Virus record (IMG/VR): IMGVR_UViG_3300027976_003475
Strand: one strand, 5' to 3'
Origin: a virus
Length of the DNA stretch: 64,000 nt
Below the pieces are notes generated by a model, which worked only from the letters and a program-made list of their open reading frames with translations, made no database searches and was not told the origin of the DNA. How positions within the stretch are numbered: the first letter of the stretch is position 1; the number at the start of each line of letters is the position of its first letter. This document shows, piece after piece, positions 1 to 64,000 of the stretch. A program made the translations under genes and the position numbers.

Positions 1-22
1 CGAGCGCGAGAGCGCGAAGCGC

Positions 23-478
23 GTGATGGACCGCTATCTCGCCCGTTACGGGAGCGAGGTGGAGATTCCCGAGGCCGAGCCCAAGATTCGGCGCGACGTC
101 CACTATGGCAACGCGCACGAGGACGCTCTCTCCATGCACTGCGGGGTGTTCGCCGGGTGCAGCGTGCGGAGCGTCGGGCGCCTGCTGTACGAGGGCACCA
201 GTCGGGAGGCGTTCCGCGGGGACAAAAAGACAACCCGATACGTTGGGCCGGAGTCGGCCGTGCTCTCTGCGGTGGAGCTGTACGAGCACCATCGCACCGC
301 CCTTGCGGAAATCCTCGAGGTCGTTGCAAACGGCTTTCGCTTCGGCGCGATGCCGCTCCCCCCCAAGGAGGCCCGCACAGAGGCGCGCGCTCTGAGCCCC
401 GCGGTTGCGAACGCTCTGCGCGCCGCCGCAGATTTCGGCCGCGCCAGCAAGCCCGTCAAGCGCCTGGGCCCGGCGTGA
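23..478 (+). CDS. Hypothetical protein
   Basis: Protein-like ORF, GTGA-coupled to the next gene. Confidence 0.6.
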   Translation: MMDRYLARYGSEVEIPEAEPKIRRDVHYGNAHEDALSMHCGVFAGCSVRSVGRLLYEGTSREAFRGDKKTTRYVGPESAVLSAVELYEHHRTALAEILEVVANGFRFGAMPLPPKEARTEARALSPAVANALRAAADFGRASKPVKRLGPA

Positions 479-762
479 ACGCCGACGCGGACGACTACGC
501 GGACGACTACGCGCTGGACGCCGCGCTGGACGCCGCGCCGTCTGAGACGCTCGATGAGTGGTTGGTGGGAAAGCTGCGGTGTGCGCTCGATGCCGAAATG
601 CGCGCGGCGGGCGCCCTCTTCGAGATCGACATGGAGGCGCGATCGTGCGTGGTACGGCTGCCCGACGTGCCGCCGGTGGAGTTCGTTCGATGGATGGCGG
701 CCTCCGCGATTCTCGCGGGGGCGGAATGGGTCCGCGCGGCGCGGGCGGAGAAGAGGCGGTGA
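475..762 (+). CDS. Hypothetical protein
   Basis: GTG start overlapping upstream TGA; acidic N-terminus. Confidence 0.55.
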   Translation: MNADADDYADDYALDAALDAAPSETLDEWLVGKLRCALDAEMRAAGALFEIDMEARSCVVRLPDVPPVEFVRWMAASAILAGAEWVRAARAEKRR

Positions 763-935
763 TGATGGCGACAAGACTGGTGAGGTGCGCGCGTGTTTTG
801 GCGCTGCTGTGCGGCGGGTGCGGCGGGCCGGTTCCGACAGCGGGATCGCAGGTGGTGCGCGCGGAGGTGCCCGGCGCGGCCGTGTCGGTCCTGTCGGTGG
901 ACGGCGCGGCCGTCGTCTGGATCGTTGACCGATGA
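762..935 (+). CDS. Small putative lipoprotein
   Basis: Hydrophobic N-terminus followed by LLCGGC; coupled to its neighbours. Confidence 0.45.
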   Translation: MMATRLVRCARVLALLCGGCGGPVPTAGSQVVRAEVPGAAVSVLSVDGAAVVWIVDR

Positions 936-1120
936 GCGCCCGTCATGTGTGGGTGCCTGAGCCGTCGGTGGGCGACAGCGCCCGCTCGAAGTGCTCGCGG
1001 TGCGGTGTGCTGCGGCGGGTGCGGTTTTCAATCACGGCGGGATACACCCGCGAATGGTCCGCGGCGCCCGAGGGCCCGTGGGATGTGACTGTCAGGGAAT
1101 GCGACAAGGAGCAACGATGA
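932..1120 (+). CDS. Small Cys-containing hypothetical protein
   Basis: CSRC motif; ATGA overlaps on both sides. Confidence 0.5.
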   Translation: MSARHVWVPEPSVGDSARSKCSRCGVLRRVRFSITAGYTREWSAAPEGPWDVTVRECDKEQR

Positions 1121-2040
1121 CCACCGAATCGAAGCGAGACAAGAGGCCCGCGTGGGCCAAGGCGGGCGATCACCTCGGCGTGGAGGTGACGCGCACGGAC
1201 CTGTATTGGTTCCCGCCGGAGTCCCTGCTGATCGCCGGTATTGACAGCCCGGCAGACGCGACGGACCCCCTCTATGATGAGCGCGTCAAGCTCCCGTTGC
1301 AGGCGAAGTTCGTGGCGAACGTCGACCAGCTCGGCGTGAAGCAGACGGTGACGTGTGTCGTGAAGGAAGGACGTCTGTGGGTGGCGGACGGCCGCCAGCG
1401 CGTCCGCGCCGCGCGCGCCGCCAACGGGCTCCGCGCGCAGCGGGGCGACACGCTGTTGAAGGTCCGGGCGTGCTCGACGCCCGAGACGAGCGCGCAGGAG
1501 GTGTTTCTGCTGGCGCGCTCGCTCAATGCGTTCCGGCAGGATGACGGCCCGCTCGCCGTCGCCCGGAATTTCCTCCGGTCGCGGGATACCTACGGAACCT
1601 CCGCCGACGAGTACGCGACGGCCGAAAACATCGCGAGCGCGACCCTGATTGGGTACGTCACGCTGCTGGATCGCGCGTCCCCGGTGCTGCTCCAGGCGAT
1701 CGACGCGGGCGAGGTGTCGACGACGCGGGCGATGCAGGTGGCGCGGCTCAACCCGGAGGATCAGGCCGCTGCGATCGTCGAGACGATGCGCGACACGGTG
1801 GACGAGACCCGGCGCAAGGTGCGCGAGCGGAAGGCGTCGGCGGCGGGAAAGACCGCCGCGACGCGGTTCACGGGGAAGGAAATCCGGCGCGCTGCGGCTG
1901 CGCTGGCGGACGGCGGCGTGCCCCACATGCCGGGGCCCGCGAAGGCGCTGCTCCAGGCGCTCAACGGCGAGCCCATCCCCGAGGGCGCCCCGGCGTGGCT
2001 CGCGGCCGTTTTTGCAGCGGCGGGACGGGGGGAGCCGTGA
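1117..2040 (+). CDS. ParB/Srx N-terminal domain protein
   Basis: YDERVKLP..FVANVDQLGVKQTV..LWVADGRQRVRAAR resembles the ParB N-domain; AAGGAG RBS. Confidence 0.75.
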   Translation: MTTESKRDKRPAWAKAGDHLGVEVTRTDLYWFPPESLLIAGIDSPADATDPLYDERVKLPLQAKFVANVDQLGVKQTVTCVVKEGRLWVADGRQRVRAARAANGLRAQRGDTLLKVRACSTPETSAQEVFLLARSLNAFRQDDGPLAVARNFLRSRDTYGTSADEYATAENIASATLIGYVTLLDRASPVLLQAIDAGEVSTTRAMQVARLNPEDQAAAIVETMRDTVDETRRKVRERKASAAGKTAATRFTGKEIRRAAAALADGGVPHMPGPAKALLQALNGEPIPEGAPAWLAAVFAAAGRGEP

Positions 2041-2534
2041 ACCCCGTGAACCCCGTGGCGTTCGGGGAGCCCCCGCCCCCACGGTCGCAGTTCGAGCGGG
2101 AAGTGCTCGCGCTGGAGAACACCATCCTCCTGGCCGTGGCCGTGGTGGAAACGGCGCACGACATGGTGGCCGTGGCGGTGCACGTCTACGCCGTGCCCGC
2201 TCGTCGCGTCGTGGAGTCGTTCGGATTGCGTCTGCTGGCCCGCCACGGGGGCCACATGGCCGACGAGGTGGCCGCGCTCGCGGAAATCCTACCGGCAGTG
2301 CGGCAGTGCGGCAGCCGCACGCCGCAACCGGCGGAGGTGGCCGCGCTGGTGGCCCTGACGCACGCCGCGGTCGCGGTCGAGAGCATCGCGGCGGGGGAGA
2401 GCCGCCACCACGCCTTCGCGCTGCGGTTCTTCGAGGCCGCGGCGCGGGTGCACGCGCTCCACGCCCCGGCAGGCAGCGAGAGCGACGCCCAAATGTGCTC
2501 GCGTGCTCGCGTGCTCTTGCGAATCAACCCTTAG
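2037..2534 (+). CDS. Hypothetical protein
   Basis: GTGA overlap with the ParB gene. Confidence 0.55.
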   Translation: MNPVNPVAFGEPPPPRSQFEREVLALENTILLAVAVVETAHDMVAVAVHVYAVPARRVVESFGLRLLARHGGHMADEVAALAEILPAVRQCGSRTPQPAEVAALVALTHAAVAVESIAAGESRHHAFALRFFEAAARVHALHAPAGSESDAQMCSRARVLLRINP

Positions 2535-2657
2535 CGGCGATACAGTACGCGCGGGGCGCCGCCGAACTCGGCGCCCGGATTGCGCGCAGCCCCCCCCCTC
2601 CCCTGCGCGCTCGTTCCGGGCGTCGAGTTCGACGGCGCGCGTTGTGCGAGGGATTCC

Positions 2658-3470
2658 ATGGTCGAAGACCGTACGCTGCCCGCTTTCTGTGAGCTGCTCG
2701 ACGTGATGGTCGATTGGCTCGAAGCCGCCAAAATCGACCACGAGGGCGAGGAGGAGGCGCTTGCGGCCGTGCGGGCCTTCGTCGCGCTCCGCACCGGCGC
2801 CACCGCGCGGCGCCTCGACAGCGCGTGCGCGGCCGTGCATCCGCCCGAGAGCGTCACCGGGGCGCGGCGCGACCTGCGGCGGGCCATCCTGGCGCTTGCG
2901 GGGGCGGCGTGTCTCCCGTCCCCGACGCGCGAACAGCTCGCCGGGGTCGAGCGCGCGCTGATCGCAGGCGCGACTGAGGTAGGACGCGCCGCCGCCGTCC
3001 CCTACCCCGCCCGCGAGGCCCGCGTTGTGCTGGAGCGCGCCCGCCGCGAGGGCCGAAAGACGAGCCGCTACCCGGAGCCGGGGTTCGCGCGGCAGCTCGC
3101 GCTGGGGTGTCTGCTCGCGCAGTACCGCGAGATGGGGCGTCTATCGCAGGCCGCGCTGTGTGACCTCGCGGCGCGCAGCGGGGTGAAGGTGCCGAAGGCG
3201 AGCCTCGCGCGGCTGGAGGCGGGCGTCCCGTGGAAGGGCGCCCCGCTCGATGATCTGGTGACGCTGCTCGGCGGGCGCCCGCTGGAGTTCCGCGAGCGAG
3301 CGGTCAGGGCGCACGACTTCGCGGCCCGCCTCACGCGGCCCATCGGGGTGCAGTCGGAAGTGCGCTGGTTTGCGGAGCTGGTGGCCGTGCACGGCGACAC
3401 CGCCGCGCGTGCGTGCGTGCGGTTTGCGGCAGCCGCCGCGTTGGCGGCGCCGCTCAACGGAGCGGGCTAG
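2658..3470 (+). CDS. Protein with a C-terminal XRE-like HTH
   Basis: YREMGRLSQAALCDL..PKASLARLEAG. Confidence 0.55.
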   Translation: MVEDRTLPAFCELLDVMVDWLEAAKIDHEGEEEALAAVRAFVALRTGATARRLDSACAAVHPPESVTGARRDLRRAILALAGAACLPSPTREQLAGVERALIAGATEVGRAAAVPYPAREARVVLERARREGRKTSRYPEPGFARQLALGCLLAQYREMGRLSQAALCDLAARSGVKVPKASLARLEAGVPWKGAPLDDLVTLLGGRPLEFRERAVRAHDFAARLTRPIGVQSEVRWFAELVAVHGDTAARACVRFAAAAALAAPLNGAG

Positions 3471-4024
3471 AGGCGCCCCAGGCGCTCCTGCACCGCTCGC
3501 TCGGCCCGGCGGAGGGTCTGCACCGCAGCGGCTCCCAGCGAGCGCCACAGGGCGCCCGCGGCGGCCCCCACGGTGTCGGTCGAGCGGAGGGCGCTCTCGT
3601 CGACCCACCCGGCCCCGATCACCCTGGACTGCTCGCGGTCGCCCTGGCCCGGCGCGCGCCCCTCGAAGCCCGGCACCTTGAGCGCCGGTTCGAGGTAGCC
3701 CTCCGCGATCTCCACCCGGCTCCCACGCTGGCGCACCGGGTCCGTTGCGTTGGGGGGCGGCGGGAGCGGGTTCGCGTCCGGCGGGTTCGCGTCCGCCACG
3801 CCCCACACCTCGATCCGCCAGCCGGAGCGGCGCACCCACACCGGCGTTCCGTCGATCTTGTGGCGCGCGGTGTGGCCGTCAGGCCAGCAATCGCACTGTG
3901 CCATCCCCACGGCGTTGAAAATCTCCAGCGGCGCGATCAGCGCCGCGCCGCCATGCGCGGTAATCGTGAACTCGTCGATGGCCGACGCGATTGCTACGCC
4001 AGCGAACTGCGTGAACTTCATCAT
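3467..4024 (-). CDS. Hypothetical protein (full-length copy)
   Basis: ATG with GAGG RBS; N-terminal 36 codons duplicated at 4473-4581. Confidence 0.6.
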   Translation of the reverse strand: MMKFTQFAGVAIASAIDEFTITAHGGAALIAPLEIFNAVGMAQCDCWPDGHTARHKIDGTPVWVRRSGWRIEVWGVADANPPDANPLPPPPNATDPVRQRGSRVEIAEGYLEPALKVPGFEGRAPGQGDREQSRVIGAGWVDESALRSTDTVGAAAGALWRSLGAAAVQTLRRAERAVQERLGRL

Positions 4025-4069
4025 CCCTCTACCTCCGCGGACGGCTGTACCGCGGACGGGCGGGAGCGG

Positions 4070-4366
4070 TCAACGCGAGCGCGTGGCCGTGACGTGGATT
4101 TTCAGCGGAGGCTCCTCCGCCTCGCGCCCCTTGGCCTTCGACGCCGCGAGCGACTGCGCGCCCCGGTGAGCGCGCCCCGCGAGGTCGACCGCGACCCGCC
4201 CAAGCGCGGCGGCGGCGCCCACCGTCTCGCGAATCTCGCCCTCGACGCGCCCCGCAAGCTCGCCCGCCTCCTGGCCGACAGCCGTGGCAGCGTCCAGTGC
4301 GGCGTGCACCTCCCTGATCGTCGCGCGCGCCTTCGCAAGATCGCGCAGCATGGACTTGACGCTCAC
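4070..4366 (-). CDS. Hypothetical helical protein, copy 1
   Basis: GTG start after GAGGTG; identical to 4627-4923. Confidence 0.55.
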   Translation of the reverse strand: MSVKSMLRDLAKARATIREVHAALDAATAVGQEAGELAGRVEGEIRETVGAAAALGRVAVDLAGRAHRGAQSLAASKAKGREAEEPPLKIHVTATRSR

Positions 4367-4581
4367 GGGCACCTCTTGCCGTGGCTCCGGCCGTGGCCGC
4401 CGCGGCGCGTACTGGCGCGGCACTTCCGCGCGTGGCTCCGGCCGTGGCGCCGGTTGCTCTTGCGCCCGCCGGTGAAAATCTCCAGCGGCGCGATCAGCGC
4501 CGCGCCGCCATGCGCGGTAATCGTGAACTCGTCGATGGCCAACGCGATTGCTACGCCAGCGAACTGCGTGAACTTCATCAT
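4363..4581 (-). CDS. Chimeric ORF created at the duplication junction
   Basis: N-terminus of the 3467-4024 protein fused in frame to the RKSN basic tail of 4920-5441. Confidence 0.45.
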   Translation of the reverse strand: MMKFTQFAGVAIALAIDEFTITAHGGAALIAPLEIFTGGRKSNRRHGRSHARKCRASTRRGGHGRSHGKRCP

Positions 4582-4626
4582 CCCTCTACCTCCGCGGACG
4601 GCTGTACCGCGGACGGGCGGGAGCGG

Positions 4627-4923
4627 TCAACGCGAGCGCGTGGCCGTGACGTGGATTTTCAGCGGAGGCTCCTCCGCCTCGCGCCCCTTGGCCTTCGACG
4701 CCGCGAGCGACTGCGCGCCCCGGTGAGCGCGCCCCGCGAGGTCGACCGCGACCCGCCCAAGCGCGGCGGCGGCGCCCACCGTCTCGCGAATCTCGCCCTC
4801 GACGCGCCCCGCAAGCTCGCCCGCCTCCTGGCCGACAGCCGTGGCAGCGTCCAGTGCGGCGTGCACCTCCCTGATCGTCGCGCGCGCCTTCGCAAGATCG
4901 CGCAGCATGGACTTGACGCTCAC
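4627..4923 (-). CDS. Hypothetical helical protein, copy 2
   Basis: GTGA overlap with the upstream gene. Confidence 0.55.
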   Translation of the reverse strand: MSVKSMLRDLAKARATIREVHAALDAATAVGQEAGELAGRVEGEIRETVGAAAALGRVAVDLAGRAHRGAQSLAASKAKGREAEEPPLKIHVTATRSR

Positions 4924-5441
4924 GGGCACCTCTTGCCGTGGCTCCGGCCGTGGCCGCCGCGGCGCGTACTGGCGCGGCACTTCCGCGCGTGGCTCCGGCC
5001 GTGGCGCCGGTTGCTCTTGCGCCCGCCGGTGGCCGTGGCCGTGCTCGCGATCACCAGCACCGTCGCGGCGGTGGCGCACCCGAGCACGACCGCCGCGATG
5101 AGCTTGAAAAACCCCGCCGCCCGTTGCTCCGCCGCGCGCGCGGTGGCGCTGGCGTTGCGGATGGCGGCGGCGCCCTCCGAGATGCCTTGGCCGACGCGCC
5201 CGATGTTCGGCCCGATGGTCTGCACCCCCTGCGCGAAGCGCGGCGCTGCCTGCCCCACCTGCTGCGCCCCCTGCCCCACCTGCTGCGCGCCCCGCGTGAC
5301 GGTGGGTGCGTTGCGGTCGAGCGTGGCCGACGAGCGCGCAAGCGCCTCGCTCGCCCGCTGCGCGGCGGCGCTTGCGCGGGCCGCATCGGCTCGGATCGAT
5401 TCCATCGCCGCGGCGACTTCGGAGGGCACAATAGAGCTCAT
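4920..5441 (-). CDS. Membrane-anchored protein with basic tail (putative virion protein)
   Basis: Amphipathic GAQQVGQ repeats, TM LIAAVVLGCATAATVLVIA, then GGRKSNRRHGR; TAAGGA RBS. Confidence 0.65.
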   Translation of the reverse strand: MSSIVPSEVAAAMESIRADAARASAAAQRASEALARSSATLDRNAPTVTRGAQQVGQGAQQVGQAAPRFAQGVQTIGPNIGRVGQGISEGAAAIRNASATARAAEQRAAGFFKLIAAVVLGCATAATVLVIASTATATGGRKSNRRHGRSHARKCRASTRRGGHGRSHGKRCP

Positions 5442-5472
5442 GGCGGGGGCATTCCTTACGGGGTCTTGGGGT

Positions 5473-5790
5473 CTATGGGCAGCGACCATCGGTGCGCGTG
5501 CGAAGCGCCGCGGTCTGCATCAGCGCGCAGAACTTCGCAAGCTCCCGCTCGCCGTAGGAGGCCAAAAGCAACGGGTCGAGCGGGCTGCTGAGGTTCCCTT
5601 GCGTCTGCGCGAGCCGGATGAACTGCGCGGCGCCCTCCGCGACCACGGCACCCACGGCGGCGCGACGCACCAGGGCGTGCGCGTCACGCTCCCCCAGGAG
5701 GAGCTGCCCCGTCGCGAGCGACCCAAAGGAAATCACGAGGCGCAGCCCCGAGCCGCGCAGCGCTGCAACGGAGTTTTCGCCGGTCGCCAT
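5473..5790 (-). CDS. Hypothetical protein
   Basis: Protein-like ORF within the minus-strand operon. Confidence 0.45.
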   Translation of the reverse strand: MATGENSVAALRGSGLRLVISFGSLATGQLLLGERDAHALVRRAAVGAVVAEGAAQFIRLAQTQGNLSSPLDPLLLASYGERELAKFCALMQTAALRTRTDGRCP

Positions 5791-5802
5791 CGCCCTCCGA
5801 CG

Positions 5803-6138
5803 TTACAGCGTTGCGGGGGGCGCGTCGAGCACCAGCACGGCCTGCGGCGCCACGACCAGCATTCGGAGGTGCCGCGGCGCCCGCGGCAGAAGCAGGCGCT
5901 CCACGACGCGCTCGACTTCGGCGCGGCCTTCTCCGCGGGCCGCCGCCGTCATCGCCGCGAGGGGCGCAGCGCGATCCGCGAGACCGATCTGAAAGTTGCC
6001 CCCTTGCACCGTCACGAGTCCCGTGTAGTCGTCGGGGTCGTTGGCGCCGACCATCGCCCACACCCGCGCGCACAGGTCTGCGAACACGGGGCGAAACTGA
6101 GGCGTCAGGTCTTCGATGCGGTCGAGCGTGGTGGTCAT
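5803..6138 (-). CDS. Hypothetical protein
   Basis: ATGA overlap; GAAGGG RBS. Confidence 0.55.
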   Translation of the reverse strand: MTTTLDRIEDLTPQFRPVFADLCARVWAMVGANDPDDYTGLVTVQGGNFQIGLADRAAPLAAMTAAARGEGRAEVERVVERLLLPRAPRHLRMLVVAPQAVLVLDAPPATL

Positions 6139-7670
6139 CGGTCCCTTCCCGTCGTGTCGTTGCGCTTGCGGCGCGGCTTGGCCTTGGCCTTCATTGCGTG
6201 GTGAATGGTCAGCCCTCGGGCCTTCATTTGCTGGTGCGCCCACATCACATGCGCGGGATTGCCAGACTCATGCGCCTCAAGGTGCGCCGTGTCCCAAAAG
6301 TTATTGTCGAGTGCCCACATCGCGTCGAAGTCACTGTGCAGCGTAATCAACGGCTCCAAACGCCCGAAGATCACCAGCGCTTCGTCGGTATTGGCCCGCT
6401 CGTGCGCGTTCACAAACGCCCGAAAGAGCTGCATGACGCCCGCGGTGGCCTGCCCCCTGCCGGTGGGCAACCCCCCCACCTCCGCCTCGGCTTTGAGGTC
6501 ACAGGCGGCCCACTGGCCGTGCATCGGGTGCCGTTGCTCGTGCGCGTTCACGGCGTCCACCCACGCGCGCGAGCCGTGCGGGGTCTCCGGGTCTTCGCCG
6601 ACCTGGGCCTGCAACCGCAGTCGCTCCTGCGAGACCGGGTGATAGAAGCAGCACGCCACGCTTCCGGGGGCGTGGTCGTCGGTGGTTTCGTAGGGCCCAA
6701 GCGGGGGCATTCCCCCGATGCGCCATTCTGTCCGTTGGTCGTCGCTGATTCGATGGGGGCAGCGCACCCGCACGGCGGCGCACTCCCCCGACGGCTCGCG
6801 CTCCTGCTCGATCGCGTCGAGCACCCGGTCGCACTCCGAACCCGGCTCCACGGTGCCCGCGGGGGCGTCGCACACCTCGCGCAGCACCGCGCGCGCGACG
6901 TCCAGGGCCACGGCCGCCTCGCCCTCCACCCGCCGATACCATCGGGTGCGGCCGGGGGTGTCGCGCTCGATGGCGACGTAGCGCTCCCGAAACAGCGCGT
7001 CGAGGAGCTTCGTCACCGGCGCCGACAGCGTTTCGGGCTTGCCACGCGGCGCTGGAACAACAAAGCGTTCGATCAGCTCGGCCGCGTGCCGATGCTGCCC
7101 CACCATCCGCCGAAACGTGGCCGCGCTGCGGTCCACCGGCTCCCGCGCGTCGGCGGCGAGGTATGCGTCTTGGATCGCCTGGAGAACGGGCGAAAGGGGC
7201 GGCCCGCGCCCCGGCCGACGCCCTTCGGCGTCCCGCGCCGCCGTCGCGAGGCACCGCGCGTGCTCCATGGAGCGGTACGCCAGCGCGCCGAACGGCGACA
7301 GCTCCACCCGCTGCGCCGGAGGCCGCGTGCCGCGGAACCCAACGGCCACGAGGGCGCCCAGGTGCTCCTCCAGCGCCGCGCGGCGCGAAGGCACCGCGAG
7401 CACGGTGTCGGTGAGCGCGCGGCGCACTTCCGGGGCGACCGCGCCCGGCAGCTCGAACCGACCCCGCGCGGCGTTCCACGTCGCCGGGCCGGTGGGCGCC
7501 CACCCGCGGCCGTCGTAGCGGTAAAGCGTCCCGGTGGCCTCACCAGGGCGTTGCTGCACCGCCCACGACCCGAACACCGGGTCATCGGCCTGCACGACCA
7601 CCGCGGCCCGGTGGTTGGCGCCGGAGGCGTCGTTGCGGCGTCGTTGCGGCGGCGTCGCCCTCACGGCCAC
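6135..7670 (-). CDS. Hypothetical protein with RRN/KRN motifs at both termini
   Basis: 511-aa ORF; begins QRRRNDASG, ends KAKPRRKRNDTTGRDR. Confidence 0.7.
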   Translation of the reverse strand: MAVRATPPQRRRNDASGANHRAAVVVQADDPVFGSWAVQQRPGEATGTLYRYDGRGWAPTGPATWNAARGRFELPGAVAPEVRRALTDTVLAVPSRRAALEEHLGALVAVGFRGTRPPAQRVELSPFGALAYRSMEHARCLATAARDAEGRRPGRGPPLSPVLQAIQDAYLAADAREPVDRSAATFRRMVGQHRHAAELIERFVVPAPRGKPETLSAPVTKLLDALFRERYVAIERDTPGRTRWYRRVEGEAAVALDVARAVLREVCDAPAGTVEPGSECDRVLDAIEQEREPSGECAAVRVRCPHRISDDQRTEWRIGGMPPLGPYETTDDHAPGSVACCFYHPVSQERLRLQAQVGEDPETPHGSRAWVDAVNAHEQRHPMHGQWAACDLKAEAEVGGLPTGRGQATAGVMQLFRAFVNAHERANTDEALVIFGRLEPLITLHSDFDAMWALDNNFWDTAHLEAHESGNPAHVMWAHQQMKARGLTIHHAMKAKAKPRRKRNDTTGRDR

Positions 7671-7894
7671 TGCTCGCTCCGCAGGAGCTTCGTGCTTATC
7701 ACGACGGGCAAGTCCACGCCTTCAAGGTGCCAGAACTCCACGCCGCCGTTCGGCAGCAAGTACCCCCACAGAAGCACCCACGCCCCGCCGACGCGGCGCC
7801 GAAACCACTGGAACTCCCGCAGCGGCAGGCATTGGTCGATCCACAGGAGCCACGCGCTAGGATGCCGCGGCGGGGAACGGTAGGGCGTTGTCAC
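7661..7894 (-). CDS. Small Trp-rich hypothetical protein
   Basis: GTG start; overlaps the downstream gene start. Confidence 0.4.
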   Translation of the reverse strand: MTTPYRSPPRHPSAWLLWIDQCLPLREFQWFRRRVGGAWVLLWGYLLPNGGVEFWHLEGVDLPVVISTKLLRSEQWP

Positions 7895-7931
7895 CCGCCC
7901 ACGATACACCAGGGCAGCGGGGGCGGGTAGA

Positions 7932-10900
7932 TCACCGCCCGCGGCGGCGCGGCGGCGCGGCGGGGGCGCGGGGGCGCGGGTTACTCTTCGGGGTGCCGTC
8001 GAGCGCGGGAGGCAGCCCGACCTGTGTGTGCTTGTATCGGCTTGCGATGCGGACGGCCATCCGCCACTCGTCGTCGCGCAGCGCGCCGACCATGGCTTTC
8101 GCTTCCAGGGCGTGCCCGATGGCGGAATCCGCCGCCGAGAAACCCATATCGTTGCGGTATCTCGCGAGGTCCGCGTCCGACTCCGACAGGATCGACAGCC
8201 CTCGCGAGGCCCACACCTCGACGGCGTTGCGCGGCCCGCGCATGGGGCTTCCGGCGCGGACGATCGAACGGTGCGCCGTGCCCGCAATCTTGATTGCCAC
8301 GGCCACGGCGGCCCGCGCCTTGGACTCCGACAGGCCCTCCGCATGGCGCTTCACGACATGCTCGATGATGGACAGGTCGTAGGGGTTCAGTGGGTTCATG
8401 CTCCGCTTGTCGCGGGCGTATTGCAGGATGACCTGCACTGCCCACTCCTCGGGGGAGAGGTCGTCGCCGTCGCGCGGCTTGCGCGGCTTGCGGACGCCGC
8501 CCACCACCGTCTCATCGTCGGGACGGGGATACCAGTCCGGGCGCCGCGGCTCCTCCGTATCGAACGTCATCGCGCCGCGCGCGGTGTCCAGCACGGCCGT
8601 CGAGTGCGCCTGCTTCTCGATGATCGCCTCCACGAGCTTGCTGTCCAGCGAGCCGTCCACGATCAGGTGTTGGATCAGCACCGGCTCGGTCTGCCCGATG
8701 CGGTGCACGCGATCCTCCGCCTGCGAGACGTTGCCGGGCACCCAATCAAGCTCCGCAAAGACGAGGTTGTGGGCGCGCGTGAGGGTGATGCCGACGCCGC
8801 TCGCGAGGATGCTGCCCACGAACACCCGGCACTTGGGGTCGTGCGGCTGCGACTTGCCGCCCCCGAGGTCGAGGCCCTGGAACTTCACCACCGCTTCGTC
8901 CTTGGCCTGGGGCGCCAGTCCGCCGGTGTGCAGCACCGTACTCCCGGCGCCGAACCGGGCCGTAAACGCCTTCACCAGTGCGTTCTGCACTTCATGGTGG
9001 TGGGCCATCACCACGACGGCCTCAATGCCGTTCTCCATCAGATTCTCAACGTGCTCGACGACGTACGGAACTTTGGCGACTGCGATGTTGCGGCGGGCGC
9101 GCGAAATCTCGCTGATATGGTACGTCTCGCGCGGCAGCTTCAAGAGCTCTGCGGCGGCGGCCTGATAGCCCGCTTCGTCCTTCGCCTCAATCGCCGCGCT
9201 CATCCGCTCGCGGATGCCCTCCGCGGCCTCCATCAGCGCCTCGTACTGCTCGGCCTCCATGTCGATGTCAACGCCCGCGTCTTCGAGGATGCTCGATGGC
9301 AGCATTACGATCTGGCGCATCTTGGCCGGGAGGTCTTTGAGCACGTCGCGCTTCAATCGGCGCACCATCATCGTCCCGCGGAGGAGCTCGAACAGCTCGC
9401 CGGTGTTCGACGCGCCCTTGAACTCCCACCCGTTCGTGTAGCTATTGCGCTGGGGGTCGCAGTAGCGGAACGCGAACGCGAAGAAGTTATCAAACACCGC
9501 GGGCGCGAGGTCGTGGATGTAAGGCCACATCTCGACGACGCGGTTGGGCATGGGCGTGCCCGTCAAGTAGATGCGCGCCCGCGACCGCTGGGAGAGACCG
9601 GGCTTGGTGACGGAGTGCCTGCGCGTGGTCTTGTCGTACGCCTGGAGCCCGAGGATGGACACGGAGCTCTTCTGCTGCTCCTGGCCTGAGCCTTTGATTT
9701 TGTGCACCTCGTCGACCACCAACAGCCCCCACTCCCGCGCCATGAGGTCGCGGAGGATCAGGCTCGGCCTGACGCGCTTGGTGGGCGTCCCTTCGAGCAC
9801 GTCACCGCGTCGGCTGTGCCCACGATGCTCGTCGGGCAGCACCGCGGCCCGCATCGGCTTCCAGCTCGCGTCGCAGAGCTCGTACTGCGGCGCCTTCGAG
9901 CGACGCCCGCGCTTCTCCCACCAATAGGAAAGGGTCTGCTGCGTCCCGAGAACCGACGTCTGGCGGTACGGCTCGCCGTAGCGGGAGAACTCCAGCGCGG
10001 CCTCCCGCGCCTTGTCCTCGCGCCCGAAACGGACGTCGGGCACCACCCGCCCGTTGACCGTATTGCGGACCCCGTACCAGAGCTTGTCGCCGCGCTTCAC
10101 CGCCGGAAGAAGCACGACGTCGTGCACCTGCTCCACGGGGCCAAAGTCCGTTTCCTTGAACTCGACGTCAATCAGCTTCTCGTAGTTGACAATCACGAAG
10201 TTCGCCCACGGAGGGACGGGCGCTTCGGTGTCGTCAGCGACGTAGATCGCGAACGGCCGCGCGAGCCAGCGCTCCGCCTCGCGCTTCCAGTTGGTGAGGA
10301 GCGATGCCGGGGCCACCACGACCACGGAGTCCACGTCGGGCCGGTTGTTGACATAGCCGAGAGCCTGGATCGTCTTCCCGAGGCCCGGCTCATCCGCGAT
10401 CAGGGTGCCGTTGCGCTGCATCGCGTACGCGATGCCGGGGCACTGAAACGGCAGGTACGTTTTACCGGGCGGCGCGATCAGCACCCCGCATGTCTCCCCG
10501 GTCGCAATGGCCGAGCCCGCAATGCCCGAGCCCAGCGCCGCGGCTTCGGCCACGATGTCGTCGGGAATGTCGAACTTGGCCGACAAGTTCGATCGGATAA
10601 GCGTGTAGACCGGGACGATGGTGGCCGCGATCATGCGGACCCCGTGCGGCTCGAACCCGAGGTCTTTCAGCGGCGCCTTCAACCCCTGCACCGCCCACTC
10701 CGGGCCGCCGACGGTGAAGCCCTTGTGACCGACATTGCGGGTGATGGTCAGGCGCGGCACCTCGCCCGGCGCGAGCCCGAGGCCCGTGTCGGCCACGAAC
10801 AGCGCCCACGCGCGCGGCGTCAGGTACAGGTCCGTCTTGAGCTGCGCCATCAGCTCCGCGATGCCCGTGGGGTGGTTGGACGCCCACGGAAGCCACTTGC

Positions 10901-11741
10901 CCGTGGCGGGGTCTTTGCCCGTGGCAAATCCCATGTTTTTCAGTCCGTCGACCCCGACGTAGTTGCGAAAGAAGGCCATGACGTCGGGGAGGATCAGCTC
11001 GTACCCCCGTCCGCGTTTGCTGACGGCCAGTAGCATCATGTCGGGCGAGTAGGGCTCCGCCGCGATGCCGATGCCGTAGGGCGGCACGGGGAGGCCCAGC
11101 GCGGCCGGGTCGACCGTCGGGTACGCCAGCGCGACGGGGGCGCCTCCAGGCCCCGGCGCGTCCGCCGCGCTCTCTCCGTCGGCGGCCTTCTGGTACGCGG
11201 ACCATGCGCCGGAGGTGATCGCGAGCTTGCCGCGCCCCCGTTCCATGAGCGCCTGAGCGCCGTCGAGGTTGTGCGTCGCCCACGGGAGCCACTCGCCGCG
11301 CGAGCCCTTCCCCGAGCGAAACCCCCACTCCCGCATTTGCTCTTTGTTGCCGAACTTTCGGAAGATAGCGAAGATGTCGCCACGGATCAGGAATCCTCGC
11401 GGGCGCTCCCAATCCAGCAGGAACGGGTACTGACTGAGGGGTGCGGACGCGAGTATCACGCCATGCGGCGGGAACTTCGCAGACGGCGCCTCGACGGCTG
11501 GCGCTGTCGGGGCGCCCAGGCGCGCGCGAATGGCAAGCACCGCCTTGGTGGCGCCGCGGACCTTGGCGACGTCCGCGGGCCCGAGGTCCAGCGCGAAGAG
11601 CGTACGGTCCTCTACGGCGTCCACCAGCTCCATGCGGACGCTTCCGCCCTCGCTCATGTAGAGCCGCACGCTTCGCGTGGGGTCGAGCGCCACGTCGCTC
11701 AAAAGACGATCGGCGCCGTTGCGCTTGCGGGGCGGCTTCAT
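7932..11741 (-). CDS. SNF2/SWI2-family (SMARCAL1/HARP-like) helicase with N-terminal extension
   Basis: LIADEPGLGKT, VVAPASL, VVDEVHKIK, LTGTPMPN, GVGITLTRA, ELDWVPGNVSQAEDRVHRIGQ. Confidence 0.93.
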   Translation of the reverse strand: MKPPRKRNGADRLLSDVALDPTRSVRLYMSEGGSVRMELVDAVEDRTLFALDLGPADVAKVRGATKAVLAIRARLGAPTAPAVEAPSAKFPPHGVILASAPLSQYPFLLDWERPRGFLIRGDIFAIFRKFGNKEQMREWGFRSGKGSRGEWLPWATHNLDGAQALMERGRGKLAITSGAWSAYQKAADGESAADAPGPGGAPVALAYPTVDPAALGLPVPPYGIGIAAEPYSPDMMLLAVSKRGRGYELILPDVMAFFRNYVGVDGLKNMGFATGKDPATGKWLPWASNHPTGIAELMAQLKTDLYLTPRAWALFVADTGLGLAPGEVPRLTITRNVGHKGFTVGGPEWAVQGLKAPLKDLGFEPHGVRMIAATIVPVYTLIRSNLSAKFDIPDDIVAEAAALGSGIAGSAIATGETCGVLIAPPGKTYLPFQCPGIAYAMQRNGTLIADEPGLGKTIQALGYVNNRPDVDSVVVVAPASLLTNWKREAERWLARPFAIYVADDTEAPVPPWANFVIVNYEKLIDVEFKETDFGPVEQVHDVVLLPAVKRGDKLWYGVRNTVNGRVVPDVRFGREDKAREAALEFSRYGEPYRQTSVLGTQQTLSYWWEKRGRRSKAPQYELCDASWKPMRAAVLPDEHRGHSRRGDVLEGTPTKRVRPSLILRDLMAREWGLLVVDEVHKIKGSGQEQQKSSVSILGLQAYDKTTRRHSVTKPGLSQRSRARIYLTGTPMPNRVVEMWPYIHDLAPAVFDNFFAFAFRYCDPQRNSYTNGWEFKGASNTGELFELLRGTMMVRRLKRDVLKDLPAKMRQIVMLPSSILEDAGVDIDMEAEQYEALMEAAEGIRERMSAAIEAKDEAGYQAAAAELLKLPRETYHISEISRARRNIAVAKVPYVVEHVENLMENGIEAVVVMAHHHEVQNALVKAFTARFGAGSTVLHTGGLAPQAKDEAVVKFQGLDLGGGKSQPHDPKCRVFVGSILASGVGITLTRAHNLVFAELDWVPGNVSQAEDRVHRIGQTEPVLIQHLIVDGSLDSKLVEAIIEKQAHSTAVLDTARGAMTFDTEEPRRPDWYPRPDDETVVGGVRKPRKPRDGDDLSPEEWAVQVILQYARDKRSMNPLNPYDLSIIEHVVKRHAEGLSESKARAAVAVAIKIAGTAHRSIVRAGSPMRGPRNAVEVWASRGLSILSESDADLARYRNDMGFSAADSAIGHALEAKAMVGALRDDEWRMAVRIASRYKHTQVGLPPALDGTPKSNPRPRAPAAPPRRRGR

Positions 11742-12005
11742 CGGGCGACGCTATCACCCCGGCGGCGCGGGTGTCGATGGAGCTGCGATGGCGGCCGCAG
11801 TCGACGGTTTTTATTCCTGGCGGGACGCGGAGGAGGGCGGGACCGACATCCGCACGAAACGGCAAATCATTTACCGTTTCGTGCGTGCCCCGCCAGAGCG
11901 CGAACCCCGGCCTCAAAGTCAGGGCAACCGGCGCTGATGGTGCAGCGACAAAAAGTGCTATCCGTCACCGCCGCCGACCCTTCTAGCCCGCGTCGGAGAA
12001 CACCC

Positions 12006-13631
12006 ATGGTTTCGATAAAGTCGCTGTTCTGGCCGCAATCCGAGACGGAGCTTGCAGCTCTCGCGGTGGCCCTCGGAGCGCGTGACGTGCCCGGATGGTC
12101 GGACGCCGAGGAGGCGCTTGTGCGGGGGCTGCCCCCAGCCTCGAAGGCCCACGTCGGGGAGGCGCTGGCGAAGATCCGCGGCGGAGGTGACCCGCTCGGC
12201 GACACGTTCTGCACGTTGCGTAACTCCATCGCGCGCCGCTCTTCGGGCGCGACGTACACGCCCGAGCCGATCGTGTCGTCGATGATGGCGTGGGCCGCCT
12301 CCCACGGGCCGATCGCGCGCGTAGTGGACCCTGGTGCGGGCTCGGCCCGCTTCTCCGTCGCCGCGGGCCGCACGTTGCCACGGGCCGCACTAGTGGCCGT
12401 CGAGACGGACCCGCTGGCCGCGCTTCTCGCGCGGGCTCACCTCGCGGCAGCGGGCCTCGCGTCGCGCGCCTCCGTGCGCGTCGAGGACTACCGCGGCCTG
12501 TCGTTGCCCGAGTCCGCCGGGCGAACGCTGTTCGTCGGCAACCCGCCTTACGTCCGCCACCATTTGCTTGGACCGAAGTGGAAGGCGTGGATGACGGCGA
12601 CGGCTCGCAGCCACGGGCTGACGGCCAGCCAGCTCGCGGGCCTTCACGTCCACTTCTTCCTCGCCACGCTCGAACACGCGCGCCCTGGCGACCTGGGAGT
12701 GTTCGTCACGGCGTCGGAGTGGCTCGATGTGAACTACGGTCAGGTCGTGCGTGACCTGCTCTTGGGCGGTCTCGGCGGGCGCAGCATCCACCTCGTCGAC
12801 CCCAAGGCGATGCCGTTCCCCGACGCGATCACGACGGCTGCCATCACCTGCTTCGAGGTCGCCGCGAAGCCGACGTCGATCTACATGTGCAGCGTCGAGA
12901 GCGTGGCGGACCTCGCGGACCTCGGCGGGGGGCATCCTGTGCGCCGCGACCACCTCGCCCTCGCGCCCCGGTGGAGCGTGTTCACGAAGCCGCCCACCGA
13001 CCGGCGCGAGGGGTTCATTGAACTCGGCGAACTCTGTCGCGTCCACCGCGGACAGGTCACTGGCGCCAACGCCATCTGGATCGCTGGCGACCATTCGGCC
13101 TTCCTCCCGCACTCGGTTCTGTTCCCGACGGTGACGAAGGCCCGCGAACTCTTTAGCGCGGGGGCGGAACTCGCGGACCCCGCGGCGCTGCGCCGCGTGA
13201 TCGACCTTCCAACCGATCTGGACGTCTTCGAGAAGGACGAACGGCGGGCGGTCGAGAAGTTCCTGCGGTACGCCCGCGAGAAGGGCGCCCACGACGGCTT
13301 CATCGCCAAGCACCGCCGCGCGTGGTGGTCCGTCGGCCTCCGCGATCCCGCGCCGATCCTCGCGACCTACATGGCCCGGCGCCCCCCGGCGTTCGTGCGT
13401 AACCGAGCCGCGGCCCGGCACATTAACATCGCGCACGGGCTCTACCCGCGAGAGCCCTTGAGCGAGCGGGTGCTGCGGCGCCTCGCCGCGTACCTCTCCC
13501 ACGGCATCTCTCTGTCCCAGGGCCGGGTGTACGCGGGCGGGCTCACGAAGTTCGAGCCCAAAGAGATGGAGCGTCTGCTCGTTCCGAGCCTCGACGTGCT
13601 CAGTAGAGAGGAAGAGTCTGCCGGTGGGTAG
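12006..13631 (+). CDS. Orphan N6-adenine DNA methyltransferase (Eco57I/XamI-like class)
   Basis: GATYTP, VVDPGAGSARF (motif I), FVGNPPYVRH (motif IV); GGAG RBS; no adjacent endonuclease. Confidence 0.88.
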   Translation: MVSIKSLFWPQSETELAALAVALGARDVPGWSDAEEALVRGLPPASKAHVGEALAKIRGGGDPLGDTFCTLRNSIARRSSGATYTPEPIVSSMMAWAASHGPIARVVDPGAGSARFSVAAGRTLPRAALVAVETDPLAALLARAHLAAAGLASRASVRVEDYRGLSLPESAGRTLFVGNPPYVRHHLLGPKWKAWMTATARSHGLTASQLAGLHVHFFLATLEHARPGDLGVFVTASEWLDVNYGQVVRDLLLGGLGGRSIHLVDPKAMPFPDAITTAAITCFEVAAKPTSIYMCSVESVADLADLGGGHPVRRDHLALAPRWSVFTKPPTDRREGFIELGELCRVHRGQVTGANAIWIAGDHSAFLPHSVLFPTVTKARELFSAGAELADPAALRRVIDLPTDLDVFEKDERRAVEKFLRYAREKGAHDGFIAKHRRAWWSVGLRDPAPILATYMARRPPAFVRNRAAARHINIAHGLYPREPLSERVLRRLAAYLSHGISLSQGRVYAGGLTKFEPKEMERLLVPSLDVLSREEESAGG

Positions 13632-13698
13632 CAAGGGCGCGCGTCGCTTTCCGCTGGTCCGAGCTCGCGCCCGACCGGCGCGAGGGGTTCATTGAACT
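12997..13698. repeat. 28-bp direct repeat at 12997-13024 and 13671-13698
   Basis: ccgaccggcgcgaggggttcattgaact occurs inside the MTase gene and again just downstream of its stop. Confidence 0.9.
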
Positions 13699-13779
13699 TG
13701 GCGGTCACGCGACGGGACGCGACGTTTTCATGGCAGGCGGCAGGCTATCACGGCCCGTAAAAGCGGAGTACGTTGCGCC

Positions 13780-14184
13780 ATGGCGAACAGACGAGACGTG
13801 GCGCGCGCGCGCGCCGGGGCGAAGGACTTACGAGACGCGGACCTCCGGGGAGCTGTGCTCGACGGGCTTGATCTCAGCGGTACGGACCTCAGCGGCGCGG
13901 ACTTGAAGGGCGCGGACCTCAGCGACGCCCGGTTCGACAACGCCCGGCTCCGCGGCGCGAGCCTCCGAGGCGCGACTCTTACCGGCGCCAGCTTCGTCGG
14001 GGCAGACCTCCAGAACGCCGACCTCAGCGGCGCGCTCCTGATCGCAGCCGACCTCAGCGCGTCGGACTGCTTTCGAGCGCTCTTCCGCGGCGCCAAGATG
14101 ACGCACGCGAGGTTTCGTCACGCCTATTGGGCCGAGGCGGATTTCAGCGGGGCCACCGGCCCGGTCGCCGCGCCGGGCTCCTGA
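13780..14184 (+). CDS. Pentapeptide-repeat protein
   Basis: ADLRG/ADLSG/ASLRG/ATLTG repeats. Confidence 0.9.
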   Translation: MANRRDVARARAGAKDLRDADLRGAVLDGLDLSGTDLSGADLKGADLSDARFDNARLRGASLRGATLTGASFVGADLQNADLSGALLIAADLSASDCFRALFRGAKMTHARFRHAYWAEADFSGATGPVAAPGS

Positions 14185-14188
14185 TCGG

Positions 14189-14569
14189 TCATCGGGGAAG
14201 GCACACCTGCGCGCCGTCGTAGCGCGCCCGGCACTCGTAGCGCCCCGACGCACCGCTCCACTTGTCGCAGTCCGCATCAGCCACACAAACCGGCTCGCAG
14301 TAGGCGCGGCCCGACGGGAGCGCGGTGCAGAGCGCGCGCGCGCCATCGGGCATCGTCCCGCACGCGGGGCCGCCCACCTCGCAGGCGCCGAACGGCGGCA
14401 CCTCGCAGGCGCCCGCGGCACAGGTCATCCCGCCGCCGCACGTCCCGCAGGCGCGGCCGGTGTCGTCCAGCCCGCACGTCCAGCCGAGCGCGGCGCACTC
14501 GCGCGGCGCGTCGTCGGCGCATCCAAGCGCGAGCACCACGGCCATCAGCGCGAGCACCACGGCCATCAT
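14189..14569 (-). CDS. Cys-rich lipoprotein of myxobacterial type
   Basis: Signal peptide with LALGC lipobox; many Cys, including CGTCGGGMTCAAGAC and CVADADC. Confidence 0.7.
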   Translation of the reverse strand: MMAVVLALMAVVLALGCADDAPRECAALGWTCGLDDTGRACGTCGGGMTCAAGACEVPPFGACEVGGPACGTMPDGARALCTALPSGRAYCEPVCVADADCDKWSGASGRYECRARYDGAQVCLPR

Positions 14570-15009
14570 TCCCCCGGCTCCGTCAGCGCACCCGCCACCG
14601 GCCCGTCCTCAATCGACTCGGGCAGCGAGAGCTCAAATGTCTCGTCGTCGACCGCGTTCTCCAGCGTTTCGACATCCATCTCGGCGACCTCGTTCCAGCT
14701 ATCAAGAAATGCGCTGTACTCCTCGCCCTTTTCGCCCTCCTGCCAGCGCTCGCTGCGCTCGTCGAAGTGCTCCTGCGCGGCGTCACGGATAGCGGACGCG
14801 AACGCCTTGACGTCTTCGGCCGCGCTCGCCCAGGCGGCCCACGCCGCTTGGGTGGCGTCGCTGACCTCGGTCGGGCGACGCGGCGACTCGTCGGCCGCCG
14901 CCATGTCGTTCCACTGATTGACCAGCGGCTCCAACGTCTCGCGCGCCTGCTCCATGGCCTGCGAGAGCCGCTCCCACTCATTCCCTTGCACCCTGCTCAG
15001 TTTCTTCAT
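14566..15009 (-). CDS. Acidic helical hypothetical protein
   Basis: AAGGAG RBS; ATGA overlap. Confidence 0.65.
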   Translation of the reverse strand: MKKLSRVQGNEWERLSQAMEQARETLEPLVNQWNDMAAADESPRRPTEVSDATQAAWAAWASAAEDVKAFASAIRDAAQEHFDERSERWQEGEKGEEYSAFLDSWNEVAEMDVETLENAVDDETFELSLPESIEDGPVAGALTEPGE

Positions 15010-15137
15010 GCTGCTCCTTGCGCCGATACTACGCCGCCAAGGGTTCAACGGACGCCTCTCCTCGAAACTTCACACGCTCCCTGCATTTTCCGACCTGGGA
15101 GGTTTCCGGCGCCGACACCTCGCGATACGCTGCGCCC

Positions 15138-15509
15138 ATGTACGGTCGACGCGCTTCGGATTCTGCGCTCCTGCACGCCTCTTACGGCCACGTTCGCCCC
15201 GCGGCGGGAATGTGCGACGGGCCGAACCCGCCACCGGGATGCGCGGGCATGGTCACCCTGCCCTCCTCGCCCCCTGCCCCCGCGCCCACGGGGACGGGCG
15301 CGCGGGTGGTCACGCCGGAGCCCGCGCCGGTCACCAGCCTGCTCTGGACGGCGCTCCGCGCGGTGTCGGTCGGGGCAAGCGCCTACCACGGCACGCGGCG
15401 AAACGACTCCGTGGCGTGGGGCGTGACCTGGGGGCTGCTCGGGTGGTTTGCCCCGGTCATCACCCCGGCGGTCGCAGCCGCGCAGGGCTTCGGGAAGCGC
15501 CAGCGATGA
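15138..15509 (+). CDS. Small membrane protein (putative virion protein)
   Basis: AYHGTRRNDSVAWGVTWGLLGWFAPVITPAVAAAQGFGK hydrophobic C-terminus. Confidence 0.65.
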   Translation: MYGRRASDSALLHASYGHVRPAAGMCDGPNPPPGCAGMVTLPSSPPAPAPTGTGARVVTPEPAPVTSLLWTALRAVSVGASAYHGTRRNDSVAWGVTWGLLGWFAPVITPAVAAAQGFGKRQR

Positions 15510-18500
15510 TCCTCCGCAAGCGGAACAGCGAGGGGGGCGCGAAGGCGCTGGTAGACGTCGCGATCGACGCGGAGAGGTCGGTGCGTTTGCTCTCCAGCGA
15601 GGGCGCCGGTTTCATTGGCTACCCCCCGCGGGTGCAGCTCGTACGCACCGCGTCCGGGGAGCTGCTGCTCGACATTCCCCTCCACGACGCCACGACGGCA
15701 AGTGTCCGCGATGCGGTGGGCGCGATCATGCGCTTGCGCGCCCGCTTCGCCGCACCAGTCGCCCCTGACGCCACGGCCGCGCCGCTGTCTCCGCTGGAAG
15801 CCGCGATGCTCGACGCGAACGCCCGGCGCGCGTTCGCGGGCGCCTGGGACGCTCCTGCACCCTTTGGGCTGCTGCCACTGCGCGCCGACCGACACCCCGA
15901 CGGGGGCCTGCGGCTGGTGTGGATTCGCGTGGCCGTGCCCGAGGGATTCCTCGAACCGTTGGGGCCCAAGGAGCGCCGCGGCGAGACGGGGCATTTGAAC
16001 CAGAGCACCCTACCGCCGGGCTTCGTCGAGTCCCGCGCGACGCAGGAGACATGGTGGCCGGTCAAGATTGGCTCTCTCGATCCCTCGCCCGAGTGGCGCG
16101 AGGTGGCGAGCTACCGCACCCGGCCGTTTCCCGAAGATCCGCGCGCCTCGAAGACCCTTCACGAAACGCTCGACGACGCGGAGGAGCGCTCGGGTTACAA
16201 GCAACCGGCGAAGCTCCGCGAGGTGCGTCAACGCCACTGGCGCGGCGTGTCCTTCTACCTCTGGCGCCGCTTCCCCGTCGCGCCCGAGGTGATGCAGTCG
16301 TACCCGGACCTCGCGCAATTCTACGCGACCGACATGGTGGCGGCGCAGACCTTCGCAGAGAAGCGCGTGGAGACCGAAGCGCTCGACAACCCGGAGAACC
16401 CGGACGTGACGGTCGAATGGTCCGCGGAGTCGGGCCTGCTGATCCACACGCGCGGGAAAGACCCCGCCATCATGGCAGCCATCCGCGGGCTCCGCGTGGC
16501 GCGTTTCAAATGGTCGCGCACGATGGGCTGCTACTACCGCCCGCAGAGCGTGGGGGTCAGCGAGAGCACCGTGGACATCGACCGCGTGGCGGGCGAACTC
16601 CGCACCGCGGGCCTGACCGTCGCCGTCGACCGCGGCGAGGTGGGCAGCCTGGGGGATGCGAATGTCCGCCGTCAGGCACATAAATTCTGGCGGGCCGAGC
16701 GCTACGCGCAGCGGGGCGAGGCGGCGCTGGAGAAGGCCACCGGCTTCGAGACGCGCGCGGACGGCATCCGCGCGGACCTTCCCGTCGGGGCCCCGACGAA
16801 GCGCGCCGAGCGCGCGGAGGAGCGCGCCGAGCGCGCCGAGGCCAAGGCGGGCGATGAGCTCGCGTACGCAGGGCACGCGGCGTCGGTGTCGGAGAACCTC
16901 GCGCGCGTCGCCGCGGGCTACGAGACCACAGCGACCCTCACCCGGCGCGAGGCAGAGAAGCGCGCCGATGCGTTCGCGGCCCTCTTCGTCCACAAGGTCA
17001 AGGGCGCCGTCGGCGCGGCTCAACTCCGCAGCGACAAGACCGACAACCTCTCCGCGTACAGCATCTCGTGGGTGGTCGTGTACCCACCGGCGGCGGGCGT
17101 GTTGGGCATGGTGCGGTACGACGGGCGGGTGATCGAAGTCGCGGCGCGCGCGACGGCGAAAGTCGTCGAGCGGAACGAGTACCTGTCAGTGCGTAGCCTC
17201 ACCGCCACCGCCGTAGGAGGCCATAACGCTTACCGCGAAGACGTCACCGCCCTGGACGCGCAAGCGATCTACGACCGCGTAATCCAGGCGCTCCCCGGGT
17301 TCGTGGCCGCGCCCGCATCGGCGCGCATTCCCGCATCGGCGCTGGAGCTCGTGACCGACCTCGCGCAGTACGCCACGCGCCGCGCCGCGAAGGTGTCGGC
17401 CGCCGCGGGGCGGCCGGTGCAGTTTCGCGCGTACCCCCACAAGGGAGACGATCCCACCGCGAGCATCGGCTACTTCGGGGCGTGGAGTTACGAACTGTCG
17501 TATCAGATGCGGCAGGTGGACGGGCTTCGGTTCCGTTTCGCCCTCCACAAGTCGTCGGGCGTCTACGGGGCTCCGCGTGAGGACCGATTCACGACCGACG
17601 CGGTGGATTTCGCCGGGCTGTCGATCGAAGAGGCGTTCGAGTTGTTCCTGGCCGGGACGCGCGCGTTGTTCACGCAGACCCCGCTGGTGGCCCCGGCCGC
17701 GCGCAAGGTGCCGCGCCCGCGCGTCGCAGGGGCCTCGCGGGCGACGGCGCCGGAGCGGAGCGGCGTCAGCGGGGTCGAGGCGCGCGACGCCGCTGCGCGC
17801 GACGCCCAGGCCCGGCGCGCGGAGCTGGGGGAGGCATCGGCGGCGGTATCGGCGCAAGCGAGCGCGCGCCTGCGGAGCCTCCAGGCGTCGGCGGAGGCGG
17901 TCTCGTCGCATGAGCAGGCCATCGACCGGGCGAGGGGCGAGGGCCACACGGCGGGGTTCTACCCAACGCCGCCCACCCTCGCGCGCGCGATGGCGGAGGC
18001 GGTGGGCGTGCGGGCCGGTGAGCGGGTGCTCGAACCGAGCGCGGGCATGGGCGCCCTGGTCGAAGAGCTGGTGTCGCGCGGCGCCGCGGTCGACGCCGCG
18101 GAGTTCAACGAAGCGCGCCGCGCGTACCTGCGAGCCGCGTTCGCCGGGCGCGCGAACATTCTCGACGCGGAGGATTTTCTCGTGATGCCCCCGACCCCCT
18201 ACTACGACGCGGTGGTGATGAATCCGCCCTTTGCGGTCGAGGGGATGCGTCAGGCCGACGCGGTGCACGTCGAGCACGCGCTGCGATTCCTGCGCCCCGG
18301 CGGGCGCGTCGTGGCGCTCATGTCGCCGGGCTCCGTGGACGCCTCGACGGGGCGGCGCCGGGCGGCGCTCCACGCGGCGTTGCAGGGCTTCGGGGTGCAG
18401 TGGGTGCCCGTCGAGGCGGGGCGGTTCCGCATCAGCGGGACCGACACCCCCACGGTGATGCTGGTGGCGACCGCGCCGAAAGCGAACCGTCGTCCGCTCC

Positions 18501-18511
18501 GGCGCTGGTAG
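15506..18511 (+). CDS. Large DUF3560-like + C-terminal SAM-dependent DNA methyltransferase fusion (DarB-like)
   Basis: FKWSR..RAERYAQRGEAA..GIRADLPVG (DUF3560-like); GFYPTP, VLEPSAGMG, VVMNPPF. Confidence 0.8.
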   Translation: MILRKRNSEGGAKALVDVAIDAERSVRLLSSEGAGFIGYPPRVQLVRTASGELLLDIPLHDATTASVRDAVGAIMRLRARFAAPVAPDATAAPLSPLEAAMLDANARRAFAGAWDAPAPFGLLPLRADRHPDGGLRLVWIRVAVPEGFLEPLGPKERRGETGHLNQSTLPPGFVESRATQETWWPVKIGSLDPSPEWREVASYRTRPFPEDPRASKTLHETLDDAEERSGYKQPAKLREVRQRHWRGVSFYLWRRFPVAPEVMQSYPDLAQFYATDMVAAQTFAEKRVETEALDNPENPDVTVEWSAESGLLIHTRGKDPAIMAAIRGLRVARFKWSRTMGCYYRPQSVGVSESTVDIDRVAGELRTAGLTVAVDRGEVGSLGDANVRRQAHKFWRAERYAQRGEAALEKATGFETRADGIRADLPVGAPTKRAERAEERAERAEAKAGDELAYAGHAASVSENLARVAAGYETTATLTRREAEKRADAFAALFVHKVKGAVGAAQLRSDKTDNLSAYSISWVVVYPPAAGVLGMVRYDGRVIEVAARATAKVVERNEYLSVRSLTATAVGGHNAYREDVTALDAQAIYDRVIQALPGFVAAPASARIPASALELVTDLAQYATRRAAKVSAAAGRPVQFRAYPHKGDDPTASIGYFGAWSYELSYQMRQVDGLRFRFALHKSSGVYGAPREDRFTTDAVDFAGLSIEEAFELFLAGTRALFTQTPLVAPAARKVPRPRVAGASRATAPERSGVSGVEARDAAARDAQARRAELGEASAAVSAQASARLRSLQASAEAVSSHEQAIDRARGEGHTAGFYPTPPTLARAMAEAVGVRAGERVLEPSAGMGALVEELVSRGAAVDAAEFNEARRAYLRAAFAGRANILDAEDFLVMPPTPYYDAVVMNPPFAVEGMRQADAVHVEHALRFLRPGGRVVALMSPGSVDASTGRRRAALHAALQGFGVQWVPVEAGRFRISGTDTPTVMLVATAPKANRRPLRRW

Positions 18512-18523
18512 CCGCGGGGCGGG

Positions 18524-19486
18524 TTAGATCGCGACGCCGCTGGCGAGCACCCACGCGGCGCCCGTGTACCAGCAGGGCAGCGGCCCGCCCGCGTTGTCGG
18601 TGCAGAAGGCCATCATGCCCACCACCGGCGCCGCGAACGCCCCGGCGCCGCCGGTGATGTTCGCGGTGGTCCCTGCCTCGATCTGCAACCGGCTCGGCCG
18701 GACGAGGCCGGAGCCCTTCGGCACGAGGTCGAGGTTGATGTTCGCGCCCGTGCCCTCGACGGAAACCTTCGGGCTGACGACGCCGTTCTGGCCCGTAGAA
18801 ATCGTGATGTCCTGATCGCTGTCCGCCGCGAACGGGAAGCCCACCCGCCGCACACCGGCGGCGTCGAGCACCTCATCGAAATACGGGCGGATGATACCGA
18901 CGAGGCCGGAGCCCTTCGGCGCCAGCGCGAGCGAAATGTCCGCATCGGCCCCGTTCGCCGTCACGCTCGGCGGCGTCCCCGGCGCGTTGCCCGCGGTGAT
19001 GTCGACCCATGCGTCCGCGAGGGCGACGGAGTTGATGCCCGCGACCTTGGTGCCGTCCGCCGCGAGCAGCGCCGTGTCGATCCTGGGGTTGGTCAGCGTC
19101 TTGTTGGTCAGCGTTTGCGCCGTGGTCGTGGTCACCGCGCCCGCCGTCACCAGCAGCGCGAGCAGGTCGGCGTCGCTGATCGCGGCGCCGATGCCCCCGA
19201 CCCCGAGGCGGACGTTGGTGTCCGGCGCCGCGGCGTCCAGCAGGACGTCCGCCGGAGCGGCGGGAAGCTCCGCGACGCCGGTGGTGATGGCCTTGAACAC
19301 CGACACGTTCGAGCCTCCTTGGCCCTTCTGGTACAGCGCCACAAATCCCCCGTCGAGGTCTGCGACCACCAGGGCGAACGCACCCCGAGAGAAGGCCCGC
19401 CGTCGGGCGGCAGAGGCCATGACGGCCGCCCACGCCGTTTCGGTGTAGGTGTTTGAACTTCGCCAGCGCTGGATCGATTTCGTCAT
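18524..19486 (-). CDS. Putative spike/fibre (receptor-binding) protein
   Basis: AQTLTNKTLT motif and twice-repeated I.L.L.PKGSGLV, typical of fibre proteins. Confidence 0.6.
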   Translation of the reverse strand: MTKSIQRWRSSNTYTETAWAAVMASAARRRAFSRGAFALVVADLDGGFVALYQKGQGGSNVSVFKAITTGVAELPAAPADVLLDAAAPDTNVRLGVGGIGAAISDADLLALLVTAGAVTTTTAQTLTNKTLTNPRIDTALLAADGTKVAGINSVALADAWVDITAGNAPGTPPSVTANGADADISLALAPKGSGLVGIIRPYFDEVLDAAGVRRVGFPFAADSDQDITISTGQNGVVSPKVSVEGTGANINLDLVPKGSGLVRPSRLQIEAGTTANITGGAGAFAAPVVGMMAFCTDNAGGPLPCWYTGAAWVLASGVAI

Positions 19487-19556
19487 CTCGGCATCGTACC
19501 CGCTCCGTTTCGGGACACAAGGGAGGCGGGAATGATAGTGTTTGCGCCGGAGGGTT

Positions 19557-20123
19557 ATGGGTCATCACACGTCTCGATTCGTCGCATTCGACTGCGAAAC
19601 CACAGGACTTGAAGCGGACGCCCGTATCATCGAACTCGCCGCCGTGCGGGTGGACGTCCCGACGGGCATTGTGGTCGCACGGTGGCGAACGCTGGTGAAC
19701 CCGGAGGTGCCCATCCCGGCCGCCGCGACGAGCGTGCACGGCATCACCGACGCCATGGTGCGCGAGGCGCCCACGATCGCGGAGGCGCTGCGGGAGTTCC
19801 TGGCCTTCATGGCGCGCGGCCCGGCGGTGGCGCATCACGCGCGCTACGACGTGCAGCGGTTGACCTTCGAGGCGCAGCGCGCGGGCGTCGCGCTCCCCGG
19901 CAACGTCCCGGTGTACTGCTCGATCGACGCGAGCCGCGTCGCGTTCCCCGGTGAGCCCAGCCGCGGCTTGCTGAACCTCGCGCGAACGCTCGGGCTCCCG
20001 CGCGAGGGCGCATCGCATCGCGCGGGCGGCGACGCCGCGCTGGTCGTGCAACTCATGCTGCGCTGCTTTGCGGCGGCACCCCGCGACCTGACCGGCTACG
20101 CGCCCGCGGTCGGGTCGCTTTAG
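19557..20123 (+). CDS. DEDDh 3'-5' exonuclease (DnaQ/epsilon-like)
   Basis: VAFDCETTGL, VHGIT, VAHHARYD, HRAGGDA. Confidence 0.9.
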   Translation: MGHHTSRFVAFDCETTGLEADARIIELAAVRVDVPTGIVVARWRTLVNPEVPIPAAATSVHGITDAMVREAPTIAEALREFLAFMARGPAVAHHARYDVQRLTFEAQRAGVALPGNVPVYCSIDASRVAFPGEPSRGLLNLARTLGLPREGASHRAGGDAALVVQLMLRCFAAAPRDLTGYAPAVGSL

Positions 20124-21133
20124 CGCCCCTCGATGACAACCTCGGGCCACGGGTACGGCCCCGCGCCGTTGTTCAGAGCGTCGGGGTCAACGTGCTCGAG
20201 TTTCGCGAGCAGGTTTTCGTACCAGCGACGCGCGTAGAGCTGGCAGTTGTTGCAGTGCTGGTGTGTGCAGCCGGGCAGCGGCGCCGAATAGCGCGCGTCG
20301 AAACTCCACGCCGTCGAGTCCGCGCTCCGCAGGAGCTTCCACACTGGCAACCACGCCCCATATCGCTCCCACGGCGTTCCCCGGAGCGAGGTGCCGAGCG
20401 GGCGGTTACTGAGGGTCACGTTGGTCAGACCGTCGGTCTTGAACCCGAGCGCATGGAGCCGCAGGCCATGCTCCGCGAGGTCCGCAAGCATCATCGCCGC
20501 GCGAAGCGTCGCGGAGCGGCGGCAAATGGAACCCACCCCCACGACGGGCTCGCGCCGGAGGTCGATGCCCCGCGCGTAATACATTTCAAGGTGCCGCTCG
20601 TGATCGCCAATGCCCCAGCCCTGGAGCACCGGGGCCCACGGGACGTCAGGCGCGATCGTGCGGAGCTCGATCAGCGAGTCAATCGTGAGTTGCTGGTGCC
20701 GCTCGACGTCGAGCCCGGTGAGCGAGAGCACGCACTCCTCGGTCATCCAATCCATGATCGCGGCCCACTCCAGGCCACCGCACTCCTGCATGAACCGGCG
20801 CACGCCATCGGCGTAGCGGCGCGCGTCGTACGTCCATCGCCCTTCGGTCGACAGCTCCTTGAACCCGCCGCTGTCGAGGCACCACTTGGTCTGCGCGGGG
20901 CGGAGCGAGCGCACGTCTTGCAACTCGCGCATCTGCCGGTAGCTGATGAAGAGCGGGACACCCTGCATCGCCGGATCGAAGAGCCAATGCGGCTTGTGAA
21001 CGCCCAGGTAGAACGTGAACGGCCGGGCGTTGGGTGAGAGCATCGGCGCCACCCGCCGCGCCGGGGGCGGCGGAGGGGAGGGGCGGGGCGGGGTCGCCCA
21101 CTCGAAAAGCATTTGATCTGTGCGGCGCTTCAT
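20120..21133 (-). CDS. dpdA: DpdA-like / tRNA-guanine-transglycosylase-fold protein (7-deazaguanine DNA insertion)
   Basis: LDSGGF, IMDWM, PVLQG, VGVGSIC, LHALG, ADSTAW, terminal HCNNC. Confidence 0.75.
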   Translation of the reverse strand: MKRRTDQMLFEWATPPRPSPPPPPARRVAPMLSPNARPFTFYLGVHKPHWLFDPAMQGVPLFISYRQMRELQDVRSLRPAQTKWCLDSGGFKELSTEGRWTYDARRYADGVRRFMQECGGLEWAAIMDWMTEECVLSLTGLDVERHQQLTIDSLIELRTIAPDVPWAPVLQGWGIGDHERHLEMYYARGIDLRREPVVGVGSICRRSATLRAAMMLADLAEHGLRLHALGFKTDGLTNVTLSNRPLGTSLRGTPWERYGAWLPVWKLLRSADSTAWSFDARYSAPLPGCTHQHCNNCQLYARRWYENLLAKLEHVDPDALNNGAGPYPWPEVVIEGR

Positions 21134-21148
21134 GGACGATGCCGTTCT

Positions 21149-21544
21149 CTACCGATGCAGGTGTAGCGGGCGGGGCCACGCGCCCGCGCCGAAGGTCTGC
21201 ACCGCATCGGCGGCCGTGTAGCGGATCGGCTTGCCCAGGATCACCGCGGCGAGGTCGTCGGCGCGCTGCTCCGAGCCCGGCAGGTGACGCGACGCATCGG
21301 CGGCGTGTCCCAGCTCGTGCGCGAGGAGGGCCCCTACGACGTCGCGGCCCCGCTTGAGCGCCCGCGCGAGGAGGTGCACGTCCCCGTTGACCATCCACGC
21401 GAGGTCACGCCCCGCACAGGGCGTCCAGGCGTCCGGGCAGGGTCGGCGGACGATGTAGAGCTGCGCCCGAGACACCGCCGGAAAGAGCGACGCGAACGCC
21501 TCGCGCTGGCGCCGGAACACGGCTCGTGTCTCATCGAAGGTCAT
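21149..21544 (-). CDS. Small HExxH zinc-metallopeptidase-like protein
   Basis: LLAHELGH..EQRADDLA. Confidence 0.6.
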   Translation of the reverse strand: MTFDETRAVFRRQREAFASLFPAVSRAQLYIVRRPCPDAWTPCAGRDLAWMVNGDVHLLARALKRGRDVVGALLAHELGHAADASRHLPGSEQRADDLAAVILGKPIRYTAADAVQTFGAGAWPRPLHLHR

Positions 21545-22665
21545 CGCCGCTTGGCGTTGGGCTTGGGCTTGTGCGCGGCGCGGTGGGCCGCCAGCGCCGC
21601 CGCGCCAGCGGGCGTCAGCGTCAGGCGGTCCTTGGTGGCAGTGAGCAGACCTGCTTTCTGGCACCGCCGGAGGTGCGGCACGCTCGCGGGCTGCACGCGG
21701 TTCGGCACGCTCTGCGAGTCCCCGAAGAACTCTGCCAGCACCCACACGTTGAGGTCCGTCGGCGTTCCCGCGGCCGGGCGGGGCGCCGCGGCCGGGCGGG
21801 GCGCCGGGGCGTAGCGGGGCGCCGCGGCCGGGCGGGGCGCCGGGGCGTACCGGGGCGCCGCCCCCGGCGCGGCGTGGGGGTTGTGCTGCGCGGCGCGGTG
21901 GTCCGCCAGCGCCGCCGCGCCAGCGGTCGTCAGCGTCAGGCGGTCCTTGGTGACCGTGATCAGACCTGCTTTCAAGCAACGCTGGAGGTACGGCCGTTTT
22001 GTGGGCTCCATGCGGTTCGGCACGCTCTGCGCGTCCCCGAAGAACTCGTCCAGCACCCACACATAGAGGTCCGTCGAGGGCGCCGGGGCCGGGCGGGGCG
22101 CCGGGGCCGGGCGGCCCCATTCTCTCTCAGCCGCGCGGTTCGCCGCGGCCCGTTGGCGTATCGCGGCGTCCATGGCGTCTTCGCCGCGGGACGCCGGGCG
22201 GGGGTCGGGTGCGTACCGGGGCGACGGGGCCGGGCGGCCGGATTCTCTCGCAGCCTCGCGGCGCATCGCGGCGTCCATGGCGTCTTCCCCACGGCGCATC
22301 GCGGCGCCGATGGCCGCTTCCTCGCGGCGCGACTCCTCGCGCGTCCGCGCGTCCTCCCGCGCGATCATCTCGACGCCCGTAGGCGTCAGGTGGAACTGGT
22401 GACGGGACTCGATGACGTACCCCACCTCGGTCGCGCGCCGCAGCGGCTCGACGTCGTACGCAAGCACCCGCTCTCGCTCGACGACGTGCGCGCGGCCGTA
22501 GAGGAAGAGCGTGTGCAGACTCAGCTTGTCGTCCGCCGACAACAGTGGGGGCGCGACGAGGAGCGGTGACCGCTCGGGCGCCGGAGGGCGACGGGGCATG
22601 GCCGACTGCATCGGGGGCGCGTCGAAGAGCGACGGCTGCGCGGGGGCGTAGGTGCGACGGGGCAT
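21541..22665 (-). CDS. Protein with repeated winged-helix-like modules and Pro-rich linkers
   Basis: Two near-identical VWVL.EFFGD.QSVPNR..KAGL.T.TKDRLTLT.AG units; ends KPKPNAKRR. Confidence 0.65.
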   Translation of the reverse strand: MPRRTYAPAQPSLFDAPPMQSAMPRRPPAPERSPLLVAPPLLSADDKLSLHTLFLYGRAHVVERERVLAYDVEPLRRATEVGYVIESRHQFHLTPTGVEMIAREDARTREESRREEAAIGAAMRRGEDAMDAAMRREAARESGRPAPSPRYAPDPRPASRGEDAMDAAIRQRAAANRAAEREWGRPAPAPRPAPAPSTDLYVWVLDEFFGDAQSVPNRMEPTKRPYLQRCLKAGLITVTKDRLTLTTAGAAALADHRAAQHNPHAAPGAAPRYAPAPRPAAAPRYAPAPRPAAAPRPAAGTPTDLNVWVLAEFFGDSQSVPNRVQPASVPHLRRCQKAGLLTATKDRLTLTPAGAAALAAHRAAHKPKPNAKRR

Positions 22666-22689
22666 GGTGCGAACCTACCCCGACCCGCG

Positions 22690-22870
22690 CCCGGACGAAA
22701 GGTGCCGCGCCCGTTGAGCGGGCGGGCATCGCGCTTCCGGCGATGTACGCGCTCGGCTTCGACCACAACAACTGCCTCGGGTGCGTCAAGGCCACGTCGG
22801 CGGGCTACTGGAACCGCACGCGAAGACTCTCCCCGAGGTGTTCGCGGGGCGTTCTACCGGCGCGCGGTAG
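22690..22870 (+). pseudogene. Relic of a phage PAPS-reductase-like/PP-loop gene
   Basis: VERAGIALPAMYALGFDHNNCLGCVKATSAGYWN, then an apparent 1-nt frameshift that would restore LFPEVFA; N-terminal part absent. Confidence 0.65.
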
Positions 22871-23663
22871 CGCGGGTGCGGCGGGCGGGCGCGATCTCGG
22901 GCGGGGTCAGCCGCACCGTGGGCGCCGGTGGCGCTGCTACTGGCGCGCGGGAGAGGTCACCGAGGGTGTACGCGGCCTCGTCGCTTCCCACCGGGTTGAT
23001 GTGCGCGAGGTTGGGGCTGATGGCCCACCCGGCGCCGCCCTGGCCGTCCGTCGCGATCATTTGCGACCCGGCGAAGCTGTGATCGTAGGCATCGGCCGCT
23101 TCATGCTGAAGCCGCGTCGCGGCCTCGCGGATGTTTTCGACCGTGCCGTTGTGGGGCGCCTGGAGCACGTCAATGGCGAAGCCGTCGCGCGAGCGCAGGA
23201 AATAGTACACCGTGAACGGCGCGTGACCCGGGCGACGCGAGGGCGCGGGGGCGCGGGGGCGCGGGGGCGCGAGCGCAGCGGGCCGCGCGTTGCGCTTTAC
23301 GGTCGACTCTCGCACCGCATCGCGCACGCCCTGATTGAACGCGGCGAGGAGGGCCTTGTCGTCCCCGATGTCGTAGCGATACGGGCTTCCCGACGCGCCC
23401 ATGTTCCAGAACGCAAGCTCTTGGACGGCGTACAGGAACGAGGCGGGGGACGGCTTCGGCAGCTTGTACGCGCCCGTGCTGTGGCGCTCATGGAGCTCCT
23501 GCTCTGACCGCAGCTCCACCTTCACCGCCTCGCGCCCGAACTCCGCCCCGAGCGAGCGCGCGACCGAGCGCGGGGCCGTGAACCTCACAGGGGCCGCATG
23601 GGGCACCTCGACGGCGAAAACTCTCTGGCCGTACTGCCCCGCCCTGTGTCCGTTGCTCTGCAT
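22854..23663 (-). CDS. Two-domain hypothetical protein split by a KRN/Pro linker
   Basis: ATG overlaps the desulfurase stop; STVKRNARPAALAPP junction. Confidence 0.65.
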   Translation of the reverse strand: MQSNGHRAGQYGQRVFAVEVPHAAPVRFTAPRSVARSLGAEFGREAVKVELRSEQELHERHSTGAYKLPKPSPASFLYAVQELAFWNMGASGSPYRYDIGDDKALLAAFNQGVRDAVRESTVKRNARPAALAPPRPRAPAPSRRPGHAPFTVYYFLRSRDGFAIDVLQAPHNGTVENIREAATRLQHEAADAYDHSFAGSQMIATDGQGGAGWAISPNLAHINPVGSDEAAYTLGDLSRAPVAAPPAPTVRLTPPEIAPARRTRATARR

Positions 23664-24877
23664 CACCGCACCCTGTTCTTTCGCGCGCACTCCACCAGAA
23701 TCCCCGCCGCTTCTTCGACTTGAGCCGCGTCGTTGCAGGCGCCCAGGCCCACACGCACAATCGCGCCGTCATCCGGCGCCCCGAGGGCCTCCAGCACATG
23801 CGAGCGCTGCCCCCCGAGGGCCTTGCAGGCGCTCCCGGCGGACACGCACACGCGCTCGCGCGCGTCGGCGTGGAAGCCCGCGGAGTCGATGCCCACCAGG
23901 GTCACGTTGAGGTTGTGCGGGAGACGCACCAGACGCACCAGCCGCTCCGGCGCGGCCCCTTCGTCCCAGCACGGCGGGTCGATCGCGCCGTTGACGCGCA
24001 CGATCTCCCCCAGGCCCGATTGCAGCCGCGCGAGCAGGAGGTCGCGCAGGTAGCGCAGCCGCGCCGCCTCGGGCCGCGGCCCGCGGGCCCAGCGCTCCGC
24101 CATCTCGTCGCACGCCACGCCGAACCCGGCGATGGCGTGGGCGTTGATCGTACCCGCGCGGCGGCCTCGCTCCTGGCCGCCGCCGAGGGTCTGCGGGTCG
24201 AGGAACTCCCACACCCGCGGGCGTGCGTAGAGAGCGCCCACGCCCGTCGGGCCGTAGAGCTTGTGAGCACTCATGGCGGCGGAGTCGATGTTCGCGAGGT
24301 CGAACGGCACGCGCCCGAAACTCTGGCAGAGGTCCGCGTGCAGGAGCACTCCACGGCGTCCGCAGAGCTCTCCCACCTCGTTGATGGGATTGATGCTGCC
24401 CACCTCGTTGTTCGCGCCCTGGAGCGCCACCATGACCGTCTGCGGGCGCAACCGGCGCTCGACGCACCCAACGCGCACGGCGCCGCCGTCGCGCACCGGC
24501 ACCAGCTCGAAGTCGATCTCACCGCGCGCCGCGGCGCGCTTCAACGGCGCGAGGATGGAGCTGTGCTCCGCGGCGCCCGCGAGCACATGCGGCTTGGCGA
24601 GTCCGCGCGCCTTCGCGCCTGCAATCGCGCCCATTACCGCGAGGTTGTTGGCTTCGGTCGCGCCGCTGGTGAACGTCACGTCTGCGGGATCACAGGCCCC
24701 CAGGAGCGACGCGACCGACGCGCGCGCGCAGTCGATGCGCTCCGCCGACGCGCGCCCCGCGTGGTGCGCGGACGAAGCGTTGCCGCACTGCTGCATCGCA
24801 GCAAGCACTGCTGCTTGAACGCGCGGCGAGGTCGGGGTGGTTGCGTTGCAGTCGAGGTAGATCAGTGGTCGGGGCAT
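23663..24877 (-). CDS. iscS: Cysteine desulfurase (IscS/NifS/DndA family)
   Basis: YLDCNATTP, FTSGATEANN, ANNEVG, SAHKLYGP (PLP Lys), GGGQERG, VSAGSAC (catalytic Cys). Confidence 0.93.
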   Translation of the reverse strand: MPRPLIYLDCNATTPTSPRVQAAVLAAMQQCGNASSAHHAGRASAERIDCARASVASLLGACDPADVTFTSGATEANNLAVMGAIAGAKARGLAKPHVLAGAAEHSSILAPLKRAAARGEIDFELVPVRDGGAVRVGCVERRLRPQTVMVALQGANNEVGSINPINEVGELCGRRGVLLHADLCQSFGRVPFDLANIDSAAMSAHKLYGPTGVGALYARPRVWEFLDPQTLGGGQERGRRAGTINAHAIAGFGVACDEMAERWARGPRPEAARLRYLRDLLLARLQSGLGEIVRVNGAIDPPCWDEGAAPERLVRLVRLPHNLNVTLVGIDSAGFHADARERVCVSAGSACKALGGQRSHVLEALGAPDDGAIVRVGLGACNDAAQVEEAAGILVECARKNRVR

Positions 24878-24886
24878 TGGTGGGGT

Positions 24887-25975
24887 CTACCTCCAGCGGC
24901 GCGCGCGGTGGGGAGGGTGGTCGCGTTCAAGGCCCACCTCCAGGCCGACGTGTTCGGCCACCGTCGCGCCCATGTCGCCGCTGTTGCGCTTCGGCGGGAC
25001 GTCGAGAGTGATGATGTTCGTGGTGAGGTCGAGCGTCGCGACGAACGGCGTCGGCGGCTCTTGATTTGTCCAGCGAAGCGGCATGTCGAGGGCGACGTCG
25101 GCGCGGCGGTCGTGCTTCGCGGCGTCGTTGAACGCGCCCGTCAGCCATTCCTTTACCTCGCGCGGTTCGAGGCGCAGGTAACCGAAGATCGCCGACCAGG
25201 GCATCGCGCCCGCCGCGCGCGGCGTGAGCATCACCGTCCACGATCCCCACGGCACGATTACCGGCGAGGTAAAGTCGCGCGCCGTAACGTGGTAGCTGCT
25301 CGGGAGGTACTTGTACCAGCGATAAATGGCGTCGAGGCTCCCGAGACGGCGCGGCTCGACGTCCGGCACTGCGAAGGTTCGCGTGAACGCGGCGTGCTGC
25401 GCCGCCGCCGCGGCCCGGTCTGCCTCGCGCCGTTGAATCTCGGCGAGGAATGACGCGAACGCGCCGGGCGGCGCGACGTGCGCGTCGAGCGGCACGCGAG
25501 CAAGGTCCGCCATGCCCCGCGCGGCGGCCTCGACGCGGCGCTCCATGTACGAAACGCGGCGCTCGGCTTCGGCGCTCTGGCCCGTCGCGATCAGGTGCGC
25601 GAGCTCCTCCTGTCCGGGGTACTCGCCCGCAATCGCGGTCGTGGTCGCGACGTCCGGGTCACCGTGCGGGTCATCGGGCGCGAACTCCCAGGCGCGGCGC
25701 CACGCCGCTTCGACCCGCGCCCACAACGCGCCAGCGTCCGGGGCCCCAGCAGGCCCAGGAGCGCCCGCCGCCGCGGTGGCGGGCGCCGTGCGCGCCACGA
25801 CCCGCAACGCGGCACCAAGGGCGGCGCGGAGGGCGGCAACGGTCACCTCAAAGGGGATCGCGAACACCTCGCGGTGCTGCGCGCGATCGAAGAGCACCAG
25901 CCGCGCGGTGTCGCCGTCGACATGGAGCTGCAACGCGCGGCCCGCGTCGAGCGGAACCTCTTGGAGCAGGCCCAC
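24887..25975 (-). CDS. Hypothetical protein carrying the shared N-terminal domain
   Basis: N-terminus aligns with those of the SNF2 and DUF3560-MTase proteins; PPKRN near the C-terminus. Confidence 0.65.
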   Translation of the reverse strand: MGLLQEVPLDAGRALQLHVDGDTARLVLFDRAQHREVFAIPFEVTVAALRAALGAALRVVARTAPATAAAGAPGPAGAPDAGALWARVEAAWRRAWEFAPDDPHGDPDVATTTAIAGEYPGQEELAHLIATGQSAEAERRVSYMERRVEAAARGMADLARVPLDAHVAPPGAFASFLAEIQRREADRAAAAAQHAAFTRTFAVPDVEPRRLGSLDAIYRWYKYLPSSYHVTARDFTSPVIVPWGSWTVMLTPRAAGAMPWSAIFGYLRLEPREVKEWLTGAFNDAAKHDRRADVALDMPLRWTNQEPPTPFVATLDLTTNIITLDVPPKRNSGDMGATVAEHVGLEVGLERDHPPHRARRWR

Positions 25976-25979
25976 GGGA

Positions 25980-28274
25980 TCAGTACCGGCGGCGCGGGGG
26001 CGGGCGGCGGTTCTGCTTGACCACGATGCCTGCCGCGGCGAGCTCCTCCATCATGGCGCGCATGAGCTCCTCGTCGCTGGCGCGGCGCGGCGCCGGGGCA
26101 GCGGGCGGGCGGGCCACGGGGGCGCGGCGGGGGCGCGGCTCCTCCAGGGCGGGGGCGCCGAAGCGCGCCGCGCGCGGCGGGAGGGGACGGCGCTCCTCCA
26201 GGGCGGGGACGCCGAAGCGCGCCGCGCGCGGCGGGAGGGGACGGCGCTCCTCCAGGGCGGGGGGGGCGCTCCAGGGGCGGCGCGCGGGGACGTCGCGGTA
26301 GATGTTGCCGGGCTGGTGGGGCGCGATCTCCAGCGTGTGCTGGCCGCGCATCACGCGCAGCGTGTCGCCGGGGCGCTGGCCTTCGTAGCGCGGCGCCCAC
26401 GTCCCGTTGCCTTCGAGCAGTCGTTGCGGGTCGAGCAGCACCACGCCCGGCTCGCCCGCCTGATCGCGCACCACCTCCGCCACGGTTCCGCGCAGCGTCG
26501 ACTCCATGCGATGCCCCGACCGCAGCACGACCTGATCGCCCGCCTTCACGACGGCCCAATGGCCCAGGTTGCGCGAAGCGCGCCCGCCCCCGCCCCCGCT
26601 GCTCTTCACGCCGCCGCCGCTGTTCGTGAACGGCGTCGGCATGTCGGGGCCGGAGCGCTCGGGGACGTGATAGTCGCCCTTGGCCGCGTACTTCGACGCG
26701 AGCCGGACGAACTGCGCGAGGTCGGTCGGGATCGGATCACCGATGTCATACCGACCCTCGTAATAGAACCCGTCGGGGTATTCCACCTTGATCCCCGTCT
26801 TGCAGTAGCCCTTTTCGCCCACGATGCCCTCGCGGCGCCCGCGCGCCTTCGCCGCGATGCCCTCGCGCAGCAACGCCGTGGCTTCCTGCCACATTGCCGG
26901 GCCGGAGAACGTGCGCGGGAGTCCGAGTTCGTTGAGCCGCTCCGATTCGCTCCACTCGAACGTGATGGCGCTGGCGCCGAGGGGGCGTGGGCGGGCCTCT
27001 TCAAGCGCGGGCACGCCGAACCGCGGGGTGCGCGGGGGCGGCGGCATGGTGACGGGGCGGGGTGCGCGGGGCGCGAGCGGCCGGGACGCATGGGGCGGCT
27101 CCTCGCCGCGCACCGTCGCGACCACCTTGGGCGAGCGGCCGGGACGCCTGGGGGGGGGCAACGCGCCCGTACGGATGTCCTCGCGGCGAGCGCCCGCGAG
27201 GGCGCGCGAGCGGGTCATGACATGGCCGCCGACGACGTGCGCGGGGGCGCCGTCGCGGGCGACCGCGCGCGCTCGAATCTCGCCCGCGTAGTCGTCTCCG
27301 CCGACGGTCTGACCGATCCAGGCGTCGGCGCGGTCGGAGTAGTAGGAGCCGCCGGGCACGCCCTGCGAACCGCGGTTGGGCTTGCGGGGCGCTTGCTGCG
27401 CCGCGTACAGCGCCAGGGCGCGGTGCGCGGCGTCAGGGGTGTCGTAGTACGACAACACCGTGTCGCGGGCGGGGCGCCCGTCGTAGCCGTCCGAGGGGTT
27501 CCAGACCTGCGCCACATAGCCGCGGCCTCGCACCTCACCAACCGCGAACTGCAAGCCCAGCGCCGGGTGCCTCCACACGCGCACGTTGCCGACGCCCTGC
27601 GCGAGCCCGCTGGAGACGGTCCTCCACTGCGCGAGCGGGGGCATGTACCCCCCCAGCGGGTCACCGGGCGCGTGATACCCGCCGTGGTGGTTGGGCTTCG
27701 GGGACTCGAACTCGAAGGGCTCGAAAGACGTGTCGTAGGGAACGCCGCCGACGTCGGGCAGGCTTGGGCACTCGTCGTAGGCTTCCGCCGGGACGGGGCG
27801 CCCCGCGCGGAGCTGATCCCCGTAGGTCTCGCACGCGGTTTGGGGGGGTGCCTTCGGCACCCGCACGGCTCGTCGGAGCTCGCGGTCGGGGACGATGTAC
27901 CGCTGCCCCTTCTGCACCGCGAATACCTGCTTGGTCTTCGGCTTCGCCGCGGACGGCGACGCGCCCCCGACGACGGTCACGCGCTGCGTGTCGCAGCGGT
28001 TCACGAGCTTGCCCTTGCGGTTCGGGGTGAGCTCGCAGTTGACGCGCGCGTAGAACTCGCGCCCGACCAGGGTGTCCGCGAACGGGAGGATGGGGAAGTT
28101 CGCCGGGAGCGCGGCGCGTTCGGCAGCGAGCCGATCGCGCGCCTGCTGCGCCGTCAGCTTCGCGGCCTTGTGCGCGGTGAGGTTCTCCGCCGCCATCCGC
28201 TGCTCGATGGTCGTGCGCTTCTGCTCGACGGCCTTGCGGGGCTTCGCGGGCGCCTTCTTCTTCTGCTTCGCCAT
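25980..28274 (-). CDS. Basic multidomain (polyprotein-like) putative virion core protein
   Basis: Lys-rich N-terminus; PKPN, RKPN and KQN junctions; RFGVPALEE repeats. Confidence 0.7.
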   Translation of the reverse strand: MAKQKKKAPAKPRKAVEQKRTTIEQRMAAENLTAHKAAKLTAQQARDRLAAERAALPANFPILPFADTLVGREFYARVNCELTPNRKGKLVNRCDTQRVTVVGGASPSAAKPKTKQVFAVQKGQRYIVPDRELRRAVRVPKAPPQTACETYGDQLRAGRPVPAEAYDECPSLPDVGGVPYDTSFEPFEFESPKPNHHGGYHAPGDPLGGYMPPLAQWRTVSSGLAQGVGNVRVWRHPALGLQFAVGEVRGRGYVAQVWNPSDGYDGRPARDTVLSYYDTPDAAHRALALYAAQQAPRKPNRGSQGVPGGSYYSDRADAWIGQTVGGDDYAGEIRARAVARDGAPAHVVGGHVMTRSRALAGARREDIRTGALPPPRRPGRSPKVVATVRGEEPPHASRPLAPRAPRPVTMPPPPRTPRFGVPALEEARPRPLGASAITFEWSESERLNELGLPRTFSGPAMWQEATALLREGIAAKARGRREGIVGEKGYCKTGIKVEYPDGFYYEGRYDIGDPIPTDLAQFVRLASKYAAKGDYHVPERSGPDMPTPFTNSGGGVKSSGGGGGRASRNLGHWAVVKAGDQVVLRSGHRMESTLRGTVAEVVRDQAGEPGVVLLDPQRLLEGNGTWAPRYEGQRPGDTLRVMRGQHTLEIAPHQPGNIYRDVPARRPWSAPPALEERRPLPPRAARFGVPALEERRPLPPRAARFGAPALEEPRPRRAPVARPPAAPAPRRASDEELMRAMMEELAAAGIVVKQNRRPPPRRRY
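26139..26261. repeat. 54-bp coding tandem repeat (PALEERRPLPPRAARFG)
   Basis: cctccagggcggg recurs at 26141, 26195 and 26249. Confidence 0.9.
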
Positions 28275-28306
28275 GGCGGCGAGTAGACGCCACCGCCCGC
28301 AACCCG

Positions 28307-29028
<722 letters not shown>

Positions 29029-29032
<4 letters not shown>

Positions 29033-30354
29033 CGACCGGCGCGGGCCTTCTGCGGGCGGCGGCGCGGGCGCGCGGCGGCGCCGTTGGGGCGCAGGGAGCT
29101 CATTGCGTCGTACTCGTCGATGGAGCGGCGGCGCGGGCGCGCGAGCGCGTCGTCGAGCGTCATGGCGCGGCCGATGGGCATGGCGTCCGCGTAGTGCGGC
29201 ACGGCCTCGGGCGTCACGGTCCCCCGGCGGCCCTGGAGCCGCTGGTTGGGCTTCGCGGGGGGGGCGGGCGCGTAAGAGGTACGATTGGCGGCGAGGTGCT
29301 TGAAGAGCTCCTGCTGCGAGGTGAACTTGAACCCGGTGTCGTGCCATGCGTCCCGCCATGCGTCCCGCGAACGGGCGCCCACGGCAACCCCGTGGTGCTG
29401 GTGCAGCACTTCGTACACGCCGCGCTCATGCCAGACGCCGACCCCGGCCCACCCGAGGCGCGGGAGGTGGCCGAAGCGGGTCGTTGGGTGCCCGTCGCGG
29501 TCGGCGGTGAGTACCTCCCATCGAATCGGGACGCGGAACGTGTCCAGGCTCTTCGCCGCCGCCGCGCGGACGTCGCCAGGATCGCCGCCGCGCGACGCGG
29601 TGCGAAGTGCAGCGGCGTACAGCTTGGGAATCTCCGCGTCGTGATAGAGCTCCGCCTCCCCGAGCACCAGCCATCCCGCCGTGCGCGCGATTTCGGCCTT
29701 GCCCGCGTCACGCGGCCGGGCGATCGGCACGCCGGGAAACCCGTAGCCGTAGCCGCCCGTGAGTGCGCCGTCGCTCCACAGCCGGAGGCGCGAGCCGTCC
29801 GCCGTGGTGCGCTCCGCCATCACGCGAGCGGGCGCGGGCGGGGAGCCATTGAACTTGAACCCGACCTGCTGCCCCGGCGCTGCCACTTCGCGGGCCGCGA
29901 AGAGGCCCCCGCCTTCGATGCTGGCGCCGCGCCGCGCGGGCGCCCTGGAGGCCCCGCCGCGGCTCGCCGCGCCCGCCTGGAGCGTCAGCTCGCGGGCGCG
30001 GGCCATCGCCTCGAACTTCGACGAGAACGCGCCGTCAGGGCCCGAGACGTAGGAGCGGGTGGGCGGGTTCCACACTCGCCAGCCGTCGCTGAATTGCTTG
30101 AGGTGCACCCGCTCCGGGTCTTCGGCGTCGGCGTCGACGCCGCCGCGGCGCGCGGCGCGCACGTCGCTCACTTCGAGCACGAGCTCCCGCGGCGTCTCGG
30201 CGGCGCGCTTTCGCCGCTTGGGCTCCAACCGTTGCAGGTGCGCGCTCGCGCTCGCGTGGTCGTCGGGTTCGTAGATCGCGACGAAGCGCTCCCCGTCCCA
30301 AACGCGGAAGCGACCGTCGGAGCCGGTATGAATGTGGGGGGGGGCGCCAGCCAT
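29029..30354 (-). CDS. Multidomain hypothetical protein (putative virion core)
   Basis: Several short domains; AKPN and LRPN junctions; Arg-rich tail. Confidence 0.65.
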
Positions 30355-30405
30355 GCGACCGACGATGCCGGAGCGGAGGGGGCGCGTCAACGACGCGCGG
30401 AGGGA

Positions 30406-30954
30406 TCAGACGACGAGCAGCGCGAGGATGTACGTCTCGTTGCCGAACGTGAGCACGAGGAACTTCTCGCCGACTGCGAGGTACAGGAACACGCCGCTGT
30501 AAACGCCCGTCACGGAGTCGGAGACGAGGTGGCCGGTGGCGCGGGCCCCGGCGACGCTGGGGCCGACCGCGACGGCGTTGCCGGTGACGTCGGTGATGCT
30601 CACGATGTCGTCGGACGCCGAGAACGCGACGGCGTTGCCGTACGCCTCCTTGCCCGTATTGACGATGCGCTGCGTCGTGAAGCGCACGCGCGCCTCCTTG
30701 GGGTTGGCGCCCAGCTCGAAGACGCCGGTGATGTTGCCATTGCCGATGAGCGCGAGGGGCGCCTTGGAGGCTCGCCCCACGGTGGTCGCGATCAGCGGAA
30801 TGATGTTGTTCCCCTGGTCCTTGACGACGCTCGGGGGCGCCGACAGCGGCGAGTAGATCAGCCCGCCCGGCTGGTTGGGGGTGTAGTTGGGGGTGGCACT
30901 CGCAGTGCGAGCGCTCTTGATGACGGGTCCGGTCTTCTGTCCCTGTCGAGCCAT
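30406..30954 (-). CDS. Beta-rich putative structural protein
   Basis: Alternating hydrophobic strands; AAGGAAA RBS; follows the capsid candidates. Confidence 0.6.
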   Translation of the reverse strand: MARQGQKTGPVIKSARTASATPNYTPNQPGGLIYSPLSAPPSVVKDQGNNIIPLIATTVGRASKAPLALIGNGNITGVFELGANPKEARVRFTTQRIVNTGKEAYGNAVAFSASDDIVSITDVTGNAVAVGPSVAGARATGHLVSDSVTGVYSGVFLYLAVGEKFLVLTFGNETYILALLVV

Positions 30955-31007
30955 GGTCTCTTTCCTTCGTCTCTCTGCGCCGGAGGCGCCTGCGGGTCCG
31001 TGAAACC

Positions 31008-31535
31008 TTAACCGATCGCGGTCCCCACCGTCACCTCGGGCCGCCCACTCAGGGGCCAGAAAATCGTGCGGAGGGAGACTTGAAGCTGGAGCTGGCCGAC
31101 GGGATCAATGATCCGGCCGCAGAGCCACATCGTATTGCAGACGTGGGCGTTGATCTGGAAAACCATCCCCTCGCGGGTGATGGTCGACCCCACGAAGTCC
31201 GCGCCTTGGAGGATGGTGACGCCCTTCGGGGGGTCGTTGTCGGGCATACAGCCGCCGACCCCGACAAACAGCTTCCATTCAATCCGCAGCTTCGGGGGGA
31301 GGGTCGCGCCGCTGCGGTTGGAATACTGCCCGTCCATCCAAATCGCCGCGGTGCACGGCTCGACGTGATCGTACTGGATGAGGCACTGCTCGGCGGTGTC
31401 AGAGGCGGCGCGCTCGCCAATCTCCACGCTGCACGAGGTCCGCAACGGCCCGCCCTTCGGGGCCCTCGCGTCCAGCACCACGCCGCCGGGGCCGTAGGCA
31501 AAAGCGACGACCTTCTGCGGGCCACGGAAGAGCAT
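31008..31535 (-). CDS. Putative minor/small jelly-roll capsid or penton protein
   Basis: 175-aa beta-strand-rich protein directly downstream of the capsid candidate. Confidence 0.45.
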   Translation of the reverse strand: MLFRGPQKVVAFAYGPGGVVLDARAPKGGPLRTSCSVEIGERAASDTAEQCLIQYDHVEPCTAAIWMDGQYSNRSGATLPPKLRIEWKLFVGVGGCMPDNDPPKGVTILQGADFVGSTITREGMVFQINAHVCNTMWLCGRIIDPVGQLQLQVSLRTIFWPLSGRPEVTVGTAIG

Positions 31536-31577
31536 GGGGAGCGCCTTGAACGGTGGGGGGGGGGGGGGGGGGAGCGC

Positions 31578-31617
31578 GACGGCGCCGCGCGGCGGGGGCC
31601 CGCGGAGCGGCGCCGTC
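31578..31617 (-). terminator. 11-bp-stem hairpin after the capsid candidate (terminator/stabiliser-like, no U-tract)
   Basis: gacggcgccgc (31578-88) and gcggcgccgtc (31607-17) inverted repeat; 18-G run at 31555-31572. Confidence 0.45.
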
Positions 31618-31623
31618 AGGCAC

Positions 31624-32559
31624 TCAGACGCAGTTGCGGTACTCGGTGTACTTGCGCGCGTCGAAGTCGGACGCGAAGCGGAAGCGCCCGTCCTGAAGCA
31701 TCCCGAAGGCGACGTCGACCACGCACACGAGGTCGAGCGCGAGGAGGGTGCCCAGCACGCGCGGCGCGGAGTCGGTGATGGGCTCGATGGCGTCCAGCAC
31801 GCCGTCGAGCCACTGGAGCGCCAGCCGGTTCGGCTGGTCGTTGTTCCCCGAGACGCCGGGGTTGACGAGGATGTCGTCGCGGAACGCGAACATCACGCTC
31901 GGGCGGTTGGCGCCGGGACCGGGGGGGCCGTTCTCCCAGCCGGTGCGGGCGGTCATGAGCTGCCCGACGCCCAGCATCAGGTTGCAGTCGGTGTTGGTGT
32001 TCACCGGGATGAGCTGCCACTCGCTGGCGCCGAGGGCCGAGATGAGCAGACGGTCGGAGAGGTTCCACTCGTTGTCGCCCACCACGCCGCCCGATCGCTC
32101 GACGTGAGCGGGGACGGTGCCGACCGCCGCGACGTTGCTGGCGTCGGGGGCGATGACGCGGATGCGCTCCAGCACGAGGCCGATGCCCAGGACGATGGCC
32201 TGATAGAGCATCGAGAAGCCGCCGTTGCGGGGGCTGTTGGTGATCTCCAGCGAGCGCACCGCCGGTGTCCCGGAGATGCCCGCGTTCACGAAGGGGTCGG
32301 GCACGCCGGAGAAGTTGTCGTTGACGCCGTGCTCGAACACGATCTGCGGGAGCGTCGCGCTGTTCTGCGGCACCCACGCGCCGTCGGCGTCGGCCCGGAA
32401 GATGATCGAGAGCTTGTAGTACGGGCGCGGGATCGCGCGCCCGAGCCCGAAGGCTTCGTTGGAGCCGAAACTCTGAGCGCCCTGGCCGAGCGAGGAAACG
32501 GGGACCGTCGCCTTGTCGGTGAACGCCTTGCTCATGTCTGCGGTGATGTCGGTGGGCAC
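31624..32559 (-). CDS. Putative major capsid protein (jelly-roll type)
   Basis: 311 aa from a GTG with AAGGA RBS; beta-rich; VFEHG..ITN..GGF..IVLGIGL pattern; low Arg/Ala bias; follows a basic/TM protein. Confidence 0.55.
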   Translation of the reverse strand: MPTDITADMSKAFTDKATVPVSSLGQGAQSFGSNEAFGLGRAIPRPYYKLSIIFRADADGAWVPQNSATLPQIVFEHGVNDNFSGVPDPFVNAGISGTPAVRSLEITNSPRNGGFSMLYQAIVLGIGLVLERIRVIAPDASNVAAVGTVPAHVERSGGVVGDNEWNLSDRLLISALGASEWQLIPVNTNTDCNLMLGVGQLMTARTGWENGPPGPGANRPSVMFAFRDDILVNPGVSGNNDQPNRLALQWLDGVLDAIEPITDSAPRVLGTLLALDLVCVVDVAFGMLQDGRFRFASDFDARKYTEYRNCV

Positions 32560-32656
32560 GATCTTGTCCTTCTGTGGAGCGAACGCTTGTTGCGAAAACC
32601 TGTGTCGGGGGGCGCCCCGAAGCAACCGGGGGCGCCCGATTCAGACGGGCGCGGGA

Positions 32657-33382
32657 TCAGCCCAGCGCGTACTGCGCCATCGGCGTCGTGAAATTCACGA
32701 GGGAGTCGGGGCGGATGCTCTGCTCCGCCATGCCCGGCTGCCAGTCGGGCGACGCGGCGAGGTATCCGCCGGGGTTGTACCCGAAGAACCCGAGGGCGGG
32801 GTTGATCGGAGCGGCCAGCGCCGGGGCGGGCTGCCAGTCGGGCGACGCGGCGAGGTATCCGCCGGGGTTGTACCCGAAGAACCCGAGGGCGGGGTTGATC
32901 GGAGCGGCCAGCGCCGGGGCGGGCTGCACCGGAGCGGCCTGCGCCGGGTTGCTGATGGACGCGATGAGCTCCTGCGCGCGCGCGGTGATGCCCCAGGTGA
33001 GCACCCGACGCGAGAGCCCGAGCGTCACCGGCCCCGCGATCACGGCGACGGCGACGTGCGTGTAGCCCATCGCGAACAGGGCGCCACCGATCACGACGCC
33101 GCCCGCGATCAGGATGCCATCCTGCGCCATCGCGGAGAGCGACGTGGCGGACAGGAGGAGCATCCCGCCGATGGCGATGGCGGCGCCCGCCATGACGGCG
33201 CCGAACGCCTTGAGGACGCGCATCCCGAGGCCGCCCTCCATCCCGTTGCGCTTGTAGGCGCGGCGCCGGAGCTGCATCCCGTTGTGCTTGGCGCCGTTGC
33301 GCTTGGCCCGCTTGGTGCGCTTGCTCGCCGCCTTGTGGCTGTTGCGCTTGCTCGCCGCCTTCTTCTTCGTCGTCTTCGCCAT
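32657..33382 (-). CDS. Membrane protein with Lys/Arg-rich N-terminus (putative capsid-membrane/DNA linker)
   Basis: KRN, KRN, KHN and KRN in the first 50 aa, followed by 2-3 TM segments; GAGGA RBS. Confidence 0.75.
   Translation of the reverse strand: MAKTTKKKAASKRNSHKAASKRTKRAKRNGAKHNGMQLRRRAYKRNGMEGGLGMRVLKAFGAVMAGAAIAIGGMLLLSATSLSAMAQDGILIAGGVVIGGALFAMGYTHVAVAVIAGPVTLGLSRRVLTWGITARAQELIASISNPAQAAPVQPAPALAAPINPALGFFGYNPGGYLAASPDWQPAPALAAPINPALGFFGYNPGGYLAASPDWQPGMAEQSIRPDSLVNFTTPMAQYALG
32736..32927. repeat. 93-bp coding tandem duplication (PAPALAAPINPALGFFGYNPGGYLAASPDWQ x2)
   Basis: Copies start at 32736 and 32829. Confidence 0.9.
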
Positions 33383-33481
33383 GGAGATCCTCGTCGTGTC
33401 GTTGAGCAGCCGAATGGTTCGGGCCATATCGGCGTGAAGGGTAGCGCGACCCTTTTCAGAAATGCAAGCGGGGTGCGCTGC

Positions 33482-34120
33482 CTAGCCCGCGAGCCACCCG
33501 TCAATCACGGAGTACGTTCCGCCCGCGAACCACAGGCCCGTGCCCGTTGCGTCGGTGCAAATCATCGGCTGCGTGTGAGTCTGCGCGGTCACGCCCGGCA
33601 GCCCCTCGTGCTCGAAGGGGTGAATCCACTCGCTGCGGCCGTCGCCGTCGTTGCGGTCGGTCTTGTAGACGGCGTGCTCCATTGCCCCGAGCGCGATCAT
33701 CGCGCGCGGCAGGTCCAGCACGCCGTCGACTGCTTCCACCGGGTCGAGCCCGTTGTGGGTGCGCCGGAACTCGCGGAGCTGTCCCTTCATCGTCGGGGCG
33801 CGGCGCGCGCGCTCCACCGGCACGACCTTCAAGCCGTGCGGAGCGCCCCCGCGCGGATGGAACCCGAGCCCGTCGATACGAAACCCCGCCCCGAGGCACC
33901 ACAAGCGCTTGCTCTGCGCGTGGAAGCAGAGGCGTGGCATCGGATCGAAGCGCCACGTTTCGAGCACGCCGTCGCGGAAGCGCCGCACGGCCAGTTCAAC
34001 GAACGGACCCATCGGCCGCACGGTCGCCCCGGTCGGGACTTCGCCCATCACGACGGAGCGGCGCGGCGCGGCGCCGTAGCGACGTTGCAGCGCCGCGCTC
34101 ACGTCGCGAGGCGCGCTCAT
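33482..34120 (-). CDS. Hypothetical structural-operon protein
   Basis: ATGA-type overlap; C-terminal WIHPFEH..P..LWFAGGTYSV..GW. Confidence 0.65.
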   Translation of the reverse strand: MSAPRDVSAALQRRYGAAPRRSVVMGEVPTGATVRPMGPFVELAVRRFRDGVLETWRFDPMPRLCFHAQSKRLWCLGAGFRIDGLGFHPRGGAPHGLKVVPVERARRAPTMKGQLREFRRTHNGLDPVEAVDGVLDLPRAMIALGAMEHAVYKTDRNDGDGRSEWIHPFEHEGLPGVTAQTHTQPMICTDATGTGLWFAGGTYSVIDGWLAG

Positions 34121-35013
34121 CGACCGTACCCGAGCGTCCGCACGGCACGGCGCGTCTGGTACTCGCGCCACTTGACCCAGCCGAGCACAAACGCCGCAGC
34201 GCCCGCGTACGCGGCCGGGAGGAGCAGCACGCTCGCGTCGAACGTCGAGGGCGGGGCCCTTCCCTCGACGCGCGGGAGCTGCACCGGGTCCGTCTCGATG
34301 GGCGACGGCGGCGGCAGGGTGCCCGTCTGCTGCGCGAACGCGAGGCGCTGCGCGAGCGCGTTGGTCCGCGCGTTGGTCTGCGCGACCACCTGCGCGACGC
34401 GCGCGTCCTCACGAATCCGCACCTGTTGGGTAGCAGCCCCGGCTTCGACCACGCGGGCCTGCACCACGGTGTTGTACGCCGCGACGGCCGCGACGGCCGC
34501 GACGGCTACGACGACCCCCGCCACGAGATAGGCGAGCCCGCCGGGATTGTTCTCGGGCACGAGCACAAGCTGCCCCGGCTGGAGTCGCAGGTACGCCAGC
34601 GCGCCGCCGCACGCATCGAACGCCGCGCGCCGCTGCGCGTCCGTGACGGTCGTCGTCGCCGCGGCACCCGGCGCGACGGCCAGGGCGCCGCCGGGTCGGG
34701 CCTGGGGCAGCACCACGTCGCCGTGCTGATAGTCCCCCTGCGCGGCCCCAAGCACGAGCTCTCGCTCGCGCGACACCCCGAAGGGGAACGGCAGCCCGTT
34801 CGCGAGGCGCGGCACGGAGGCGGGCGGGCGGGCGAGCATTGATTGCGACCACGCGAGCTGCGCGACGATCGCATTGCGCTCGAACACCGACACCAGCCCG
34901 CCCTGCGGCGCGGTCGTGAGCCAGCGCTGATATGCAGTCGTGAGGGCGTACCCCGCGACTGAATCGGGCCCACCCACACCCACCAGCGCCACCGTGTCAC
35001 CCAGGGCGCTCAC
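34117..35013 (-). CDS. Membrane protein (two hydrophobic segments)
   Basis: LAYLVAGVVVAVAAVAAVAAY and a C-terminal TM followed by basic residues. Confidence 0.7.
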   Translation of the reverse strand: MSALGDTVALVGVGGPDSVAGYALTTAYQRWLTTAPQGGLVSVFERNAIVAQLAWSQSMLARPPASVPRLANGLPFPFGVSRERELVLGAAQGDYQHGDVVLPQARPGGALAVAPGAAATTTVTDAQRRAAFDACGGALAYLRLQPGQLVLVPENNPGGLAYLVAGVVVAVAAVAAVAAYNTVVQARVVEAGAATQQVRIREDARVAQVVAQTNARTNALAQRLAFAQQTGTLPPPSPIETDPVQLPRVEGRAPPSTFDASVLLLPAAYAGAAAFVLGWVKWREYQTRRAVRTLGYGR

Positions 35014-36053
35014 TTGAGCAGCGCCCCGAGCGCGGCGGCGGCGGCGGCGGCGGTCAGGCCGCCCGCGGTGAGCACGCCCGCGGTCTTGTCCGCGTTGCGG
35101 TAGGTCGATGGGTCCGCGAAGTCGACCACGATCCCGTGCGGGTTCGGGAGCGCCATGCGCGCACCGGGAATCTTGCCGTACCCCTTGAGCTTGCAGACGC
35201 CGTTCTCATCGACGTACTGCTTGGGGCAGGGCACGCCCGGCGTCGACGGGCCCGCCACCATCGCCCCAAAGGGCGAGAGGGCGACGCTGGCGACGCTGGC
35301 GCCCCGTTCGTCCTTCTGCGGCGCCACCGGCGCGAACTGGAACAGCGTGCCGTTCACGTTCACGTTCATGGGGAGGGGCGGCGCCGGGGGCGCGTAGTTC
35401 ATCACCGCGCCGGGCGGCGCCGGGGGCGCCGGGGGCGCCGGGGGCGCCGGGGGCGCGTAGTTCATCACCGCGCCGGGCGGCGCCGGGGGCGCGTAGTTCA
35501 TCACCGCGCCGGGCGGCGCCGGGGGCGCCGGGGGCGCCGGGGGCGCCGGGGCGGGCTGCACCGCCACCGGCTGCGGCGTTGTACTCAGCGGCGCCTCGCG
35601 GCCCGTGAGGAGGTCGAGGAGGCCGATGTAGCTCGACTCACGGCCGTTGGGGCTGCGCGCGAGCGCCGGGCGCGACGTGTTCGGGAAGTCGTTGCGCGCC
35701 GGGAAGAGCACGGCGCCCCCCCCGAGGAGCGCGTTCGAGAGCGCGTACCCGAGCATTTCGGGGCCCGCCGTCCAGTTGCGCGGCACGTTGAGGCCCGCTG
35801 ACCGCGCGTGATTCTCGATCGCGGTGCGGGTCACGTCTCCGAAGATGCCATCCACGTCCGTCCCGAAGTAGCGCTGAATCACGCGGACGACATACGGCGC
35901 CTGCGTCCGCACCAGTCGAGCGCCGCCCGACGGCGGCTCCCAAAAGAACGCGAGCGCGCGCTCCGTGCCGTCCGTCCAGCTTGACCGGCGCGGGTTGCCG
36001 ACGGTCAGATACCGCTCGATGGGGAACCGCGCGGCCGTGAGCGCGAGCGTCAT
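35010..36053 (-). CDS. Membrane-anchored protein with a PG-binding-like motif and Pro-rich stalk
   Basis: DVDGIFGDVTRTAI; PPAPPA/GAVMNYA repeats; C-terminal hydrophobic anchor. Confidence 0.6.
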   Translation of the reverse strand: MTLALTAARFPIERYLTVGNPRRSSWTDGTERALAFFWEPPSGGARLVRTQAPYVVRVIQRYFGTDVDGIFGDVTRTAIENHARSAGLNVPRNWTAGPEMLGYALSNALLGGGAVLFPARNDFPNTSRPALARSPNGRESSYIGLLDLLTGREAPLSTTPQPVAVQPAPAPPAPPAPPAPPGAVMNYAPPAPPGAVMNYAPPAPPAPPAPPAPPGAVMNYAPPAPPLPMNVNVNGTLFQFAPVAPQKDERGASVASVALSPFGAMVAGPSTPGVPCPKQYVDENGVCKLKGYGKIPGARMALPNPHGIVVDFADPSTYRNADKTAGVLTAGGLTAAAAAAALGALLK

Positions 36054-37999
36054 GACGCCCTCGCAGCGCGGCGCGCGCGGCCGTGGCTCCGCCTCGGGCG
36101 GCCGTTGTGCTTGCGGCTCCGCCTCGGGCGGCCGTTGTGCTTGCGGCGGGTGAGCAGGTACGCGCCCCCACCGATCACCGCGAGCAGGAGCGCGCCGATG
36201 CCGACCTGCGTGGCCGTGATGCCGGTGGGCGGCGTCTGCGGCGTCTGCGGCGTCTGCGGCGTCTGCTGCGTCTGGAACTGCTGCACCGTCTGCTGCGTCG
36301 CATTCGCGGCGGCCTGGAGGCGCGCGATTTCGGCGGAGTCGGTGGACGCCGTGCGGCCCGCGGCGAGCTGCGCCATGGCCTGCTGGTGCGCGTACTGCGC
36401 GTTGCTCGCCGCGAGGTCATCCACACGGCCCTGGTGAATGCCGGTGATGATGACGCCGATGGCCTGGAGCGCCGCCGCTGACACCGACACGAACGTAGAG
36501 GGACGGGCCTGGAACTCGCGCCAGAGTTGCGCGGCGACGTCAGGGTGCCCGGACAGCAGTTGCGACCACTGCGCGCCGGTGAGGCCCGACGCCGCGAGGA
36601 ACTCCGCGGGCGCGGCGGCTGGGGTGGGCGTCGGGGCCGCGGGCGGCCGGGGCTTGGGCGGCCGGGGCGCGGGCGGCCGGGGCGCGGGCGCGGGCGCGGG
36701 CGCGGGCGGGTTGCCAGCGGGGCGGATGAACCCCGCGGGAGCGATGGCGTCGCCGCGGATCGCGTCCTGCACCGCGAGTTGGAACAGCACCTTCCGCGGG
36801 TCACCGAAGAGGAGCGGCGCCATGTGCCCGGCGAGGAGGTCGGACACCAGCACGCCGTCGATCGTCCCGGGGCCCGCGAGCGCGTTCGCGAGCGCGAGCG
36901 CGTACGGGTCACCCAGGAACGCGGAGCCGCGGAGGATGGCGGCCTGATACGACGCGGGGAGGACCGCGAAAAGCTGGAGCGCCGAGTTGGAGTCGATGAG
37001 CGCGAGCTCTCCGGCGGGGTTGAACTCGTGCGCGAACGCGGAGCGGGCGTCGCCGTACGCGCGCGTCCAACGATCGGCCGTAGCCCCGGCCAGCACGACG
37101 GAGCCCGCGGGGAGCACCTCGTGAGCAGCGAGGGAGGCCACGGCCGTACAGAACTGCCGCACCTCGCTGCTGTTGCGCTGGAACGACCCGAAAAGCCAGT
37201 CGGCGCCGACCCGCGTGGCTTGCGGGTCGCCGCTCATGGCGTCGCGCACCACGGCCTGCATCAGCTCGTACCGGGCGAGCGTCCCGCTGGTGAGCACGCG
37301 GAGCTGCACCTCCGTCGGGAGCGCCAGAAATGCCCGATAGCAGTCGTCGGCCGTGGACGCCTGCCGGGCGACCGCGCCTGCCGGGTTCGCCGCCTGCTGC
37401 TGGGCGTACGCCGCGCGCGTCCGAAACACCTCTCGCTCCTTGGGGGTCATCGCGTCCAGCTCCGCCTGCGTCGGGGCGCTGGCGGTGCGCGCGGCGGGCG
37501 TGGACACCTGCGCGCTCGCCGGGTTCTCGGGGGTCAGGGTGACCACCTCGCCGGGCTTGCCCGCGCGCGCGAGGGTCACGGGGGGATAGCCCGTCACGTC
37601 GCTTCCCTCCTGGCGCGCGAGGGTCACCGGGGTCACCGGGGTCACCGGGGTCACCGGGGTCACCGAGCCCCCCCCACCCGCCACGCCGTCGCGGCGCGGG
37701 ACGCCGCCGTTGAAGGCCACGTCACGGACCACCGCGGGAATCGCGGCGCGCGCGTCGGTGGGCCGGGTCTGCTCGACGGTGATCGTGCTCGACGGCTGCC
37801 TCGGGTCGAGCCCGAGCGTCACCTCGCGACGCGGCGTCGGGGAAACGTCGCCCGGATCGACCGCACCCCGCCGCTCGCCGCGTTGGCCGCGCTCGCCGCA
37901 TCGGTCAGCGTTGACCGCGTTGTTGAGGGGCGTCCCGTCGGCGTTTTCGGGGTTGATCTTGCCGTCGATGGAGCACGTTGGCGTGTTGCAGTTTCCCAT
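36050..37999 (-). CDS. Large tail-anchored protein (putative virion membrane/ejection protein)
   Basis: GGAGG RBS; TM VGIGALLLAVIGGGAYLL, then RKHNGRPRRS x2. Confidence 0.7.
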   Translation of the reverse strand: MGNCNTPTCSIDGKINPENADGTPLNNAVNADRCGERGQRGERRGAVDPGDVSPTPRREVTLGLDPRQPSSTITVEQTRPTDARAAIPAVVRDVAFNGGVPRRDGVAGGGGSVTPVTPVTPVTPVTLARQEGSDVTGYPPVTLARAGKPGEVVTLTPENPASAQVSTPAARTASAPTQAELDAMTPKEREVFRTRAAYAQQQAANPAGAVARQASTADDCYRAFLALPTEVQLRVLTSGTLARYELMQAVVRDAMSGDPQATRVGADWLFGSFQRNSSEVRQFCTAVASLAAHEVLPAGSVVLAGATADRWTRAYGDARSAFAHEFNPAGELALIDSNSALQLFAVLPASYQAAILRGSAFLGDPYALALANALAGPGTIDGVLVSDLLAGHMAPLLFGDPRKVLFQLAVQDAIRGDAIAPAGFIRPAGNPPAPAPAPAPRPPAPRPPKPRPPAAPTPTPAAAPAEFLAASGLTGAQWSQLLSGHPDVAAQLWREFQARPSTFVSVSAAALQAIGVIITGIHQGRVDDLAASNAQYAHQQAMAQLAAGRTASTDSAEIARLQAAANATQQTVQQFQTQQTPQTPQTPQTPPTGITATQVGIGALLLAVIGGGAYLLTRRKHNGRPRRSRKHNGRPRRSHGRARRAARAS

Positions 38000-38054
38000 G
38001 GTTCTTCGGGCCTCCTGGCCTTGCGTGTAAGTGTCAGCGATCAGAGCGGTGGCG

Positions 38055-40019
38055 TCAACGACCGCGGCGAGTGTGGGCGCGGGCGCGGGCTTTCCGTCGA
38101 AGCGCGCGGTTGGGCTTTGCGCGGTGCCGCGGCTTGCGGGTCGCGAGGTAGTAACCGCCGCCCACGAGCACGGCGAGCACGAGCGCGCCGAGCCCAACCT
38201 TCGCGCCCGGTGGCAGCCCGGACGAGGGCACCATGACTGCCGGGGCATCGGGCGTAAGCTGGTAGGTCTGAGTCTGCGTCTGCGTGCTCCCTGGTTGAAG
38301 CACGGGCAGACCAATCCCGAGCAGGCCGAACGCAAGCAGGCCGAACGCAAGCTGCGGGCGCGCGGGCATCCCGATTGTCTGCGCGTACGCGACCGCGAAC
38401 GACGCGCGCGTTTGCTGAATCGCGAAGGGGGAGAACGCCGGGCACATCGCGCCGAAGACGTCCACGTTGACCACCGCGCCGGAGGGCTGGAGCGCGCTCA
38501 TCAGCGCGATGGTGGCCGTGGTCACGGCGCCAATGACCAACGCCACCACCGGGCCCGCGACCGGGATACCCGCTACGGCGGCAGCGGCGGCACCACCCGC
38601 CCCCTGCACGAGCTGCACGTTCGCAAGGTTCTCGCGCTCGCGGGTGAGCGCCCGCCGGGCCGCGTCGACCTGGGCAGACCCCGCAAGGCTTTCGATCAGG
38701 GTGTTGTACTGCCCGGCCATGCGAATGTTCCGCATGGTGTTTGAGCGCCGCATGGTGCGAACAAATTCGGAAGGGCTCATCGCGAGCACCCACTCCGCGA
38801 AGCTGCGCCCGCCAAACTCGGGCTGCGGCGCGAAATACATGCGCCAATACCACTCAAGCGGCGGAACCATCCACAGTCGGCTCTTGCCAGTGACGTTCTT
38901 CCGCGCGTTGAAAAAAGGCGCGCGCCACTCGGGATTGGCGCCGTGCACCATATAGAAATCGCCGTTGGGGTCGACCGGACTGGCGCGGTCGTAGAAGTCT
39001 CCGCCGTCCGTGGCGCGCAGCACCACCGCGGGCGTCGGGCTCCACCCGCCCGTCGCCCGCCCGTTGTACTGGAACCACACCCGATGCGTCTCCCCGGTGG
39101 GGGCGACGCAGGTGTCGGAGTTCACCGGGTTGACGACCGACGAGTCACCGCTGCGGCACCCGATGGACTCGCTGTTGAACCGGGCCTCACTCCCGAAAAG
39201 CACATCACCGGGCCCCCAGGTCGAGGCGCGGGCTCCCCAAGTGGCCTGTTGAATCGCAACGCCGCGGCGGCGCCACCCGCCGACCACATAGGGCGCAGGG
39301 GAATACGGCGCATAGTAATCGCGAATGACCGACGAGGACATGCCCTGCATGTAGGCGTCGGAGTCGAACGCGAAATAACCCCACAGACGTTCGGCCACGC
39401 GGCGCAGCGGCTCGATCGCGCTGTAACAGACGTTGATGGATCGCAGAAACTTCGTGAACGACGCGACCGCGGCGGCGATCACGGCGGGTTGTGCGTCGCG
39501 GGGTAGGGCGTCGATCACCGCCGCGATTCGCTCCCACTCCGGCGGCGTCTCGGGCGCGAGTTGCGCGAACCGAACGGCCGTCGTCGCGGGGAGCGCGAGG
39601 AGGTCGCGCATGGTCTCCGCGTCGGAGCTGTCCATCGGGGACCATGCGTTTTGCGAGGCCGCCGTCAGCCGCTCGCGGGCGACGGCGACGGTGGTGTCTT
39701 CGGTGATGGCGAGAATGCCGAGGAGCCGCAGTTTGTTCGCGCGCGTTCGACCCGCCGGGTAAACGCCCCCGGCGCGCTTGGCGGCGGGGTTGAACGGCAC
39801 GTCTGCGGCCCGGCGCTCCCCGATCATCGGGTTGCGGGCCTCGCGGAGCCACGCATAGGCCGCGACCGGCTCGTACGAATGCATGAAAGCCTCGATGCCC
39901 TGGGCCTCTGCCTGGGCCTCGGGGACGGTCATCGTGCGGCCCGCGAGCGCGCCTTGCCGCGCTTCGGCCGCCGTGCCCGTGTCCGTGGTGATGTAAAGCA
40001 GCGCGCGCTCGACGCTCAT
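38055..40019 (-). CDS. Large tail-anchored protein (putative virion membrane protein)
   Basis: TM VGLGALVLAVLVGGGYYL, then RAKPNRALRRK. Confidence 0.75.
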   Translation of the reverse strand: MSVERALLYITTDTGTAAEARQGALAGRTMTVPEAQAEAQGIEAFMHSYEPVAAYAWLREARNPMIGERRAADVPFNPAAKRAGGVYPAGRTRANKLRLLGILAITEDTTVAVARERLTAASQNAWSPMDSSDAETMRDLLALPATTAVRFAQLAPETPPEWERIAAVIDALPRDAQPAVIAAAVASFTKFLRSINVCYSAIEPLRRVAERLWGYFAFDSDAYMQGMSSSVIRDYYAPYSPAPYVVGGWRRRGVAIQQATWGARASTWGPGDVLFGSEARFNSESIGCRSGDSSVVNPVNSDTCVAPTGETHRVWFQYNGRATGGWSPTPAVVLRATDGGDFYDRASPVDPNGDFYMVHGANPEWRAPFFNARKNVTGKSRLWMVPPLEWYWRMYFAPQPEFGGRSFAEWVLAMSPSEFVRTMRRSNTMRNIRMAGQYNTLIESLAGSAQVDAARRALTRERENLANVQLVQGAGGAAAAAVAGIPVAGPVVALVIGAVTTATIALMSALQPSGAVVNVDVFGAMCPAFSPFAIQQTRASFAVAYAQTIGMPARPQLAFGLLAFGLLGIGLPVLQPGSTQTQTQTYQLTPDAPAVMVPSSGLPPGAKVGLGALVLAVLVGGGYYLATRKPRHRAKPNRALRRKARARAHTRRGR

Positions 40020-42010
40020 CGCGGGCTCACCAGCGCCACCGGCGCGAGGCTCTTCAGGTCGAGCTCGAAGGGCAGATAACCGAGCGCGTTGACCTTGCCC
40101 GTGGAGAGCACGGCGATCTCGCGGGCGAGGCGGGCCGCCTGCGGTACGGTAGCGCGCATCCCGGTCATCCCGTGCCCCTTCACGAACACGGCATAAATCG
40201 CGCGCCCCAGCGCGTCGGGCGCGGTCAGTCGCTCGAACTCCTTGACCACACGCCGCGCGGTCGCGTCGGGGAGAAACTTGTTCTGTTCGTTGCTGAACAT
40301 CGTGGCGTCAGAGAGGTAGCCGCAGCGCAGCCCCCTCGCGTCGCACGACACCAACCCGTCGAGGCCCGCGGCGAATTGCGAGGCGCGGCGAATGTCAAAC
40401 GCCACGTCCACCTCCGCGCCACCCGGCGGCACCGACACGTTGCGGACCACCAGCGGCGTCGACACGTTGCTGGCGTCGCGGTACAGCGCGATCCGTACGA
40501 CCGCACCCGCGGCCGGAAGGGCGACGGCGCAGGCGTCGGGCGCGGCGCACGTCTGCGGCCCGGCGGCGCCGCCGACGATCGCCACCCGCCAGCCCTCCGC
40601 GATGCCCGTCACGCGCAGCGTGGTGCCCAGCTCCGCGCCCACCGTCGGCGGGCTCTGGATGAGGCTCTCGATGAGGTCCGCGAACGGCACGATGTTCTCA
40701 CCGGCGCGCAGCTCCACCACGTTCGGCAGCGCGCGGTAATCGGTCAGCACCGGCTGCCCCGAGGCCGAGGCCGAGGTCGATCGGTACGCCTGGACGCGGT
40801 ACACCCCCGGCGCGACGCGACCGGCGAACGTGGTGCGGTCGGGCTGCTGCTCAAGCTGAATCGCGGGCGCGTCATTGTCCGCCGGGCGCGTCAGCTCCAC
40901 CACCCACGCCGAGCCACCGTCCAGCGGGATCGCGCCGGGCATGGCGTTCGTGAGCGGCGCCCCCATCACCTTCACCGCCGCCAGCGGCTCCGAGGCGTCG
41001 GGCGTCATCGCGGCGTAATCAACGCGCTGATCGCCGCTCGCGCTGATCGACACGCGCTGGCGGCGCGAGGCGCCCTCCCGCGTGGTCACGCGCACCTCGC
41101 GGGCGGTGTTCGCCGTGGCGGCGGGCAGCGGCAGCGCCCACGACACGCCATCCGCGAGCCACACGCCGCGCGCGTCGTCGAGCCGGGTCTCCCCCAGGAA
41201 CGTCGCGCCGTACGGAGGCATCGGAGAAATCACCAGCCGCAGCGGGCGCAGCGTTTCGAGGCTTGTCAGCATCGTCGGCGTGAGGCCCATCGTCGGGGTA
41301 GCGACCAAGCCGGGGGCGGGAGCGGGCGGGGCGCCGTCAAGACCACCGATGAAGTCCACCGGCGGGCGACCACTGCGGTTGATGACCAAGCGGCCCGCGG
41401 GCGCGAACGCCGCCGTGTCCTCGAAGCCGTAGACCCGCGAACGGAAGTCGGGCCCGAGGCGCGCGAGCGCGTCGTACGGGTTCTCGCCAAGCCGCGCGCC
41501 GGGCAGCGTGGCGTCAAGCCAGAGCCAGCAATCGTCGCCGCGCGACGGGTCCACGCACACCTGCGCGGACACATGGTTGAGCGGCGAGCCGGGCTGCTCC
41601 ATCCACACGACGCGAGCGCGGAGACCCACCACCATGCACAGCGCGACGAGTAGCGAGGCCAAGTCCTCGCAGTCACCGCCACCCTTCGGGGCGTTGGTGA
41701 TCGGAGAGACGGTGCGACCGCCCTCCCCTCCGAGCGTCCACAGCACCGTCTGAAGCACCTCCTCCCCAGCGGGGTCGGGGGCGTAGTCGACGAGCAGGTG
41801 CACCGCATCGCCCAACCACTGCACCAGCTCCTCGGGCGTCGGCACTCGCCCGAGGCGCTCCCCAAGCATTGCCGTCAGGCCAGCCCCCAGGATTTTCACG
41901 CGGTCGTCCGCGGCGCCCGCGGCAGCGAGCCGCATGAGCAGGTCGAGCCGCGCCAGCGGGAGCATGGTGGGGGGGATCAGAATGCATCGCGCGCAGATTT
42001 CCGTCGCCAT
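40016..42010 (-). CDS. Transglutaminase-like (Cys-His-Asp) protein with beta-rich C-terminal domains
   Basis: GDCEDLASLL, LNHVSAQV, WLWLDATL; start codon uncertain. Confidence 0.78.
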   Translation of the reverse strand: MATEICARCILIPPTMLPLARLDLLMRLAAAGAADDRVKILGAGLTAMLGERLGRVPTPEELVQWLGDAVHLLVDYAPDPAGEEVLQTVLWTLGGEGGRTVSPITNAPKGGGDCEDLASLLVALCMVVGLRARVVWMEQPGSPLNHVSAQVCVDPSRGDDCWLWLDATLPGARLGENPYDALARLGPDFRSRVYGFEDTAAFAPAGRLVINRSGRPPVDFIGGLDGAPPAPAPGLVATPTMGLTPTMLTSLETLRPLRLVISPMPPYGATFLGETRLDDARGVWLADGVSWALPLPAATANTAREVRVTTREGASRRQRVSISASGDQRVDYAAMTPDASEPLAAVKVMGAPLTNAMPGAIPLDGGSAWVVELTRPADNDAPAIQLEQQPDRTTFAGRVAPGVYRVQAYRSTSASASGQPVLTDYRALPNVVELRAGENIVPFADLIESLIQSPPTVGAELGTTLRVTGIAEGWRVAIVGGAAGPQTCAAPDACAVALPAAGAVVRIALYRDASNVSTPLVVRNVSVPPGGAEVDVAFDIRRASQFAAGLDGLVSCDARGLRCGYLSDATMFSNEQNKFLPDATARRVVKEFERLTAPDALGRAIYAVFVKGHGMTGMRATVPQAARLAREIAVLSTGKVNALGYLPFELDLKSLAPVALVSPR

Positions 42011-42074
42011 CCGGGGACAGTACGCGCGGCGCATCGCGTTGACAACGGCATCGCGCATACCCATACCGGCGGAC

Positions 42075-42449
42075 ATGGCGAACGGTGTGGGGGAGGTCAT
42101 TCGCGCGGCACGCGAGGCACGGGGCACCGGGGGCCGGGCGCTGGCCCGCGCCGTGGGTATTTCAGCCTCCTACCTGTGCGACGTCGAGCACGGACGCCGC
42201 GCGCCGTCCCTGGACGTCCTCACGCGCCTCGCCGCACACCTCTCGATTGAGTCGGCGTTGCGCGATCACCTTGACACCGGCACGGAGGCATGGCTGCGCG
42301 AGACGCCCGGCGTCGTCGCGTTGCTGCGCGCGCTTCGCGCCGCGGGCGCGACGGCCGACGACCTGACGGCGATGCAGCGGGCCGCGGAGCGCCTGCGGGT
42401 CACCCGCTGCGTGGCCGTCCCCGCGGGCGCGGCGTGCGCCCATGAATGA
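42075..42449 (+). CDS. XRE-family HTH regulator
   Basis: IRAAREARG..LARAVGISASYLCDVEHGRRAPS. Confidence 0.85.
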   Translation: MANGVGEVIRAAREARGTGGRALARAVGISASYLCDVEHGRRAPSLDVLTRLAAHLSIESALRDHLDTGTEAWLRETPGVVALLRALRAAGATADDLTAMQRAAERLRVTRCVAVPAGAACAHE

Positions 42450-43866
42450 GCTCGCGTTCGCGTGGTGCGTCGATTGTCAGCGAATGGTCCCGCGGCTGTC
42501 GTGGCTCGATCACGACGCCCACGAAATGCGGGAGGCGCACCCGAAGGGCGCGCGGCGCGCGGCGCCGCTCGGCACGGGCACGACCGACGCCCCTTTGCGC
42601 CGGTGGGTGTCGGGCCTCGACGGTTGGGATCGATGTTTGGGCGGTGGGATCGTCCCCCGAACCCGCATCCTGCTGACGGGCGACCCTGGTGCGGGAAAGA
42701 GCACGCTGACGTTGCTGGTGCTCTACCTGCTCGCGGCGCAGGGTCTTCGCGCGCTGCTTTTGACCTCCGAGGAAACCCGCGAGGAAATTGAGCTCCGGTT
42801 CCGGGGCATGGGCCTTCCGCCGCAGCCGCGACTGTGGGTGTACGCCACCGAATCGTGGGAGCACGGGCGCTCCGCCATCGTCGAGCACAACCCCCAGGTG
42901 GTTGTGCTCGACTCGCTGCAAGAGTTCGGCACGGCGGCTGCCAAGGGCGAGCCCGGCAGCGACGCGCAGATCCAGGGCCTCATGCGACTCACCAAAGGCG
43001 TCGTGAATGAGAAGGTGCAGCGCTCCATGATTATTATTGGGCACGTCAACGCGGACGGCGACGCCTACGGCCGCATGGCGAACGTGCACAAAGTCACGAC
43101 CTGGGTGCATTTCAGTCGCGACGTGGCGGGCCGCCGCGTGCTGACCACCCGAAAAAACCGACACGGGCGCTCGGGCGAGGTGGCGTTGTTCGAGTTTCCT
43201 CCCAACGGCAAGCGCATTCGCGAGATTCCCGACGCGACGGCGCTGTTGCTCGCGGACCTCCTGGGGCGAGAGGGGGTGTGTGCGTACCCGGTCCTCCCCT
43301 CCGAGCGTCTGGCGCGGGCGGTGGTGGTGCCCGTCGAGGCGTCGGTGTCGCCGCCGAAGGCGGTTTCGGAGCCGCGCGTGCGCGCGTCGACCGGGTTGCC
43401 CGGCCGCTTGCTGGACGACGCGCTCGACCGCCTGGGCGACGCGGCGGTGAAGCTCACCGACCGCTCCGTTCGGGTGCAGGTGCCGCTCCTGGGCGAGATG
43501 CCCGTCACGGACGCAGCCACCATGCTCGCGGTGTGCTGCGCGATCACGGCGCAACTGGAGCGGGTCTCGCTGGGCGCCGTGGGCGCCTTTGGGGCGCTGG
43601 GCGCGTCGGGCCGGGTGATGCCCGACCCGCAGACCGACGCACGCCTCGCGGAGCTGGCGCGCGCCGGGGTGACGCTGGCGTTCGGGCCCCCACTGCCCCC
43701 GACCGGCGTGGTGATGCCGCGTGGGCTGACGTACGTCCCGATTGAATCGCTGGACGACCTGATAGAGCACGTCCGGGCGCGCGCGGCGATGGTGCGATTG
43801 CAGGAGGCTGGCGTGGAGGCGGCGCGGACGGCCGCGCGCCTCGACGCCGCAGAGGGGCGGCCGTAG
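42442..43866 (+). CDS. radA: RadA/Sms-like recombination ATPase
   Basis: GDPGAGKSTL, LTSEE, VVLDSLQ, KNRHG motif, Lon-like C-terminal domain. Confidence 0.85.
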   Translation: MNELAFAWCVDCQRMVPRLSWLDHDAHEMREAHPKGARRAAPLGTGTTDAPLRRWVSGLDGWDRCLGGGIVPRTRILLTGDPGAGKSTLTLLVLYLLAAQGLRALLLTSEETREEIELRFRGMGLPPQPRLWVYATESWEHGRSAIVEHNPQVVVLDSLQEFGTAAAKGEPGSDAQIQGLMRLTKGVVNEKVQRSMIIIGHVNADGDAYGRMANVHKVTTWVHFSRDVAGRRVLTTRKNRHGRSGEVALFEFPPNGKRIREIPDATALLLADLLGREGVCAYPVLPSERLARAVVVPVEASVSPPKAVSEPRVRASTGLPGRLLDDALDRLGDAAVKLTDRSVRVQVPLLGEMPVTDAATMLAVCCAITAQLERVSLGAVGAFGALGASGRVMPDPQTDARLAELARAGVTLAFGPPLPPTGVVMPRGLTYVPIESLDDLIEHVRARAAMVRLQEAGVEAARTAARLDAAEGRP

Positions 43867-43908
43867 CCGCGGCACCCTTGGGCGCCATCACGACGTTCGG
43901 CTGCTTTT

Positions 43909-44490
43909 CTAGCCGCAAGCGACGCTGGCGCCGATCTGGTGCGTCATCGCGTCCCAGCCGCCGCCGCGCGAGCCGCCGCGCGAGGCGTGGCGCCAGACGG
44001 CCCCGTAGGTGTCGCTGCCCGCCGCTGCCCGCCAGTGCGCCGTCTCGCCCCACACCCGCGCAGCCGCCGCGTCGAGCGCGGCGCGCTCGCTGCCCGCCAG
44101 GACGGCCACGATGCGGTGTCGCTCGGGCGCGTCCCAGCCCCCGATGCGGAAGGTCACCCGGTAGGGCGCGAGGGGCAGCCCCTCACCGACGACCTTGGCC
44201 CGCGCCCAAACGTCACGGTCGCGCGCCCCGACGCTGAGGAGGAGGACATACACCTCGCCGCCGAGGTCGCCGAGGGCGTTCCCCTCGCGCAGCTCGTCGT
44301 CGAGGGCGTCGAGGGTGTCGGTGTCGGTGTCGATCTCCAGCACACGGGGCACGCTGAGGGCGTCCCCCGTGTGCTCGCGGTACAGGCGCTCGAACCGGGC
44401 GCTCGCGACGGCGCGACGGGTGGCGGGCAGTGTCTCCATCGTGTCGGTGGCGAGCAGGTTGACGATGACGGTGGCGGTGGCGGTCTTCAT
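43909..44490 (-). CDS. Hypothetical protein (cassette)
   Basis: GAAAGGA RBS. Confidence 0.65.
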   Translation of the reverse strand: MKTATATVIVNLLATDTMETLPATRRAVASARFERLYREHTGDALSVPRVLEIDTDTDTLDALDDELREGNALGDLGGEVYVLLLSVGARDRDVWARAKVVGEGLPLAPYRVTFRIGGWDAPERHRIVAVLAGSERAALDAAAARVWGETAHWRAAAGSDTYGAVWRHASRGGSRGGGWDAMTHQIGASVACG

Positions 44491-44510
44491 GGTGGTCCTT
44501 TCGTATGCGA

Positions 44511-44930
44511 TCAGGTGCCGAGGATGTGCGCCGTCCAGCCGCGAGCGCGGAGGTCGTCGAGCGAGGCGCCCGGTTGGGCGTGGTCGCCGACGATCGCGAG
44601 GGCGGTGAGCTCGTCGGTGGCGACCACGAGCTCGTCGTCGCCGTCGCCGTCGGTGTCGACGGACCACAGGCGCCCGTCGAGCTCCGCGACCGCGGCCAGC
44701 AGCGCAGTGTCCAGGGCCTCGTAGGCGCCCTCGCTGCCAGACTCGCTGCCATCGCCAAGGTTGGCAGAGCAGTAGACGTGTCGGCCGTCCCAGCGCCCCA
44801 CACCGGCCGAGTGGCCGTCCTGCGCGATCGTGACCGAGCGGTTCGAGGCAAGGGCCCCCACGATTCGGTGCCCCGTGGGGGCCCTAATGGATGCCGTCGC
44901 GAGGACGTTTTCGGGGATGCGGGTGGTCAT
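44511..44930 (-). CDS. Hypothetical acidic protein (cassette)
   Basis: CAGGAG RBS. Confidence 0.6.
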   Translation of the reverse strand: MTTRIPENVLATASIRAPTGHRIVGALASNRSVTIAQDGHSAGVGRWDGRHVYCSANLGDGSESGSEGAYEALDTALLAAVAELDGRLWSVDTDGDGDDELVVATDELTALAIVGDHAQPGASLDDLRARGWTAHILGT

Positions 44931-44947
44931 GTTCGTGGCTCCTGGGG

Positions 44948-45571
44948 TCACTCGGCCGACGCGACCGCGATCTCGGCCGCGGTGAGTGCGCGCCGTCGGT
45001 CGTGCGACGACGTGGAGAGCAGGATGCGTCGGCTCGCAGCGGGGCTGGGCAGGTCGGTCCAGTCGACCTGCTCGGCGGACACGCCCGCGTCGGCGGGGTC
45101 GGCGGCGTCGGCGCTCGCCTCGGCGAGCGCGGCGGCGGTGCAGGGCCACCAGCCCGCCATCGAAGCAGTACCGCGGTACTCGACGAGCAGCGCGATCCCC
45201 TGGGCGCTCATCGCGGGGAGGTCGGCTGATCCGTCGGTGAGGGTGACGTCCTGCCACCTCCTCAGCGGCACGAGGGGGCCGTCGAGCTGCGACCGGACGC
45301 GGGCGAACTCCAGCGCCTCAAGGGCCTCGTTGGCCTCGTCGTTGGCCTCGTCGTCGGCGGGGTCGGCGGCGTCGTCGGTGTCGCAGAGCTTGGCGCCAGC
45401 GCAGAGGGCGCCAAGGTTTGCGTACCGCTCGACGGCGCCGTCGTAGTAGGTCGCCACGATGACGCCCCGCTCGGCGTGGAGCGCGGTCGGCGTCAGCGCG
45501 GCGTCGAAGGTGCCGAGCCGGACGTGGAAGGTGCCACTGGGGGCGGGGGTCGTGATTTCGGTGGTGCTCAT
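44948..45571 (-). CDS. Hypothetical acidic protein (cassette)
   Basis: CAGGAG RBS. Confidence 0.6.
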   Translation of the reverse strand: MSTTEITTPAPSGTFHVRLGTFDAALTPTALHAERGVIVATYYDGAVERYANLGALCAGAKLCDTDDAADPADDEANDEANEALEALEFARVRSQLDGPLVPLRRWQDVTLTDGSADLPAMSAQGIALLVEYRGTASMAGWWPCTAAALAEASADAADPADAGVSAEQVDWTDLPSPAASRRILLSTSSHDRRRALTAAEIAVASAE

Positions 45572-45617
45572 GGTCGTCTTGCTCCTGGGTGGCCGCAGCG
45601 CAGCGTGATACGGACGC

Positions 45618-45673
45618 TCACGATTCACGATTCACGATTCACGATTCACGATGTGCGATTCACGATGTGCGAT
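45618..45673. repeat. Heptamer array (TCACGAT x6 and GTGCGAT x2) upstream of the cassette
   Basis: Eight consecutive 7-bp units in intergenic DNA. Confidence 0.9.
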
Positions 45674-45824
45674 TGCAGGCGGCGCGGACGGCCGCGCGCC
45701 TCGACGCCGCAGAGGGGCGGCCGTAGCCGGGGCGCGTAAGCCCGGCGAAGTGACAGGGCACCGTCAATAAACTCGCCCCCCTTGGGCGCCTTCTTTTGGC
45801 TGTTTTTCTAGCCGCAAGCGACGC

Positions 45825-45852
45825 TTGACTTACGTCCCATAAGTGATGATAT
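45825..45852 (+). promoter_or_regulatory. Possible sigma70-like promoter for the 45862 gene
   Basis: TTGACT-16 nt-TGATAT in an AT-richer intergenic stretch. Confidence 0.35.
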
Positions 45853-45861
45853 GCGGGTCGC

Positions 45862-48039
45862 ATGGCAACCCCCCCTCCTGGCACTCCGTCTCCCGAGCAT
45901 TTCGACGTCGTGGACGACGCCGCGAGCCCGCGCGAACACCCGTGGACGCGCGAGGACATTGGCGCCGCCGGGTGCGTGCTCTTCGATCTGGCGGAGGTGC
46001 ACGCTCGCTGCGAGGTCGCGCGGCAGTACCCCATCCACCAGCTCGCGATTCGGCTGTGCGTCAAGTGGGGGACGTACGAGCTCCCGCTCAAAAGCGATTT
46101 GCTTCCGCTGAACGTCACGCAGGAGGAGATCGCGGAGACCTGGGGGTGTTCGCCCCCGGACGCCGAGACCCCGAACCGGCGGACGTACGTCCCGCTTCTG
46201 GTGGGGCGGAACCCGCGCACCGGCGGGTTTCAGAAAGTGATTACGCGCACCGGCGGAGCGTTTGTAATCAGCGTCGAGGACGCGCCGTGCAGCGCGTGGG
46301 AGTTCGACGAGACCGCGCAGCGGAACATGCGCCGGGATCTGCGCGAATACATGGCGGAGCGTCAACGGCTGGAGGGGCGGCACCACGAGTCCGCGCAGCG
46401 GTGGGAGGGCCCCGGCGGGGGCGGAGGACACTCGTACGGGGCTCCTCCGTACGCCGGGGGATACGACGCGGCGCCGCCCGAGCCGACGCAGCCGATGCCC
46501 GTGGCGCAGTCGATGCCCGTGGCGCAGTCGATGCCCATGCTTCCACCGGGGGCGCGCGGCCCCAACGGTGAAGACATCTATCACCCCGGCATCGGCTGGG
46601 TAAACAGCGCCATGCGGAACATGCAAATGCAATCGCAGTCCGCGACCCCGCCGCCCATCGATGCTCGCACCGCGGAGCTCGAAGCGCGGCTCCAGGTGTA
46701 CGAGGCGCGGGACAAGGCGCGCGAGGAGCGCGAGGCGCGCGAGGCCAAAGAGCGCGAGGAGCGCGAGAAGCGCGCCGAGGAGAAGCGCGAGCGCGAGGAG
46801 CGCGACCGGCGCGAGCAGGCGCGGCACGACGCGATGATCGCGCAGATGGCCGCGCAGAACACCGCGATGGTCAACGCCCTCGCGGCGATGCAGCGCCCCG
46901 CGGCGCCCGAGCAGAAATCGGAGAGCACCGGGCAGATTGTGGCGGCTGTGGTCAGCGCGGTCGGCACGGCGCTCGCGCCCATGGTGACGATGTGGCAGGG
47001 GTCGCAGACGCAGGCATTCGCCGAGGCGGAGCGGCGGCATGAGCGCGAGGCCAAAGAGCGCGAGAACGCGCACAAGGAACGGATCGCAGACATGCGCGCA
47101 CGGGAGTCCACCGCGGCGCAGCGACCGGCCGGGCCCGACCCGACGCTCCTGGCGCTCCAGTCGTCGATGGAGTCGATGAAGTCGGCCCTGAGTAGGTTGC
47201 GCGAGTCCCCGAAGGACTCCGGCGCGAAGGACAACCTGCTGGATCGGATGAAAGAGTTTCAGTCGATGAGGAAGCTCCTGGGGGTGAGCGACGACAAGAC
47301 CGCGGGCATCGATTCGGCCATGAAGCAGATCGCGGAAGAAGACCCGACCATCGCGCTGGTCGACAAGATCGGGGAGCGGCTCGAAACGCCGCTGACCGTG
47401 CTCGCCAACTACATCACGAAGCGCATGGACGCGAGCGACCACCGCGAGGAGCGCGAGCGGAGCAAGACCCGGCGCGGCGGGTGGGTGTCCGATGCAAGCG
47501 GGCAGCTCCACGCCGCGCTCCGGGCGAAACTCGCGAGCGGGCAGGAGGTGGACGTCCCCGACGACGCCGTGATGCTCGCAGACGGGACCATGATCCCGCT
47601 CGCGACGTATCCCGCGTACATGGCCCGCGCGCTCGCCGCGCAGCGTGTCGCGCAGCGCGGGCCGCAGCGCGGGCCGCAGCAGTTCGCGCCGCAGCCGCAG
47701 TTCGCGCCGCAGTTCGCGCCGCAGTTCGCGCCGCAGTTCGCGCCGCAGTTCGCACCGCAGTTCGCACCGGCACCGGAGTTCGCGCCGCAGCAGCAGTTCG
47801 CACCGGCGCCGCCTCCGCCTGACTGGCTCGGGCAGTCGCCCGATGCGCCGCAGGTGATCGCTGCACCTCACAGCGCCCCCGAGGGCCCCGCCGCGTCCGA
47901 GGGCCCCGCCGCGTTCGAGGAGCCCCTCGACCCCGAGGGCCCCGCCGCGTTCGAGGAGCCCCTCGACCCCGAGGGAGCGTCTGGCGACGACACCATCGCG
48001 CCGTTTGTGCCGGACTCCGCGCCGCGTGGTGCCGCGTGA
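45862..48039 (+). CDS. Coiled-coil, Gln/Pro-repeat hypothetical protein
   Basis: E/R coiled coil, QFAP 12-bp repeats (47680-47810), EGPAAFEEPLDP repeats. Confidence 0.75.
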   Translation: MATPPPGTPSPEHFDVVDDAASPREHPWTREDIGAAGCVLFDLAEVHARCEVARQYPIHQLAIRLCVKWGTYELPLKSDLLPLNVTQEEIAETWGCSPPDAETPNRRTYVPLLVGRNPRTGGFQKVITRTGGAFVISVEDAPCSAWEFDETAQRNMRRDLREYMAERQRLEGRHHESAQRWEGPGGGGGHSYGAPPYAGGYDAAPPEPTQPMPVAQSMPVAQSMPMLPPGARGPNGEDIYHPGIGWVNSAMRNMQMQSQSATPPPIDARTAELEARLQVYEARDKAREEREAREAKEREEREKRAEEKREREERDRREQARHDAMIAQMAAQNTAMVNALAAMQRPAAPEQKSESTGQIVAAVVSAVGTALAPMVTMWQGSQTQAFAEAERRHEREAKERENAHKERIADMRARESTAAQRPAGPDPTLLALQSSMESMKSALSRLRESPKDSGAKDNLLDRMKEFQSMRKLLGVSDDKTAGIDSAMKQIAEEDPTIALVDKIGERLETPLTVLANYITKRMDASDHREERERSKTRRGGWVSDASGQLHAALRAKLASGQEVDVPDDAVMLADGTMIPLATYPAYMARALAAQRVAQRGPQRGPQQFAPQPQFAPQFAPQFAPQFAPQFAPQFAPAPEFAPQQQFAPAPPPPDWLGQSPDAPQVIAAPHSAPEGPAASEGPAAFEEPLDPEGPAAFEEPLDPEGASGDDTIAPFVPDSAPRGAA

Positions 48040-48084
48040 CATTGAAAACGGGGCGTGCGAATCTCCGACCCCGGAGACCTAACG

Positions 48085-49341
48085 ATGACCCGTACACGCT
48101 CAGAACGTCGCACTGCCCCCTCCCATGACGCAGGCTGCATCGGGGATTACCTCCCGATCGCGGGCGAGCACCAGCTCTCCATCACGACGCCTTCCGTGCC
48201 ACCCGCGGGCGACCTGACGGGCCGACCGGCGACGCAGTACGGGGCGGGTCAGTTTCAGTTCGAGTCGAAGATTCTCGTGCTCGGCGTAGAGCCGACGCTC
48301 GACGCGGCCGGTTTCCAGGCCCGCCTGCAAAGCGCGGTTCGGCAGCTTGTGCCGGGCGTGCAGGTCACCGCCCGCATCGCAAAGGGCGCCGTGAGCAGCG
48401 TGCAGGTGCCGCGCATTCGGGGGACGCCCATGACGTCCCTGGTGCCGCTTCGCACGATCGACGGATGGTGGCTCGGCGTCACCGGGCAGATCAACTCCGG
48501 CGGCGGGTTCGCGGTCAACGGCAACAGCGGATTCAATCGCGCGCTCGCGCGCGCCGTCGCGCAGTCGGTGGCCTTCCGGGGGTTCGTCGATGCGGACTAC
48601 CGTTCGAACATCCCGACGGACGGAGCGCCGCTCGACGCGCAGTTCCGGCGCGACGATGCGTGCACGGGGGGATTCAACCCGGTGAGCGTGTACGCCCGCG
48701 CCTGCACGCGCTTCGCGGGCTCGACGCCGACGCAGCCCGCGGAGCCGCCCCCCCCGAGCCCGGCGCCGCCCAACGGCGTCGAGATGCCCAACGCAGGCGC
48801 CACCGGCGCCACCTGCGCCATCCGCATTCAGAGCAAGATGTTCCTGCGCCCCACGGCGACGTTCGCGACCCGCAACGCCGCCGGGCAGTCGTACCCCGAG
48901 ATTCCCGCCGGGACGGCCGTGCTGGTCACCGGGCCCAAGGTGTCGCAACAGCGCACCCTCGGGCTCTATCCCGTGTCCGTCGCAGGGCGCGCGGGCTTCG
49001 GCGCGCTGAACGCGGACGACTTCCTCGGCTGCACGCTCTACGCGGGGCCGGGCGGCACGGCCCCCACCGTCAGCACGCGGCCCCCGAGCGCCAGCAGCAC
49101 CTCCACGACCCCGCCCGCGCAGCGGTATCCGGGCATCGCGCTGCTCGACACCGGCGGGAGCTCCACGAGCTCCACGAGCACCTACGCCTACGGCGCGGTC
49201 GCATTCCTGGCCGTGCTCGCGCTCGGCGGCGCCGCCCTCTACGCGAGCCGGGCGAGCGAGAGACGCGCCGCGCGCGATCACCGCAAGCCGAACGGCCGCA
49301 GGGCGCGGCGCCGCGGGCGTCGTGTCCGCAGGGCGCGCTGA
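48085..49341 (+). CDS. Tail-anchored protein (putative virion protein)
   Basis: TM YGAVAFLAVLALGGAALY, then DHRKPNGRRARRR. Confidence 0.7.
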   Translation: MTRTRSERRTAPSHDAGCIGDYLPIAGEHQLSITTPSVPPAGDLTGRPATQYGAGQFQFESKILVLGVEPTLDAAGFQARLQSAVRQLVPGVQVTARIAKGAVSSVQVPRIRGTPMTSLVPLRTIDGWWLGVTGQINSGGGFAVNGNSGFNRALARAVAQSVAFRGFVDADYRSNIPTDGAPLDAQFRRDDACTGGFNPVSVYARACTRFAGSTPTQPAEPPPPSPAPPNGVEMPNAGATGATCAIRIQSKMFLRPTATFATRNAAGQSYPEIPAGTAVLVTGPKVSQQRTLGLYPVSVAGRAGFGALNADDFLGCTLYAGPGGTAPTVSTRPPSASSTSTTPPAQRYPGIALLDTGGSSTSSTSTYAYGAVAFLAVLALGGAALYASRASERRAARDHRKPNGRRARRRGRRVRRAR

Positions 49342-49343
49342 AC

Positions 49344-49736
49344 GTGCCCACGCTCGGTTATCAGAACCGACAGGCCACGACGCCGTTTGTCGTCACGAAC
49401 GGGGTGGAGCTCGACGTGCTCGCGACGACGGACAGCGCCAACGACTACCTCGACGGCATGAGCGTCAACGGCGGCGCGACGCTGCACCTCGAAGTCGATG
49501 CGCTGCTCGCGCTCGCGAACCTCGAACTCAAGGTGTACCGGCGCTCAGACAGGGGCTCCGCGTGGGGCATTTTCTTCGTCCAAACGGTGGTGCTTGGGAA
49601 GGTGCACACCGTCGACGTCGGTGGGCTGGCAGGGTACTCTGACGTGCGCTGCACGCTCAAGAGCACTGCGGCCGATGGTGCGGTCACGGTCGCCGCCAAG
49701 ATCACGATTTTTCCAGCGCCGACGCCGCAGCCCTAA
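49344..49736 (+). CDS. Small beta-sandwich-like protein (putative structural)
   Basis: GTG just after the upstream stop; alternating-strand pattern. Confidence 0.55.
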   Translation: MPTLGYQNRQATTPFVVTNGVELDVLATTDSANDYLDGMSVNGGATLHLEVDALLALANLELKVYRRSDRGSAWGIFFVQTVVLGKVHTVDVGGLAGYSDVRCTLKSTAADGAVTVAAKITIFPAPTPQP

Positions 49737-50563
49737 CGCAGCTCCGCGAACTCCGCGAGCGCCGACGCCGGGATGGTGTCGAGCGCCGCAAGCCGGGCCT
49801 CGCCGTCAGGCCCGCGGTAGCTCTCCGCGCTTTGGTACTGACGCCAGTACGGGCACCCTGCGCCTTGCTGCGCGCCGCGCAGTCGATCCGCGAGGCGTCC
49901 GTTGCCGGGCGTCGTCGCGTCGGGCTCATCGGTCGCGAGGTACACGTCGCAGAACGCCTCCGCGTCCCGGTTGGTGGTGACCACCGTGGCGCGGCCATCG
50001 TTGTACCGGGCCAGGAGCAACGGCCCGCAACGGCCCGCCACGCGCGACGTCGCGCGGCCGTCGCGCTCGGCGCCAACGTCGTCGAGAATCAGCAAATCGA
50101 CGCGGCGCCAGCGGTCGCGCGCGTCCACATGCGTCGACCAGTCGGTGTCGGGGACCGCGCCCAACTCCTCCGCCGTCAGGAATTGTGCATCCCGAGGCCA
50201 CCGCGCCGCGATCCAAGCGCCCGCCGTGCTTTTCCCGCAGCCGGGCGGGCCCTGGAGGATCAGCACCATCCCCGGCGACTCCCCCGTGGGCAGTCGACGC
50301 CCGCGGCGCCACCGCAGGGCGTCCAGGGCGTCCAGCAAGGGCGCCGTGGCAGCCGCCGCGTCCCGACGGACTGCGGCGCGTACGCAAGCGTCGCGGGGCA
50401 CGCCTCGGGCTTGCAGCGCCACCTCGAGTCGCGCCGCCCGTTGTTCGGCGTCGTGACGCACGCGCCGCAGGGCGCGCGCCTCCGGGTCAAGCTCTCGCAG
50501 CCGGGCCAGGGTGACGTCGAGCAGGCTTCCCACCGGCGCCGCGGGGCGGGGGCGCTCCGTCAC
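49733..50563 (-). CDS. DnaC/IstB-like AAA+ helicase loader
   Basis: GPPGCGKST, LLILDDVG, VVTTN; downstream of the rep-like gene. Confidence 0.85.
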   Translation of the reverse strand: MTERPRPAAPVGSLLDVTLARLRELDPEARALRRVRHDAEQRAARLEVALQARGVPRDACVRAAVRRDAAAATAPLLDALDALRWRRGRRLPTGESPGMVLILQGPPGCGKSTAGAWIAARWPRDAQFLTAEELGAVPDTDWSTHVDARDRWRRVDLLILDDVGAERDGRATSRVAGRCGPLLLARYNDGRATVVTTNRDAEAFCDVYLATDEPDATTPGNGRLADRLRGAQQGAGCPYWRQYQSAESYRGPDGEARLAALDTIPASALAEFAELR

Positions 50564-50925
50564 AGCGCCTCGGACGCGGCAACGGTCAAGCGCAAGCTCT
50601 CCTCCGCGGCCCGTAGGGCCTTGCTCCGGCTCTCGAACTCGCGCTCAAACTCCCGCAGCGCGCGACCCGCGGCACTGGCGCTGGTGCAATCCCACTCCGC
50701 CCGCTCCACCGCCCACCGCGCCACGCGCACGGCCTCCGTCGCGCGCCACACTTTCCACGCCGCTTGGGGCTTGGAGCCGTCGCGCGACGAACCCGCGCAC
50801 AGTCCAGAGCGACCGGCGCCGATCGTCCAGCGATGCACGGGCAGCAGGCCGTCGCGGCGCAATGTCACCGTCGCGGCGCACTCGGGACAGATAGCGAAGC
50901 CCCTGATCTTTGCCGTAATCGTCAT
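50560..50925 (-). CDS. Small Zn-finger hypothetical protein
   Basis: CPEC..LLPVH..C. Confidence 0.55.
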   Translation of the reverse strand: MTITAKIRGFAICPECAATVTLRRDGLLPVHRWTIGAGRSGLCAGSSRDGSKPQAAWKVWRATEAVRVARWAVERAEWDCTSASAAGRALREFEREFESRSKALRAAEESLRLTVAASEAL

Positions 50926-52286
50926 CGTCTGCCTCTACCCTTTGCAAGCGGGTCCAGCGCTACAACGCGGACGCCCGCGGCGAGATTCACGCTGCGCGCC
51001 ACTACCACGTCGATTTCGTCCGGGGAACGCGCGGGCGCAGGCTCCGTTGGTGTGGTCCGGGTCGCCCACGCGCCGGAGCGCACCATGGCGTCGGCCAGGG
51101 CATCGGACGCAGCCCACGCAGGCCCGAGCACGCCGCGGTACGCATCGCCCCCCTGCGCGAGCCACGCGCCGAGCGTGCGCCACTGCGGGAGCGTCCCAAA
51201 CGCGCGCACATGCCCTTCGACGCGCACCAGCACCGACCGCGGCCACTGCGCGTCGGACCCGGCCACAAAGCGCCCTTTGCTCGTCGACTCGATCGCCCCG
51301 AGCGCGTCGGCCACGCCAAACGGGGGCTCCGCCCGTCGCACCCCGCCGGTCGTCCTCCGCCTTGGCTGCTCCGCCCCTCCGATCGTCGGGACACCCGGCA
51401 GGGTGGGCTGCCCCCCTCGCTCACCCTTACTAGAAAATCCGGGGGGCGCCGCAGGCGTCCCCCCGAAGGTGTCGGGTGCCTCGGTGTATTTGGTAGGGGA
51501 GGGTAGGGTAGGGGAGGTAGGGAGCGCGCTGGTTTGGGCAACGGGTGTCGTGTGATTCCGTACACTTGGGCCGATGGGTCGGGGTGACGTCGGGGTGACG
51601 TCGGGGGCGGGTCGGGGTGACGTCGGGGTGACGTCGGGGGCGGGTCGGGGTGACGTCCCGCGCGCCGCGCGTCGCTCGACGCGGGCCTGCGCGGTCTCAA
51701 AGTTCCGCACCCTCAGCGCGCTGTCCGCGAGCAGGAACCCGTCCATCACCAGCGCCCGGAGCCCCGCGAGGATGCGCCGCCGCGTGGCGCCGCGGGAGGG
51801 GTCTCGATGCTGCGCGGTCGCGACGTCGGCGTGATGACGCGCGTAGGACTCGACGCTGCCCACCCACACCACGCCGCGGTCGTCGGCGGTGCGGATCATC
51901 TCCGCGGCGAGGAATCGGGCCCACGCAGGGAGGTGCGTGAACTCCGGGGGCTCGGTCGCGTAGAGACGGCGGGAGGGTTCTCGGGTGCGCTGCCAGGAGG
52001 AAAAGTCCGCGAGCGTGAGGGCCCCGCCCTCTAGCCGGATGCCGGGCCGCGCGAGCACCCGCGGCACCAGTTCGGAAAACGCTCTCCGCTCCAGCGGGTG
52101 AACCGCGCACGCCATCACCAGGGCGCGGAAGGGGGGCGTGCTCCCGATGGCAAGCGCTCCTGTTCGCGGGTCGACCAGCTTCGTCAAATATGCGATCAGG
52201 GCCCGCTCTTCATAACCGGCCCCGCGCAATACGCCCAGCGGTTCGCGCGGAACCCAGCAATACCTCTCGTGGCGAAAGTTCAGCAT
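50922..52286 (-). CDS. Putative replication initiator
   Basis: Upstream of the DnaC-like gene; N-terminal HTH-like region, internal DNA repeats, low-complexity linker; GGAGG RBS. Confidence 0.6.
   Translation of the reverse strand: MLNFRHERYCWVPREPLGVLRGAGYEERALIAYLTKLVDPRTGALAIGSTPPFRALVMACAVHPLERRAFSELVPRVLARPGIRLEGGALTLADFSSWQRTREPSRRLYATEPPEFTHLPAWARFLAAEMIRTADDRGVVWVGSVESYARHHADVATAQHRDPSRGATRRRILAGLRALVMDGFLLADSALRVRNFETAQARVERRAARGTSPRPAPDVTPTSPRPAPDVTPTSPRPIGPSVRNHTTPVAQTSALPTSPTLPSPTKYTEAPDTFGGTPAAPPGFSSKGERGGQPTLPGVPTIGGAEQPRRRTTGGVRRAEPPFGVADALGAIESTSKGRFVAGSDAQWPRSVLVRVEGHVRAFGTLPQWRTLGAWLAQGGDAYRGVLGPAWAASDALADAMVRSGAWATRTTPTEPAPARSPDEIDVVVARSVNLAAGVRVVALDPLAKGRGRR
51581..51657. 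repeat. Iteron-like 11-bp array inside the rep gene (GGGGTGACGTC x5, GGGGGCGGGTC x2)
   Basis: Seven consecutive 11-bp units. Confidence 0.85.
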
Positions 52287-52296
52287 GGCCCTCCTG

Positions 52297-52333
52297 TATT
52301 GCGACGTTATGCAATAGCTATTGCGACGTCAAT
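52297..52333. promoter_or_regulatory. Operator-like site between the divergent rep and RHH-like genes
   Basis: TATTGCGACGT twice, 22 bp apart; perfect palindrome GCAATAGCTATTGC at 52311-52324. Confidence 0.65.
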
Positions 52334-52349
52334 GTTTTACGCTCTGCCC

Positions 52350-52619
52350 ATGCCAGCCCAAGCCCGCAAGCCCGCAAACCGTGTCCCTAAAGCGTTTCGG
52401 ATCAGCGCGACGGTCGAGCGCGACCTGCGGAGGTTCGCGCGGCGGTTCACGAAGGGCGACCCGACGGGGCGCGTGTGGACGCAAACCGACGTCGTGGAGC
52501 TTGCGCTCATCCAGGCGGCGAAGGCGTGGCACGCTGGCGCGACCCCGTGGGCTGCGGAACACGCGGAGGTGTATCCCGCCGTCCGCACCGAACCGTCAAG
52601 GCAGGGCGTGGCGCGATGA
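52350..52619 (+). CDS. Small RHH-like DNA-binding protein
   Basis: KAFRISATVERDL..TQTDVVELAL. Confidence 0.5.
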   Translation: MPAQARKPANRVPKAFRISATVERDLRRFARRFTKGDPTGRVWTQTDVVELALIQAAKAWHAGATPWAAEHAEVYPAVRTEPSRQGVAR

Positions 52620-53182
52620 CGCCCGTCGGCATCACCCGCCTCCGCGAGCTCTCGGTCGTCGAGCCGGGGCGCACCGGCGGGGTGCTGATCGACGGCGCCC
52701 TGCTGCGCGAGATGGCGGCCGAGCTCATCGCGGCGCGGACGTCGAGGGCGGCGCTGGACGACGCCGTGCGCGAGCGGGATCTGGCGCTGGCGCAGGCCGC
52801 GTCCGCGGCGCCGTGCGTCGACGCGATGCAGGAGATTCAGACGCGGCTCGTCGGCGGGGGCGCGGCGATCCTGTGCGGCGCCGTGGTGGCAGCCGTGGAC
52901 ACGCTGATGCTGGCGCGCGACACGCTGGCCGTCGCCTGGCGCGAGCAGGAGGCGGCGCGAGTAGTCTCGACGTGGGCGCTCATCGACGAGATCGTGAGGG
53001 AGCGCGACCACTACCGCGAGCGGGCGACGACGCACGCGGAGCGGCTGCGGTCGTTGGAGGGCACCTGCGCGTCGGCGATGCGTCAGGGGCTCGATGCCTG
53101 CCACCGGCTGCGGGTGCGTGCGGCGTGGCTGGAGCGCCGATGGCGGGAGGAAGCCGCCGACCCGTCGCGCGGGGTGCCGTGA
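52616..53182 (+). CDS. Coiled-coil hypothetical protein
   Basis: ATGA overlap. Confidence 0.6.
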   Translation: MTPVGITRLRELSVVEPGRTGGVLIDGALLREMAAELIAARTSRAALDDAVRERDLALAQAASAAPCVDAMQEIQTRLVGGGAAILCGAVVAAVDTLMLARDTLAVAWREQEAARVVSTWALIDEIVRERDHYRERATTHAERLRSLEGTCASAMRQGLDACHRLRVRAAWLERRWREEAADPSRGVP

Positions 53183-53213
53183 ACACCTGCGAACACGCGC
53201 CCCGGCGGGCGCG

Positions 53214-53501
53214 ATGATGGGCGTTCGGTATGGTCAGTGGTGTGTGCGCGTCACCCACCGGGCGACGGGGTTGTCCGTCGCGCTCTGGCGGACTTTGGGC
53301 ACCGGCTCAAGCGCCACGATGCAGAACCTCCGCGCTGATGCCTTCCGCTTGCTTCGCGCTCGGCTCTGGCAGCGCCGCCATCGGTGCGGGCCGCCGCCGA
53401 TCGTTCGCACCTACGACCTGACCGGGGAGGACCGCGAGCGTGTCGCGGTGTTCCTCGACGGGGAAGGCGCGTTTGAGGGGGTGGTTGCCGCCGGTGAATA
53501 G
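53214..53501 (+). CDS. Class-I release-factor C-terminal-like protein lacking GGQ
   Basis: VRVTHRATGLSV, QNLRADAFRLLRARLW, IVRTYDL and VFLDGE parallel RF1/RF2 motifs. Confidence 0.6.
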   Translation: MMGVRYGQWCVRVTHRATGLSVALWRTLGTGSSATMQNLRADAFRLLRARLWQRRHRCGPPPIVRTYDLTGEDRERVAVFLDGEGAFEGVVAAGE

Positions 53502-53528
53502 CCCCGCGGCCGACCCGTCAGACGGTAC

Positions 53529-54044
53529 ATGAGCAATGCCGTCCGCAAGCTGACCGGCGCCGTCTCGCGTTATGCACCGATCGTCTCCGCCGACATTACG
53601 GCCGCGCCGCCGCAGCGGTCGCGGACGCCCTACCGTCGCCGCGTTGGCGTGCGGTCGAGTACGTTGTCGATCCGCGACCTACGGAGCCTCGCGCGCGACC
53701 CCCAGGAGGCATCGCCCGAGGAGGTCGAGGCCAATGAGTCGCTCCGCCCGAGGACGCGCGCCGCGTGCGAGCACGCAATCAGGCCGTGCCCGTGGGTGGG
53801 TTGTAAATTCAACCTGTACCTCGACGTAAACACCGCGGGAGGGCTGAAATTGAACTGGCCCGAGATTGAGCCCTTGGACATGGACCCGTCGGCATCCTGC
53901 GTGCTCGACATTGCGAAGCGCGGAGCCATGAAGCTGATTTCCATCGGGCGTATGATGAACCTGACGCGCGAGCGGGTGCGCCAACTCGAAGACATCGCCC
54001 TCGCGCGAGCGCGCTCGACCACGGAGAGCCTCGACGTGTTGTGA
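53529..54044 (+). CDS. Sigma-70 region-4 HTH protein with Cys-rich N-domain (myxobacterial-type family)
   Basis: RPRTRAAC..RPCPWVGCKFNLYLDV..CVLD..IGRMMNLTRERVRQLE. Confidence 0.75.
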   Translation: MSNAVRKLTGAVSRYAPIVSADITAAPPQRSRTPYRRRVGVRSSTLSIRDLRSLARDPQEASPEEVEANESLRPRTRAACEHAIRPCPWVGCKFNLYLDVNTAGGLKLNWPEIEPLDMDPSASCVLDIAKRGAMKLISIGRMMNLTRERVRQLEDIALARARSTTESLDVL

Positions 54045-54073
54045 ACTGCTCGGCTGGCGTGCGACTATGCGCC

Positions 54074-56404
54074 ATGCACGCCGTGGAGCTTCACTCCCCC
54101 TTCGACCCCCGCACCCTCCGCTCCGGTCTCTACCGCGCGTCCAGCGCCTCGCCCGCGTACGCGCAGCTTCACGCGCTGTGTGTGCTCGGGAGGGGGCGGG
54201 TGGTGGCGCAGCGCCATTTCGGCGGCGGCGTCAAGAGCATCGTGTGCGAGCTCCGCGCGCCGAAGCGCAACAACGACGGCGCGGGGCAGATCACCCTGGA
54301 CCCGGATTTCTTCCAGGGCGCGCTGAAGGACTATCACCAGTGGGAGGTGAAGTGGTGGCGCGAGGCCATCCAGAACGCGGTCGACGCGGGCGCGAAGAGC
54401 GTGCACTGCTCCGTGCTGAAACTGCCCGACGGCACGGTGCAGGTGCGGTGCGACGACGACGGCCGCGGGATGGATCGCGACACCCTCATCACGAAGTTCC
54501 TGCGCCTGGGCGCGAGCGGAAAGAAGGCCGACGCCGGGGCCGCGGGCGGGTTCGGCAAGGCCAAGGAAATGCTCCTGCTCCCGTGGCTCCAGTGGAGCGT
54601 CACGACGCGCACGACGCACGTCGTCGGGGCGGGGCTTCGGTACGAGACGACGGCCGTGTCCGAGCGCAAGGGGACGCGCCTGGAGGTGGTGATGCCTGCC
54701 GACAACTGCACGCGCATCCAACTCGCGATGGCCTTCGTCGCGCGCTGCAACCTCCCGCACGTCCGCTTCTACTTCCACGGCGACGGGACGGAACTCGCCG
54801 GGACGCAGGCCGCCGCGAAGCCCGGCAAGCTGATCCGCGAGATTCCCGGCAAGGCCAAGCTGTATTTCGCCAAGGGTGCCGAGTCGGAGCTGTCGATTCG
54901 CACCGGGGGCCTGTGGATGTTCAACCGCTACCTGCCCAGCGCGGTGCAGGGTCGGGTGACGGCAGAGCTCATCGGGCGCTCCATCGACCTGCTCACTGCG
55001 AACCGAGACAGCTTCCGCGACTACGACCTTGCGCGCGGGATCGAAGCCCTCGCGGCGGAGATCGCGGCCGACGTGAAAAGCGCGACCAAGGAGCGCGACA
55101 AGAGCCGCAAGGTGTACCGCGGCACGGGGAAGTTTAGCCCCCGCGCGGCGAAGGAACTGGAGGCTAGCCTTGCCGTGGCGTCGGCTGGCGCGATGGAACT
55201 CGCCAGCAAGATCAGCACGGGCAGCGGTGCCTCGGTGCAGCTCGACGCGCAGACGGTCACCCGGATGGGCGACGTCCTGCTGCACGACGGGGGCGCGGGC
55301 GAGGCCGTCGTGACGGACGGAGAACTCCGCGTGGGTGGCAGCCCGGCGGCGGCGGCGGTCGTGGTGTTGTCCGTGACGCCGGTGCTCGGCCAGGAGCACC
55401 TTGAGCGGATTATGAAGCAACTGGCGTGGAGCCCGGACTTCTACGTCGTGAACAATCTTGAGGGGTGGAAGCCCCCGCCGGGCCTCCTGCCGGAGCGCAT
55501 GAACCGCAAGGCGCTCGCGCTCGCGAAGGCGTGGACAGAGCTCTGTCGCTACGTCCTCATCATGCTCAACTCGTCGGCGGAGTTCGGGGTGGGGTGGGTT
55601 TTCGACGACGACACCGGCGCGGGCTATCTGCGGGAGCACGGGCAGCACTGGCTCATGCTCAACCCGTCCGCGGACAAGGCCGATCGCGCCAAGCTGTTCG
55701 ACCCGCAGATCCCGGCTCATCTGAACTGGCTCGTCGCGTGCGCCGTGCACGAGGCGACGCACATGGCGAACGGGATCGACCTGCACAACGAGGCATTCTC
55801 GTCCGCGCTCACCGCGAACATGGCGACGTGCGCGGGCATTTGGGCGATCGCGCCGTTGCTGGTGCAGGCCATCTTTGGCGGCGCCGACGTCCAGCAGGCG
55901 CGGGCGCTCGCGGTGGGCCTCGGGGGCAAGGCCGCTGCGCCCCGCAAGGATCGCGTGGTGGAGCGGATCGTCGAGAAGCCCGTTTTTGTGGATCGCGTGG
56001 TGGAGCGGATCGTCGAGAGGCCCGCCTCGTTGTGGGACGCGGGCATCGCGTCGTCGGGGGCGGCGCGCGAGCTCCGGCTCACCGCGCCGGAGCGGCAGCC
56101 GGGACGTGCACAGCCGCAACTCGGGCTGAAGTTCAACGGCTTGTCGAAGCCCCGCAAGCGTAACGCCGGTGACGCGGGCGATGCTCGACGGGGCCTTGGC
56201 GGTACATGGGCGCGGGCCGACCACACGGCCCACGTTCGACGGCTGTACGAGGAGGCGTTCCGGGCCGATCCGTACTTCATGGAGGAGGTGACGGAGGCCG
56301 TCACGGGGTCGCCCGTGTTCGTGTGGGACAACCTCACGCTGAATCAGACGCGCGCGCTCGGTCGCTCGGCGTACATTGTCGTACTCCAGGCGAGGGGGGG
56401 CTAG
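54074..56404 (+). CDS. GHKL (HSP90/MORC-like) ATPase fused to a HExxH zincin-like domain
   Basis: REAIQNAVDA, DDDGRGM, GGFGKAK; VHEATH..HNEAF; KRN motifs flank the core. Confidence 0.8.
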   Translation: MHAVELHSPFDPRTLRSGLYRASSASPAYAQLHALCVLGRGRVVAQRHFGGGVKSIVCELRAPKRNNDGAGQITLDPDFFQGALKDYHQWEVKWWREAIQNAVDAGAKSVHCSVLKLPDGTVQVRCDDDGRGMDRDTLITKFLRLGASGKKADAGAAGGFGKAKEMLLLPWLQWSVTTRTTHVVGAGLRYETTAVSERKGTRLEVVMPADNCTRIQLAMAFVARCNLPHVRFYFHGDGTELAGTQAAAKPGKLIREIPGKAKLYFAKGAESELSIRTGGLWMFNRYLPSAVQGRVTAELIGRSIDLLTANRDSFRDYDLARGIEALAAEIAADVKSATKERDKSRKVYRGTGKFSPRAAKELEASLAVASAGAMELASKISTGSGASVQLDAQTVTRMGDVLLHDGGAGEAVVTDGELRVGGSPAAAAVVVLSVTPVLGQEHLERIMKQLAWSPDFYVVNNLEGWKPPPGLLPERMNRKALALAKAWTELCRYVLIMLNSSAEFGVGWVFDDDTGAGYLREHGQHWLMLNPSADKADRAKLFDPQIPAHLNWLVACAVHEATHMANGIDLHNEAFSSALTANMATCAGIWAIAPLLVQAIFGGADVQQARALAVGLGGKAAAPRKDRVVERIVEKPVFVDRVVERIVERPASLWDAGIASSGAARELRLTAPERQPGRAQPQLGLKFNGLSKPRKRNAGDAGDARRGLGGTWARADHTAHVRRLYEEAFRADPYFMEEVTEAVTGSPVFVWDNLTLNQTRALGRSAYIVVLQARGG

Positions 56405-56640
56405 GCGTCGCTTTCCTTCCGATCGACCATCCACCGGCACCCGGCGCAGCGGTACTGCACCCACGCGCCGGGCGCCAGGGAGTCACCGTGCTGACGCGCG
56501 TCGGTCGTCCGGGTGAGGTCGCCGCGGCACTGCGGGCAGCGCCTCGCGTCGCACGCCGCCTCCTGCTCCCGGCTCCACTTTTCGACGGTAGCGCGCACCT
56601 CGTCGGGGACGTCGGTCCACTTGTCGCGGTCGACGCTCAC
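56401..56640 (-). CDS. Small Zn-ribbon protein
   Basis: CPQC..YRCAGC. Confidence 0.6.
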   Translation of the reverse strand: MSVDRDKWTDVPDEVRATVEKWSREQEAACDARRCPQCRGDLTRTTDARQHGDSLAPGAWVQYRCAGCRWMVDRKESDA

Positions 56641-57038
56641 AGGTCACCGCCAGCCGCCGAAGGGCCCCGCCACCGCTCCGCCCTTGCCCGGAGGTCGACC
56701 ACCACAGCCCGCAGTAGGTCTCCGCGGAGGTCGCCCGCGGCGAGCGCGGCGGCGGTGCGCTCGTAATCGTCGGCGGTGTCCGCAAGCGTCCCGAGCGCAG
56801 CCTTCCACACGTCCCCGTGCATCGGGAGCGGGCCGTAGTCGTCGGACGTGGCGAGCGAGCAGCCCGGCTTGTGCTGGGACGCGCGAGGCCCCGCGAACTC
56901 CTCGCGCAAGATGGATGCCCCGCACTCGCGGCAGCTTGACCGCGCCGTGACATGCGCGATGTCACAGGCACGGCAGCGCCAGCCGGGGCATCCCGCAGAG
57001 TCGGGTTCGTTGCAGTCGATGCACGTCGGCAGACTCAT
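56637..57038 (-). CDS. Cys-rich hypothetical protein
   Basis: CIDC, CRAC, CREC; ATGA overlap. Confidence 0.55.
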   Translation of the reverse strand: MSLPTCIDCNEPDSAGCPGWRCRACDIAHVTARSSCRECGASILREEFAGPRASQHKPGCSLATSDDYGPLPMHGDVWKAALGTLADTADDYERTAAALAAGDLRGDLLRAVVVDLRARAERWRGPSAAGGDL

Positions 57039-57955
57039 CGCGCGGCGCGCAGCTCGCGGAGGGTGTTGGGCCCGATCACCCCATCGGCCGTAAGGCCGTG
57101 CGCCGTCTGGAACGCTTCGACGGCGAGGGGCCCGTGGCCGTGCGCCGCCCGGAGCTTGCGCGCCAACTGGAGCGCCTCCAAAGCCTCGGGCGACCACGAC
57201 CCCGGACATGCCCACAGTCGCGCCGTAGGGGCCTCGCAGAGCCCCCACACCAGCGCGCCCACGTCATGCCCCCATCCCTGGAGGTACGCGCTCCAGCAAG
57301 GCCCGCCGGGCACCTTGTCGGTGGGCACACCACCCATCAGCGCGAGGGCCTCCCACCGGCCCCGTGAGGTCGCGATGCGGCGCTCAAGGTCGCGCTGTCG
57401 CGCGACACGCCCCGCCTGCGCCGGGTAGTGCTGGGGAGCGTGCAGGTCGACCCGGGTCAGAATGGGCTGCCAGGGCAGCCGGAATCCAGGCATGTCGTGC
57501 GACGTCCACGACACCGCGCAGCGGTCCTTGAGCACGTCGTGCGTGGCGTCGAGCAAGGCCGTCGCGAGCTCGATCAGCCGATGACGCTCGGGGATGTCCG
57601 CGACCGCGCTCGTCCAATCGCCAGACGGTGCGCCGTCGGAGGCGCCCTCGCCGTTCACCTCGAACACCTCCGCGCCCATGTCGAGGGCCACGGCCGCGCA
57701 CCGCCGTACCTCCGCCACGGCCACCGCGCGCCCGCGCTCGCGACCCAAACGCGAGAGGTAGTTTCCTGGGATCGCGAGCCACACGCGCGCGCTCGGATTG
57801 ATCCGCCGCACGGCCTCGGCGCTCCGCGCGTCCGTGGCGTCGGCGGCGGTGTGCAGCGTCACCGTGTCGCACGCGCGGAGCACGGCCTCGTGGGCTTCGA
57901 GGTCGCGCGGAAGTTTGCCGTAGAACGTCGCGCCGACGCCGGGCGCGGGCCTCAT
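57035..57955 (-). CDS. Putative endolysin (glycoside-hydrolase-like barrel + PG-binding domain)
   Basis: C-terminal VEAFQTAHGLTADGVIGPNT; EVNGE and APQHY motifs. Confidence 0.65.
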   Translation of the reverse strand: MRPAPGVGATFYGKLPRDLEAHEAVLRACDTVTLHTAADATDARSAEAVRRINPSARVWLAIPGNYLSRLGRERGRAVAVAEVRRCAAVALDMGAEVFEVNGEGASDGAPSGDWTSAVADIPERHRLIELATALLDATHDVLKDRCAVSWTSHDMPGFRLPWQPILTRVDLHAPQHYPAQAGRVARQRDLERRIATSRGRWEALALMGGVPTDKVPGGPCWSAYLQGWGHDVGALVWGLCEAPTARLWACPGSWSPEALEALQLARKLRAAHGHGPLAVEAFQTAHGLTADGVIGPNTLRELRAAR

Positions 57956-58575
57956 CGAATCTCCACCACGATCGCGGCCGGGTCGGTGCGTCGCAGGAAG
58001 GCGTACGCCTCGATCGCCGCCGAAATCGGCGGGCAGAGGCCCGCGTTGATCGTCGCGACGTGCGACCGCACGATGCGTCGCGCGAAATCAACCTCCGGCG
58101 GCGCGAGGTGGTACGGGCCCGACGTCAGCCGGGCGGCGGCCTCGTCTTCGGTCACCGGGATGCCCGTCACGAGGTAGCGCGCGAAGAGCCCCGCCGCGTA
58201 GGCGTCGGCCTCCGCCCGCGCGCGCAGTTCCGGGGAGAGGAGGTAGTCGACCGTGGCTTGCAGCGTGCCGCCGTCCTGCTGCTGCGCGCCGTGCTGCGCC
58301 TCGTGGACGATGGTCTCCACCTCGTCCTCCAGCGTCGCGACGCTGGCCTCGGACAGCGGCACCAGCGGCCCGAGGGTCAGTGATACGGTGTCGAGGTCAG
58401 GCATGGGGATCACCACCCCAAACGTGCGCTGCACGAACGCGGTGGCGGCGTGCAGCGCGTCGGACACGACGCGCAGCCCGAGGCCCGCCGCGGCGTCGCG
58501 CGGGTCGAGGTAGGTCAGGCCGTAGGTCTCCCCGAGGTGGTCGCGCAGCGCGCGAACGGAGACGGCGCCGATCAT
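57952..58575 (-). CDS. HExxH metallopeptidase-like protein
   Basis: TIVHEAQH..RARAEADAY. Confidence 0.6.
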   Translation of the reverse strand: MIGAVSVRALRDHLGETYGLTYLDPRDAAAGLGLRVVSDALHAATAFVQRTFGVVIPMPDLDTVSLTLGPLVPLSEASVATLEDEVETIVHEAQHGAQQQDGGTLQATVDYLLSPELRARAEADAYAAGLFARYLVTGIPVTEDEAAARLTSGPYHLAPPEVDFARRIVRSHVATINAGLCPPISAAIEAYAFLRRTDPAAIVVEIR

Positions 58576-59018
58576 CGCGGCCCCCCGTAGCAGCGTGCCG
58601 TACCCGCGCCGTCGACCACGCACACGCCGCCCACATAGCTGCACGGCCGGTCCCCGGCAGGCTGCCATCGCTGGGACGCGGAGCACACCCGCGGCCGGTC
58701 GTTCTCGCAGCTCATTGAGCCGACGGTGCAGCCCGACACCGGCGGGAGCCGCGGACACCCCGCCGCCGACACGAGCAGGACACCGACCACACCGACCACA
58801 CCGACCACAGAGGTGCGCTCCCCGTGAAGCCGCGGGGTGGGCTCGCTGGGGCTCGCGACCCCCATGCAGGGGGTCGGCGTCGAGCGCTCGACGGCGCATG
58901 GGTTCGCAGGGCGGCGCGCGCGCGCGCTTTGGTTGACGTCGAGGGCGCGCGCAGTGGCGCGATCCATCGCGCGCAACGCCGCATCGATTCGCGGATTGTT
59001 CAGCAGCTTCACGTTCAC
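58572..59018 (-). CDS. Putative Cys-rich lipoprotein/membrane protein (spanin-like position)
   Basis: VVGVLLVSAAGC lipobox-like segment and six further Cys; start uncertain. Confidence 0.45.
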   Translation of the reverse strand: MNVKLLNNPRIDAALRAMDRATARALDVNQSARARRPANPCAVERSTPTPCMGVASPSEPTPRLHGERTSVVGVVGVVGVLLVSAAGCPRLPPVSGCTVGSMSCENDRPRVCSASQRWQPAGDRPCSYVGGVCVVDGAGTARCYGGPR

Positions 59019-59308
59019 GGGTTGGTTCCTTTCGAGGCTAGGGTGATGATGGCGGCTTCGACGCGGAGCGTACGGTCGGAAAGCTCCGCTAGGGTCTCGG
59101 CGGTGCGGGCATGAGCGGCGGCGGCTCGCGCGAGCACACTGCCCAACCGCTCGGCGGCGTCGCGGTCCTCCTTGCGGCGGTTGTCCTCCTCGATGCGATC
59201 CGCGCGTCGCATCCGCTCCGCCCGCTCAATAAACCACCTGAACCCCCCGACAATGCCGGTGATGCCACCGATTGGGCCTAGCACGGACACAAGCTCCACG
59301 ACCGTCAT
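59015..59308 (-). CDS. Holin-like protein
   Basis: N-terminal TM followed by a charged coiled coil; heads the lysis genes. Confidence 0.5.
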   Translation of the reverse strand: MTVVELVSVLGPIGGITGIVGGFRWFIERAERMRRADRIEEDNRRKEDRDAAERLGSVLARAAAAHARTAETLAELSDRTLRVEAAIITLASKGTNP

Positions 59309-59376
59309 GCGTGCAGTAGAACCGGGCGCGGGCGCGCCGTCAATCTCTGCGTGCGCCGGAGCGTTCACGGTGCGCC

Positions 59377-59742
59377 TCAGCTCCCGGTGGATCGCGTCGC
59401 GCAGCGCGAGCACCTGCACTCCGTCGACCACATCGCCTCCGCCCCGAACGCCGCGACGTACTCCCGCGCCGCCGTCGTCCCGTCGACGTCCCCATTCCCG
59501 ATGGGAGTGACTCGGTTCCCACTATCGGCCTTCCGATTTCCAATCATGGCGTGCAGCAGTCCAGAACCCTTGTGAATAATCAAGGAACCCAAGCCTGCAA
59601 GGACTGCCCAAGGCGCATAGTTTGGCGCCAAGAGAGCCGCGCCGATTGTGCCCGCGGTCGCTACAGTCAACTGCAAGGTAGCCCAGCCCGACTGCTTCGT
59701 CTGCTCCCGCGCCTCGATCGCCGCGAGGTCGGCGGGCGTCAC
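59377..59742 (-). CDS. Chimeric small membrane protein with a lower-GC core
   Basis: VTPADLAAIEAR start and TAAREYVAA end shared with the neighbour; foreign-looking two-TM middle. Confidence 0.55.
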   Translation of the reverse strand: MTPADLAAIEAREQTKQSGWATLQLTVATAGTIGAALLAPNYAPWAVLAGLGSLIIHKGSGLLHAMIGNRKADSGNRVTPIGNGDVDGTTAAREYVAAFGAEAMWSTECRCSRCATRSTGS

Positions 59743-60140
59743 GGCGCACCTCCGATCGCTGCGAGCAGCCGCACGCGGGCGGCCTCGCGGGCAGCAATGG
59801 CCCGGCCGGTCCGATCGATGTACCCGCGCACGTCGGGCTCGGATCGCCCGCACGTCGCGGACTCCGCGCCGTCGACCGCCGCGACGTACTCCCGCGCCGC
59901 CGTCTCCAGCGCGCCGAGGCGCAGGTAGAGATCCCGCTCCGTCTCCTCCATCGAGGCGTTCGCGCGGCCGAGGCACGCCGTCAGCCGCGCAACCTCGGCG
60001 GCCTGCGCGTGGCCGTGGGCGAGCAGCGTGTGCACGTCGTCGTCGGCGAACGTCTGCGCGCTGCCCACTGCCCCAGCGTCGCCGCGCTCGCGCGCAGCCT
60101 CCGCCCGCGCCACGATCGCCGCGAGGTCGTCGGGCGTCAC
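59739..60140 (-). CDS. Hypothetical protein (VTP-start family)
   Basis: GGAGGTGCGCC-GTG start; coiled coil. Confidence 0.65.
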   Translation of the reverse strand: MTPDDLAAIVARAEAARERGDAGAVGSAQTFADDDVHTLLAHGHAQAAEVARLTACLGRANASMEETERDLYLRLGALETAAREYVAAVDGAESATCGRSEPDVRGYIDRTGRAIAAREAARVRLLAAIGGAP

Positions 60141-60634
60141 GGCGCACCTCCGTCGGAGAGCAGGGCGTCGAGCGCGACGGTCGCGCGCGCTTCCGATGCC
60201 CAGGCAGCGGCCAGCGCCGCATCGCCGGGGAGCGTCCCCCCGGCGATCATCCCAAAGGTCGTGTCGACGATCGCGGCGGGTGCGATCGGGACAGCCGCGG
60301 CCTTTCGCGCATCACGCGCATCCCGCTCCGCACGCACCGCAGCCCGCAGCCCTGCGTGCCGCGCCTCCGCAACCTCGGCCTGCTGGCGCTCGCGAGCGAT
60401 CACATCGGTGAGGCGTCGCACCTCAGCGACGAGGGCGAGCACCTCGGGGCCTGCGCCTGCCCACAGCGCCGCGAGCTCGGCCGCGTCGTCGCAATCGACG
60501 TGCGCGAGCGTGTGGTCCGGGTGGTCCTCCGACGCGGTGACATACACGTCGCCATCGTCGTCAACACGCACGCCCATCGCGGCGCTGTATCCCTCCCACT
60601 TCGCCTCGATCGCCGCGAGCACGGCGGGCGTCAC
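60137..60634 (-). CDS. Hypothetical protein (VTP-start family; Ead/Ea22-like layout)
   Basis: VTPAVLAAIEAK..AELAALWAGAGPEVLALVAEVRRL. Confidence 0.65.
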   Translation of the reverse strand: MTPAVLAAIEAKWEGYSAAMGVRVDDDGDVYVTASEDHPDHTLAHVDCDDAAELAALWAGAGPEVLALVAEVRRLTDVIARERQQAEVAEARHAGLRAAVRAERDARDARKAAAVPIAPAAIVDTTFGMIAGGTLPGDAALAAAWASEARATVALDALLSDGGAP

Positions 60635-60909
60635 GCCGCACCTCGCACGCAACGGGGCTGCGCGTCGCGCCATTCGATGTACGCGATCATGGCGTGCCCG
60701 TAGGCGTAGCCGCACCATCCGTCCGCCGCCCACCACTCCCAGCCGTGCAGCTCTTCGCGCGCCCGCACGCACCGCCCGACGACGGTCGCCTGCGGCTCGC
60801 ACGCGATGTCCGCGGGGAGATCGACCGCGGGCGTCACGGCGCACCTCCGATCGCCGCGGCTGCGAGCGTCGCCGATGGGGTACGCATCTGGAAACGCGCG
60901 AGGCGTCAC
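60631..60909 (-). CDS. Small hypothetical protein (VTP start; internal boundary motif and alternative start at 60837)
   Basis: GTGA overlaps. Confidence 0.5.
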   Translation of the reverse strand: MTPRAFPDAYPIGDARSRGDRRCAVTPAVDLPADIACEPQATVVGRCVRAREELHGWEWWAADGWCGYAYGHAMIAYIEWRDAQPRCVRGAA

Positions 60910-61550
60910 AATGACACCTCGGCAAGTCCACGGAGGAGGTGCGGCCCAATGACGCGGCGGAGGGTTGCGCGTGACCGAGCGCGGGATGCTTGGGCGGCGG
61001 CGAGGGCGGCGGGGGCGGGGGCGGCGGCGGCGGCCGCGTCGGCGGCGGCGTCGGCGGCGTCGGTGGCGTAGAAGGCGGCGGCGTCGGACGCGGCGGCGGC
61101 GTCGGCGGCGGCGGCGGACGCGGCGGCGGACGCGGCGGCGGACGCGGCGGCGGCGGCGGACGCGGCGGCGTAGTCGGAGGCGGTGGCGTAGTCGTAGGCG
61201 GCGGCGGTGGCCGCGTCGGCGGAGGCGGCGGCGACCCGGACCTCCGCGGGTGTCACCTCCCCGTGGCACCTCCCCTCGGCGGCCTCGATCGCCGCGAGCG
61301 GCCGGGGCTCGTGCGCGGGGACGTAGACCAGCGCCGTGCGAGCAATCTCGCACACTGCCATCACGAGCGGATCGCGCGGCACAAGCCCGCGGACCATCAG
61401 GCGCGCGTACAGCCAGATCAACCAGCCGTGATCGGGGCACGCGCCCAGCGCCGTCGACCACACGCGCTCGTAAGCCGCGGCCCATGTGATCGACTCATCG
61501 CAGGCGCCGAGGGCGCGGAGGACATCGCCGAGGGCGCGGAGACCGCTCAC
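60906..61550 (-). CDS. Imm5-like, Ala-rich phage protein
   Basis: CEIARTAL..EPRPLAAIEAAEG followed by a poly-Ala tract. Confidence 0.6.
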   Translation of the reverse strand: MSGLRALGDVLRALGACDESITWAAAYERVWSTALGACPDHGWLIWLYARLMVRGLVPRDPLVMAVCEIARTALVYVPAHEPRPLAAIEAAEGRCHGEVTPAEVRVAAASADAATAAAYDYATASDYAAASAAAAASAAASAAASAAAADAAAASDAAAFYATDAADAAADAAAAAAPAPAALAAAQASRARSRATLRRVIGPHLLRGLAEVSL

Positions 61551-62290
61551 CGGCCCCCCCCGTCGAAGAACATCGCCGCGAGGGCTTCGAGGTCGGGCGC
61601 GGCCATCTCCATCTCGTGCCGCTGCGCGGGGGCCTCCCCCCCCCACGCGAGGAGCCGGGTCAACTTCGCCACCACCTCCCCGAAGGGCGCATCGCTGGTG
61701 AGCGAGGCGTACGCGGCGAAGTGGACAAGGTGCTCGATCTGCCCCCACCCGCGGATAAACGTCTCCGTCGTCGCCACGGTGCGGAGCGCGGGGGAGTACC
61801 CGAGGCCCCCCGGGTGGAACTCGCCGTCAAAGACGTGGAGCCATGACGCGGGCGCTGCGTCGCTCCACGTCAGCCGTCGGTCGACGCGGACGGGGGCGCG
61901 GAACCCGTCGGAGAACCGACGCACGCGGAAGTCGTAACGACCAAACGTGAGGTAGCGCACATCCATCGGGTCAGGCAGCGGGAGGAGCGGGCGGGCCGCG
62001 GCAAGGTGCCTCGCCAGGAGGGGGAAGAACTGCGTGCCATCCTCGCCCGAGCCGTGCTCCTGCTCCACCATTCGCAGGCCCTCGTCGCAGAGCGCCGCCG
62101 TCAGTAGCCACAGGGACTCCCTCTCCGGGTGGTCGAGGGAGCCATCGGGGCTCAGAACAGCAAACCGCACGTCGACCCGCGCCTCGCGGCGCGCGACGTA
62201 GAAACGGAGGGTGCCCTGGTCGACCATTGTGTCTTGCGGCGCGAGGGCGTTCCGCATGGCCTGGAGGTCGGGGCCGGTGTCGGTCTTCAC
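61547..62290 (-). CDS. Hypothetical protein
   Basis: GTGA overlaps. Confidence 0.6.
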   Translation of the reverse strand: MKTDTGPDLQAMRNALAPQDTMVDQGTLRFYVARREARVDVRFAVLSPDGSLDHPERESLWLLTAALCDEGLRMVEQEHGSGEDGTQFFPLLARHLAAARPLLPLPDPMDVRYLTFGRYDFRVRRFSDGFRAPVRVDRRLTWSDAAPASWLHVFDGEFHPGGLGYSPALRTVATTETFIRGWGQIEHLVHFAAYASLTSDAPFGEVVAKLTRLLAWGGEAPAQRHEMEMAAPDLEALAAMFFDGGGR

Positions 62291-62808
62291 GCGCCCCTCG
62301 GCAGTTTCGCCTTCATGACCTTCCGGTACGCGGTGAGCAGGTGATGCGCGAGGCGCTGCACCTCCGGCGGCACCTCGAGGGTCGAAATCGCCAGCGGGTT
62401 GTCGGCCGCGATGGAGCCCCCGAGGTAGTGCAGGAGCACCTCGACGGTGACCATCAGCGAGCCGGGCGCGCGGGGCGCGGCCTTCGCCATCGCGTCGGTC
62501 ATGCCTTCGGCCCATGCGTGGTCGTCCGAGCATTCGAGCTGCTCCTCTGGCACGGCCTCGATGCTCTCCAGCATTTTGAGGTTCGCATCGCGCACAATCG
62601 CGATCAGCGGCGGCAACTCCTGGCCCTCGGGCGCCACCAGCTCCGCCAGCGTTTCGGAGGCGTACACGGCGATGCAGAGCGCATCGCGAGGCGGCATTGA
62701 CAGCAGAATCAGCCGCGCGCATTGCAACGCGAAAAAGTGCCCCTCGGCGTCCTTCTGCGCTTCGGCTTGCTTCGTGGCGTCGGTCGGCTTCGTGTTTGTG
62801 GTGCTCAT
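62287..62808 (-). CDS. Hypothetical protein
   Basis: GAGGGG RBS. Confidence 0.65.
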   Translation of the reverse strand: MSTTNTKPTDATKQAEAQKDAEGHFFALQCARLILLSMPPRDALCIAVYASETLAELVAPEGQELPPLIAIVRDANLKMLESIEAVPEEQLECSDDHAWAEGMTDAMAKAAPRAPGSLMVTVEVLLHYLGGSIAADNPLAISTLEVPPEVQRLAHHLLTAYRKVMKAKLPRGA

Positions 62809-63101
62809 CGGCTACGTCCCCTCATCCCTTGTGCCCTACGAGAATGAAACAGCAGACGCTCCGCGAGTAGGGCCGCCGCGGCGGGCGTCAGGTCGAGGCG
62901 GGTCACGCCCTCCTCGACGTGTAGCGACAGGCTGACCCGCGACGTCTCATGCCCGACGACGACGCGGGCGCGCGCCTCGGGAAAGAGCGCCACGACGGGC
63001 GCCGGAGCGCGCGCGTCGCGCGACTCCATCACCAGCCGCGTCGGGAATGTCAGGATCGTCGCCACGGCATACAGTGTATAACGCTCGTGCCGCAGCGCCA
63101 A
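62805..63101 (-). CDS. Hypothetical protein
   Basis: Fills the operon gap; start uncertain. Confidence 0.4.
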   Translation of the reverse strand: MALRHERYTLYAVATILTFPTRLVMESRDARAPAPVVALFPEARARVVVGHETSRVSLSLHVEEGVTRLDLTPAAAALLAERLLFHSRRAQGMRGRSR

Positions 63102-63107
63102 GGAATA

Positions 63108-63326
63108 TCAGCGGTCGCGCTCCCATCCGTGGCGCAGCGCGCGCGCCTTCCACCGGGTCGCGTCGTTCTGCGCGCACCACCTTGCGTGGTCGCTCTCACA
63201 CAAGTCACCAGCGAGCGCGACGTTGCGCGCACACAGCCGCTTCCAACGGTGACCCGCGCGCCAGTGACCCGCGACAAAGCCCAACGCCAGCGAGGCCACC
63301 ATGCACACCAGCTCCGCGCCGCTCAT
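63108..63326 (-). CDS. Small membrane protein
   Basis: N-terminal TM; ATGA overlap. Confidence 0.5.
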   Translation of the reverse strand: MSGAELVCMVASLALGFVAGHWRAGHRWKRLCARNVALAGDLCESDHARWCAQNDATRWKARALRHGWERDR

Positions 63327-63727
63327 GGCGAGACCGAGCCCGAGGAGCCCACCAGCGCCGCCCACGCGGCGTCGGCGCCCTCCGCCAGCGCGCGGTCTTC
63401 GGCCGACGCCGCCCAGCGGTGACCACAGCCGGGGCAGAAGAGGAGCGGCGGCGGAAGCGTCCGCCCGTCGCGATCCACCGCGACGGCCACGCGCTCGTCG
63501 CACGCCGGGCACGCCGGGCATTCGGTGTAGTTCGTCTCAATCGGCGGGAGGGGCGACCGGGCCGCGGCCTGGACGGCAAACACCGACGTTGCCGCGATCG
63601 AAATACACCACTGAGCACGCGCGAGGCGATCCCGAAGGTGCTCCGCGTCCCTTTCGGTGGGCGCCGCGCGAAGCGCGCCCAGCGCCGTTTCCAGGGACTC
63701 GACGGCTTTCGTTAGCTCCGATCTCAT
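63323..63727 (-). CDS. Zn-ribbon hypothetical protein
   Basis: CPACPAC..FCPGCGHRW. Confidence 0.55.
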   Translation of the reverse strand: MRSELTKAVESLETALGALRAAPTERDAEHLRDRLARAQWCISIAATSVFAVQAAARSPLPPIETNYTECPACPACDERVAVAVDRDGRTLPPPLLFCPGCGHRWAASAEDRALAEGADAAWAALVGSSGSVSP

Positions 63728-63990
63728 TCCAGTGCTGCGAGCCCGGCGACAATCACCCGGCGCCACGCCGCAGGCAACCCCTCCCCGTCGCGCGCGATAT
63801 GACGCACCCGCGCGCGCAGCGTCGCATCCATCAGGATCGCGCCGTCGTGCAGGATCGCGCGCACCACCTCCGACCGCGACCCCAGCGCGCTATCCGCGTC
63901 GCGGTACTCCGCGCGCAGCGCCTCAACAGCGGCGTCTGTCTCGGGCGAAATGCGCGCCGACACGCGCGGGCGTCCTGTGTCGGCGCTCAT
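63724..63990 (-). CDS. RHH/CopG-like protein
   Basis: VSARISPETDAAVEAL..SRSEVVRAIL; AGGAG RBS. Confidence 0.55.
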   Translation of the reverse strand: MSADTGRPRVSARISPETDAAVEALRAEYRDADSALGSRSEVVRAILHDGAILMDATLRARVRHIARDGEGLPAAWRRVIVAGLAALE

Positions 63991-64000
63991 CGGTGCTCCT

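Follow-up and report, generated by a model that had tools for sequence, protein, structure and literature searches.

Why do about seventeen otherwise unrelated proteins of one virus-like element carry the same tripeptide, a lysine and an asparagine separated by a single residue (K-x-N)? The element is an uncultured, GC-rich (72% GC) freshwater one, and the window, i.e. the whole stretch of DNA analysed here, spans 64,000 nucleotides. A preliminary description had read [K/R]-x-N, placed at termini and at domain or tail junctions beside basic tails, as a sorting or maturation signal for virion cargo. We counted tags over the 71 called genes of the window (20,063 aa), where lysine and asparagine are as scarce as that description held (2.14% and 2.03% of residues). 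Against within-protein shuffles and local shuffles of 30 aa and 15 aa (500 shuffles), K-x-N was seen 30 times versus 9.7-10.4 expected, with z about 6.5 and 0/500 shuffles reaching this count for all shuffle types. At most 30 aa from the protein ends we found 15 instances versus 2.7 expected from composition-matched shuffles (z 7.6, 0/1000 shuffles), and in protein interiors 15 versus 7.3 (z 3.0). Ranked among 1600 residue pairs with gaps of 0-3, K-x-N came third in the window, where only PxP and PxxP were higher, and first in two related loci, L001 and L003, taken together (39 versus 7.2, z 11.8).

The motif is specific for lysine and for spacing, because KN, KxxN and NxK occur at chance level in the shuffled window proteome and R-x-N, despite the Arg-rich tails, is not enriched: 28 instances were seen in the window versus 34-36 expected, and within 30 aa of the termini it is scarce (4 versus 9.2). 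Thus, the lysine half of the proposed tag stands, terminal enrichment included, while the arginine half falls; '[K/R]' is too broad a definition of a motif that is Lys-specific in this clade. Upon re-translation of the coordinates, all K-x-N examples named earlier were recovered in their genes. The R-x-N sites listed alongside belong to a class that is not enriched, yet some are real substitutes, e.g. the N-terminal PPQRRRND in the gene at 6135, whose orthologous site in the related locus L056 reads MTRRRPF[KRN]D. As had been claimed for the termini of replication, DnaC, exonuclease, methylase, regulator and lysis proteins, K-x-N is absent from the KaiC-like ATPase, the DnaC-like P-loop protein, the RNase T exonuclease, the Eco57I-like methylase, the sigma-r4 protein and the PG-binding lysis candidate, and also from all 23 end-of-window genes. 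Six or seven of the 30 matches (KFN, KIN, KVN, KLN, perhaps KDN) lie in hydrophobic or structured contexts, such as the domain motif GQQxGFKFNG; matches of the KFN/KIN/KVN/KLN type are a class distinct from the basic-context tags.

Is this a signal of the protein or of the DNA? The excess might arise without any peptide motif, from an AAG-NNN-AAC element in DNA or mRNA, a bias of codon context in GC-rich genomes, copies of a repeated tail, or chance. Indeed, 16/30 instances read AAGCNCAAC, and in a 72% GC genome A-rich words are possible only in frame 0. However, K-x-N tracks the coding strand for genes on both DNA strands, the middle codon varies among orthologues while K and N are constant, and the distances from tag to start and to stop vary. 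A bacterial control genome of 69% GC showed no K-x-N effect (51 versus 46), and 0/500-1000 shuffles matched the count. Because the motif is in frame (26/30 AAG-NNN-AAC matches in frame 0 on the sense strand), uses AAA and AAT at background codon frequency and is flanked by unrelated DNA (identity of 0.34 versus 0.32 in controls), we read it as protein. The DNA, codon or chance explanation is largely refuted already, and we give it next to no weight.

Where in the proteins does the tag sit? Three large enzymes carry it twice each:

11718..11726, minus strand: N-terminal tag MKPPR[KRN]G of the SNF2 helicase (gene 7932-11741), 5 residues ahead of the shared N-terminal domain
7980..7988, minus strand: C-terminal tag P[KSN]PRPRAPAAPPRRRGR of the SNF2 helicase, 17 aa from the protein end
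15518..15526, plus strand: N-terminal tag MILR[KRN]S of the methyltransferase (1001 aa, gene 15506-18511)
18479..18487, plus strand: C-terminal tag AP[KAN]RRPLRRW of the methyltransferase, after the last globular motif RFRISGTD..LVA..P
54263..54271, plus strand: tag AP[KRN]NDG of the GHKL ATPase (gene 54041-56404), upstream of HATPase_c_3 (aa 108-193)
56156..56164, plus strand: second tag KPR[KRN]AGD of the GHKL ATPase, at aa 706 of 787, well past the ATPase domain

The N-terminal KRN of the helicase is invariant in homologues P0058-P0063 (45-100% identity), and that of the methyltransferase is kept in P0014-P0018 and P0033 (36% identity). Among these helicases the leader varies between 4 and 16 aa, a shortness of N-terminal leaders that speaks against cleavage. 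At the C-terminus, K-(A/T/Q)-N with a basic tail follows RFRISGTD..LVA..P in 11/21 methyltransferase homologues, while P0016, with a genuine TGA, and six distant homologues terminate exactly at the tag boundary; the helicase homologue P0062 likewise has a genuine TGA exactly ahead of the C-terminal tag position. Because tagless homologues stop precisely at this boundary with real stop codons, the tag with its Arg-rich tail is an add-on that is gained and lost as a module in two enzyme families, the SNF2 helicase and the large methyltransferase. The unit takes the form of a basic leader plus K-R-N at N-termini and of K-x-N plus an Arg-rich tail at C-termini. More distant homologues of both enzymes show R-(P/A)-N-G or R-A-N-P at the position of the clade's K-x-N. 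Several conserved tags of the two families have Pro after Asn (KSNP, KTNP, KLNP), where ordinary endopeptidases cut poorly, a further point against cleavage; in the window, Pro directly follows Asn in 2/30 K-x-N, and NP occurs without a preceding Arg.

Membrane proteins are tagged as well:

5010..5018, minus strand: juxtamembrane tag GGR[KSN]RRHGRS of gene 4920-5441, 16 aa behind a TM-like helix
33245..33349, minus strand: four tags (KRN, KRN, KHN, KRN) in gene 32657-33427, within its first 65 aa, which are rich in Lys and Arg
36104..36142, minus strand: two tags RR[KHN]GRPRRSR[KHN]GRPRRS of gene 36050-37999, directly behind the last TM-like helix
38109..38117, minus strand: tag HRA[KPN]RALRRK of gene 38055-40019, 16 aa behind the last TM-like helix
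49285..49293, plus strand: tag DHR[KPN]GRRARRRGRR of gene 48196-49341, 16 aa behind a TM-like helix

K-x-N thus lies 4-16 aa behind TM-like helices in four proteins and 12 aa ahead of the first helix in a fifth. Gene 32657-33427 is immediately upstream of the capsid-like gene, and its last tag adjoins the conserved GLGM(R/K)xLK and the first TM-like helix; its orthologues hold 3-5 tag copies in each relative, with RR[KRN] ahead of the helix in 4/4 and also in L053. The pair in gene 36050-37999 is a tandem duplicate, and L001, L003 and L005 have 1-3 tag copies at the matching site; the site of gene 38055-40019 reads KPN or KKN in L001 and L003, and the L056 orthologue of gene 4920-5441 has VSR[KKN]RRPRRRR. 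Given that the motif adjoins these helices on their basic side and that tag flanks are strongly Arg/Lys-rich (R 16.5% versus 9.5%) and poor in hydrophobic residues (32% versus 42%), K-x-N might have a structural role, as a cap or turn in protamine-like basic segments with affinity for DNA or acidic lipid; with no dedicated reader, the tails would condense the genome or keep proteins at the membrane. We consider this improbable: electrostatics predicts neither strict Lys, with Arg fivefold more abundant, nor exact i/i+2 spacing, nor invariant K and N around a free middle residue, and soluble enzymes are also tagged, merely 5 aa from the N-terminal Met.

Further tags were found in proteins of other kinds:

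6159..6167, minus strand: C-terminal tag KPRR[KRN]DTTGRDR of a 511-aa protein (gene 6135-7670)
7632..7643, minus strand: N-terminal RRRN of the same protein, an Arg-for-Lys variant at the position orthologous to the L056 tag given above
21556..21564, minus strand: C-terminal tag HKP[KPN]AKRR of a wHTH protein (gene 21541-22665)
23289..23297, minus strand: internal V[KRN]A (gene 22854-23690)
24983..24991, minus strand: LDVPP[KRN]SGDMG (gene 24887-25975), 33 aa from the C-terminus, before the conserved end peptide VAEHVGLE
27690-27698, minus strand: first tag [KPN]HHGGYH of the polyvalent-like protein (764 aa, gene 25980-28274; tags span 26010..27698)
27375-27383, minus strand: second tag PR[KPN]RGSQG of the polyvalent-like protein
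26010-26018, minus strand: last tag AAGIVV[KQN]RRPPPRR of the polyvalent-like protein
29245..29253, minus strand: PA[KPN]QRLQGRRG (gene 29029-30390), with KHN at the matching site in L005

In the polyvalent-like protein the first and last tags are kept in 4/4 relatives (middle residue Q/P/L/N and P/R/A) and the second in 3/4, and all three recur in the distant L050. For gene 24887-25975, K-(R/P/S)-N is kept in 3/3 genomes that cover the stretch (the window, L003 and L005), the L001 orthologue being without that stretch.

Is the motif common to the relatives of this element? With the capsid-like gene 31624..32625 as anchor for finding related loci, we found the enrichment repeated in six metagenomic loci: L001 (17 versus 4.3 expected), L003 (22 versus 4.6), L005 (12 versus 5.1), L050 (12 versus 3.2), L049 (8 versus 3.1) and L056 (6 versus 2.0); pooled with the window, 107 versus about 32. 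Orthologous sites in as many as five genomes keep K and N without exception, vary freely at the residue in between and drift in their flanks; the claimed position at termini and tail junctions is upheld by these conserved hinge sites together with the terminal excess. In L051, R-x-N was seen 15 times versus 8.2 expected. L052 has the same structural operon but belongs to a more distant clade and lacks the motif, so K-x-N is not essential to particle design, which weighs against a role in particle assembly.

K-x-N marks the hinge at which an arginine-rich terminal extension joins the working body of a protein, whether this is a transmembrane anchor or a globular enzyme. Tentatively, and with somewhat less than even confidence, we propose that the basic extension would fasten the protein to DNA or the inner membrane face during particle building, and that one clade-specific factor would act at the hinge at assembly. 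Most likely this factor would cut after Asn (Lys as P3, Asn as P1) and thereby free the body from its basic anchor at maturation. The placement beside TM-like helices and the Arg-rich flanks count in favour of this reading too. Statistics and conservation fit equally well with a non-cleaved docking label, by which a common partner (the inner capsid surface, a scaffold or a packaging factor) would recruit tagged proteins into the particle, their tails being kept; the multiple copies in the basic membrane protein would provide avidity, and Pro or Arg behind Asn would be harmless to binding. Docking alone does not explain the constant placement at the hinge, and we regard it as possible but unlikely.

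Which protein might read the tag? Two genes bear on this:

40016..42100, minus strand: transglutaminase-like protein with a Cys-His-Asp triad (GDCEDL ... NHVSAQV ... LDATLP) and repeated beta domains, first gene of the putative structural operon
31624..32625, minus strand: capsid-like protein of beta-sandwich type, 311 aa when counted from the inner start, without K-x-N

The first product matches Pfam Transglut_core (E 1.1e-05), with its triad conserved in L001. This weak match was the sole protease-like fold recognised in a peptidase search of the window, which counts against a cut; the protein is at most a candidate reader of K-x-N and might equally act on the cell wall or belong to a spike. 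The match to a capsid-like fold is also weak (best E 0.037, Z 4.3), a point against the particle-assembly reading, and searches of the window recognised neither a prohead protease nor a portal, terminase or HK97-type capsid. Such an enzyme at the head of the operon, and the strict requirement for Lys and a carboxamide residue around a free middle one, would also suit a cross-linking handle, in which the Lys of one tag is joined to the Asn of another, enzymatically or spontaneously, into a net of cargo and membrane proteins. The HK97 capsid is held by such Lys-Asn isopeptide bonds. To our knowledge, however, transglutaminases act on Gln, not Asn; a covalent tether would impede enzyme release, and disordered tails offer no structural context for autocatalysis. 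We judge cross-linking very improbable.

The proposed cut after Asn has its nearest likeness in phages, whose maturation motifs the P3-x-P1 layout resembles. Phage prohead proteases read P3-x-P1 motifs, of which one propeptide may carry several copies, and that of SPN3US, gp245, reads A-x-E (PMC10052503); the T4 capsid targeting sequence (CTS) carries L/I-x-E, in T4-like and phiKZ-like giant phages (PMC10052503, PMC7411985). Shared with these systems are a short motif with fixed P3 and P1 and free P2, common to unrelated head, internal and ejected proteins, short leaders (about 10-24 aa in phages), several copies per propeptide and enzymes as cargo (here proposed). In contrast, the residues here are Lys and Asn rather than a small or aliphatic residue and Glu, tags occur at both termini and behind TM helices, none of the phage-type head proteins named above was recognised, and cleavage is a proposal. 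Virions of the adenovirus or internal-membrane type are matured by a cysteine protease: adenain cuts the basic core proteins pVII and pX/Mu, and vaccinia I7 acts on A17. These viruses also have multi-site basic core or membrane proteins, a papain-like Cys-His-Asp enzyme (here putative) beside structural genes, and trimmed terminal extensions (here proposed). Their consensus sites are Gly-based, (M/I/L)XGX-G and AG-X, whereas our candidate enzyme is transglutaminase-like, not clan CE, and the capsid fold only weakly jelly-roll-like. Asparagine peptide lyases, known from viral coat proteins and from FlhB/YscU, cleave themselves at Asn (PMC3207474). There, too, Asn is decisive and cleavage after it recurs in virion maturation, and Gly or Pro behind Asn, frequent in the tags, favours succinimide chemistry; however, the lyases need a folded active site, whereas the tags sit on unrelated proteins, in basic tails that are probably disordered, and the known mechanisms do not involve a Lys at -2. 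Finally, Iyer et al. in 2017 reportedly described polyvalent proteins of phages and conjugative elements. Phage P1 packages methylase-helicases of the DarB type. Its virion proteome has been listed (PMC9024508). The likeness lies in large proteins of the SNF2, methyltransferase and LPD types that are presumed to accompany the DNA, but a shared peptide tag is not described there, and the LPD25 match is sub-threshold (E 0.0036).

As a short linear peptide motif, K-x-N is genuine and under selection. Apart from its too wide '[K/R]', the earlier interpretation is supported in part: the signal is real, selected at the protein level, conserved in position and common to membrane proteins of the putative structural operon and the SNF2, methyltransferase and GHKL enzymes. 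A virion of the proposed kind, packaging of the tagged proteins and a cut at Asn are proposals. Because the motif is conserved, hinge-placed and shared by membrane proteins and large enzymes, a common recognition or processing signal fits. Within one clade of uncultured GC-rich virus-like elements, the add-on unit is attached to unrelated proteins, and K-x-N probably serves them as a shared assembly or trimming tag.

The motif K-x-N (Lys, a free residue, Asn) is strongly over-represented in the window. Genes were called with a codon log-odds model (71 genes, 20,063 residues in total), and in this DNA of 72% GC Lys and Asn make up only 2.14% and 2.03% of the residues. We counted 30 K-x-N against 9.7-10.4 expected from shuffles within proteins, within 30-aa blocks and within 15-aa blocks (z ~6.5), and none of 500 shuffles reached 30. 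Other spacings and orders lay at or below expectation (KN 4, KxxN 7, KxxxN 10, NK 4, NxK 10). Ranked among 1600 ordered residue pairs with gaps of 0-3, K-x-N was third in the window, after the low-complexity PxP and PxxP, and in the relatives it was the top pair by far (39 vs 7.2, z 11.8). As a control proteome we used 320 kb of a 69% GC Acetobacteraceae MAG, in which Lys and Asn are similarly scarce; here, K-x-N occurred 51 times against 46 expected (ratio 1.11). Thus, the enrichment is not a trait of GC-rich proteomes.

The preliminary description had proposed a [K/R]-x-N tag near protein ends, and all K-x-N sites that it listed were present on re-examination. Indeed, 15 K-x-N lie within 30 aa of a terminus, where 2.7 are expected (z 7.6, 0 of 1000 shuffles). 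The Arg half of the proposed motif did not hold: R-x-N was found 28 times against 34-36 expected overall, and 4 times against 9.2 near the termini. Thus, Asn in Arg-rich ends favours the +2 position of the rare Lys over that of the abundant Arg. The motif occurs in 17 of the 71 proteins. The operon at 20120-42100 carries 17 motifs (10.7 expected on a uniform spread), while the seven leftmost and the sixteen rightmost genes carry none (2.0 and 3.6 expected). The replication-type ATPases, the exonuclease, the orphan methylase, the sigma-like regulator and the lysis candidate, described before as lacking the tag, also have zero motifs. Six or seven of the 30 instances (KFN in GQQxGFKFNG, KIN, KVN, KLN and perhaps KDN) lie in structured contexts and belong to a different class. 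Most of the 71 genes are ORFans; Pfam assigned the following:

7932-11741 (-), SNF2 helicase
12006-13631, Eco57I-like methylase
15506-18511 (+), 1001-aa protein with a methyltransferase domain
19557-21133, RNase T exonuclease and DpdA
23663-24877, class-V aminotransferase
40016-42100 (-), transglutaminase-like protein
42442-43866, KaiC/AAA_25 ATPase
54041-56404 (+), GHKL ATPase
57035-57955, peptidoglycan-binding protein

Terminase, portal, tail, conjugation and peptidase families were not found among the 71 proteins by Pfam, and the ten operon proteins encoded at 30406-42100 gave zero PHROG matches. ARAGORN called an 89-nt tRNA-Pro(CGG) at 59911-59999 (-), amid the small-gene array and overlapping the ORF at 59739-60140; the call could be false, or else the tRNA is real and the ORF invalid.

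Does the constraint act on the DNA or on the protein? AAG-NNN-AAC occurs 30 times over both strands, of which 26 are in frame 0 on the sense strand, whichever DNA strand that is. The codons AAA (4/30) and AAT (2/30) are used as in the background. Among the 27 instances with full flanks, the flanking 42 nt share an identity of 0.34, compared to 0.32 at random in-frame sites, and the sole related pair is a tandem duplicate within the membrane protein gene 36050 (36050-37999). The distance to the start or stop codon is variable, from 4 to ~33 residues. In orthologue comparisons Lys and Asn are kept while the middle codon changes freely, so the constraint acts on the peptide. Frame and strand, the control genome, the orthologue alignments and the unrelated flanks speak against an element in the DNA, an artefact of codon use, copies of one tail and chance, and we rejected all four.

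Is the motif conserved in relatives, as the preliminary description had suggested checking? Homologues of the capsid-like protein led us to three syntenic loci (L001, L003 and L005; identity 78%, 75% and 81%), in which the enrichment was repeated (17 vs 4.3, 22 vs 4.6 and 12 vs 5.1). Ten orthologue alignments hold the motif at the same positions with diverged flanks. In gene 25980 (25980-28274), two sites are kept in 4/4 genomes, AAGIxV[K-(Q/P/L/N)-N]R at the C-terminus and [K-(P/R/A)-N]HHGGYH in the interior; the basic protein of gene 32657 (32657-33427) has RR[KRN] just ahead of its first membrane helix in 4/4, with 2-4 more copies upstream; genes 36050 and 38055 (38055-40019) have 1-3 copies directly after the last membrane helix; and gene 24887 (24887-25975) keeps LDVP[K-x-N] at the same position. 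Synteny extends to L050, a far more diverged locus with the SNF2, DpdA and aminotransferase genes and a methyltransferase of 36% identity; K-x-N is enriched there too (12 vs 3.2, z 5.3), and the SNF2 N-terminus and three sites in the orthologue of 25980 carry it as before. Two further loci, L049 (8 vs 3.1) and L056 (6 vs 2.0), are concordant, and the window and its six tagged relatives together hold 107 motifs against ~32 expected. The locus L052 represents a clade that is more remote still, in which the operon order is the same and the capsid-like protein ~34% identical. Its membrane helices are followed by basic tails, but Lys is only 0.9% of residues and K-x-N occurs once against 1.0 expected (11.7 kb of an 18 kb contig). 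Sharing the operon but not the motif excess, it marks K-x-N as a layer that one clade has added to a common particle design, and is a useful natural negative control.

The alignments place the tag at the joint between a protein body and its Arg-rich end. The globular part of 21 methyltransferase homologues ends in ...RFRISGTDxPxVxLVAxxP, and in 11 of them, down to 42% identity, K-(A/T/Q)-N and an Arg-rich tail of 3-10 residues follow directly. One homologue of 72% identity (P0016) and six distant ones end exactly at the tag boundary, P0016 with a real TGA where the tag would begin. At the methyltransferase N-terminus, M-x(2-7)-K-(R/H/L)-N precedes the shared N-terminal domain in close relatives and in P0033 (36% identical). 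At the SNF2 N-terminus, six homologues have an invariant R-K-R-N behind a leader 4-16 residues long, while P0064 lacks it and begins at the domain itself; the SNF2 C-terminus carries P-K-(S/A)-N and an Arg tail in five homologues, and P0062 has a real stop exactly at the expected tag start. In four membrane proteins K-x-N lies 4-16 residues after a TM-like helix, and in the basic protein of gene 32657 it lies 12 residues before the first one. The Lys-x-Asn observation is real, conserved and not due to chance, and its place is the hinge between domain and extension.

Further elements were noted in the tagged proteins. SNF2 (11480-11741, -), the methyltransferase (15506-15760, +) and gene 24887 (25700-25975, -) have a common N-terminal domain, LL.DVA.D..RSVRL..., which is found again in the distant homologues P0033 and P0064; a K-R-N leader lies ahead of it in SNF2 and the methyltransferase, but not in 24887. 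At the other end of gene 24887 (24887-24985, -), the 33 residues after K-R-N are not basic low-complexity, unlike other tails, and hold an end peptide, VAEHVGLE, conserved in three genomes; a released or exposed peptide with a role of its own is possible. In gene 25980 (27640-27700, -), HHGGYHAxGDP follows directly on K-P-N; five genomes conserve this run, L050 in the form HHHGHH, and it looks like a metal-binding or catalytic motif; the protein also has a sub-threshold match to LPD25 (polyvalent protein). A short structured motif, GQQxG(F/L)KFNG, is common to the 29029 protein (29850-29870, -) with its orthologues, a second L003 protein (13780-14595) and, close to the C-terminal end, the GHKL ATPase protein (56120-56140, +); it may be a small shared beta domain.

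Arg variants of the tag are found in homologues. Distant SNF2 and methyltransferase homologues have R-(P/A)-N-G or R-A-N-P at this hinge, followed by a basic tail. The gene that follows SNF2 in L056 begins MTRRRPF[KRN]D where the window orthologue has PPQRRRND, and this alignment of KRN with RRRN implies that Arg occasionally replaces Lys. Some of the R-x-N examples of the preliminary description are rescued in this way. L051, a relative on a metagenome contig (NCBI GCA_001458635.1, 19.4 kb), has a methyltransferase without the Lys tag and zero K-x-N; its R-x-N number 15 against 8.2 expected (z 2.7), with Pro next in 6 of 15 and several sites at or near a protein end. This excess could be the tag in another dialect. 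The R-x-N(-P) form is not used in the window, where Pro follows K-x-N in 2/30 and Arg stands at -2 of NP in 3/51. With R-x-N at this hinge in distant homologues, the Lys and Arg forms are probably related without being identical.

What would read such a tag? The preference for Lys over Arg and the fixed spacing are unlike the effect of electrostatics alone. We conclude, from the sequences, that there must be, or once have been, a specific reader of Lys and Asn at i and i+2. The flanks of K-x-N are rich in Arg and Lys with few hydrophobic residues, a composition in keeping with a protamine-like cap; set against the Lys preference and the fixed spacing, we regard such a cap as quite improbable. 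Because the tag lies at a hinge and comes and goes as one module with its basic extension, we suspect an anchor that can be cut off, which is also favoured by the fixed-free-fixed layout and the multiple copies in a basic N-terminal region, features that recall the prohead-protease motifs of T4 and giant phages. In the model that we prefer, the Arg-rich extension would, during assembly, tie the protein to DNA or membrane, and a cut after the Asn of K-x-N would then free the protein body; this may well be so, although we stop short of calling it probable. Two points stand against it: the window has no recognisable protease apart from the transglutaminase-like Cys-His-Asp protein, and Pro is next to Asn in several conserved tags. 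An alternative is a docking label that is recognised and stays uncleaved, which we consider rather unlikely.

Sortase, exosortase and MYXO-CTERM signals consist of a signature motif, a TM helix and a basic cluster, in this order to the C-terminus. The order in the window is TM helix, basic residues, K-x-N and basic tail; moreover, tagged soluble enzymes without a TM helix and N-terminal tags exist, and we rejected a signal of this type. Pro after Asn would make self-cleavage of the asparagine-lyase type a better fit than an ordinary endopeptidase. However, in asparagine peptide lyases the nucleophilic Asn is part of a folded domain that is conserved within a single family, whereas K-x-N occurs in unrelated proteins with unrelated flanks, in a basic context of low hydrophobicity. 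The folded context that such self-cleavage requires (PMC3207474) is absent at the K-x-N tags.

The transglutaminase-like protein matches Pfam Transglut_core (E 1.1e-05, 26.0 bits vs a 23-bit cutoff) with a Cys-His-Asp triad (GDCEDL / NHV / LDAT) conserved in L001. It is only a candidate tag reader; a role as a spike or wall enzyme is just as conceivable. The predicted complex of its core with a four-tag basic segment scored 0.00, a value that weighs neither for nor against binding. Beside such a protein, the tag could be imagined as a handle for Lys-Asn cross-links, which we hold to be very improbable. A PDB sequence search with this protein and the P-loop protein returned nothing useful, and an Atlas search for a hidden protease at 33482-34120 gave nothing above noise.

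To our knowledge, detailed descriptions of common peptide tags for loading proteins into virus particles exist for a few tailed phages only (T4 and the phiKZ group). In their capsid-targeting and prohead-protease system, a short motif with fixed P3 and P1 is shared by many head and internal proteins, and the likeness is in layout only: K and N invariant, the middle free, 17/71 window proteins. In giant phages there are several A-x-E sites per propeptide, and cargo proteins have short leaders (PMC10052503). Unlike these phages, the window has no recognised prohead protease (S77/S78/U9/U35 or ClpP-like; no peptidase family among the 71 proteins by Pfam, no PHROG match at 30406-42100) and no HK97-fold capsid, portal or terminase by Pfam or PHROGs. 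We found no paper on a K-x-N motif. A reading as virion cargo with cleavage is a reasonable hypothesis, and the tag would be a variant of known shared virion tags in a lineage without characterised members.

The capsid-like gene (31624-32625, -) is the best-expressed-looking gene of the long minus-strand operon. Its family is tiny: we found 13 close homologues, and a set of 1.84 billion proteins contains just 23 representatives. A first AF2 model was poor (pLDDT 46); with a 31-sequence alignment, AF2 gave a beta-sandwich (pLDDT 80, pTM 0.79) that is not HK97-like. In Foldseek the first six and about four fifths of the fifty top matches were viral jelly-roll capsids and the rest mainly furin, none of them significant (best E 0.037); the best VIA Z was 4.3, and the matches include P23-77 VP16/VP17, SPV1, HHIV-2 and STIV. 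Although non-significant, these matches make a virus with a jelly-roll capsid plausible. Internal-membrane viruses like PRD1 and P23-77 have a jelly-roll major capsid protein, which the window protein matches weakly (E at least 0.037, Z 4.3). Searches with the capsid-like protein and the ATPase in viral contigs, and with a capsid profile in genome and viral contigs, found no relatives. The element is uncultured, and its DNA is present in three freshwater metagenome runs. A near-identity DNA search with 20000-44000 gave no near match among deposited phages and plasmids; a cysteine desulfurase scan of genome contigs gave distant cellular homologues only and no pointer to a host. It is possible, if rather doubtful, that K-x-N is an undescribed Asn-directed code for maturation and cargo loading, used by non-tailed bacterial viruses that contain a membrane and form a new lineage. 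Unrelated proteins, among them the SNF2 helicase, the large DNA methyltransferase and the GHKL ATPase, would then be hitched to the genome or the inner membrane by removable Arg-rich anchors and set free by a cut after the Asn.

In summary, we describe a tag of three residues that is specific for Lys and Asn, has very strong statistical support and is borne by membrane proteins and DNA-acting enzymes of an almost wholly unannotated virus-like lineage. Natural tagless variants and a motif-free sister clade open the question to a comparative test. Should the tag serve as a signal for loading or cleavage, it would define a new protease or lyase specificity, offer a minimal handle for packaging foreign proteins and predict which enzymes the virus brings into the cell as anti-defence cargo.

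Follow-up and report, generated by a model that had tools for sequence, protein, structure and literature searches.

Three proteins encoded by an uncultured, high-GC freshwater mobile element, which is probably a virus, begin with similar stretches of amino acids, which raises the question whether these stretches constitute one homologous domain and what role such a domain may play at the head of otherwise different, mostly DNA-acting proteins. The window referred to below is the whole stretch of 64,000 nucleotides that was analysed. The genes concerned and the segments of interest within them are as follows.

7932..11741, minus strand: SNF2-family helicase gene, 1269 aa, with leader, tag and module at the N-terminus of the translation
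11718..11741, minus strand: SNF2 leader ending in the RKRN tag (residues 1-8, MKPPRKRN; KRN 9-mer at 11726, in frame)
11508..11711, minus strand: SNF2 module copy (residues 11-78; BLASTP against the methyltransferase copy E 6e-15)
15506..18511, plus strand: methyltransferase (MTase) fusion gene, 1001 aa, comprising leader and tag, module, ~700 aa of no recognised family and a C-terminal DNA methyltransferase domain
15506..15526, plus strand: MTase fusion leader ending in the RKRN tag (residues 1-7, MILRKRN; KRN 9-mer at 15518, in frame)
15539..15757, plus strand: MTase fusion module copy (residues 12-84), with a 6-residue insertion in the beta2-beta3 loop
24887..25975, minus strand: gene of the third protein, 362 aa, with a GTG start 4 nt past the stop of the upstream gene
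25781..25975, minus strand: module copy of the third protein (residues 1-65, from the first residue, with no KRN leader)

A common N-terminal domain in three proteins

The SNF2 protein consists of one catalytic core plus repeats, with Pfam matches to SNF2-rel_dom (E 8.9e-24) and Helicase_C and a match to the phrog_62 DNA helicase (E 2.4e-82); an identical copy is present on 9 metagenome contigs. The MTase fusion starts at 15506, rather than at the upstream TTG of the long ORF; this start, with a product of 1001 aa, is also the one called on identical metagenome contigs. Residues 811-996 of the fusion match phrog_9133 and phrog_15406 'DNA methyltransferase' (E ~1e-30); the protein also has a weak Pfam match to MTS, and tblastn finds matches to the fusion in 220 phage records, one of them annotated 'putative virion structural protein'. 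The same type of MTase domain is found within phage protein families of 1259-3925 aa. Pfam did not bear out the DUF3560 label (PF12083) given to this protein in the original prediction: no family reached E <= 1 with residues 290-1000 of the ORF translation, and none E <= 0.01 with the full-length protein. Both the SNF2 and the MTase proteins show a weak match to phrog_11801 (2269 positions). The body of the third protein belongs to no recognised family and is 59% identical across its length to that of the ortholog P0013; its operon also holds cysteine desulfurase and DpdA genes and lies within a 22-kb co-directional array that includes the genes of a capsid-like protein and a membrane protein. 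A weak Pfam match to LPD25 was seen in a neighbouring protein of 846 aa.

The leader, tag and module lie within residues 1-84 in all three window proteins. The N-termini of the SNF2 and MTase proteins are 43% identical over 84 aa (BLASTP, E 6e-15), while pairwise BLASTP gives no significant score for the third protein (E 1.9 and 22). However, a Hidden Markov Model (HMM) made from the SNF2 and MTase copies only, searched against all the six-frame ORFs of the window, finds the third protein with E 2.5e-5 and 20.2 bits (hmm 15-89 against residues 28-95), the runner-up having E 0.25. In a control for composition, the real segment of the third protein scored 23.3 bits against a maximum of 16.2, and none of the 5000 shuffles equalled the real score. 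Comparison of the three subfamilies with hhalign gave probabilities of 98.1% (E 7.5e-14, the support for the third protein), 98.8% (E 5.4e-17) and 97.7% (E 2.5e-12), and the register from end to end as well as the position of the module are identical in 24 proteins. No fourth copy was found in the window with a richer profile.

The view that the likeness is due to chance or composition, which could draw on the insignificant pairwise score of the third protein and on the strong bias of an Ala/Arg/Leu-rich proteome encoded at 72% G+C, has practically no chance of being correct and is ruled out by the BLASTP, HMM, shuffle and hhalign tests, together with the common register across the 24 proteins. 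Thus, the original observation, made by eye, that the same N-terminal domain is present on the SNF2 helicase, the MTase fusion and the product of 24887-25975 is confirmed, and the three proteins have in common a domain of ~65 residues.

Predicted fold, distribution and cargo of the module

AlphaFold2 predicts four beta-strands and one helix for the module (core pLDDT ~88), with an Ala/Pro linker after them; in the SNF2 copy, the strands are placed at residues 12-18, 23-29, 34-41 and 46-55 and the helix at 58-76. No match to the module was found in Pfam, PHROG, PDB or the fold libraries. Searches with the predicted fold (PDB Foldseek, VIA wide, AFDB clusters, BFVD, ESM Atlas) gave no significant match, the best being AcrF1 (E 0.027), blades of beta-propellers (Z <= 7) and small uncharacterised proteins; a PDB profile search gave nothing and a feature search of the ESM Atlas no usable match. 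The topology agrees with that of PC4, but the only match from that family is weak (5a4n, Foldseek E 0.17, TM 0.47/0.56, rmsd 4.1, 66 columns). Arginines are conserved at R23, R26, R36, R62 and R74, and D20 is conserved as well. The core is approximately neutral (median charge +1) with a range from net -7 to +4, being acidic in some members, and this near neutrality favours protein docking over general DNA binding.

An HMM search of 1.84 billion representative proteins yielded 22 matches, of which two were spurious, leaving ~20 carriers; the module is a new and very rare domain family (~20 clusters). P0023 and P0027 were rejected as carriers, their matches being to beta-repeats of the YVTN/Ig-like kind with 4 stretches each. 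In 23 of the 24 homologs the module is N-terminal, P0017 being the exception. The bodies that follow it include SNF2 and UvrD helicases, MTase fusions, one protein each with a LuxR-type HTH and with DarA_C, and many of no recognised family. The Pfam DarA_C match is in the relative P0028 (32.1 bits against a cutoff of 27), and neither DarA_N nor DarA_C was detected by Pfam in the part of the window ORFs that was scanned. Two module proteins of element L010 match phrog_1926 'released from the phage upon host infection', P0024 is a small regulator-like protein with a sigma-r4/LuxR-type HTH, and one relative of P0026 is annotated as RecT-like. Many large module proteins of no recognised family are arranged in one array.

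The window and the elements L001 and L008 hold three copies of the module each and L010 six, the subfamilies within one element having diverged to 30-45% identity. In L008, a UvrD helicase with the module occupies the SNF2 locus between conserved flanks, and a 142-aa protein made up of tag plus module is found at the position of the MTase fusion; other small proteins (97-181 aa) are likewise hardly more than tag and module. The module is thus portable across otherwise unrelated, mostly DNA-acting proteins. Of the original proposal of a portable targeting or ejection adaptor, the portability stands, on the evidence of the varied bodies, the multiple copies and the cargo replacement, while targeting to capsid or membrane and ejection are conjectural.

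The KRN leader and the nature of the element

A leader with [R/K]-K-R-N precedes the module in 19 module proteins, and the placement of the RKRN tag directly before the module in the SNF2 and MTase proteins is as originally described. The tag is kept in the SNF2 orthologs P0004, P0005, P0009 and P0010 and, for the MTase fusion, in P0007 and P0008, P0015 having the variant RKHN; the SNF2 leader is disordered in the model (pLDDT < 50). KRN occurs 10 times against 0.87 expected. It was rejected as a motif at the DNA level, because 10 of the 11 occurrences of the coding 9-mer are in the coding frame. KRN is also found near the termini of proteins that lack the module, such as a basic membrane protein whose gene adjoins that of the capsid-like protein. 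As module and tag each also occur on their own, the two need not serve one process; the basic leader is probably a signal separate from the module and possibly a site of trimming.

Among sequencing runs, the stretch occurs only in freshwater DNA metagenomes and in no listed RNA run; contigs of 64-72 kb and of 125 kb are present in the source metagenomes. DnaB-like and DnaC-like proteins are encoded by the element itself, as is a transglutaminase-like protein (40016-42169), and a calpain-like protease is encoded immediately to the left of the window. No particle, packaging enzyme, portal or known maturation protease was identified, and Pfam and PHROGs show no structural hallmark; neither tailed-phage genes, a portal-terminase system nor secretion system genes were seen in the element. 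The capsid-like protein of the element matches jelly-roll folds only weakly (best Z 3.8, Foldseek E >= 0.18). PDB sequence searches with three large ORFs yielded no informative match, and tblastn against phages found none for a 729-aa ORF. No relatives came up in IMG/VR for either the SNF2 protein or the capsid-like family, nor did a scan of the GTDB species genomes reveal any of the latter. The status of the element as a virus is therefore not proven, given the lack of hallmark genes and the weakness of the jelly-roll matches. It is improbable, though conceivable, that these ~70-kb high-GC freshwater elements represent a new lineage of tailless, membrane-containing bacterial viruses that load separate DNA enzymes by means of a folded 65-residue N-terminal address domain and trim the leader after Lys-Arg-Asn. 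If true, this would be the first system for loading protein cargo outside the tailed phages, and it would stand beside the polyvalent proteins as a non-covalent counterpart.

Probable role of the module

The beta4-alpha domain of ~65 residues most probably serves as a portable module for docking or addressing, by way of protein-protein contacts. In the mechanism preferred here, the element family would join the module by the flexible Ala/Pro linker to the N-termini of unrelated, mostly DNA-acting proteins, all of which would bind the same partner, itself encoded by the element. They would most likely be destined for a transmissible particle, in which the helicases, the MTase fusion, the DarA_C-type proteins etc. 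may travel with the DNA into the next host. The element could be seen as an 'unbundled' version of the phage polyvalent proteins, with the same address on each effector and no giant fused polypeptide. Trimming after KRN would leave the tagged proteins starting just before strand 1, like the untagged members. Taken as a whole, with a single partner and a particle as destination, this reading is a tentative preference held at somewhat under even confidence. It is consistent with the homology and predicted fold of the module (BLASTP, HMM, AlphaFold2, hhalign, shuffle control), its rarity and N-terminal position, its neutral core, the diversity of cargo, the 3-6 copies per element, the cargo replacement at the SNF2 locus in L008, the conserved, frame-specific and enriched KRN leader, and the array that the gene of the third protein shares with capsid-like and membrane-protein genes. 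Some of the cargo is akin to anti-restriction proteins and other phage proteins delivered with the virion (DarA_C, phrog_1926, the MTase type of giant phage proteins), and to this extent the data agree with the loading into a particle that was originally suggested by analogy with P1 DarB, the loading itself being inferred.

Known systems offer partial precedents. The internal proteins of T4 (IPI-III, Alt) have a capsid targeting sequence (CTS), a leader that the maturation protease cuts off at a short motif found in structural proteins too. Similarly, the element has a leader ending in a conserved tripeptide that recurs in other proteins of the element, and the extreme N-terminal location (3/3 window proteins and 23/24 homologs) is that of a T4-type CTS. 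In P1 DarB, the 30 residues at the N-terminus are enough to send a reporter into the capsid (PMC9024508). As here, the T4 and DarB signals are N-terminal elements common to, or sufficient for the loading of, unrelated proteins including anti-restriction enzymes; however, they are peptides of 10-30 residues with no sequence relation to the module, whereas the folded 65-residue domain would remain on the cargo, in an uncultured metagenomic element. Delivery together with DNA is described for MuF fusions and polyvalent proteins (PMC5512222). The MuF (SPP1 gp7) domain resembles the module as a folded N-terminal domain ahead of many effector domains, which it is thought to carry into the phage head (PMC5512222), but Pfam scans (E <= 10) of the module-bearing proteins and of the isolated module gave no match to MuF, and the module is much smaller and present in several copies per genome rather than one. 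Polyvalent proteins have the same repertoire of DNA MTase, SNF2 helicase and DarA_C, the MTase family itself being embedded in giant phage proteins, and are, like the module proteins, presumed to act early on incoming DNA; in them the activities are covalently joined, whereas here they reside on separate proteins with a common N-terminal module, only the MTase fusion being itself multi-domain. In polymorphic toxins and secretion substrates, N-terminal trafficking domains (LXG, PE/PPE and similar) likewise place one head before many unrelated, exchangeable bodies, but these bodies are secretion-routed toxins rather than DNA enzymes of a mobile element, and no similarity of the module to such trafficking domains was detected by sequence.

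Against the particle as destination stand the lack of an identified particle, packaging enzyme, portal or known maturation protease (Pfam, PHROGs), the weak jelly-roll matches and the lack of the family in IMG/VR, as well as the separate occurrence of module and tag and the proteins of 97-181 aa with hardly any cargo. The capsid-targeting signals known so far are short peptides and not folded domains. Docking inside the infected cell fits the data almost as well and is a serious, though less probable, reading, according to which the module would bring the element's DNA enzymes (helicases, the methyltransferase, a recombinase-like protein, a transcription factor and a protein from a DNA-modification operon) to a common DNA-bound platform, such as the replisome, an SSB-like acidic tail, a clamp-like protein or a genome-end protein, with nothing being packaged. 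All cargo in which a domain can be recognised acts on DNA, the SNF2 core resembles the usual replication-type helicases of phages, and the UvrD, RecT-like-related (P0026) and LuxR/sigma-r4-like (P0024) cargo suits intracellular roles; the operon of the third protein with DpdA and cysteine desulfurase and the DnaB-like and DnaC-like proteins of the element point the same way, and the conserved arginines on a neutral domain would suit an acidic partner. However, no such hub was identified, and in clamp and SSB-tail interactions the client contributes a short peptide motif rather than a 65-aa domain. This docking would also leave unexplained the conserved N-terminal KRN leader, the DarA_C and phrog_1926-type cargo and the large array proteins of no recognised family.

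It is unlikely that the modules bind one another to assemble a non-covalent, DarB-like complex of MTase and helicase. A beta4-alpha unit could pair by extension of its sheet, and LuxR-type HTH proteins commonly need an N-terminal dimerisation domain. The two activities are fused in P1 DarB (PMC9024508), and phrog_11801 is weakly matched by both the SNF2 and the MTase proteins. Yet no positive sign of self-association was obtained, the divergence to 30-45% identity among the subfamilies of one element is more than expected for mutual recognition, and a complex built from the six distinct cargo proteins that one element holds would be ill-defined. A co-fold of the SNF2 and MTase modules, run without controls, scored 0.01 and weighs on neither side. 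Slightly more doubtful still is a role in binding nucleic acid, in which the sheet with its five conserved arginines and the basic RKRN arm would contact DNA, for example the modified DNA of the element or its ends, and thereby position the enzymes. The arginines could indeed bind nucleic acid, the topology is that of PC4-type ssDNA binders and all identified cargo acts on DNA, but the near-neutral core, acidic in some members, the lack of any significant structural or sequence match to a DNA-binding family and the DNA-binding domains already present in the carriers (HTH, helicases) argue against it.

If the module is an address domain, it would represent a second way in which mobile elements deliver or localise a varying set of DNA enzymes together, by means of one small folded head; the module-headed proteins would be candidates for the cargo of this element group, and foreign proteins could be loaded with the module as a compact tag. 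Independently of its function, the module clearly illustrates how cargo is exchanged at a fixed locus while the head in front of it stays constant.

The shared N-terminal domain and the genes that carry it

Genes in the window, which has a G+C content of ~72% throughout, were called from third-position GC (GC3) and cross-checked with those called on metagenome contigs of identical sequence. Three of them encode the N-terminal domain, hereafter referred to as the module:

7932-11741, minus strand: SNF2 helicase, 1269 aa (Pfam SNF2-rel_dom, E 8.9e-24)
15506-18511, plus strand: methyltransferase (MTase) fusion, 1001 aa, with its real start at 15506 (MILRKRN...)
24887-25975, minus strand: third protein, 362 aa, family unrecognised

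The original prediction of one N-terminal domain common to all three proteins is upheld. The SNF2 and MTase N-termini are 43% identical over 84 residues (BLASTP, E 6e-15). The third protein gave no significant pairwise BLASTP match to either, and an HMM of the SNF2 and MTase copies alone, searched against every six-frame ORF in the window, found it at E 2.5e-5 (runner-up 0.25); as a control for composition, its segment scored 23.3 bits, the highest of 5000 shuffles being 16.2. Homologs were also gathered and divided into three subfamilies, the profile-profile comparison of which gave end-to-end alignments at 98.1% (E 7.5e-14), 98.8% (E 5.4e-17) and 97.7% (E 2.5e-12). No fourth copy was found in the window with a richer profile, and the predicted DUF3560 identity of the MTase fusion was not detectable.

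An AlphaFold2 model based on a 7-sequence alignment confidently predicts a small domain (core pLDDT 87-90) with strands at 12-18, 23-29, 34-41 and 46-55 followed by a helix at 58-76. The initial residues, RKRN among them, are disordered in the model. The most conserved positions, in SNF2 numbering, are L14, D20, R23, R26, L27, R36, L39, R62 and R74; the net charge of the core is approximately neutral, and an Ala/Pro-rich linker follows the module in almost all members. The module matched nothing in Pfam (E <= 10), PHROGs or, by sequence profile, the PDB, and fold searches of the PDB, AlphaFold DB clusters, BFVD and ESM Atlas returned nothing beyond weak generic beta-meanders and small uncharacterised proteins.

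In the SNF2 protein, a ~75-residue repeat of no recognised family is present twice (BLASTP E 7e-14) in the stretch that separates the module from the helicase core (residues 96-340; 10722-11456, minus strand), with a possible third degenerate copy. The interval between the SNF2 and MTase fusion genes encodes an ADLSG-type pentapeptide-repeat protein recognised by eye (13780-14184, plus strand) and a very acidic 160-aa protein (14566-15048, minus strand); pentapeptide-repeat and highly acidic proteins are DNA mimics in other systems.

Distribution and exchange of cargo

When 1.84 billion representative proteins were searched with the profile, only 22 matched at E <= 1e-3, two of which were rejected as spurious beta-repeat proteins. 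The module is N-terminal in every real match except one. All the module proteins are metagenome-derived, and the window's own sequence is present in freshwater samples. The cargo comprises:

SNF2 helicases
MTase fusions
UvrD-type helicases (two)
a LuxR/sigma-region-4-type HTH protein of 151 aa
a 1091-aa protein with Pfam DarA_C (32.1 bits; cutoff 27)
a 1361-aa protein matching phrog_2319 and phage proteins, one of these annotated as RecT-like
numerous proteins without a known family

Elements of the family carry three to six different module proteins each. In L001, a close relative with an SNF2 ~90% identical across the aligned region, the carriers are SNF2, MTase and a 456-aa protein without a counterpart in the window. 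The related locus L008, within a 125-kb contig, has three copies in 22 kb, and L010 has six in 23 kb. One of the six belongs to a gene overlooked by the gene caller (8115-9400, plus strand), whose product begins with a KRN leader followed by the module and whose high GC3 extends to ~9400. At the L008 position corresponding to the SNF2 gene, with conserved neighbours, lies a UvrD-type helicase with leader, tag and module (10001-12433), and at the place expected for the MTase fusion a 142-aa protein that consists of the tag and module plus a short tail. L008 thus provides direct evidence of a retained head behind which the body is swapped or lost.

The KRN tag

Nineteen module proteins have a leader of 4-24 residues closing in [R/K]-K-R-N (variants K-H-N, K-P-N), 3-9 residues ahead of strand 1; the others have no leader and start 1-8 residues ahead of it. 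Tag and module are separable, since in one homolog, P0017, the tag is N-terminal and the module lies at residues 218-282. The likely coding ORFs of the window contain KRN 10 times, where 0.87 occurrences would be expected. Of the 11 9-mers that encode it, 10 lie in frame, which indicates a protein-level rather than a DNA-level signal. Other window proteins have KRN near their C-termini, and a basic membrane protein adjoining the capsid-like gene contains it three times; L010 shows the same two placements. Where the third protein has its C-terminal KRN, the ortholog has K-S-N. KRN and its variants (KHN, KPN, KSN), with a small residue after them, recur near termini and in basic tails also without the module:

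window: 6135-7721, 22854-23690, 24887-25975, 32657-33427, 53870-56404
L010: 13273-14919, 20943-21653

It is a reasonable guess that KRN is a putative trimming site, since trimmed tagged proteins would start like untagged ones. On the identical contig L004, the gene adjoining the left end of the window (23563-23810) encodes a candidate processing protease of 784 aa, with a precomputed match to Pfam Peptidase_C2 (calpain-like).

The element and the possible role of the module

The element encodes DnaB-like and DnaC-like proteins, DpdA, a class-V aminotransferase (cysteine desulfurase type), an RNase T-like exonuclease and an Eco57I-like methylase, with weak endolysin-like matches; terminase, portal, tailed-phage capsid and conjugation genes were not detected in it. 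The genes from 42169 down to 20120 form a co-directional block of 22 kb, which includes a transglutaminase-like protein, several transmembrane (TM) proteins with basic tails and the following:

31624-32559, minus strand: capsid-like protein, 311 aa, beta-rich, highest GC3 in the window

Homologs of this protein number 23, on contigs that span 64-125 kb, and it is 75% identical to its copy on the L008 contig. It was modelled by AF2 as a beta-sandwich (pLDDT 67.6). Most of the weak structural matches to this model are viral capsid proteins of the jelly-roll type, none being significant (best Z 3.8; Foldseek E >= 0.18), and they make it a candidate capsid protein. The family was not found in IMG/VR or 185,579 species genomes, and the element is plausibly a novel virus.

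Co-directional with the capsid-like gene is a run of TM-protein genes (32657-40019, minus strand) with Arg/Lys-rich tails bearing repeated RKHNG-type or KRNG-type motifs, headed by the transglutaminase-like protein (40016-42169). DpdA and the aminotransferase (20120-24877, minus strand) form one operon with the third protein, and a PAPS-reductase-like protein is encoded amid the L010 module genes (14916-16805; tblastn against phages, E 1e-51); together these hint at sulfur-dependent DNA modification. Other features are a single tRNA-Pro (CGG) gene (59911-59999, minus strand) and a 300-nt direct repeat, 99% identical, at 3910-4209 and 4467-4766 (spacing 557 nt), by one copy of which the otherwise identical contigs L003 and L004 differ in their gene lists.

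What the data establish is a small, portable domain that a linker tethers at the N-terminus of several proteins per element, a pattern typical of address or docking domains; the main uncertainty concerns the destination of its bearers. Recruitment of DNA enzymes to a hub within the cell is somewhat unlikely, though not far behind co-delivery. Against co-delivery stand the SNF2 core, which resembles ordinary phage replication helicases, and the UvrD, RecT-like-related and HTH cargo, which a hub would accommodate equally well. Homotypic assembly of modules is clearly unlikely, and direct DNA binding by the module slightly more so.

Docking for co-delivery, tentatively preferred here, is weakened also by the particle itself being hypothetical. 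It is favoured by the N-terminal position and conserved leader, by the recurrence of the leader tripeptide on proteins of the structural-looking block and by the kinship of the cargo to delivered phage proteins: besides DarA_C, two L010 module proteins match phrog_1926, annotated 'released from the phage upon host infection', and the MTase domain is of a type embedded in giant phage proteins, one phage match being annotated as a virion structural protein. Precedents favour it further. T4 loads cargo proteins into its particle. In P1, the initial 30 residues of DarB are enough to direct a protein to the capsid (PMC9024508). Polyvalent proteins and MuF fusions are further precedents for particle loading (PMC5512222). 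Capsid-targeting signals and MuF-type carrier domains are the nearest to the module in logic; the module, however, belongs to neither MuF, DarA_N nor any other catalogued family, is a small folded domain on several separate proteins per element, and resides, unlike those systems, in an element without detected tailed-phage genes. By such docking, the module would gather its diverse cargo proteins for joint delivery in a transmissible particle.

Follow-up and report, generated by a model that had tools for sequence, protein, structure and literature searches.

Does a cysteine desulfurase gene carried by a virus, close to a gene for a DNA transglycosylase (DpdA) and to the remains of a sulfur-transfer-type gene, belong to a pathway that puts sulfur into DNA? 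The question is raised by a locus of an uncultured high-GC virus-like element. Our window is a 64-kb stretch of a 72,585-bp contig, of which the remaining 8.6 kb or so could hold an intact acceptor. Most ORFs of the window have no family and few show phage-like matches. The reading that we favor, with a probability of about 55%, is that the desulfurase is a working accessory enzyme, that its former PptA-like partner is dead and that DpdA serves a separate pathway.

The desulfurase and its viral clade

The gene at positions 23663-24877 (minus strand) encodes a 404-residue group-I cysteine desulfurase of the IscS/NifS/DndA type. The class-V aminotransferase fold extends along the whole protein, as judged from the match to Pfam PF00266 (E 5.7e-53) and from the full-length alignment with E. 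coli IscS (PDB 1p3w; residues 6-385, E 2.5e-56). The protein also matches phrog_12787 (E 1.3e-74). The PLP lysine, K206 in SAHK, aligns with K206 of IscS. The loop cysteine, C351 in SAGSACKA, aligns with the SSGSACTS loop of IscS. K206, C351, H105 and D182/Q185 are invariant in an alignment with 24 relatives (A1; 47-100% identity). In total, 60 columns of this alignment are invariant down to relatives at 47% identity, including those of all the catalytic residues. The original prediction of a full IscS-type enzyme with its PLP lysine and catalytic cysteine intact is confirmed, and the enzyme is apparently active, as predicted from these residues. The NCBIfam equivalog cut-offs are not reached. 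DndA is the best-scoring model (252.7 bits for a cut-off of 480), in a tie with NifS (245.4 for 530.75) and IscS (240.8 for 548). These scores do not allow the protein to be placed in a named subfamily, be it IscS, NifS or DndA.

Phylogeny places the desulfurase in a 36-member clade (support 100) that is separate from cellular IscS and NifS and whose members are unnamed proteins of metagenomes and IMG/VR. Identity is 43-100% with metagenomic and viral members of the clade, compared to about 40% with cellular enzymes. In GTDB species genomes, the best among the matches listed, out of at least 587 confirmed ones, have 34-42% identity and are all cellular. A recent capture from a host, against which the IscS phylogeny had been suggested as a check, is therefore rejected on the structure of this well-supported viral and metagenomic clade. 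Relatives of the desulfurase are found on 39 viral contigs of IMG/VR; in single-protein scans of IMG/VR, neither the desulfurase nor DpdA had a close relative. A desulfurase with 91% identity is encoded on a JGI contig of 3642 bp. An 87.9-kb IMG/VR virus carries a desulfurase of the same clade and has only one other gene in common with the window. Neither DpdA nor a PptA-like gene was found in this virus, and positive controls worked for both searches. Some relatives (P0010-P0018) bear C-terminal extensions that have no match in the window or in Pfam.

Viral desulfurases grouped in PHROG 12787 have been reported as auxiliary metabolic genes, and the strong phrog_12787 match likens the window copy to them. 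Portions of the literature list iscS/cysteine desulfurase alongside viral auxiliary genes. The window copy differs from these viral desulfurases by its place in a distinct clade that is set off from cellular enzymes. Unlike in the other viral records sampled, it adjoins the relic of an acceptor gene and shares its genome with DpdA. Our verdict is that of a conserved viral accessory gene whose neighboring acceptor was lost here.

A relic of a PptA-like gene

The relic is located at positions 22716-22870, at a 188-nt spacer between two minus-strand genes. Searches with tblastn and phmmer identify it as the frameshifted stump of a PptA-like gene of the PAPS-reductase fold, of which only the central NNCxGCVK...YWN...PEVF motif is left. 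The HNNCxGCVK motif reported previously is thus real, though it lies on the plus strand, opposite to its neighbors. The product of gene 10 of Pseudoalteromonas phage PY6 aligns with positions 22728-22838 (tblastn; 22/37 identities, E 9e-11), and the phage gene and the relic have 76% nucleotide identity. This match to the relic was the only one returned by nucleotide searches of plasmids and phages with the window. The 41-residue translation of the relic matches residues 176-211 of PDB chain 21fy_C, named PptA (phmmer, E 1.1e-10), and PY6 gp10 itself matches PptA with an E value of 7.4e-54. The region retained aligns with the block where conservation in the family is highest, GIxLPxMYxLGxxNNCxGCVK..YWN. 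In the DNA alignment, 2 nt are deleted and 1 nt is inserted after GYWN, and a stop codon follows at 22868-22870. About 50 codons are kept out of roughly 250 and the N-terminal nucleotide-binding loop, WFSxGAAS, is missing. No further piece of the gene, including its N-terminal part, was detected by tblastn in the 64-kb window.

The model of a PptA-like protein (pLDDT 88) resembles PAPS/APS reductases (Z 12-13.5) as well as NcsA, TtuA and LarE (Z about 10-11). As modeled, the family has its fold in common with PP-loop sulfurtransferases. The view that the relic is what remains of a sulfur-transfer-type enzyme of the PAPS-reductase fold is supported. PDB entry 21fy contains both PptA, a close relative of the family, and E. 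coli IscS. The most sensible interpretation of the stump is therefore a former pair, in which the desulfurase would have supplied the PptA-like acceptor. The window resembles the 21fy proteins and the phage 'PAPS reductase' family (PY6 gp10, gp58 of Tunturiibacter phage Tunturi_2) by the motif block of the relic, and 21fy also by its second protein, an IscS-type desulfurase. It differs from them in that its PptA-like gene is a dead stump and its desulfurase is encoded by the virus. No class-V aminotransferase was found in any of 50 viral records whose PptA-like gene is intact, nor was a desulfurase found within 4-8 kb around the PptA-like genes of PY6 and Tunturi_2.

A NifS/IscS-type desulfurase next to a PAPS-reductase-fold protein also recalls DndA-DndC, SspA-SspD and the desulfurase-BrxP pair of type 4 BREX. 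The rank of DndA as best-scoring model goes in the same direction. However, the DndA score is far below the cut-off, and the relic belongs with the short PptA-like proteins of phages. Its identification as a DndC is not demonstrated. Dnd and Ssp systems comprise DndC or SspD, an ATPase (DndD/SspC) and a protein that recognizes DNA (DndE/SspB), and Pfam matched none of these domains in the window ORFs scanned. In agreement with the original prediction, which saw no dndB-E or ssp genes, no DndB/D/E or SspB/C-type domain was matched by Pfam in the window ORFs scanned. A remnant or novel thio-modification pathway had been proposed. The acceptor relic speaks for a remnant; since no living sulfur acceptor was found in the 64-kb window, a currently working pathway is not shown.

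Genes adjoining the desulfurase

Could the desulfurase still feed another acceptor, encoded by the virus, that modifies nucleic acid with sulfur? Its conservation in spite of the dead PptA-like gene would fit this idea, and the candidates are its two neighbors or a gene in the part of the contig beyond the window. The same-strand run containing the desulfurase is headed by a gene for an 846-residue protein (25980-28520, minus strand) with a weak match to LPD25, a large polyvalent protein domain (PF18840, E 0.0041, below cut-off). Then comes a gene for a lineage-specific 362-residue protein (24887-25975, minus strand), separated by 9 nt from the desulfurase start. This protein has 8 homologues among 1.84 billion representatives, and homologues occur on three contigs (64183, 56457 and 141992 bp) that also carry desulfurases. 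Against a role as acceptor, the family lacks a conserved cysteine, and signatures of PP-loop, rhodanese or TusA-like proteins are missing as well. Its low-confidence model (pLDDT 69) retrieves only generic helical bundles (Z 5-6.4) with no meaningful fold match, and nothing was found in Protein Atlas. On the other side, an ORFan of 278 residues (22854-23690, minus strand; GC3 0.87) shares 28 nt with the stop end of the desulfurase gene. Its homologues number only 6 and, leaving aside the copy of the window itself, each aligns with 36-46% of its length; they are on contigs other than those of the desulfurases. It has no family match, nor any in Protein Atlas. We rejected this ORFan as a conserved desulfurase partner. 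Finally, none of the real reading frames of the window contains an SGGxDS or CxxxCxxC motif. Overall, a virus-encoded acceptor still in use seems unlikely.

DpdA and its relationship to the desulfurase

The dpdA gene (20120-21133, minus strand) encodes a stand-alone DpdA-type DNA guanine transglycosylase of 337 residues. It matches PF23859 (E 4.5e-57; 193.7 bits for a cut-off of 27) and phrog_1279 (E 3e-60). DpdA enzymes are characterized by a structural zinc site and by three aspartates that are invariant in the active site (PMC10164549). In our alignment (A2), D87 (in DSGGF), D128, D272 and a block formed by H291, C294 and C297 are invariant; from motif order only, the three aspartates may correspond to Asp95, Asp130 and Asp256 of the Salmonella enzyme. 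The A2 profile retrieved no solved DpdA structure by sequence. An N-terminal extension of about 40 residues and an insertion of roughly 25 residues are shared only with the closest metagenomic relatives in A2. A metagenome scan returned generic DpdA loci only (40-48% identity), and the 56,457-bp JGI contig was not among them. The nearest DpdAs from isolates are those of mycobacteriophages, where lone dpdA genes are common. Like these stand-alone enzymes (Larva gp86, Chris gp42; about 40% identity), the window's DpdA has no adjacent preQ0 genes; its extension and insertion, and its place behind two other genes, set it apart.

These two genes and dpdA form an apparent operon behind the relic spacer. 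The first gene (21541-22665, minus strand) encodes a repeat-bearing protein of 374 residues with weak matches to the Pfam families HemN_C and wHTH-PRTase_assc. It contains a 315-nt internal duplication (87% identity) and 18-nt repeats. The second gene (21149-21544, minus strand; GC3 0.89) encodes a 131-residue protein with a HELGH (HExxH) motif, for which no Pfam match was found. This second gene starts within an ATGA overlap with the stop codon of the first, and 15 nt separate its end from dpdA. On the other side, a DnaQ-type 3'-5' exonuclease gene (19542-20123, plus strand; PF00929, 1.1e-29; phrog_192, 5.5e-40) is convergent with dpdA. From this layout, DpdA appears to be in a separate operon from the desulfurase. 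In the bacterial Dpd island (DpdA-K), DpdB, a ParB-like ATPase, and DpdC are found beside DpdA. The window differs, as the neighbors of dpdA are the winged-helix repeat gene, the HExxH gene and the exonuclease gene. The only ParB-like gene of the window is at 991-2040, 19 kb from dpdA.

The desulfurase may alternatively serve the DpdA pathway, by providing Fe-S clusters to the host radical-SAM enzyme QueE for preQ0, or sulfur for a new thio-7-deazaguanine in DNA. The window ORFs scanned showed no genes for preQ0 synthesis, so DpdA would depend on the host for its supply, which could favor such a role. The distance from the desulfurase end to the DpdA start is 2.5 kb, in line with the 3 kb given earlier. 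Four relatives have homologues of both proteins on a single contig (7918, 21638, 30431 and 56457 bp), as deduced from identical sizes in separate homologue lists. Since one contig is only 7.9 kb long, the two genes must be close together there. Nevertheless, none of 50 viral records with DpdA, 27 of which are at least 90% complete, contains a class-V aminotransferase. Reciprocally, DpdA is absent from all 37 desulfurase-bearing viral records (including 34 further records), and viruses with a desulfurase of the same clade lack DpdA. On these zero counts in sampled viral records, we reject a general DpdA-desulfurase module. The co-residence is conserved in at least four relatives, and a pairing kept in one lineage but missing from the other sampled viral records is also what a functional link would produce. 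An enzyme able to attach sulfur to preQ0 was not found, nor did a literature search return a paper on DpdA acting with a desulfurase. In conclusion, the functional tie to DpdA that had been proposed is not supported: we found no evidence of coupling, and consider this role improbable.

The last alternative, a desulfurase left over and drifting to decay after the PptA-like loss, in a cluster with no present sulfur-transfer function, would agree with a pseudogene as the sole identifiable neighboring acceptor, yet it is hardly credible in view of the full-length frame with its invariant catalytic columns, a coding-type GC3 of 0.88 and the persistence of the clade in unrelated viruses.

We therefore return to the working accessory desulfurase. 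Its gene would be an accessory retained in a clade of uncultured high-GC viruses, and the PLP-dependent enzyme would move sulfur from cysteine, through a persulfide on the enzyme, to an acceptor. In an ancestor of the element, a PptA-like acceptor of the PAPS-reductase fold was probably encoded directly beside it. With this gene decayed to a frameshifted stump of some 50 codons, the route from desulfurase to PptA would be dead in this genome. At present, the sulfur from the desulfurase most likely goes to host acceptors, such as Fe-S assembly or thiolation enzymes, or to an acceptor not yet recognized. DpdA would be a stand-alone 7-deazaguanine transglycosylase in the next operon, presumably acting on host-made preQ0, as is supposed for many phages in which DpdA occurs alone. 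The nearness of the two genes would then stem from common descent in one viral lineage and not from a common pathway.

Phage 'PAPS reductase' genes are very common, with more than 580 matches in IMG/VR. Their role is poorly described in the literature that we searched, where no paper on PptA was found. A viral desulfurase that once had a PptA-like gene beside it, together with 21fy, points to PptA-like enzymes as IscS-fed sulfur acceptors. Hence, close relatives may hold a complete virus-encoded sulfur relay. We regard as doubtful the stronger proposal that relatives with an intact PptA-like gene possess a self-sufficient relay beside DpdA, with DNA bearing both a sulfur-dependent mark and 7-deazaguanine, the window representing the state after loss of the sulfur arm. 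For the present genome the message is more modest: the desulfurase would be a conserved accessory, the acceptor gene beside it is defunct and DpdA can be explained without sulfur.

Identity and lineage of the desulfurase

The 404-aa desulfurase (23663-24877, minus strand) matches Pfam Aminotran_5 (5.7e-53) and phrog_12787 (1.3e-74), and its alignment with E. coli IscS covers almost the full protein. K206 aligns with the PLP lysine of IscS, and C351 lies within an SxGSAC loop, the loop of the IscS catalytic cysteine. Both residues are invariant in an alignment of 24 relatives, as are about 60 further positions, in agreement with the original prediction of an intact IscS-type enzyme. On sequence, the protein is a group-I desulfurase outside any named subfamily, because its NCBIfam scores for DndA (252.7), NifS (245.4) and IscS (240.8) are almost equal and all well under the equivalog cut-offs.

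A search of 5.8 billion proteins returned relatives grading from 100% to 47% identity, none of them named, followed by cellular enzymes at about 40%. The identical sequence is recorded on a 72,585-bp contig, about 8.6 kb of which lies beyond the window. In a FastTree phylogeny of 134 sequences, the desulfurase belongs to a 36-member clade (support 100) that contains only unnamed metagenomic proteins and one IMG/VR virus and is separate from named cellular IscS and NifS. Across 185,579 species, each represented by one genome, no match among those scored exceeds 42% identity. The IscS phylogeny, proposed earlier as a check, thus argues against a recent host capture, which, as far as sequences can tell, is ruled out by the graded relatives, the clade and the low identity in the scored species genomes.

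An IMG/VR virus of 87.9 kb and 67% G+C carries a 48%-identical desulfurase and has just one further gene in common with the window. This is a 151-aa ORF (23-478, plus strand) beginning 22 nt inside the window edge; its counterpart in that virus (186 aa; L370:1899-2459, minus strand) is 59% identical. The shared gene has no Pfam match; the 186-aa copy opens with what we take to be a DUF2786-like helix. Because so little else is shared, the desulfurase clade passes between otherwise unrelated viruses. In five relatives (P0010, P0011, P0012, P0016 and P0018) the C-terminus is extended by 130-230 aa of beta-rich sequence that has no Pfam match and no counterpart within the window. Either a partner domain has been fused here or the gene call has run on.

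Gene layout and the PptA-like relic

Genes were called from third-position G+C, the window having 71% G+C. A run of minus-strand genes extends from 28520 down to 20120. It comprises an 846-aa gene with a weak LPD25 match (25980-28520), a 362-aa gene (24887-25975), the desulfurase and a 278-aa gene (22854-23690) showing a 28-nt overlap with the desulfurase stop. After a 188-nt spacer come a repeat-bearing 374-aa protein with weak winged-helix matches (21541-22665), a 131-aa gene with a HELGH (HExxH) motif (21149-21544), whose ATG overlaps the stop of the 374-aa gene, and dpdA (337 aa, 20120-21133), which starts 15 nt beyond the end of the HELGH gene. A DnaQ-type exonuclease identified by family matches (19542-20123, plus strand) is convergent with dpdA. 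The dpdA gene groups with the winged-helix and HExxH genes, across the spacer from the desulfurase.

The spacer is occupied by a genuine pseudogene remnant, about 50 codons long (22716-22870, plus strand). A nucleotide search of phage records gave a single match, between 22734-22843 and the gene for a 'PAPS reductase' in Pseudoalteromonas phage PY6 (76% identity), and 22 of 37 residues are identical to the PY6 protein (E 9e-11, plus strand). It is a pseudogene because, in the DNA alignment, 2 nt are missing and 1 nt is added after the YWN codons; beyond these changes the PEVF motif of the family lies in a different frame, running to a stop at 22868-22870. A protein-level search found no other pieces of the gene anywhere in the 64-kb window.

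PY6 gp10 alone has no Pfam match; weak PAPS_reduct matches occur in 13 of its 20 IMG/VR homologues. The predicted model of one homologue (pLDDT 88) matched PAPS/APS reductases at Z 12-13.5, and the [4Fe-4S] thiolases NcsA and TtuA, as well as LarE, at Z 10-11. Both PY6 gp10 (7.4e-54) and the relic itself (1.1e-10) match PptA, chain C of PDB entry 21fy, in which E. coli IscS is also present. As IscS and a close relative of the PptA-like family occur in one entry, we infer that the family takes sulfur from IscS. A literature search found no paper on PptA.

Relationship between the desulfurase and DpdA

On the reading that fits best, the desulfurase is an accessory enzyme conserved in viruses, and the PptA-like enzyme beside it, its presumed acceptor, has died in this genome. 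Of the earlier ideas, that of a remnant pathway is the one borne out. DpdA is, on the same reading, an independent, stand-alone modifier, resembling those of many mycobacteriophages. Bacterial DpdA requires the ParB-like DpdB; the window has a ParB-like protein (991-2040, plus strand; phrog_1033, 5e-25) 19 kb away from dpdA.

A functional link between desulfurase and DpdA is possible given their lineage-specific co-residence. Where contigs of homologues agreed exactly in length, co-residence was inferred; this gave four cases (P0008 and P0124, 7918 bp; P0242 and P0128, 56457 bp; P0007 and P0252, 30431 bp; P0256 and P0250, 21638 bp; desulfurase then DpdA homologue), which are very unlikely to arise by chance. 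All four desulfurases fall in the subclade nearest to the window's own desulfurase. Rare homologues of the 362-aa gene also occur on desulfurase contigs (64183, 56457 and 141992 bp).

Such a link was unsupported by the tests run. Neither a desulfurase nor a PptA-like gene was found at 160 DpdA loci (flanks of 10 kb, or less where the contig ends sooner), nor DpdA or a close PptA-like gene at 39 viral desulfurase loci, nor DpdA or a desulfurase at 80 PptA-like loci. In whole records, class-V aminotransferases were absent from 50 DpdA viruses, of which 27 have a completeness of 90% or more, and from 50 PptA-like viruses, of which 18 reach that level, and DpdA was absent from 37 desulfurase viruses; positive controls of the record searches gave the expected matches. 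Among the viral records sampled, none outside this lineage carries both DpdA and the desulfurase. These zero counts and the separate grouping in the window speak against a shared pathway.

'Novel thio-modification' and 'Fe-S support for Que enzymes' are minority readings. Scanned against Pfam, PHROG and NCBIfam, the called ORFs revealed no PP-loop enzyme, rhodanese, TusA, IscU or radical-SAM enzyme, no FolE or QueC/D/E, and, in line with what was first noted from the sequence alone, no Dnd or Ssp component. Six-frame scans of the window found no SGGxDS motif and, in coding frame, no CxxxCxxC except in one Cys-rich repeat. Only six homologues of the 278-aa gene were found; apart from the window's own copy they are partial and lie on contigs other than those of the desulfurases. 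The 362-aa family lacks a conserved cysteine, and a low-confidence model gave no specific structural match. The C-terminus of this family, retained in every full-length member, runs from a PK-x-N motif through a VAEH(V/I)GLE...GLE tail to a basic end.

Distant PAPS-reductase-like genes occur in three desulfurase records; two of the three score E 1e-11 to 1e-13 against the PptA-like profile. In two provirus/fragment-class IMG/VR records, G012 (L089) and G014 (L091), such ORFs share a contig with the desulfurase, one in G012 lying about 5 kb from it; these may be Dnd- or Ssp-like modules.

Additional features of the window

The element is putatively viral, from a few phage-like matches. The HELGH gene sits within a longer shadow ORF, so plain ORF lists miss it. 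Its ATGA overlap suggests translational coupling with the winged-helix-repeat gene, and its product is possibly a small metallopeptidase partnered with a DNA-binding protein. The winged-helix-repeat gene contains an internal 315-nt duplication (copies 87% identical), 18-nt repeat runs encoding Pro/Ala-rich linkers and, at its 5' end, a 66-nt tandem duplication creating two alternative starts (22665 and 22599). Finally, the window encodes a pentapeptide-repeat protein (13780-14184, plus strand; PF00805, 2e-29). In other systems this fold can mimic DNA, so the protein might be anti-restriction or gyrase-protecting.
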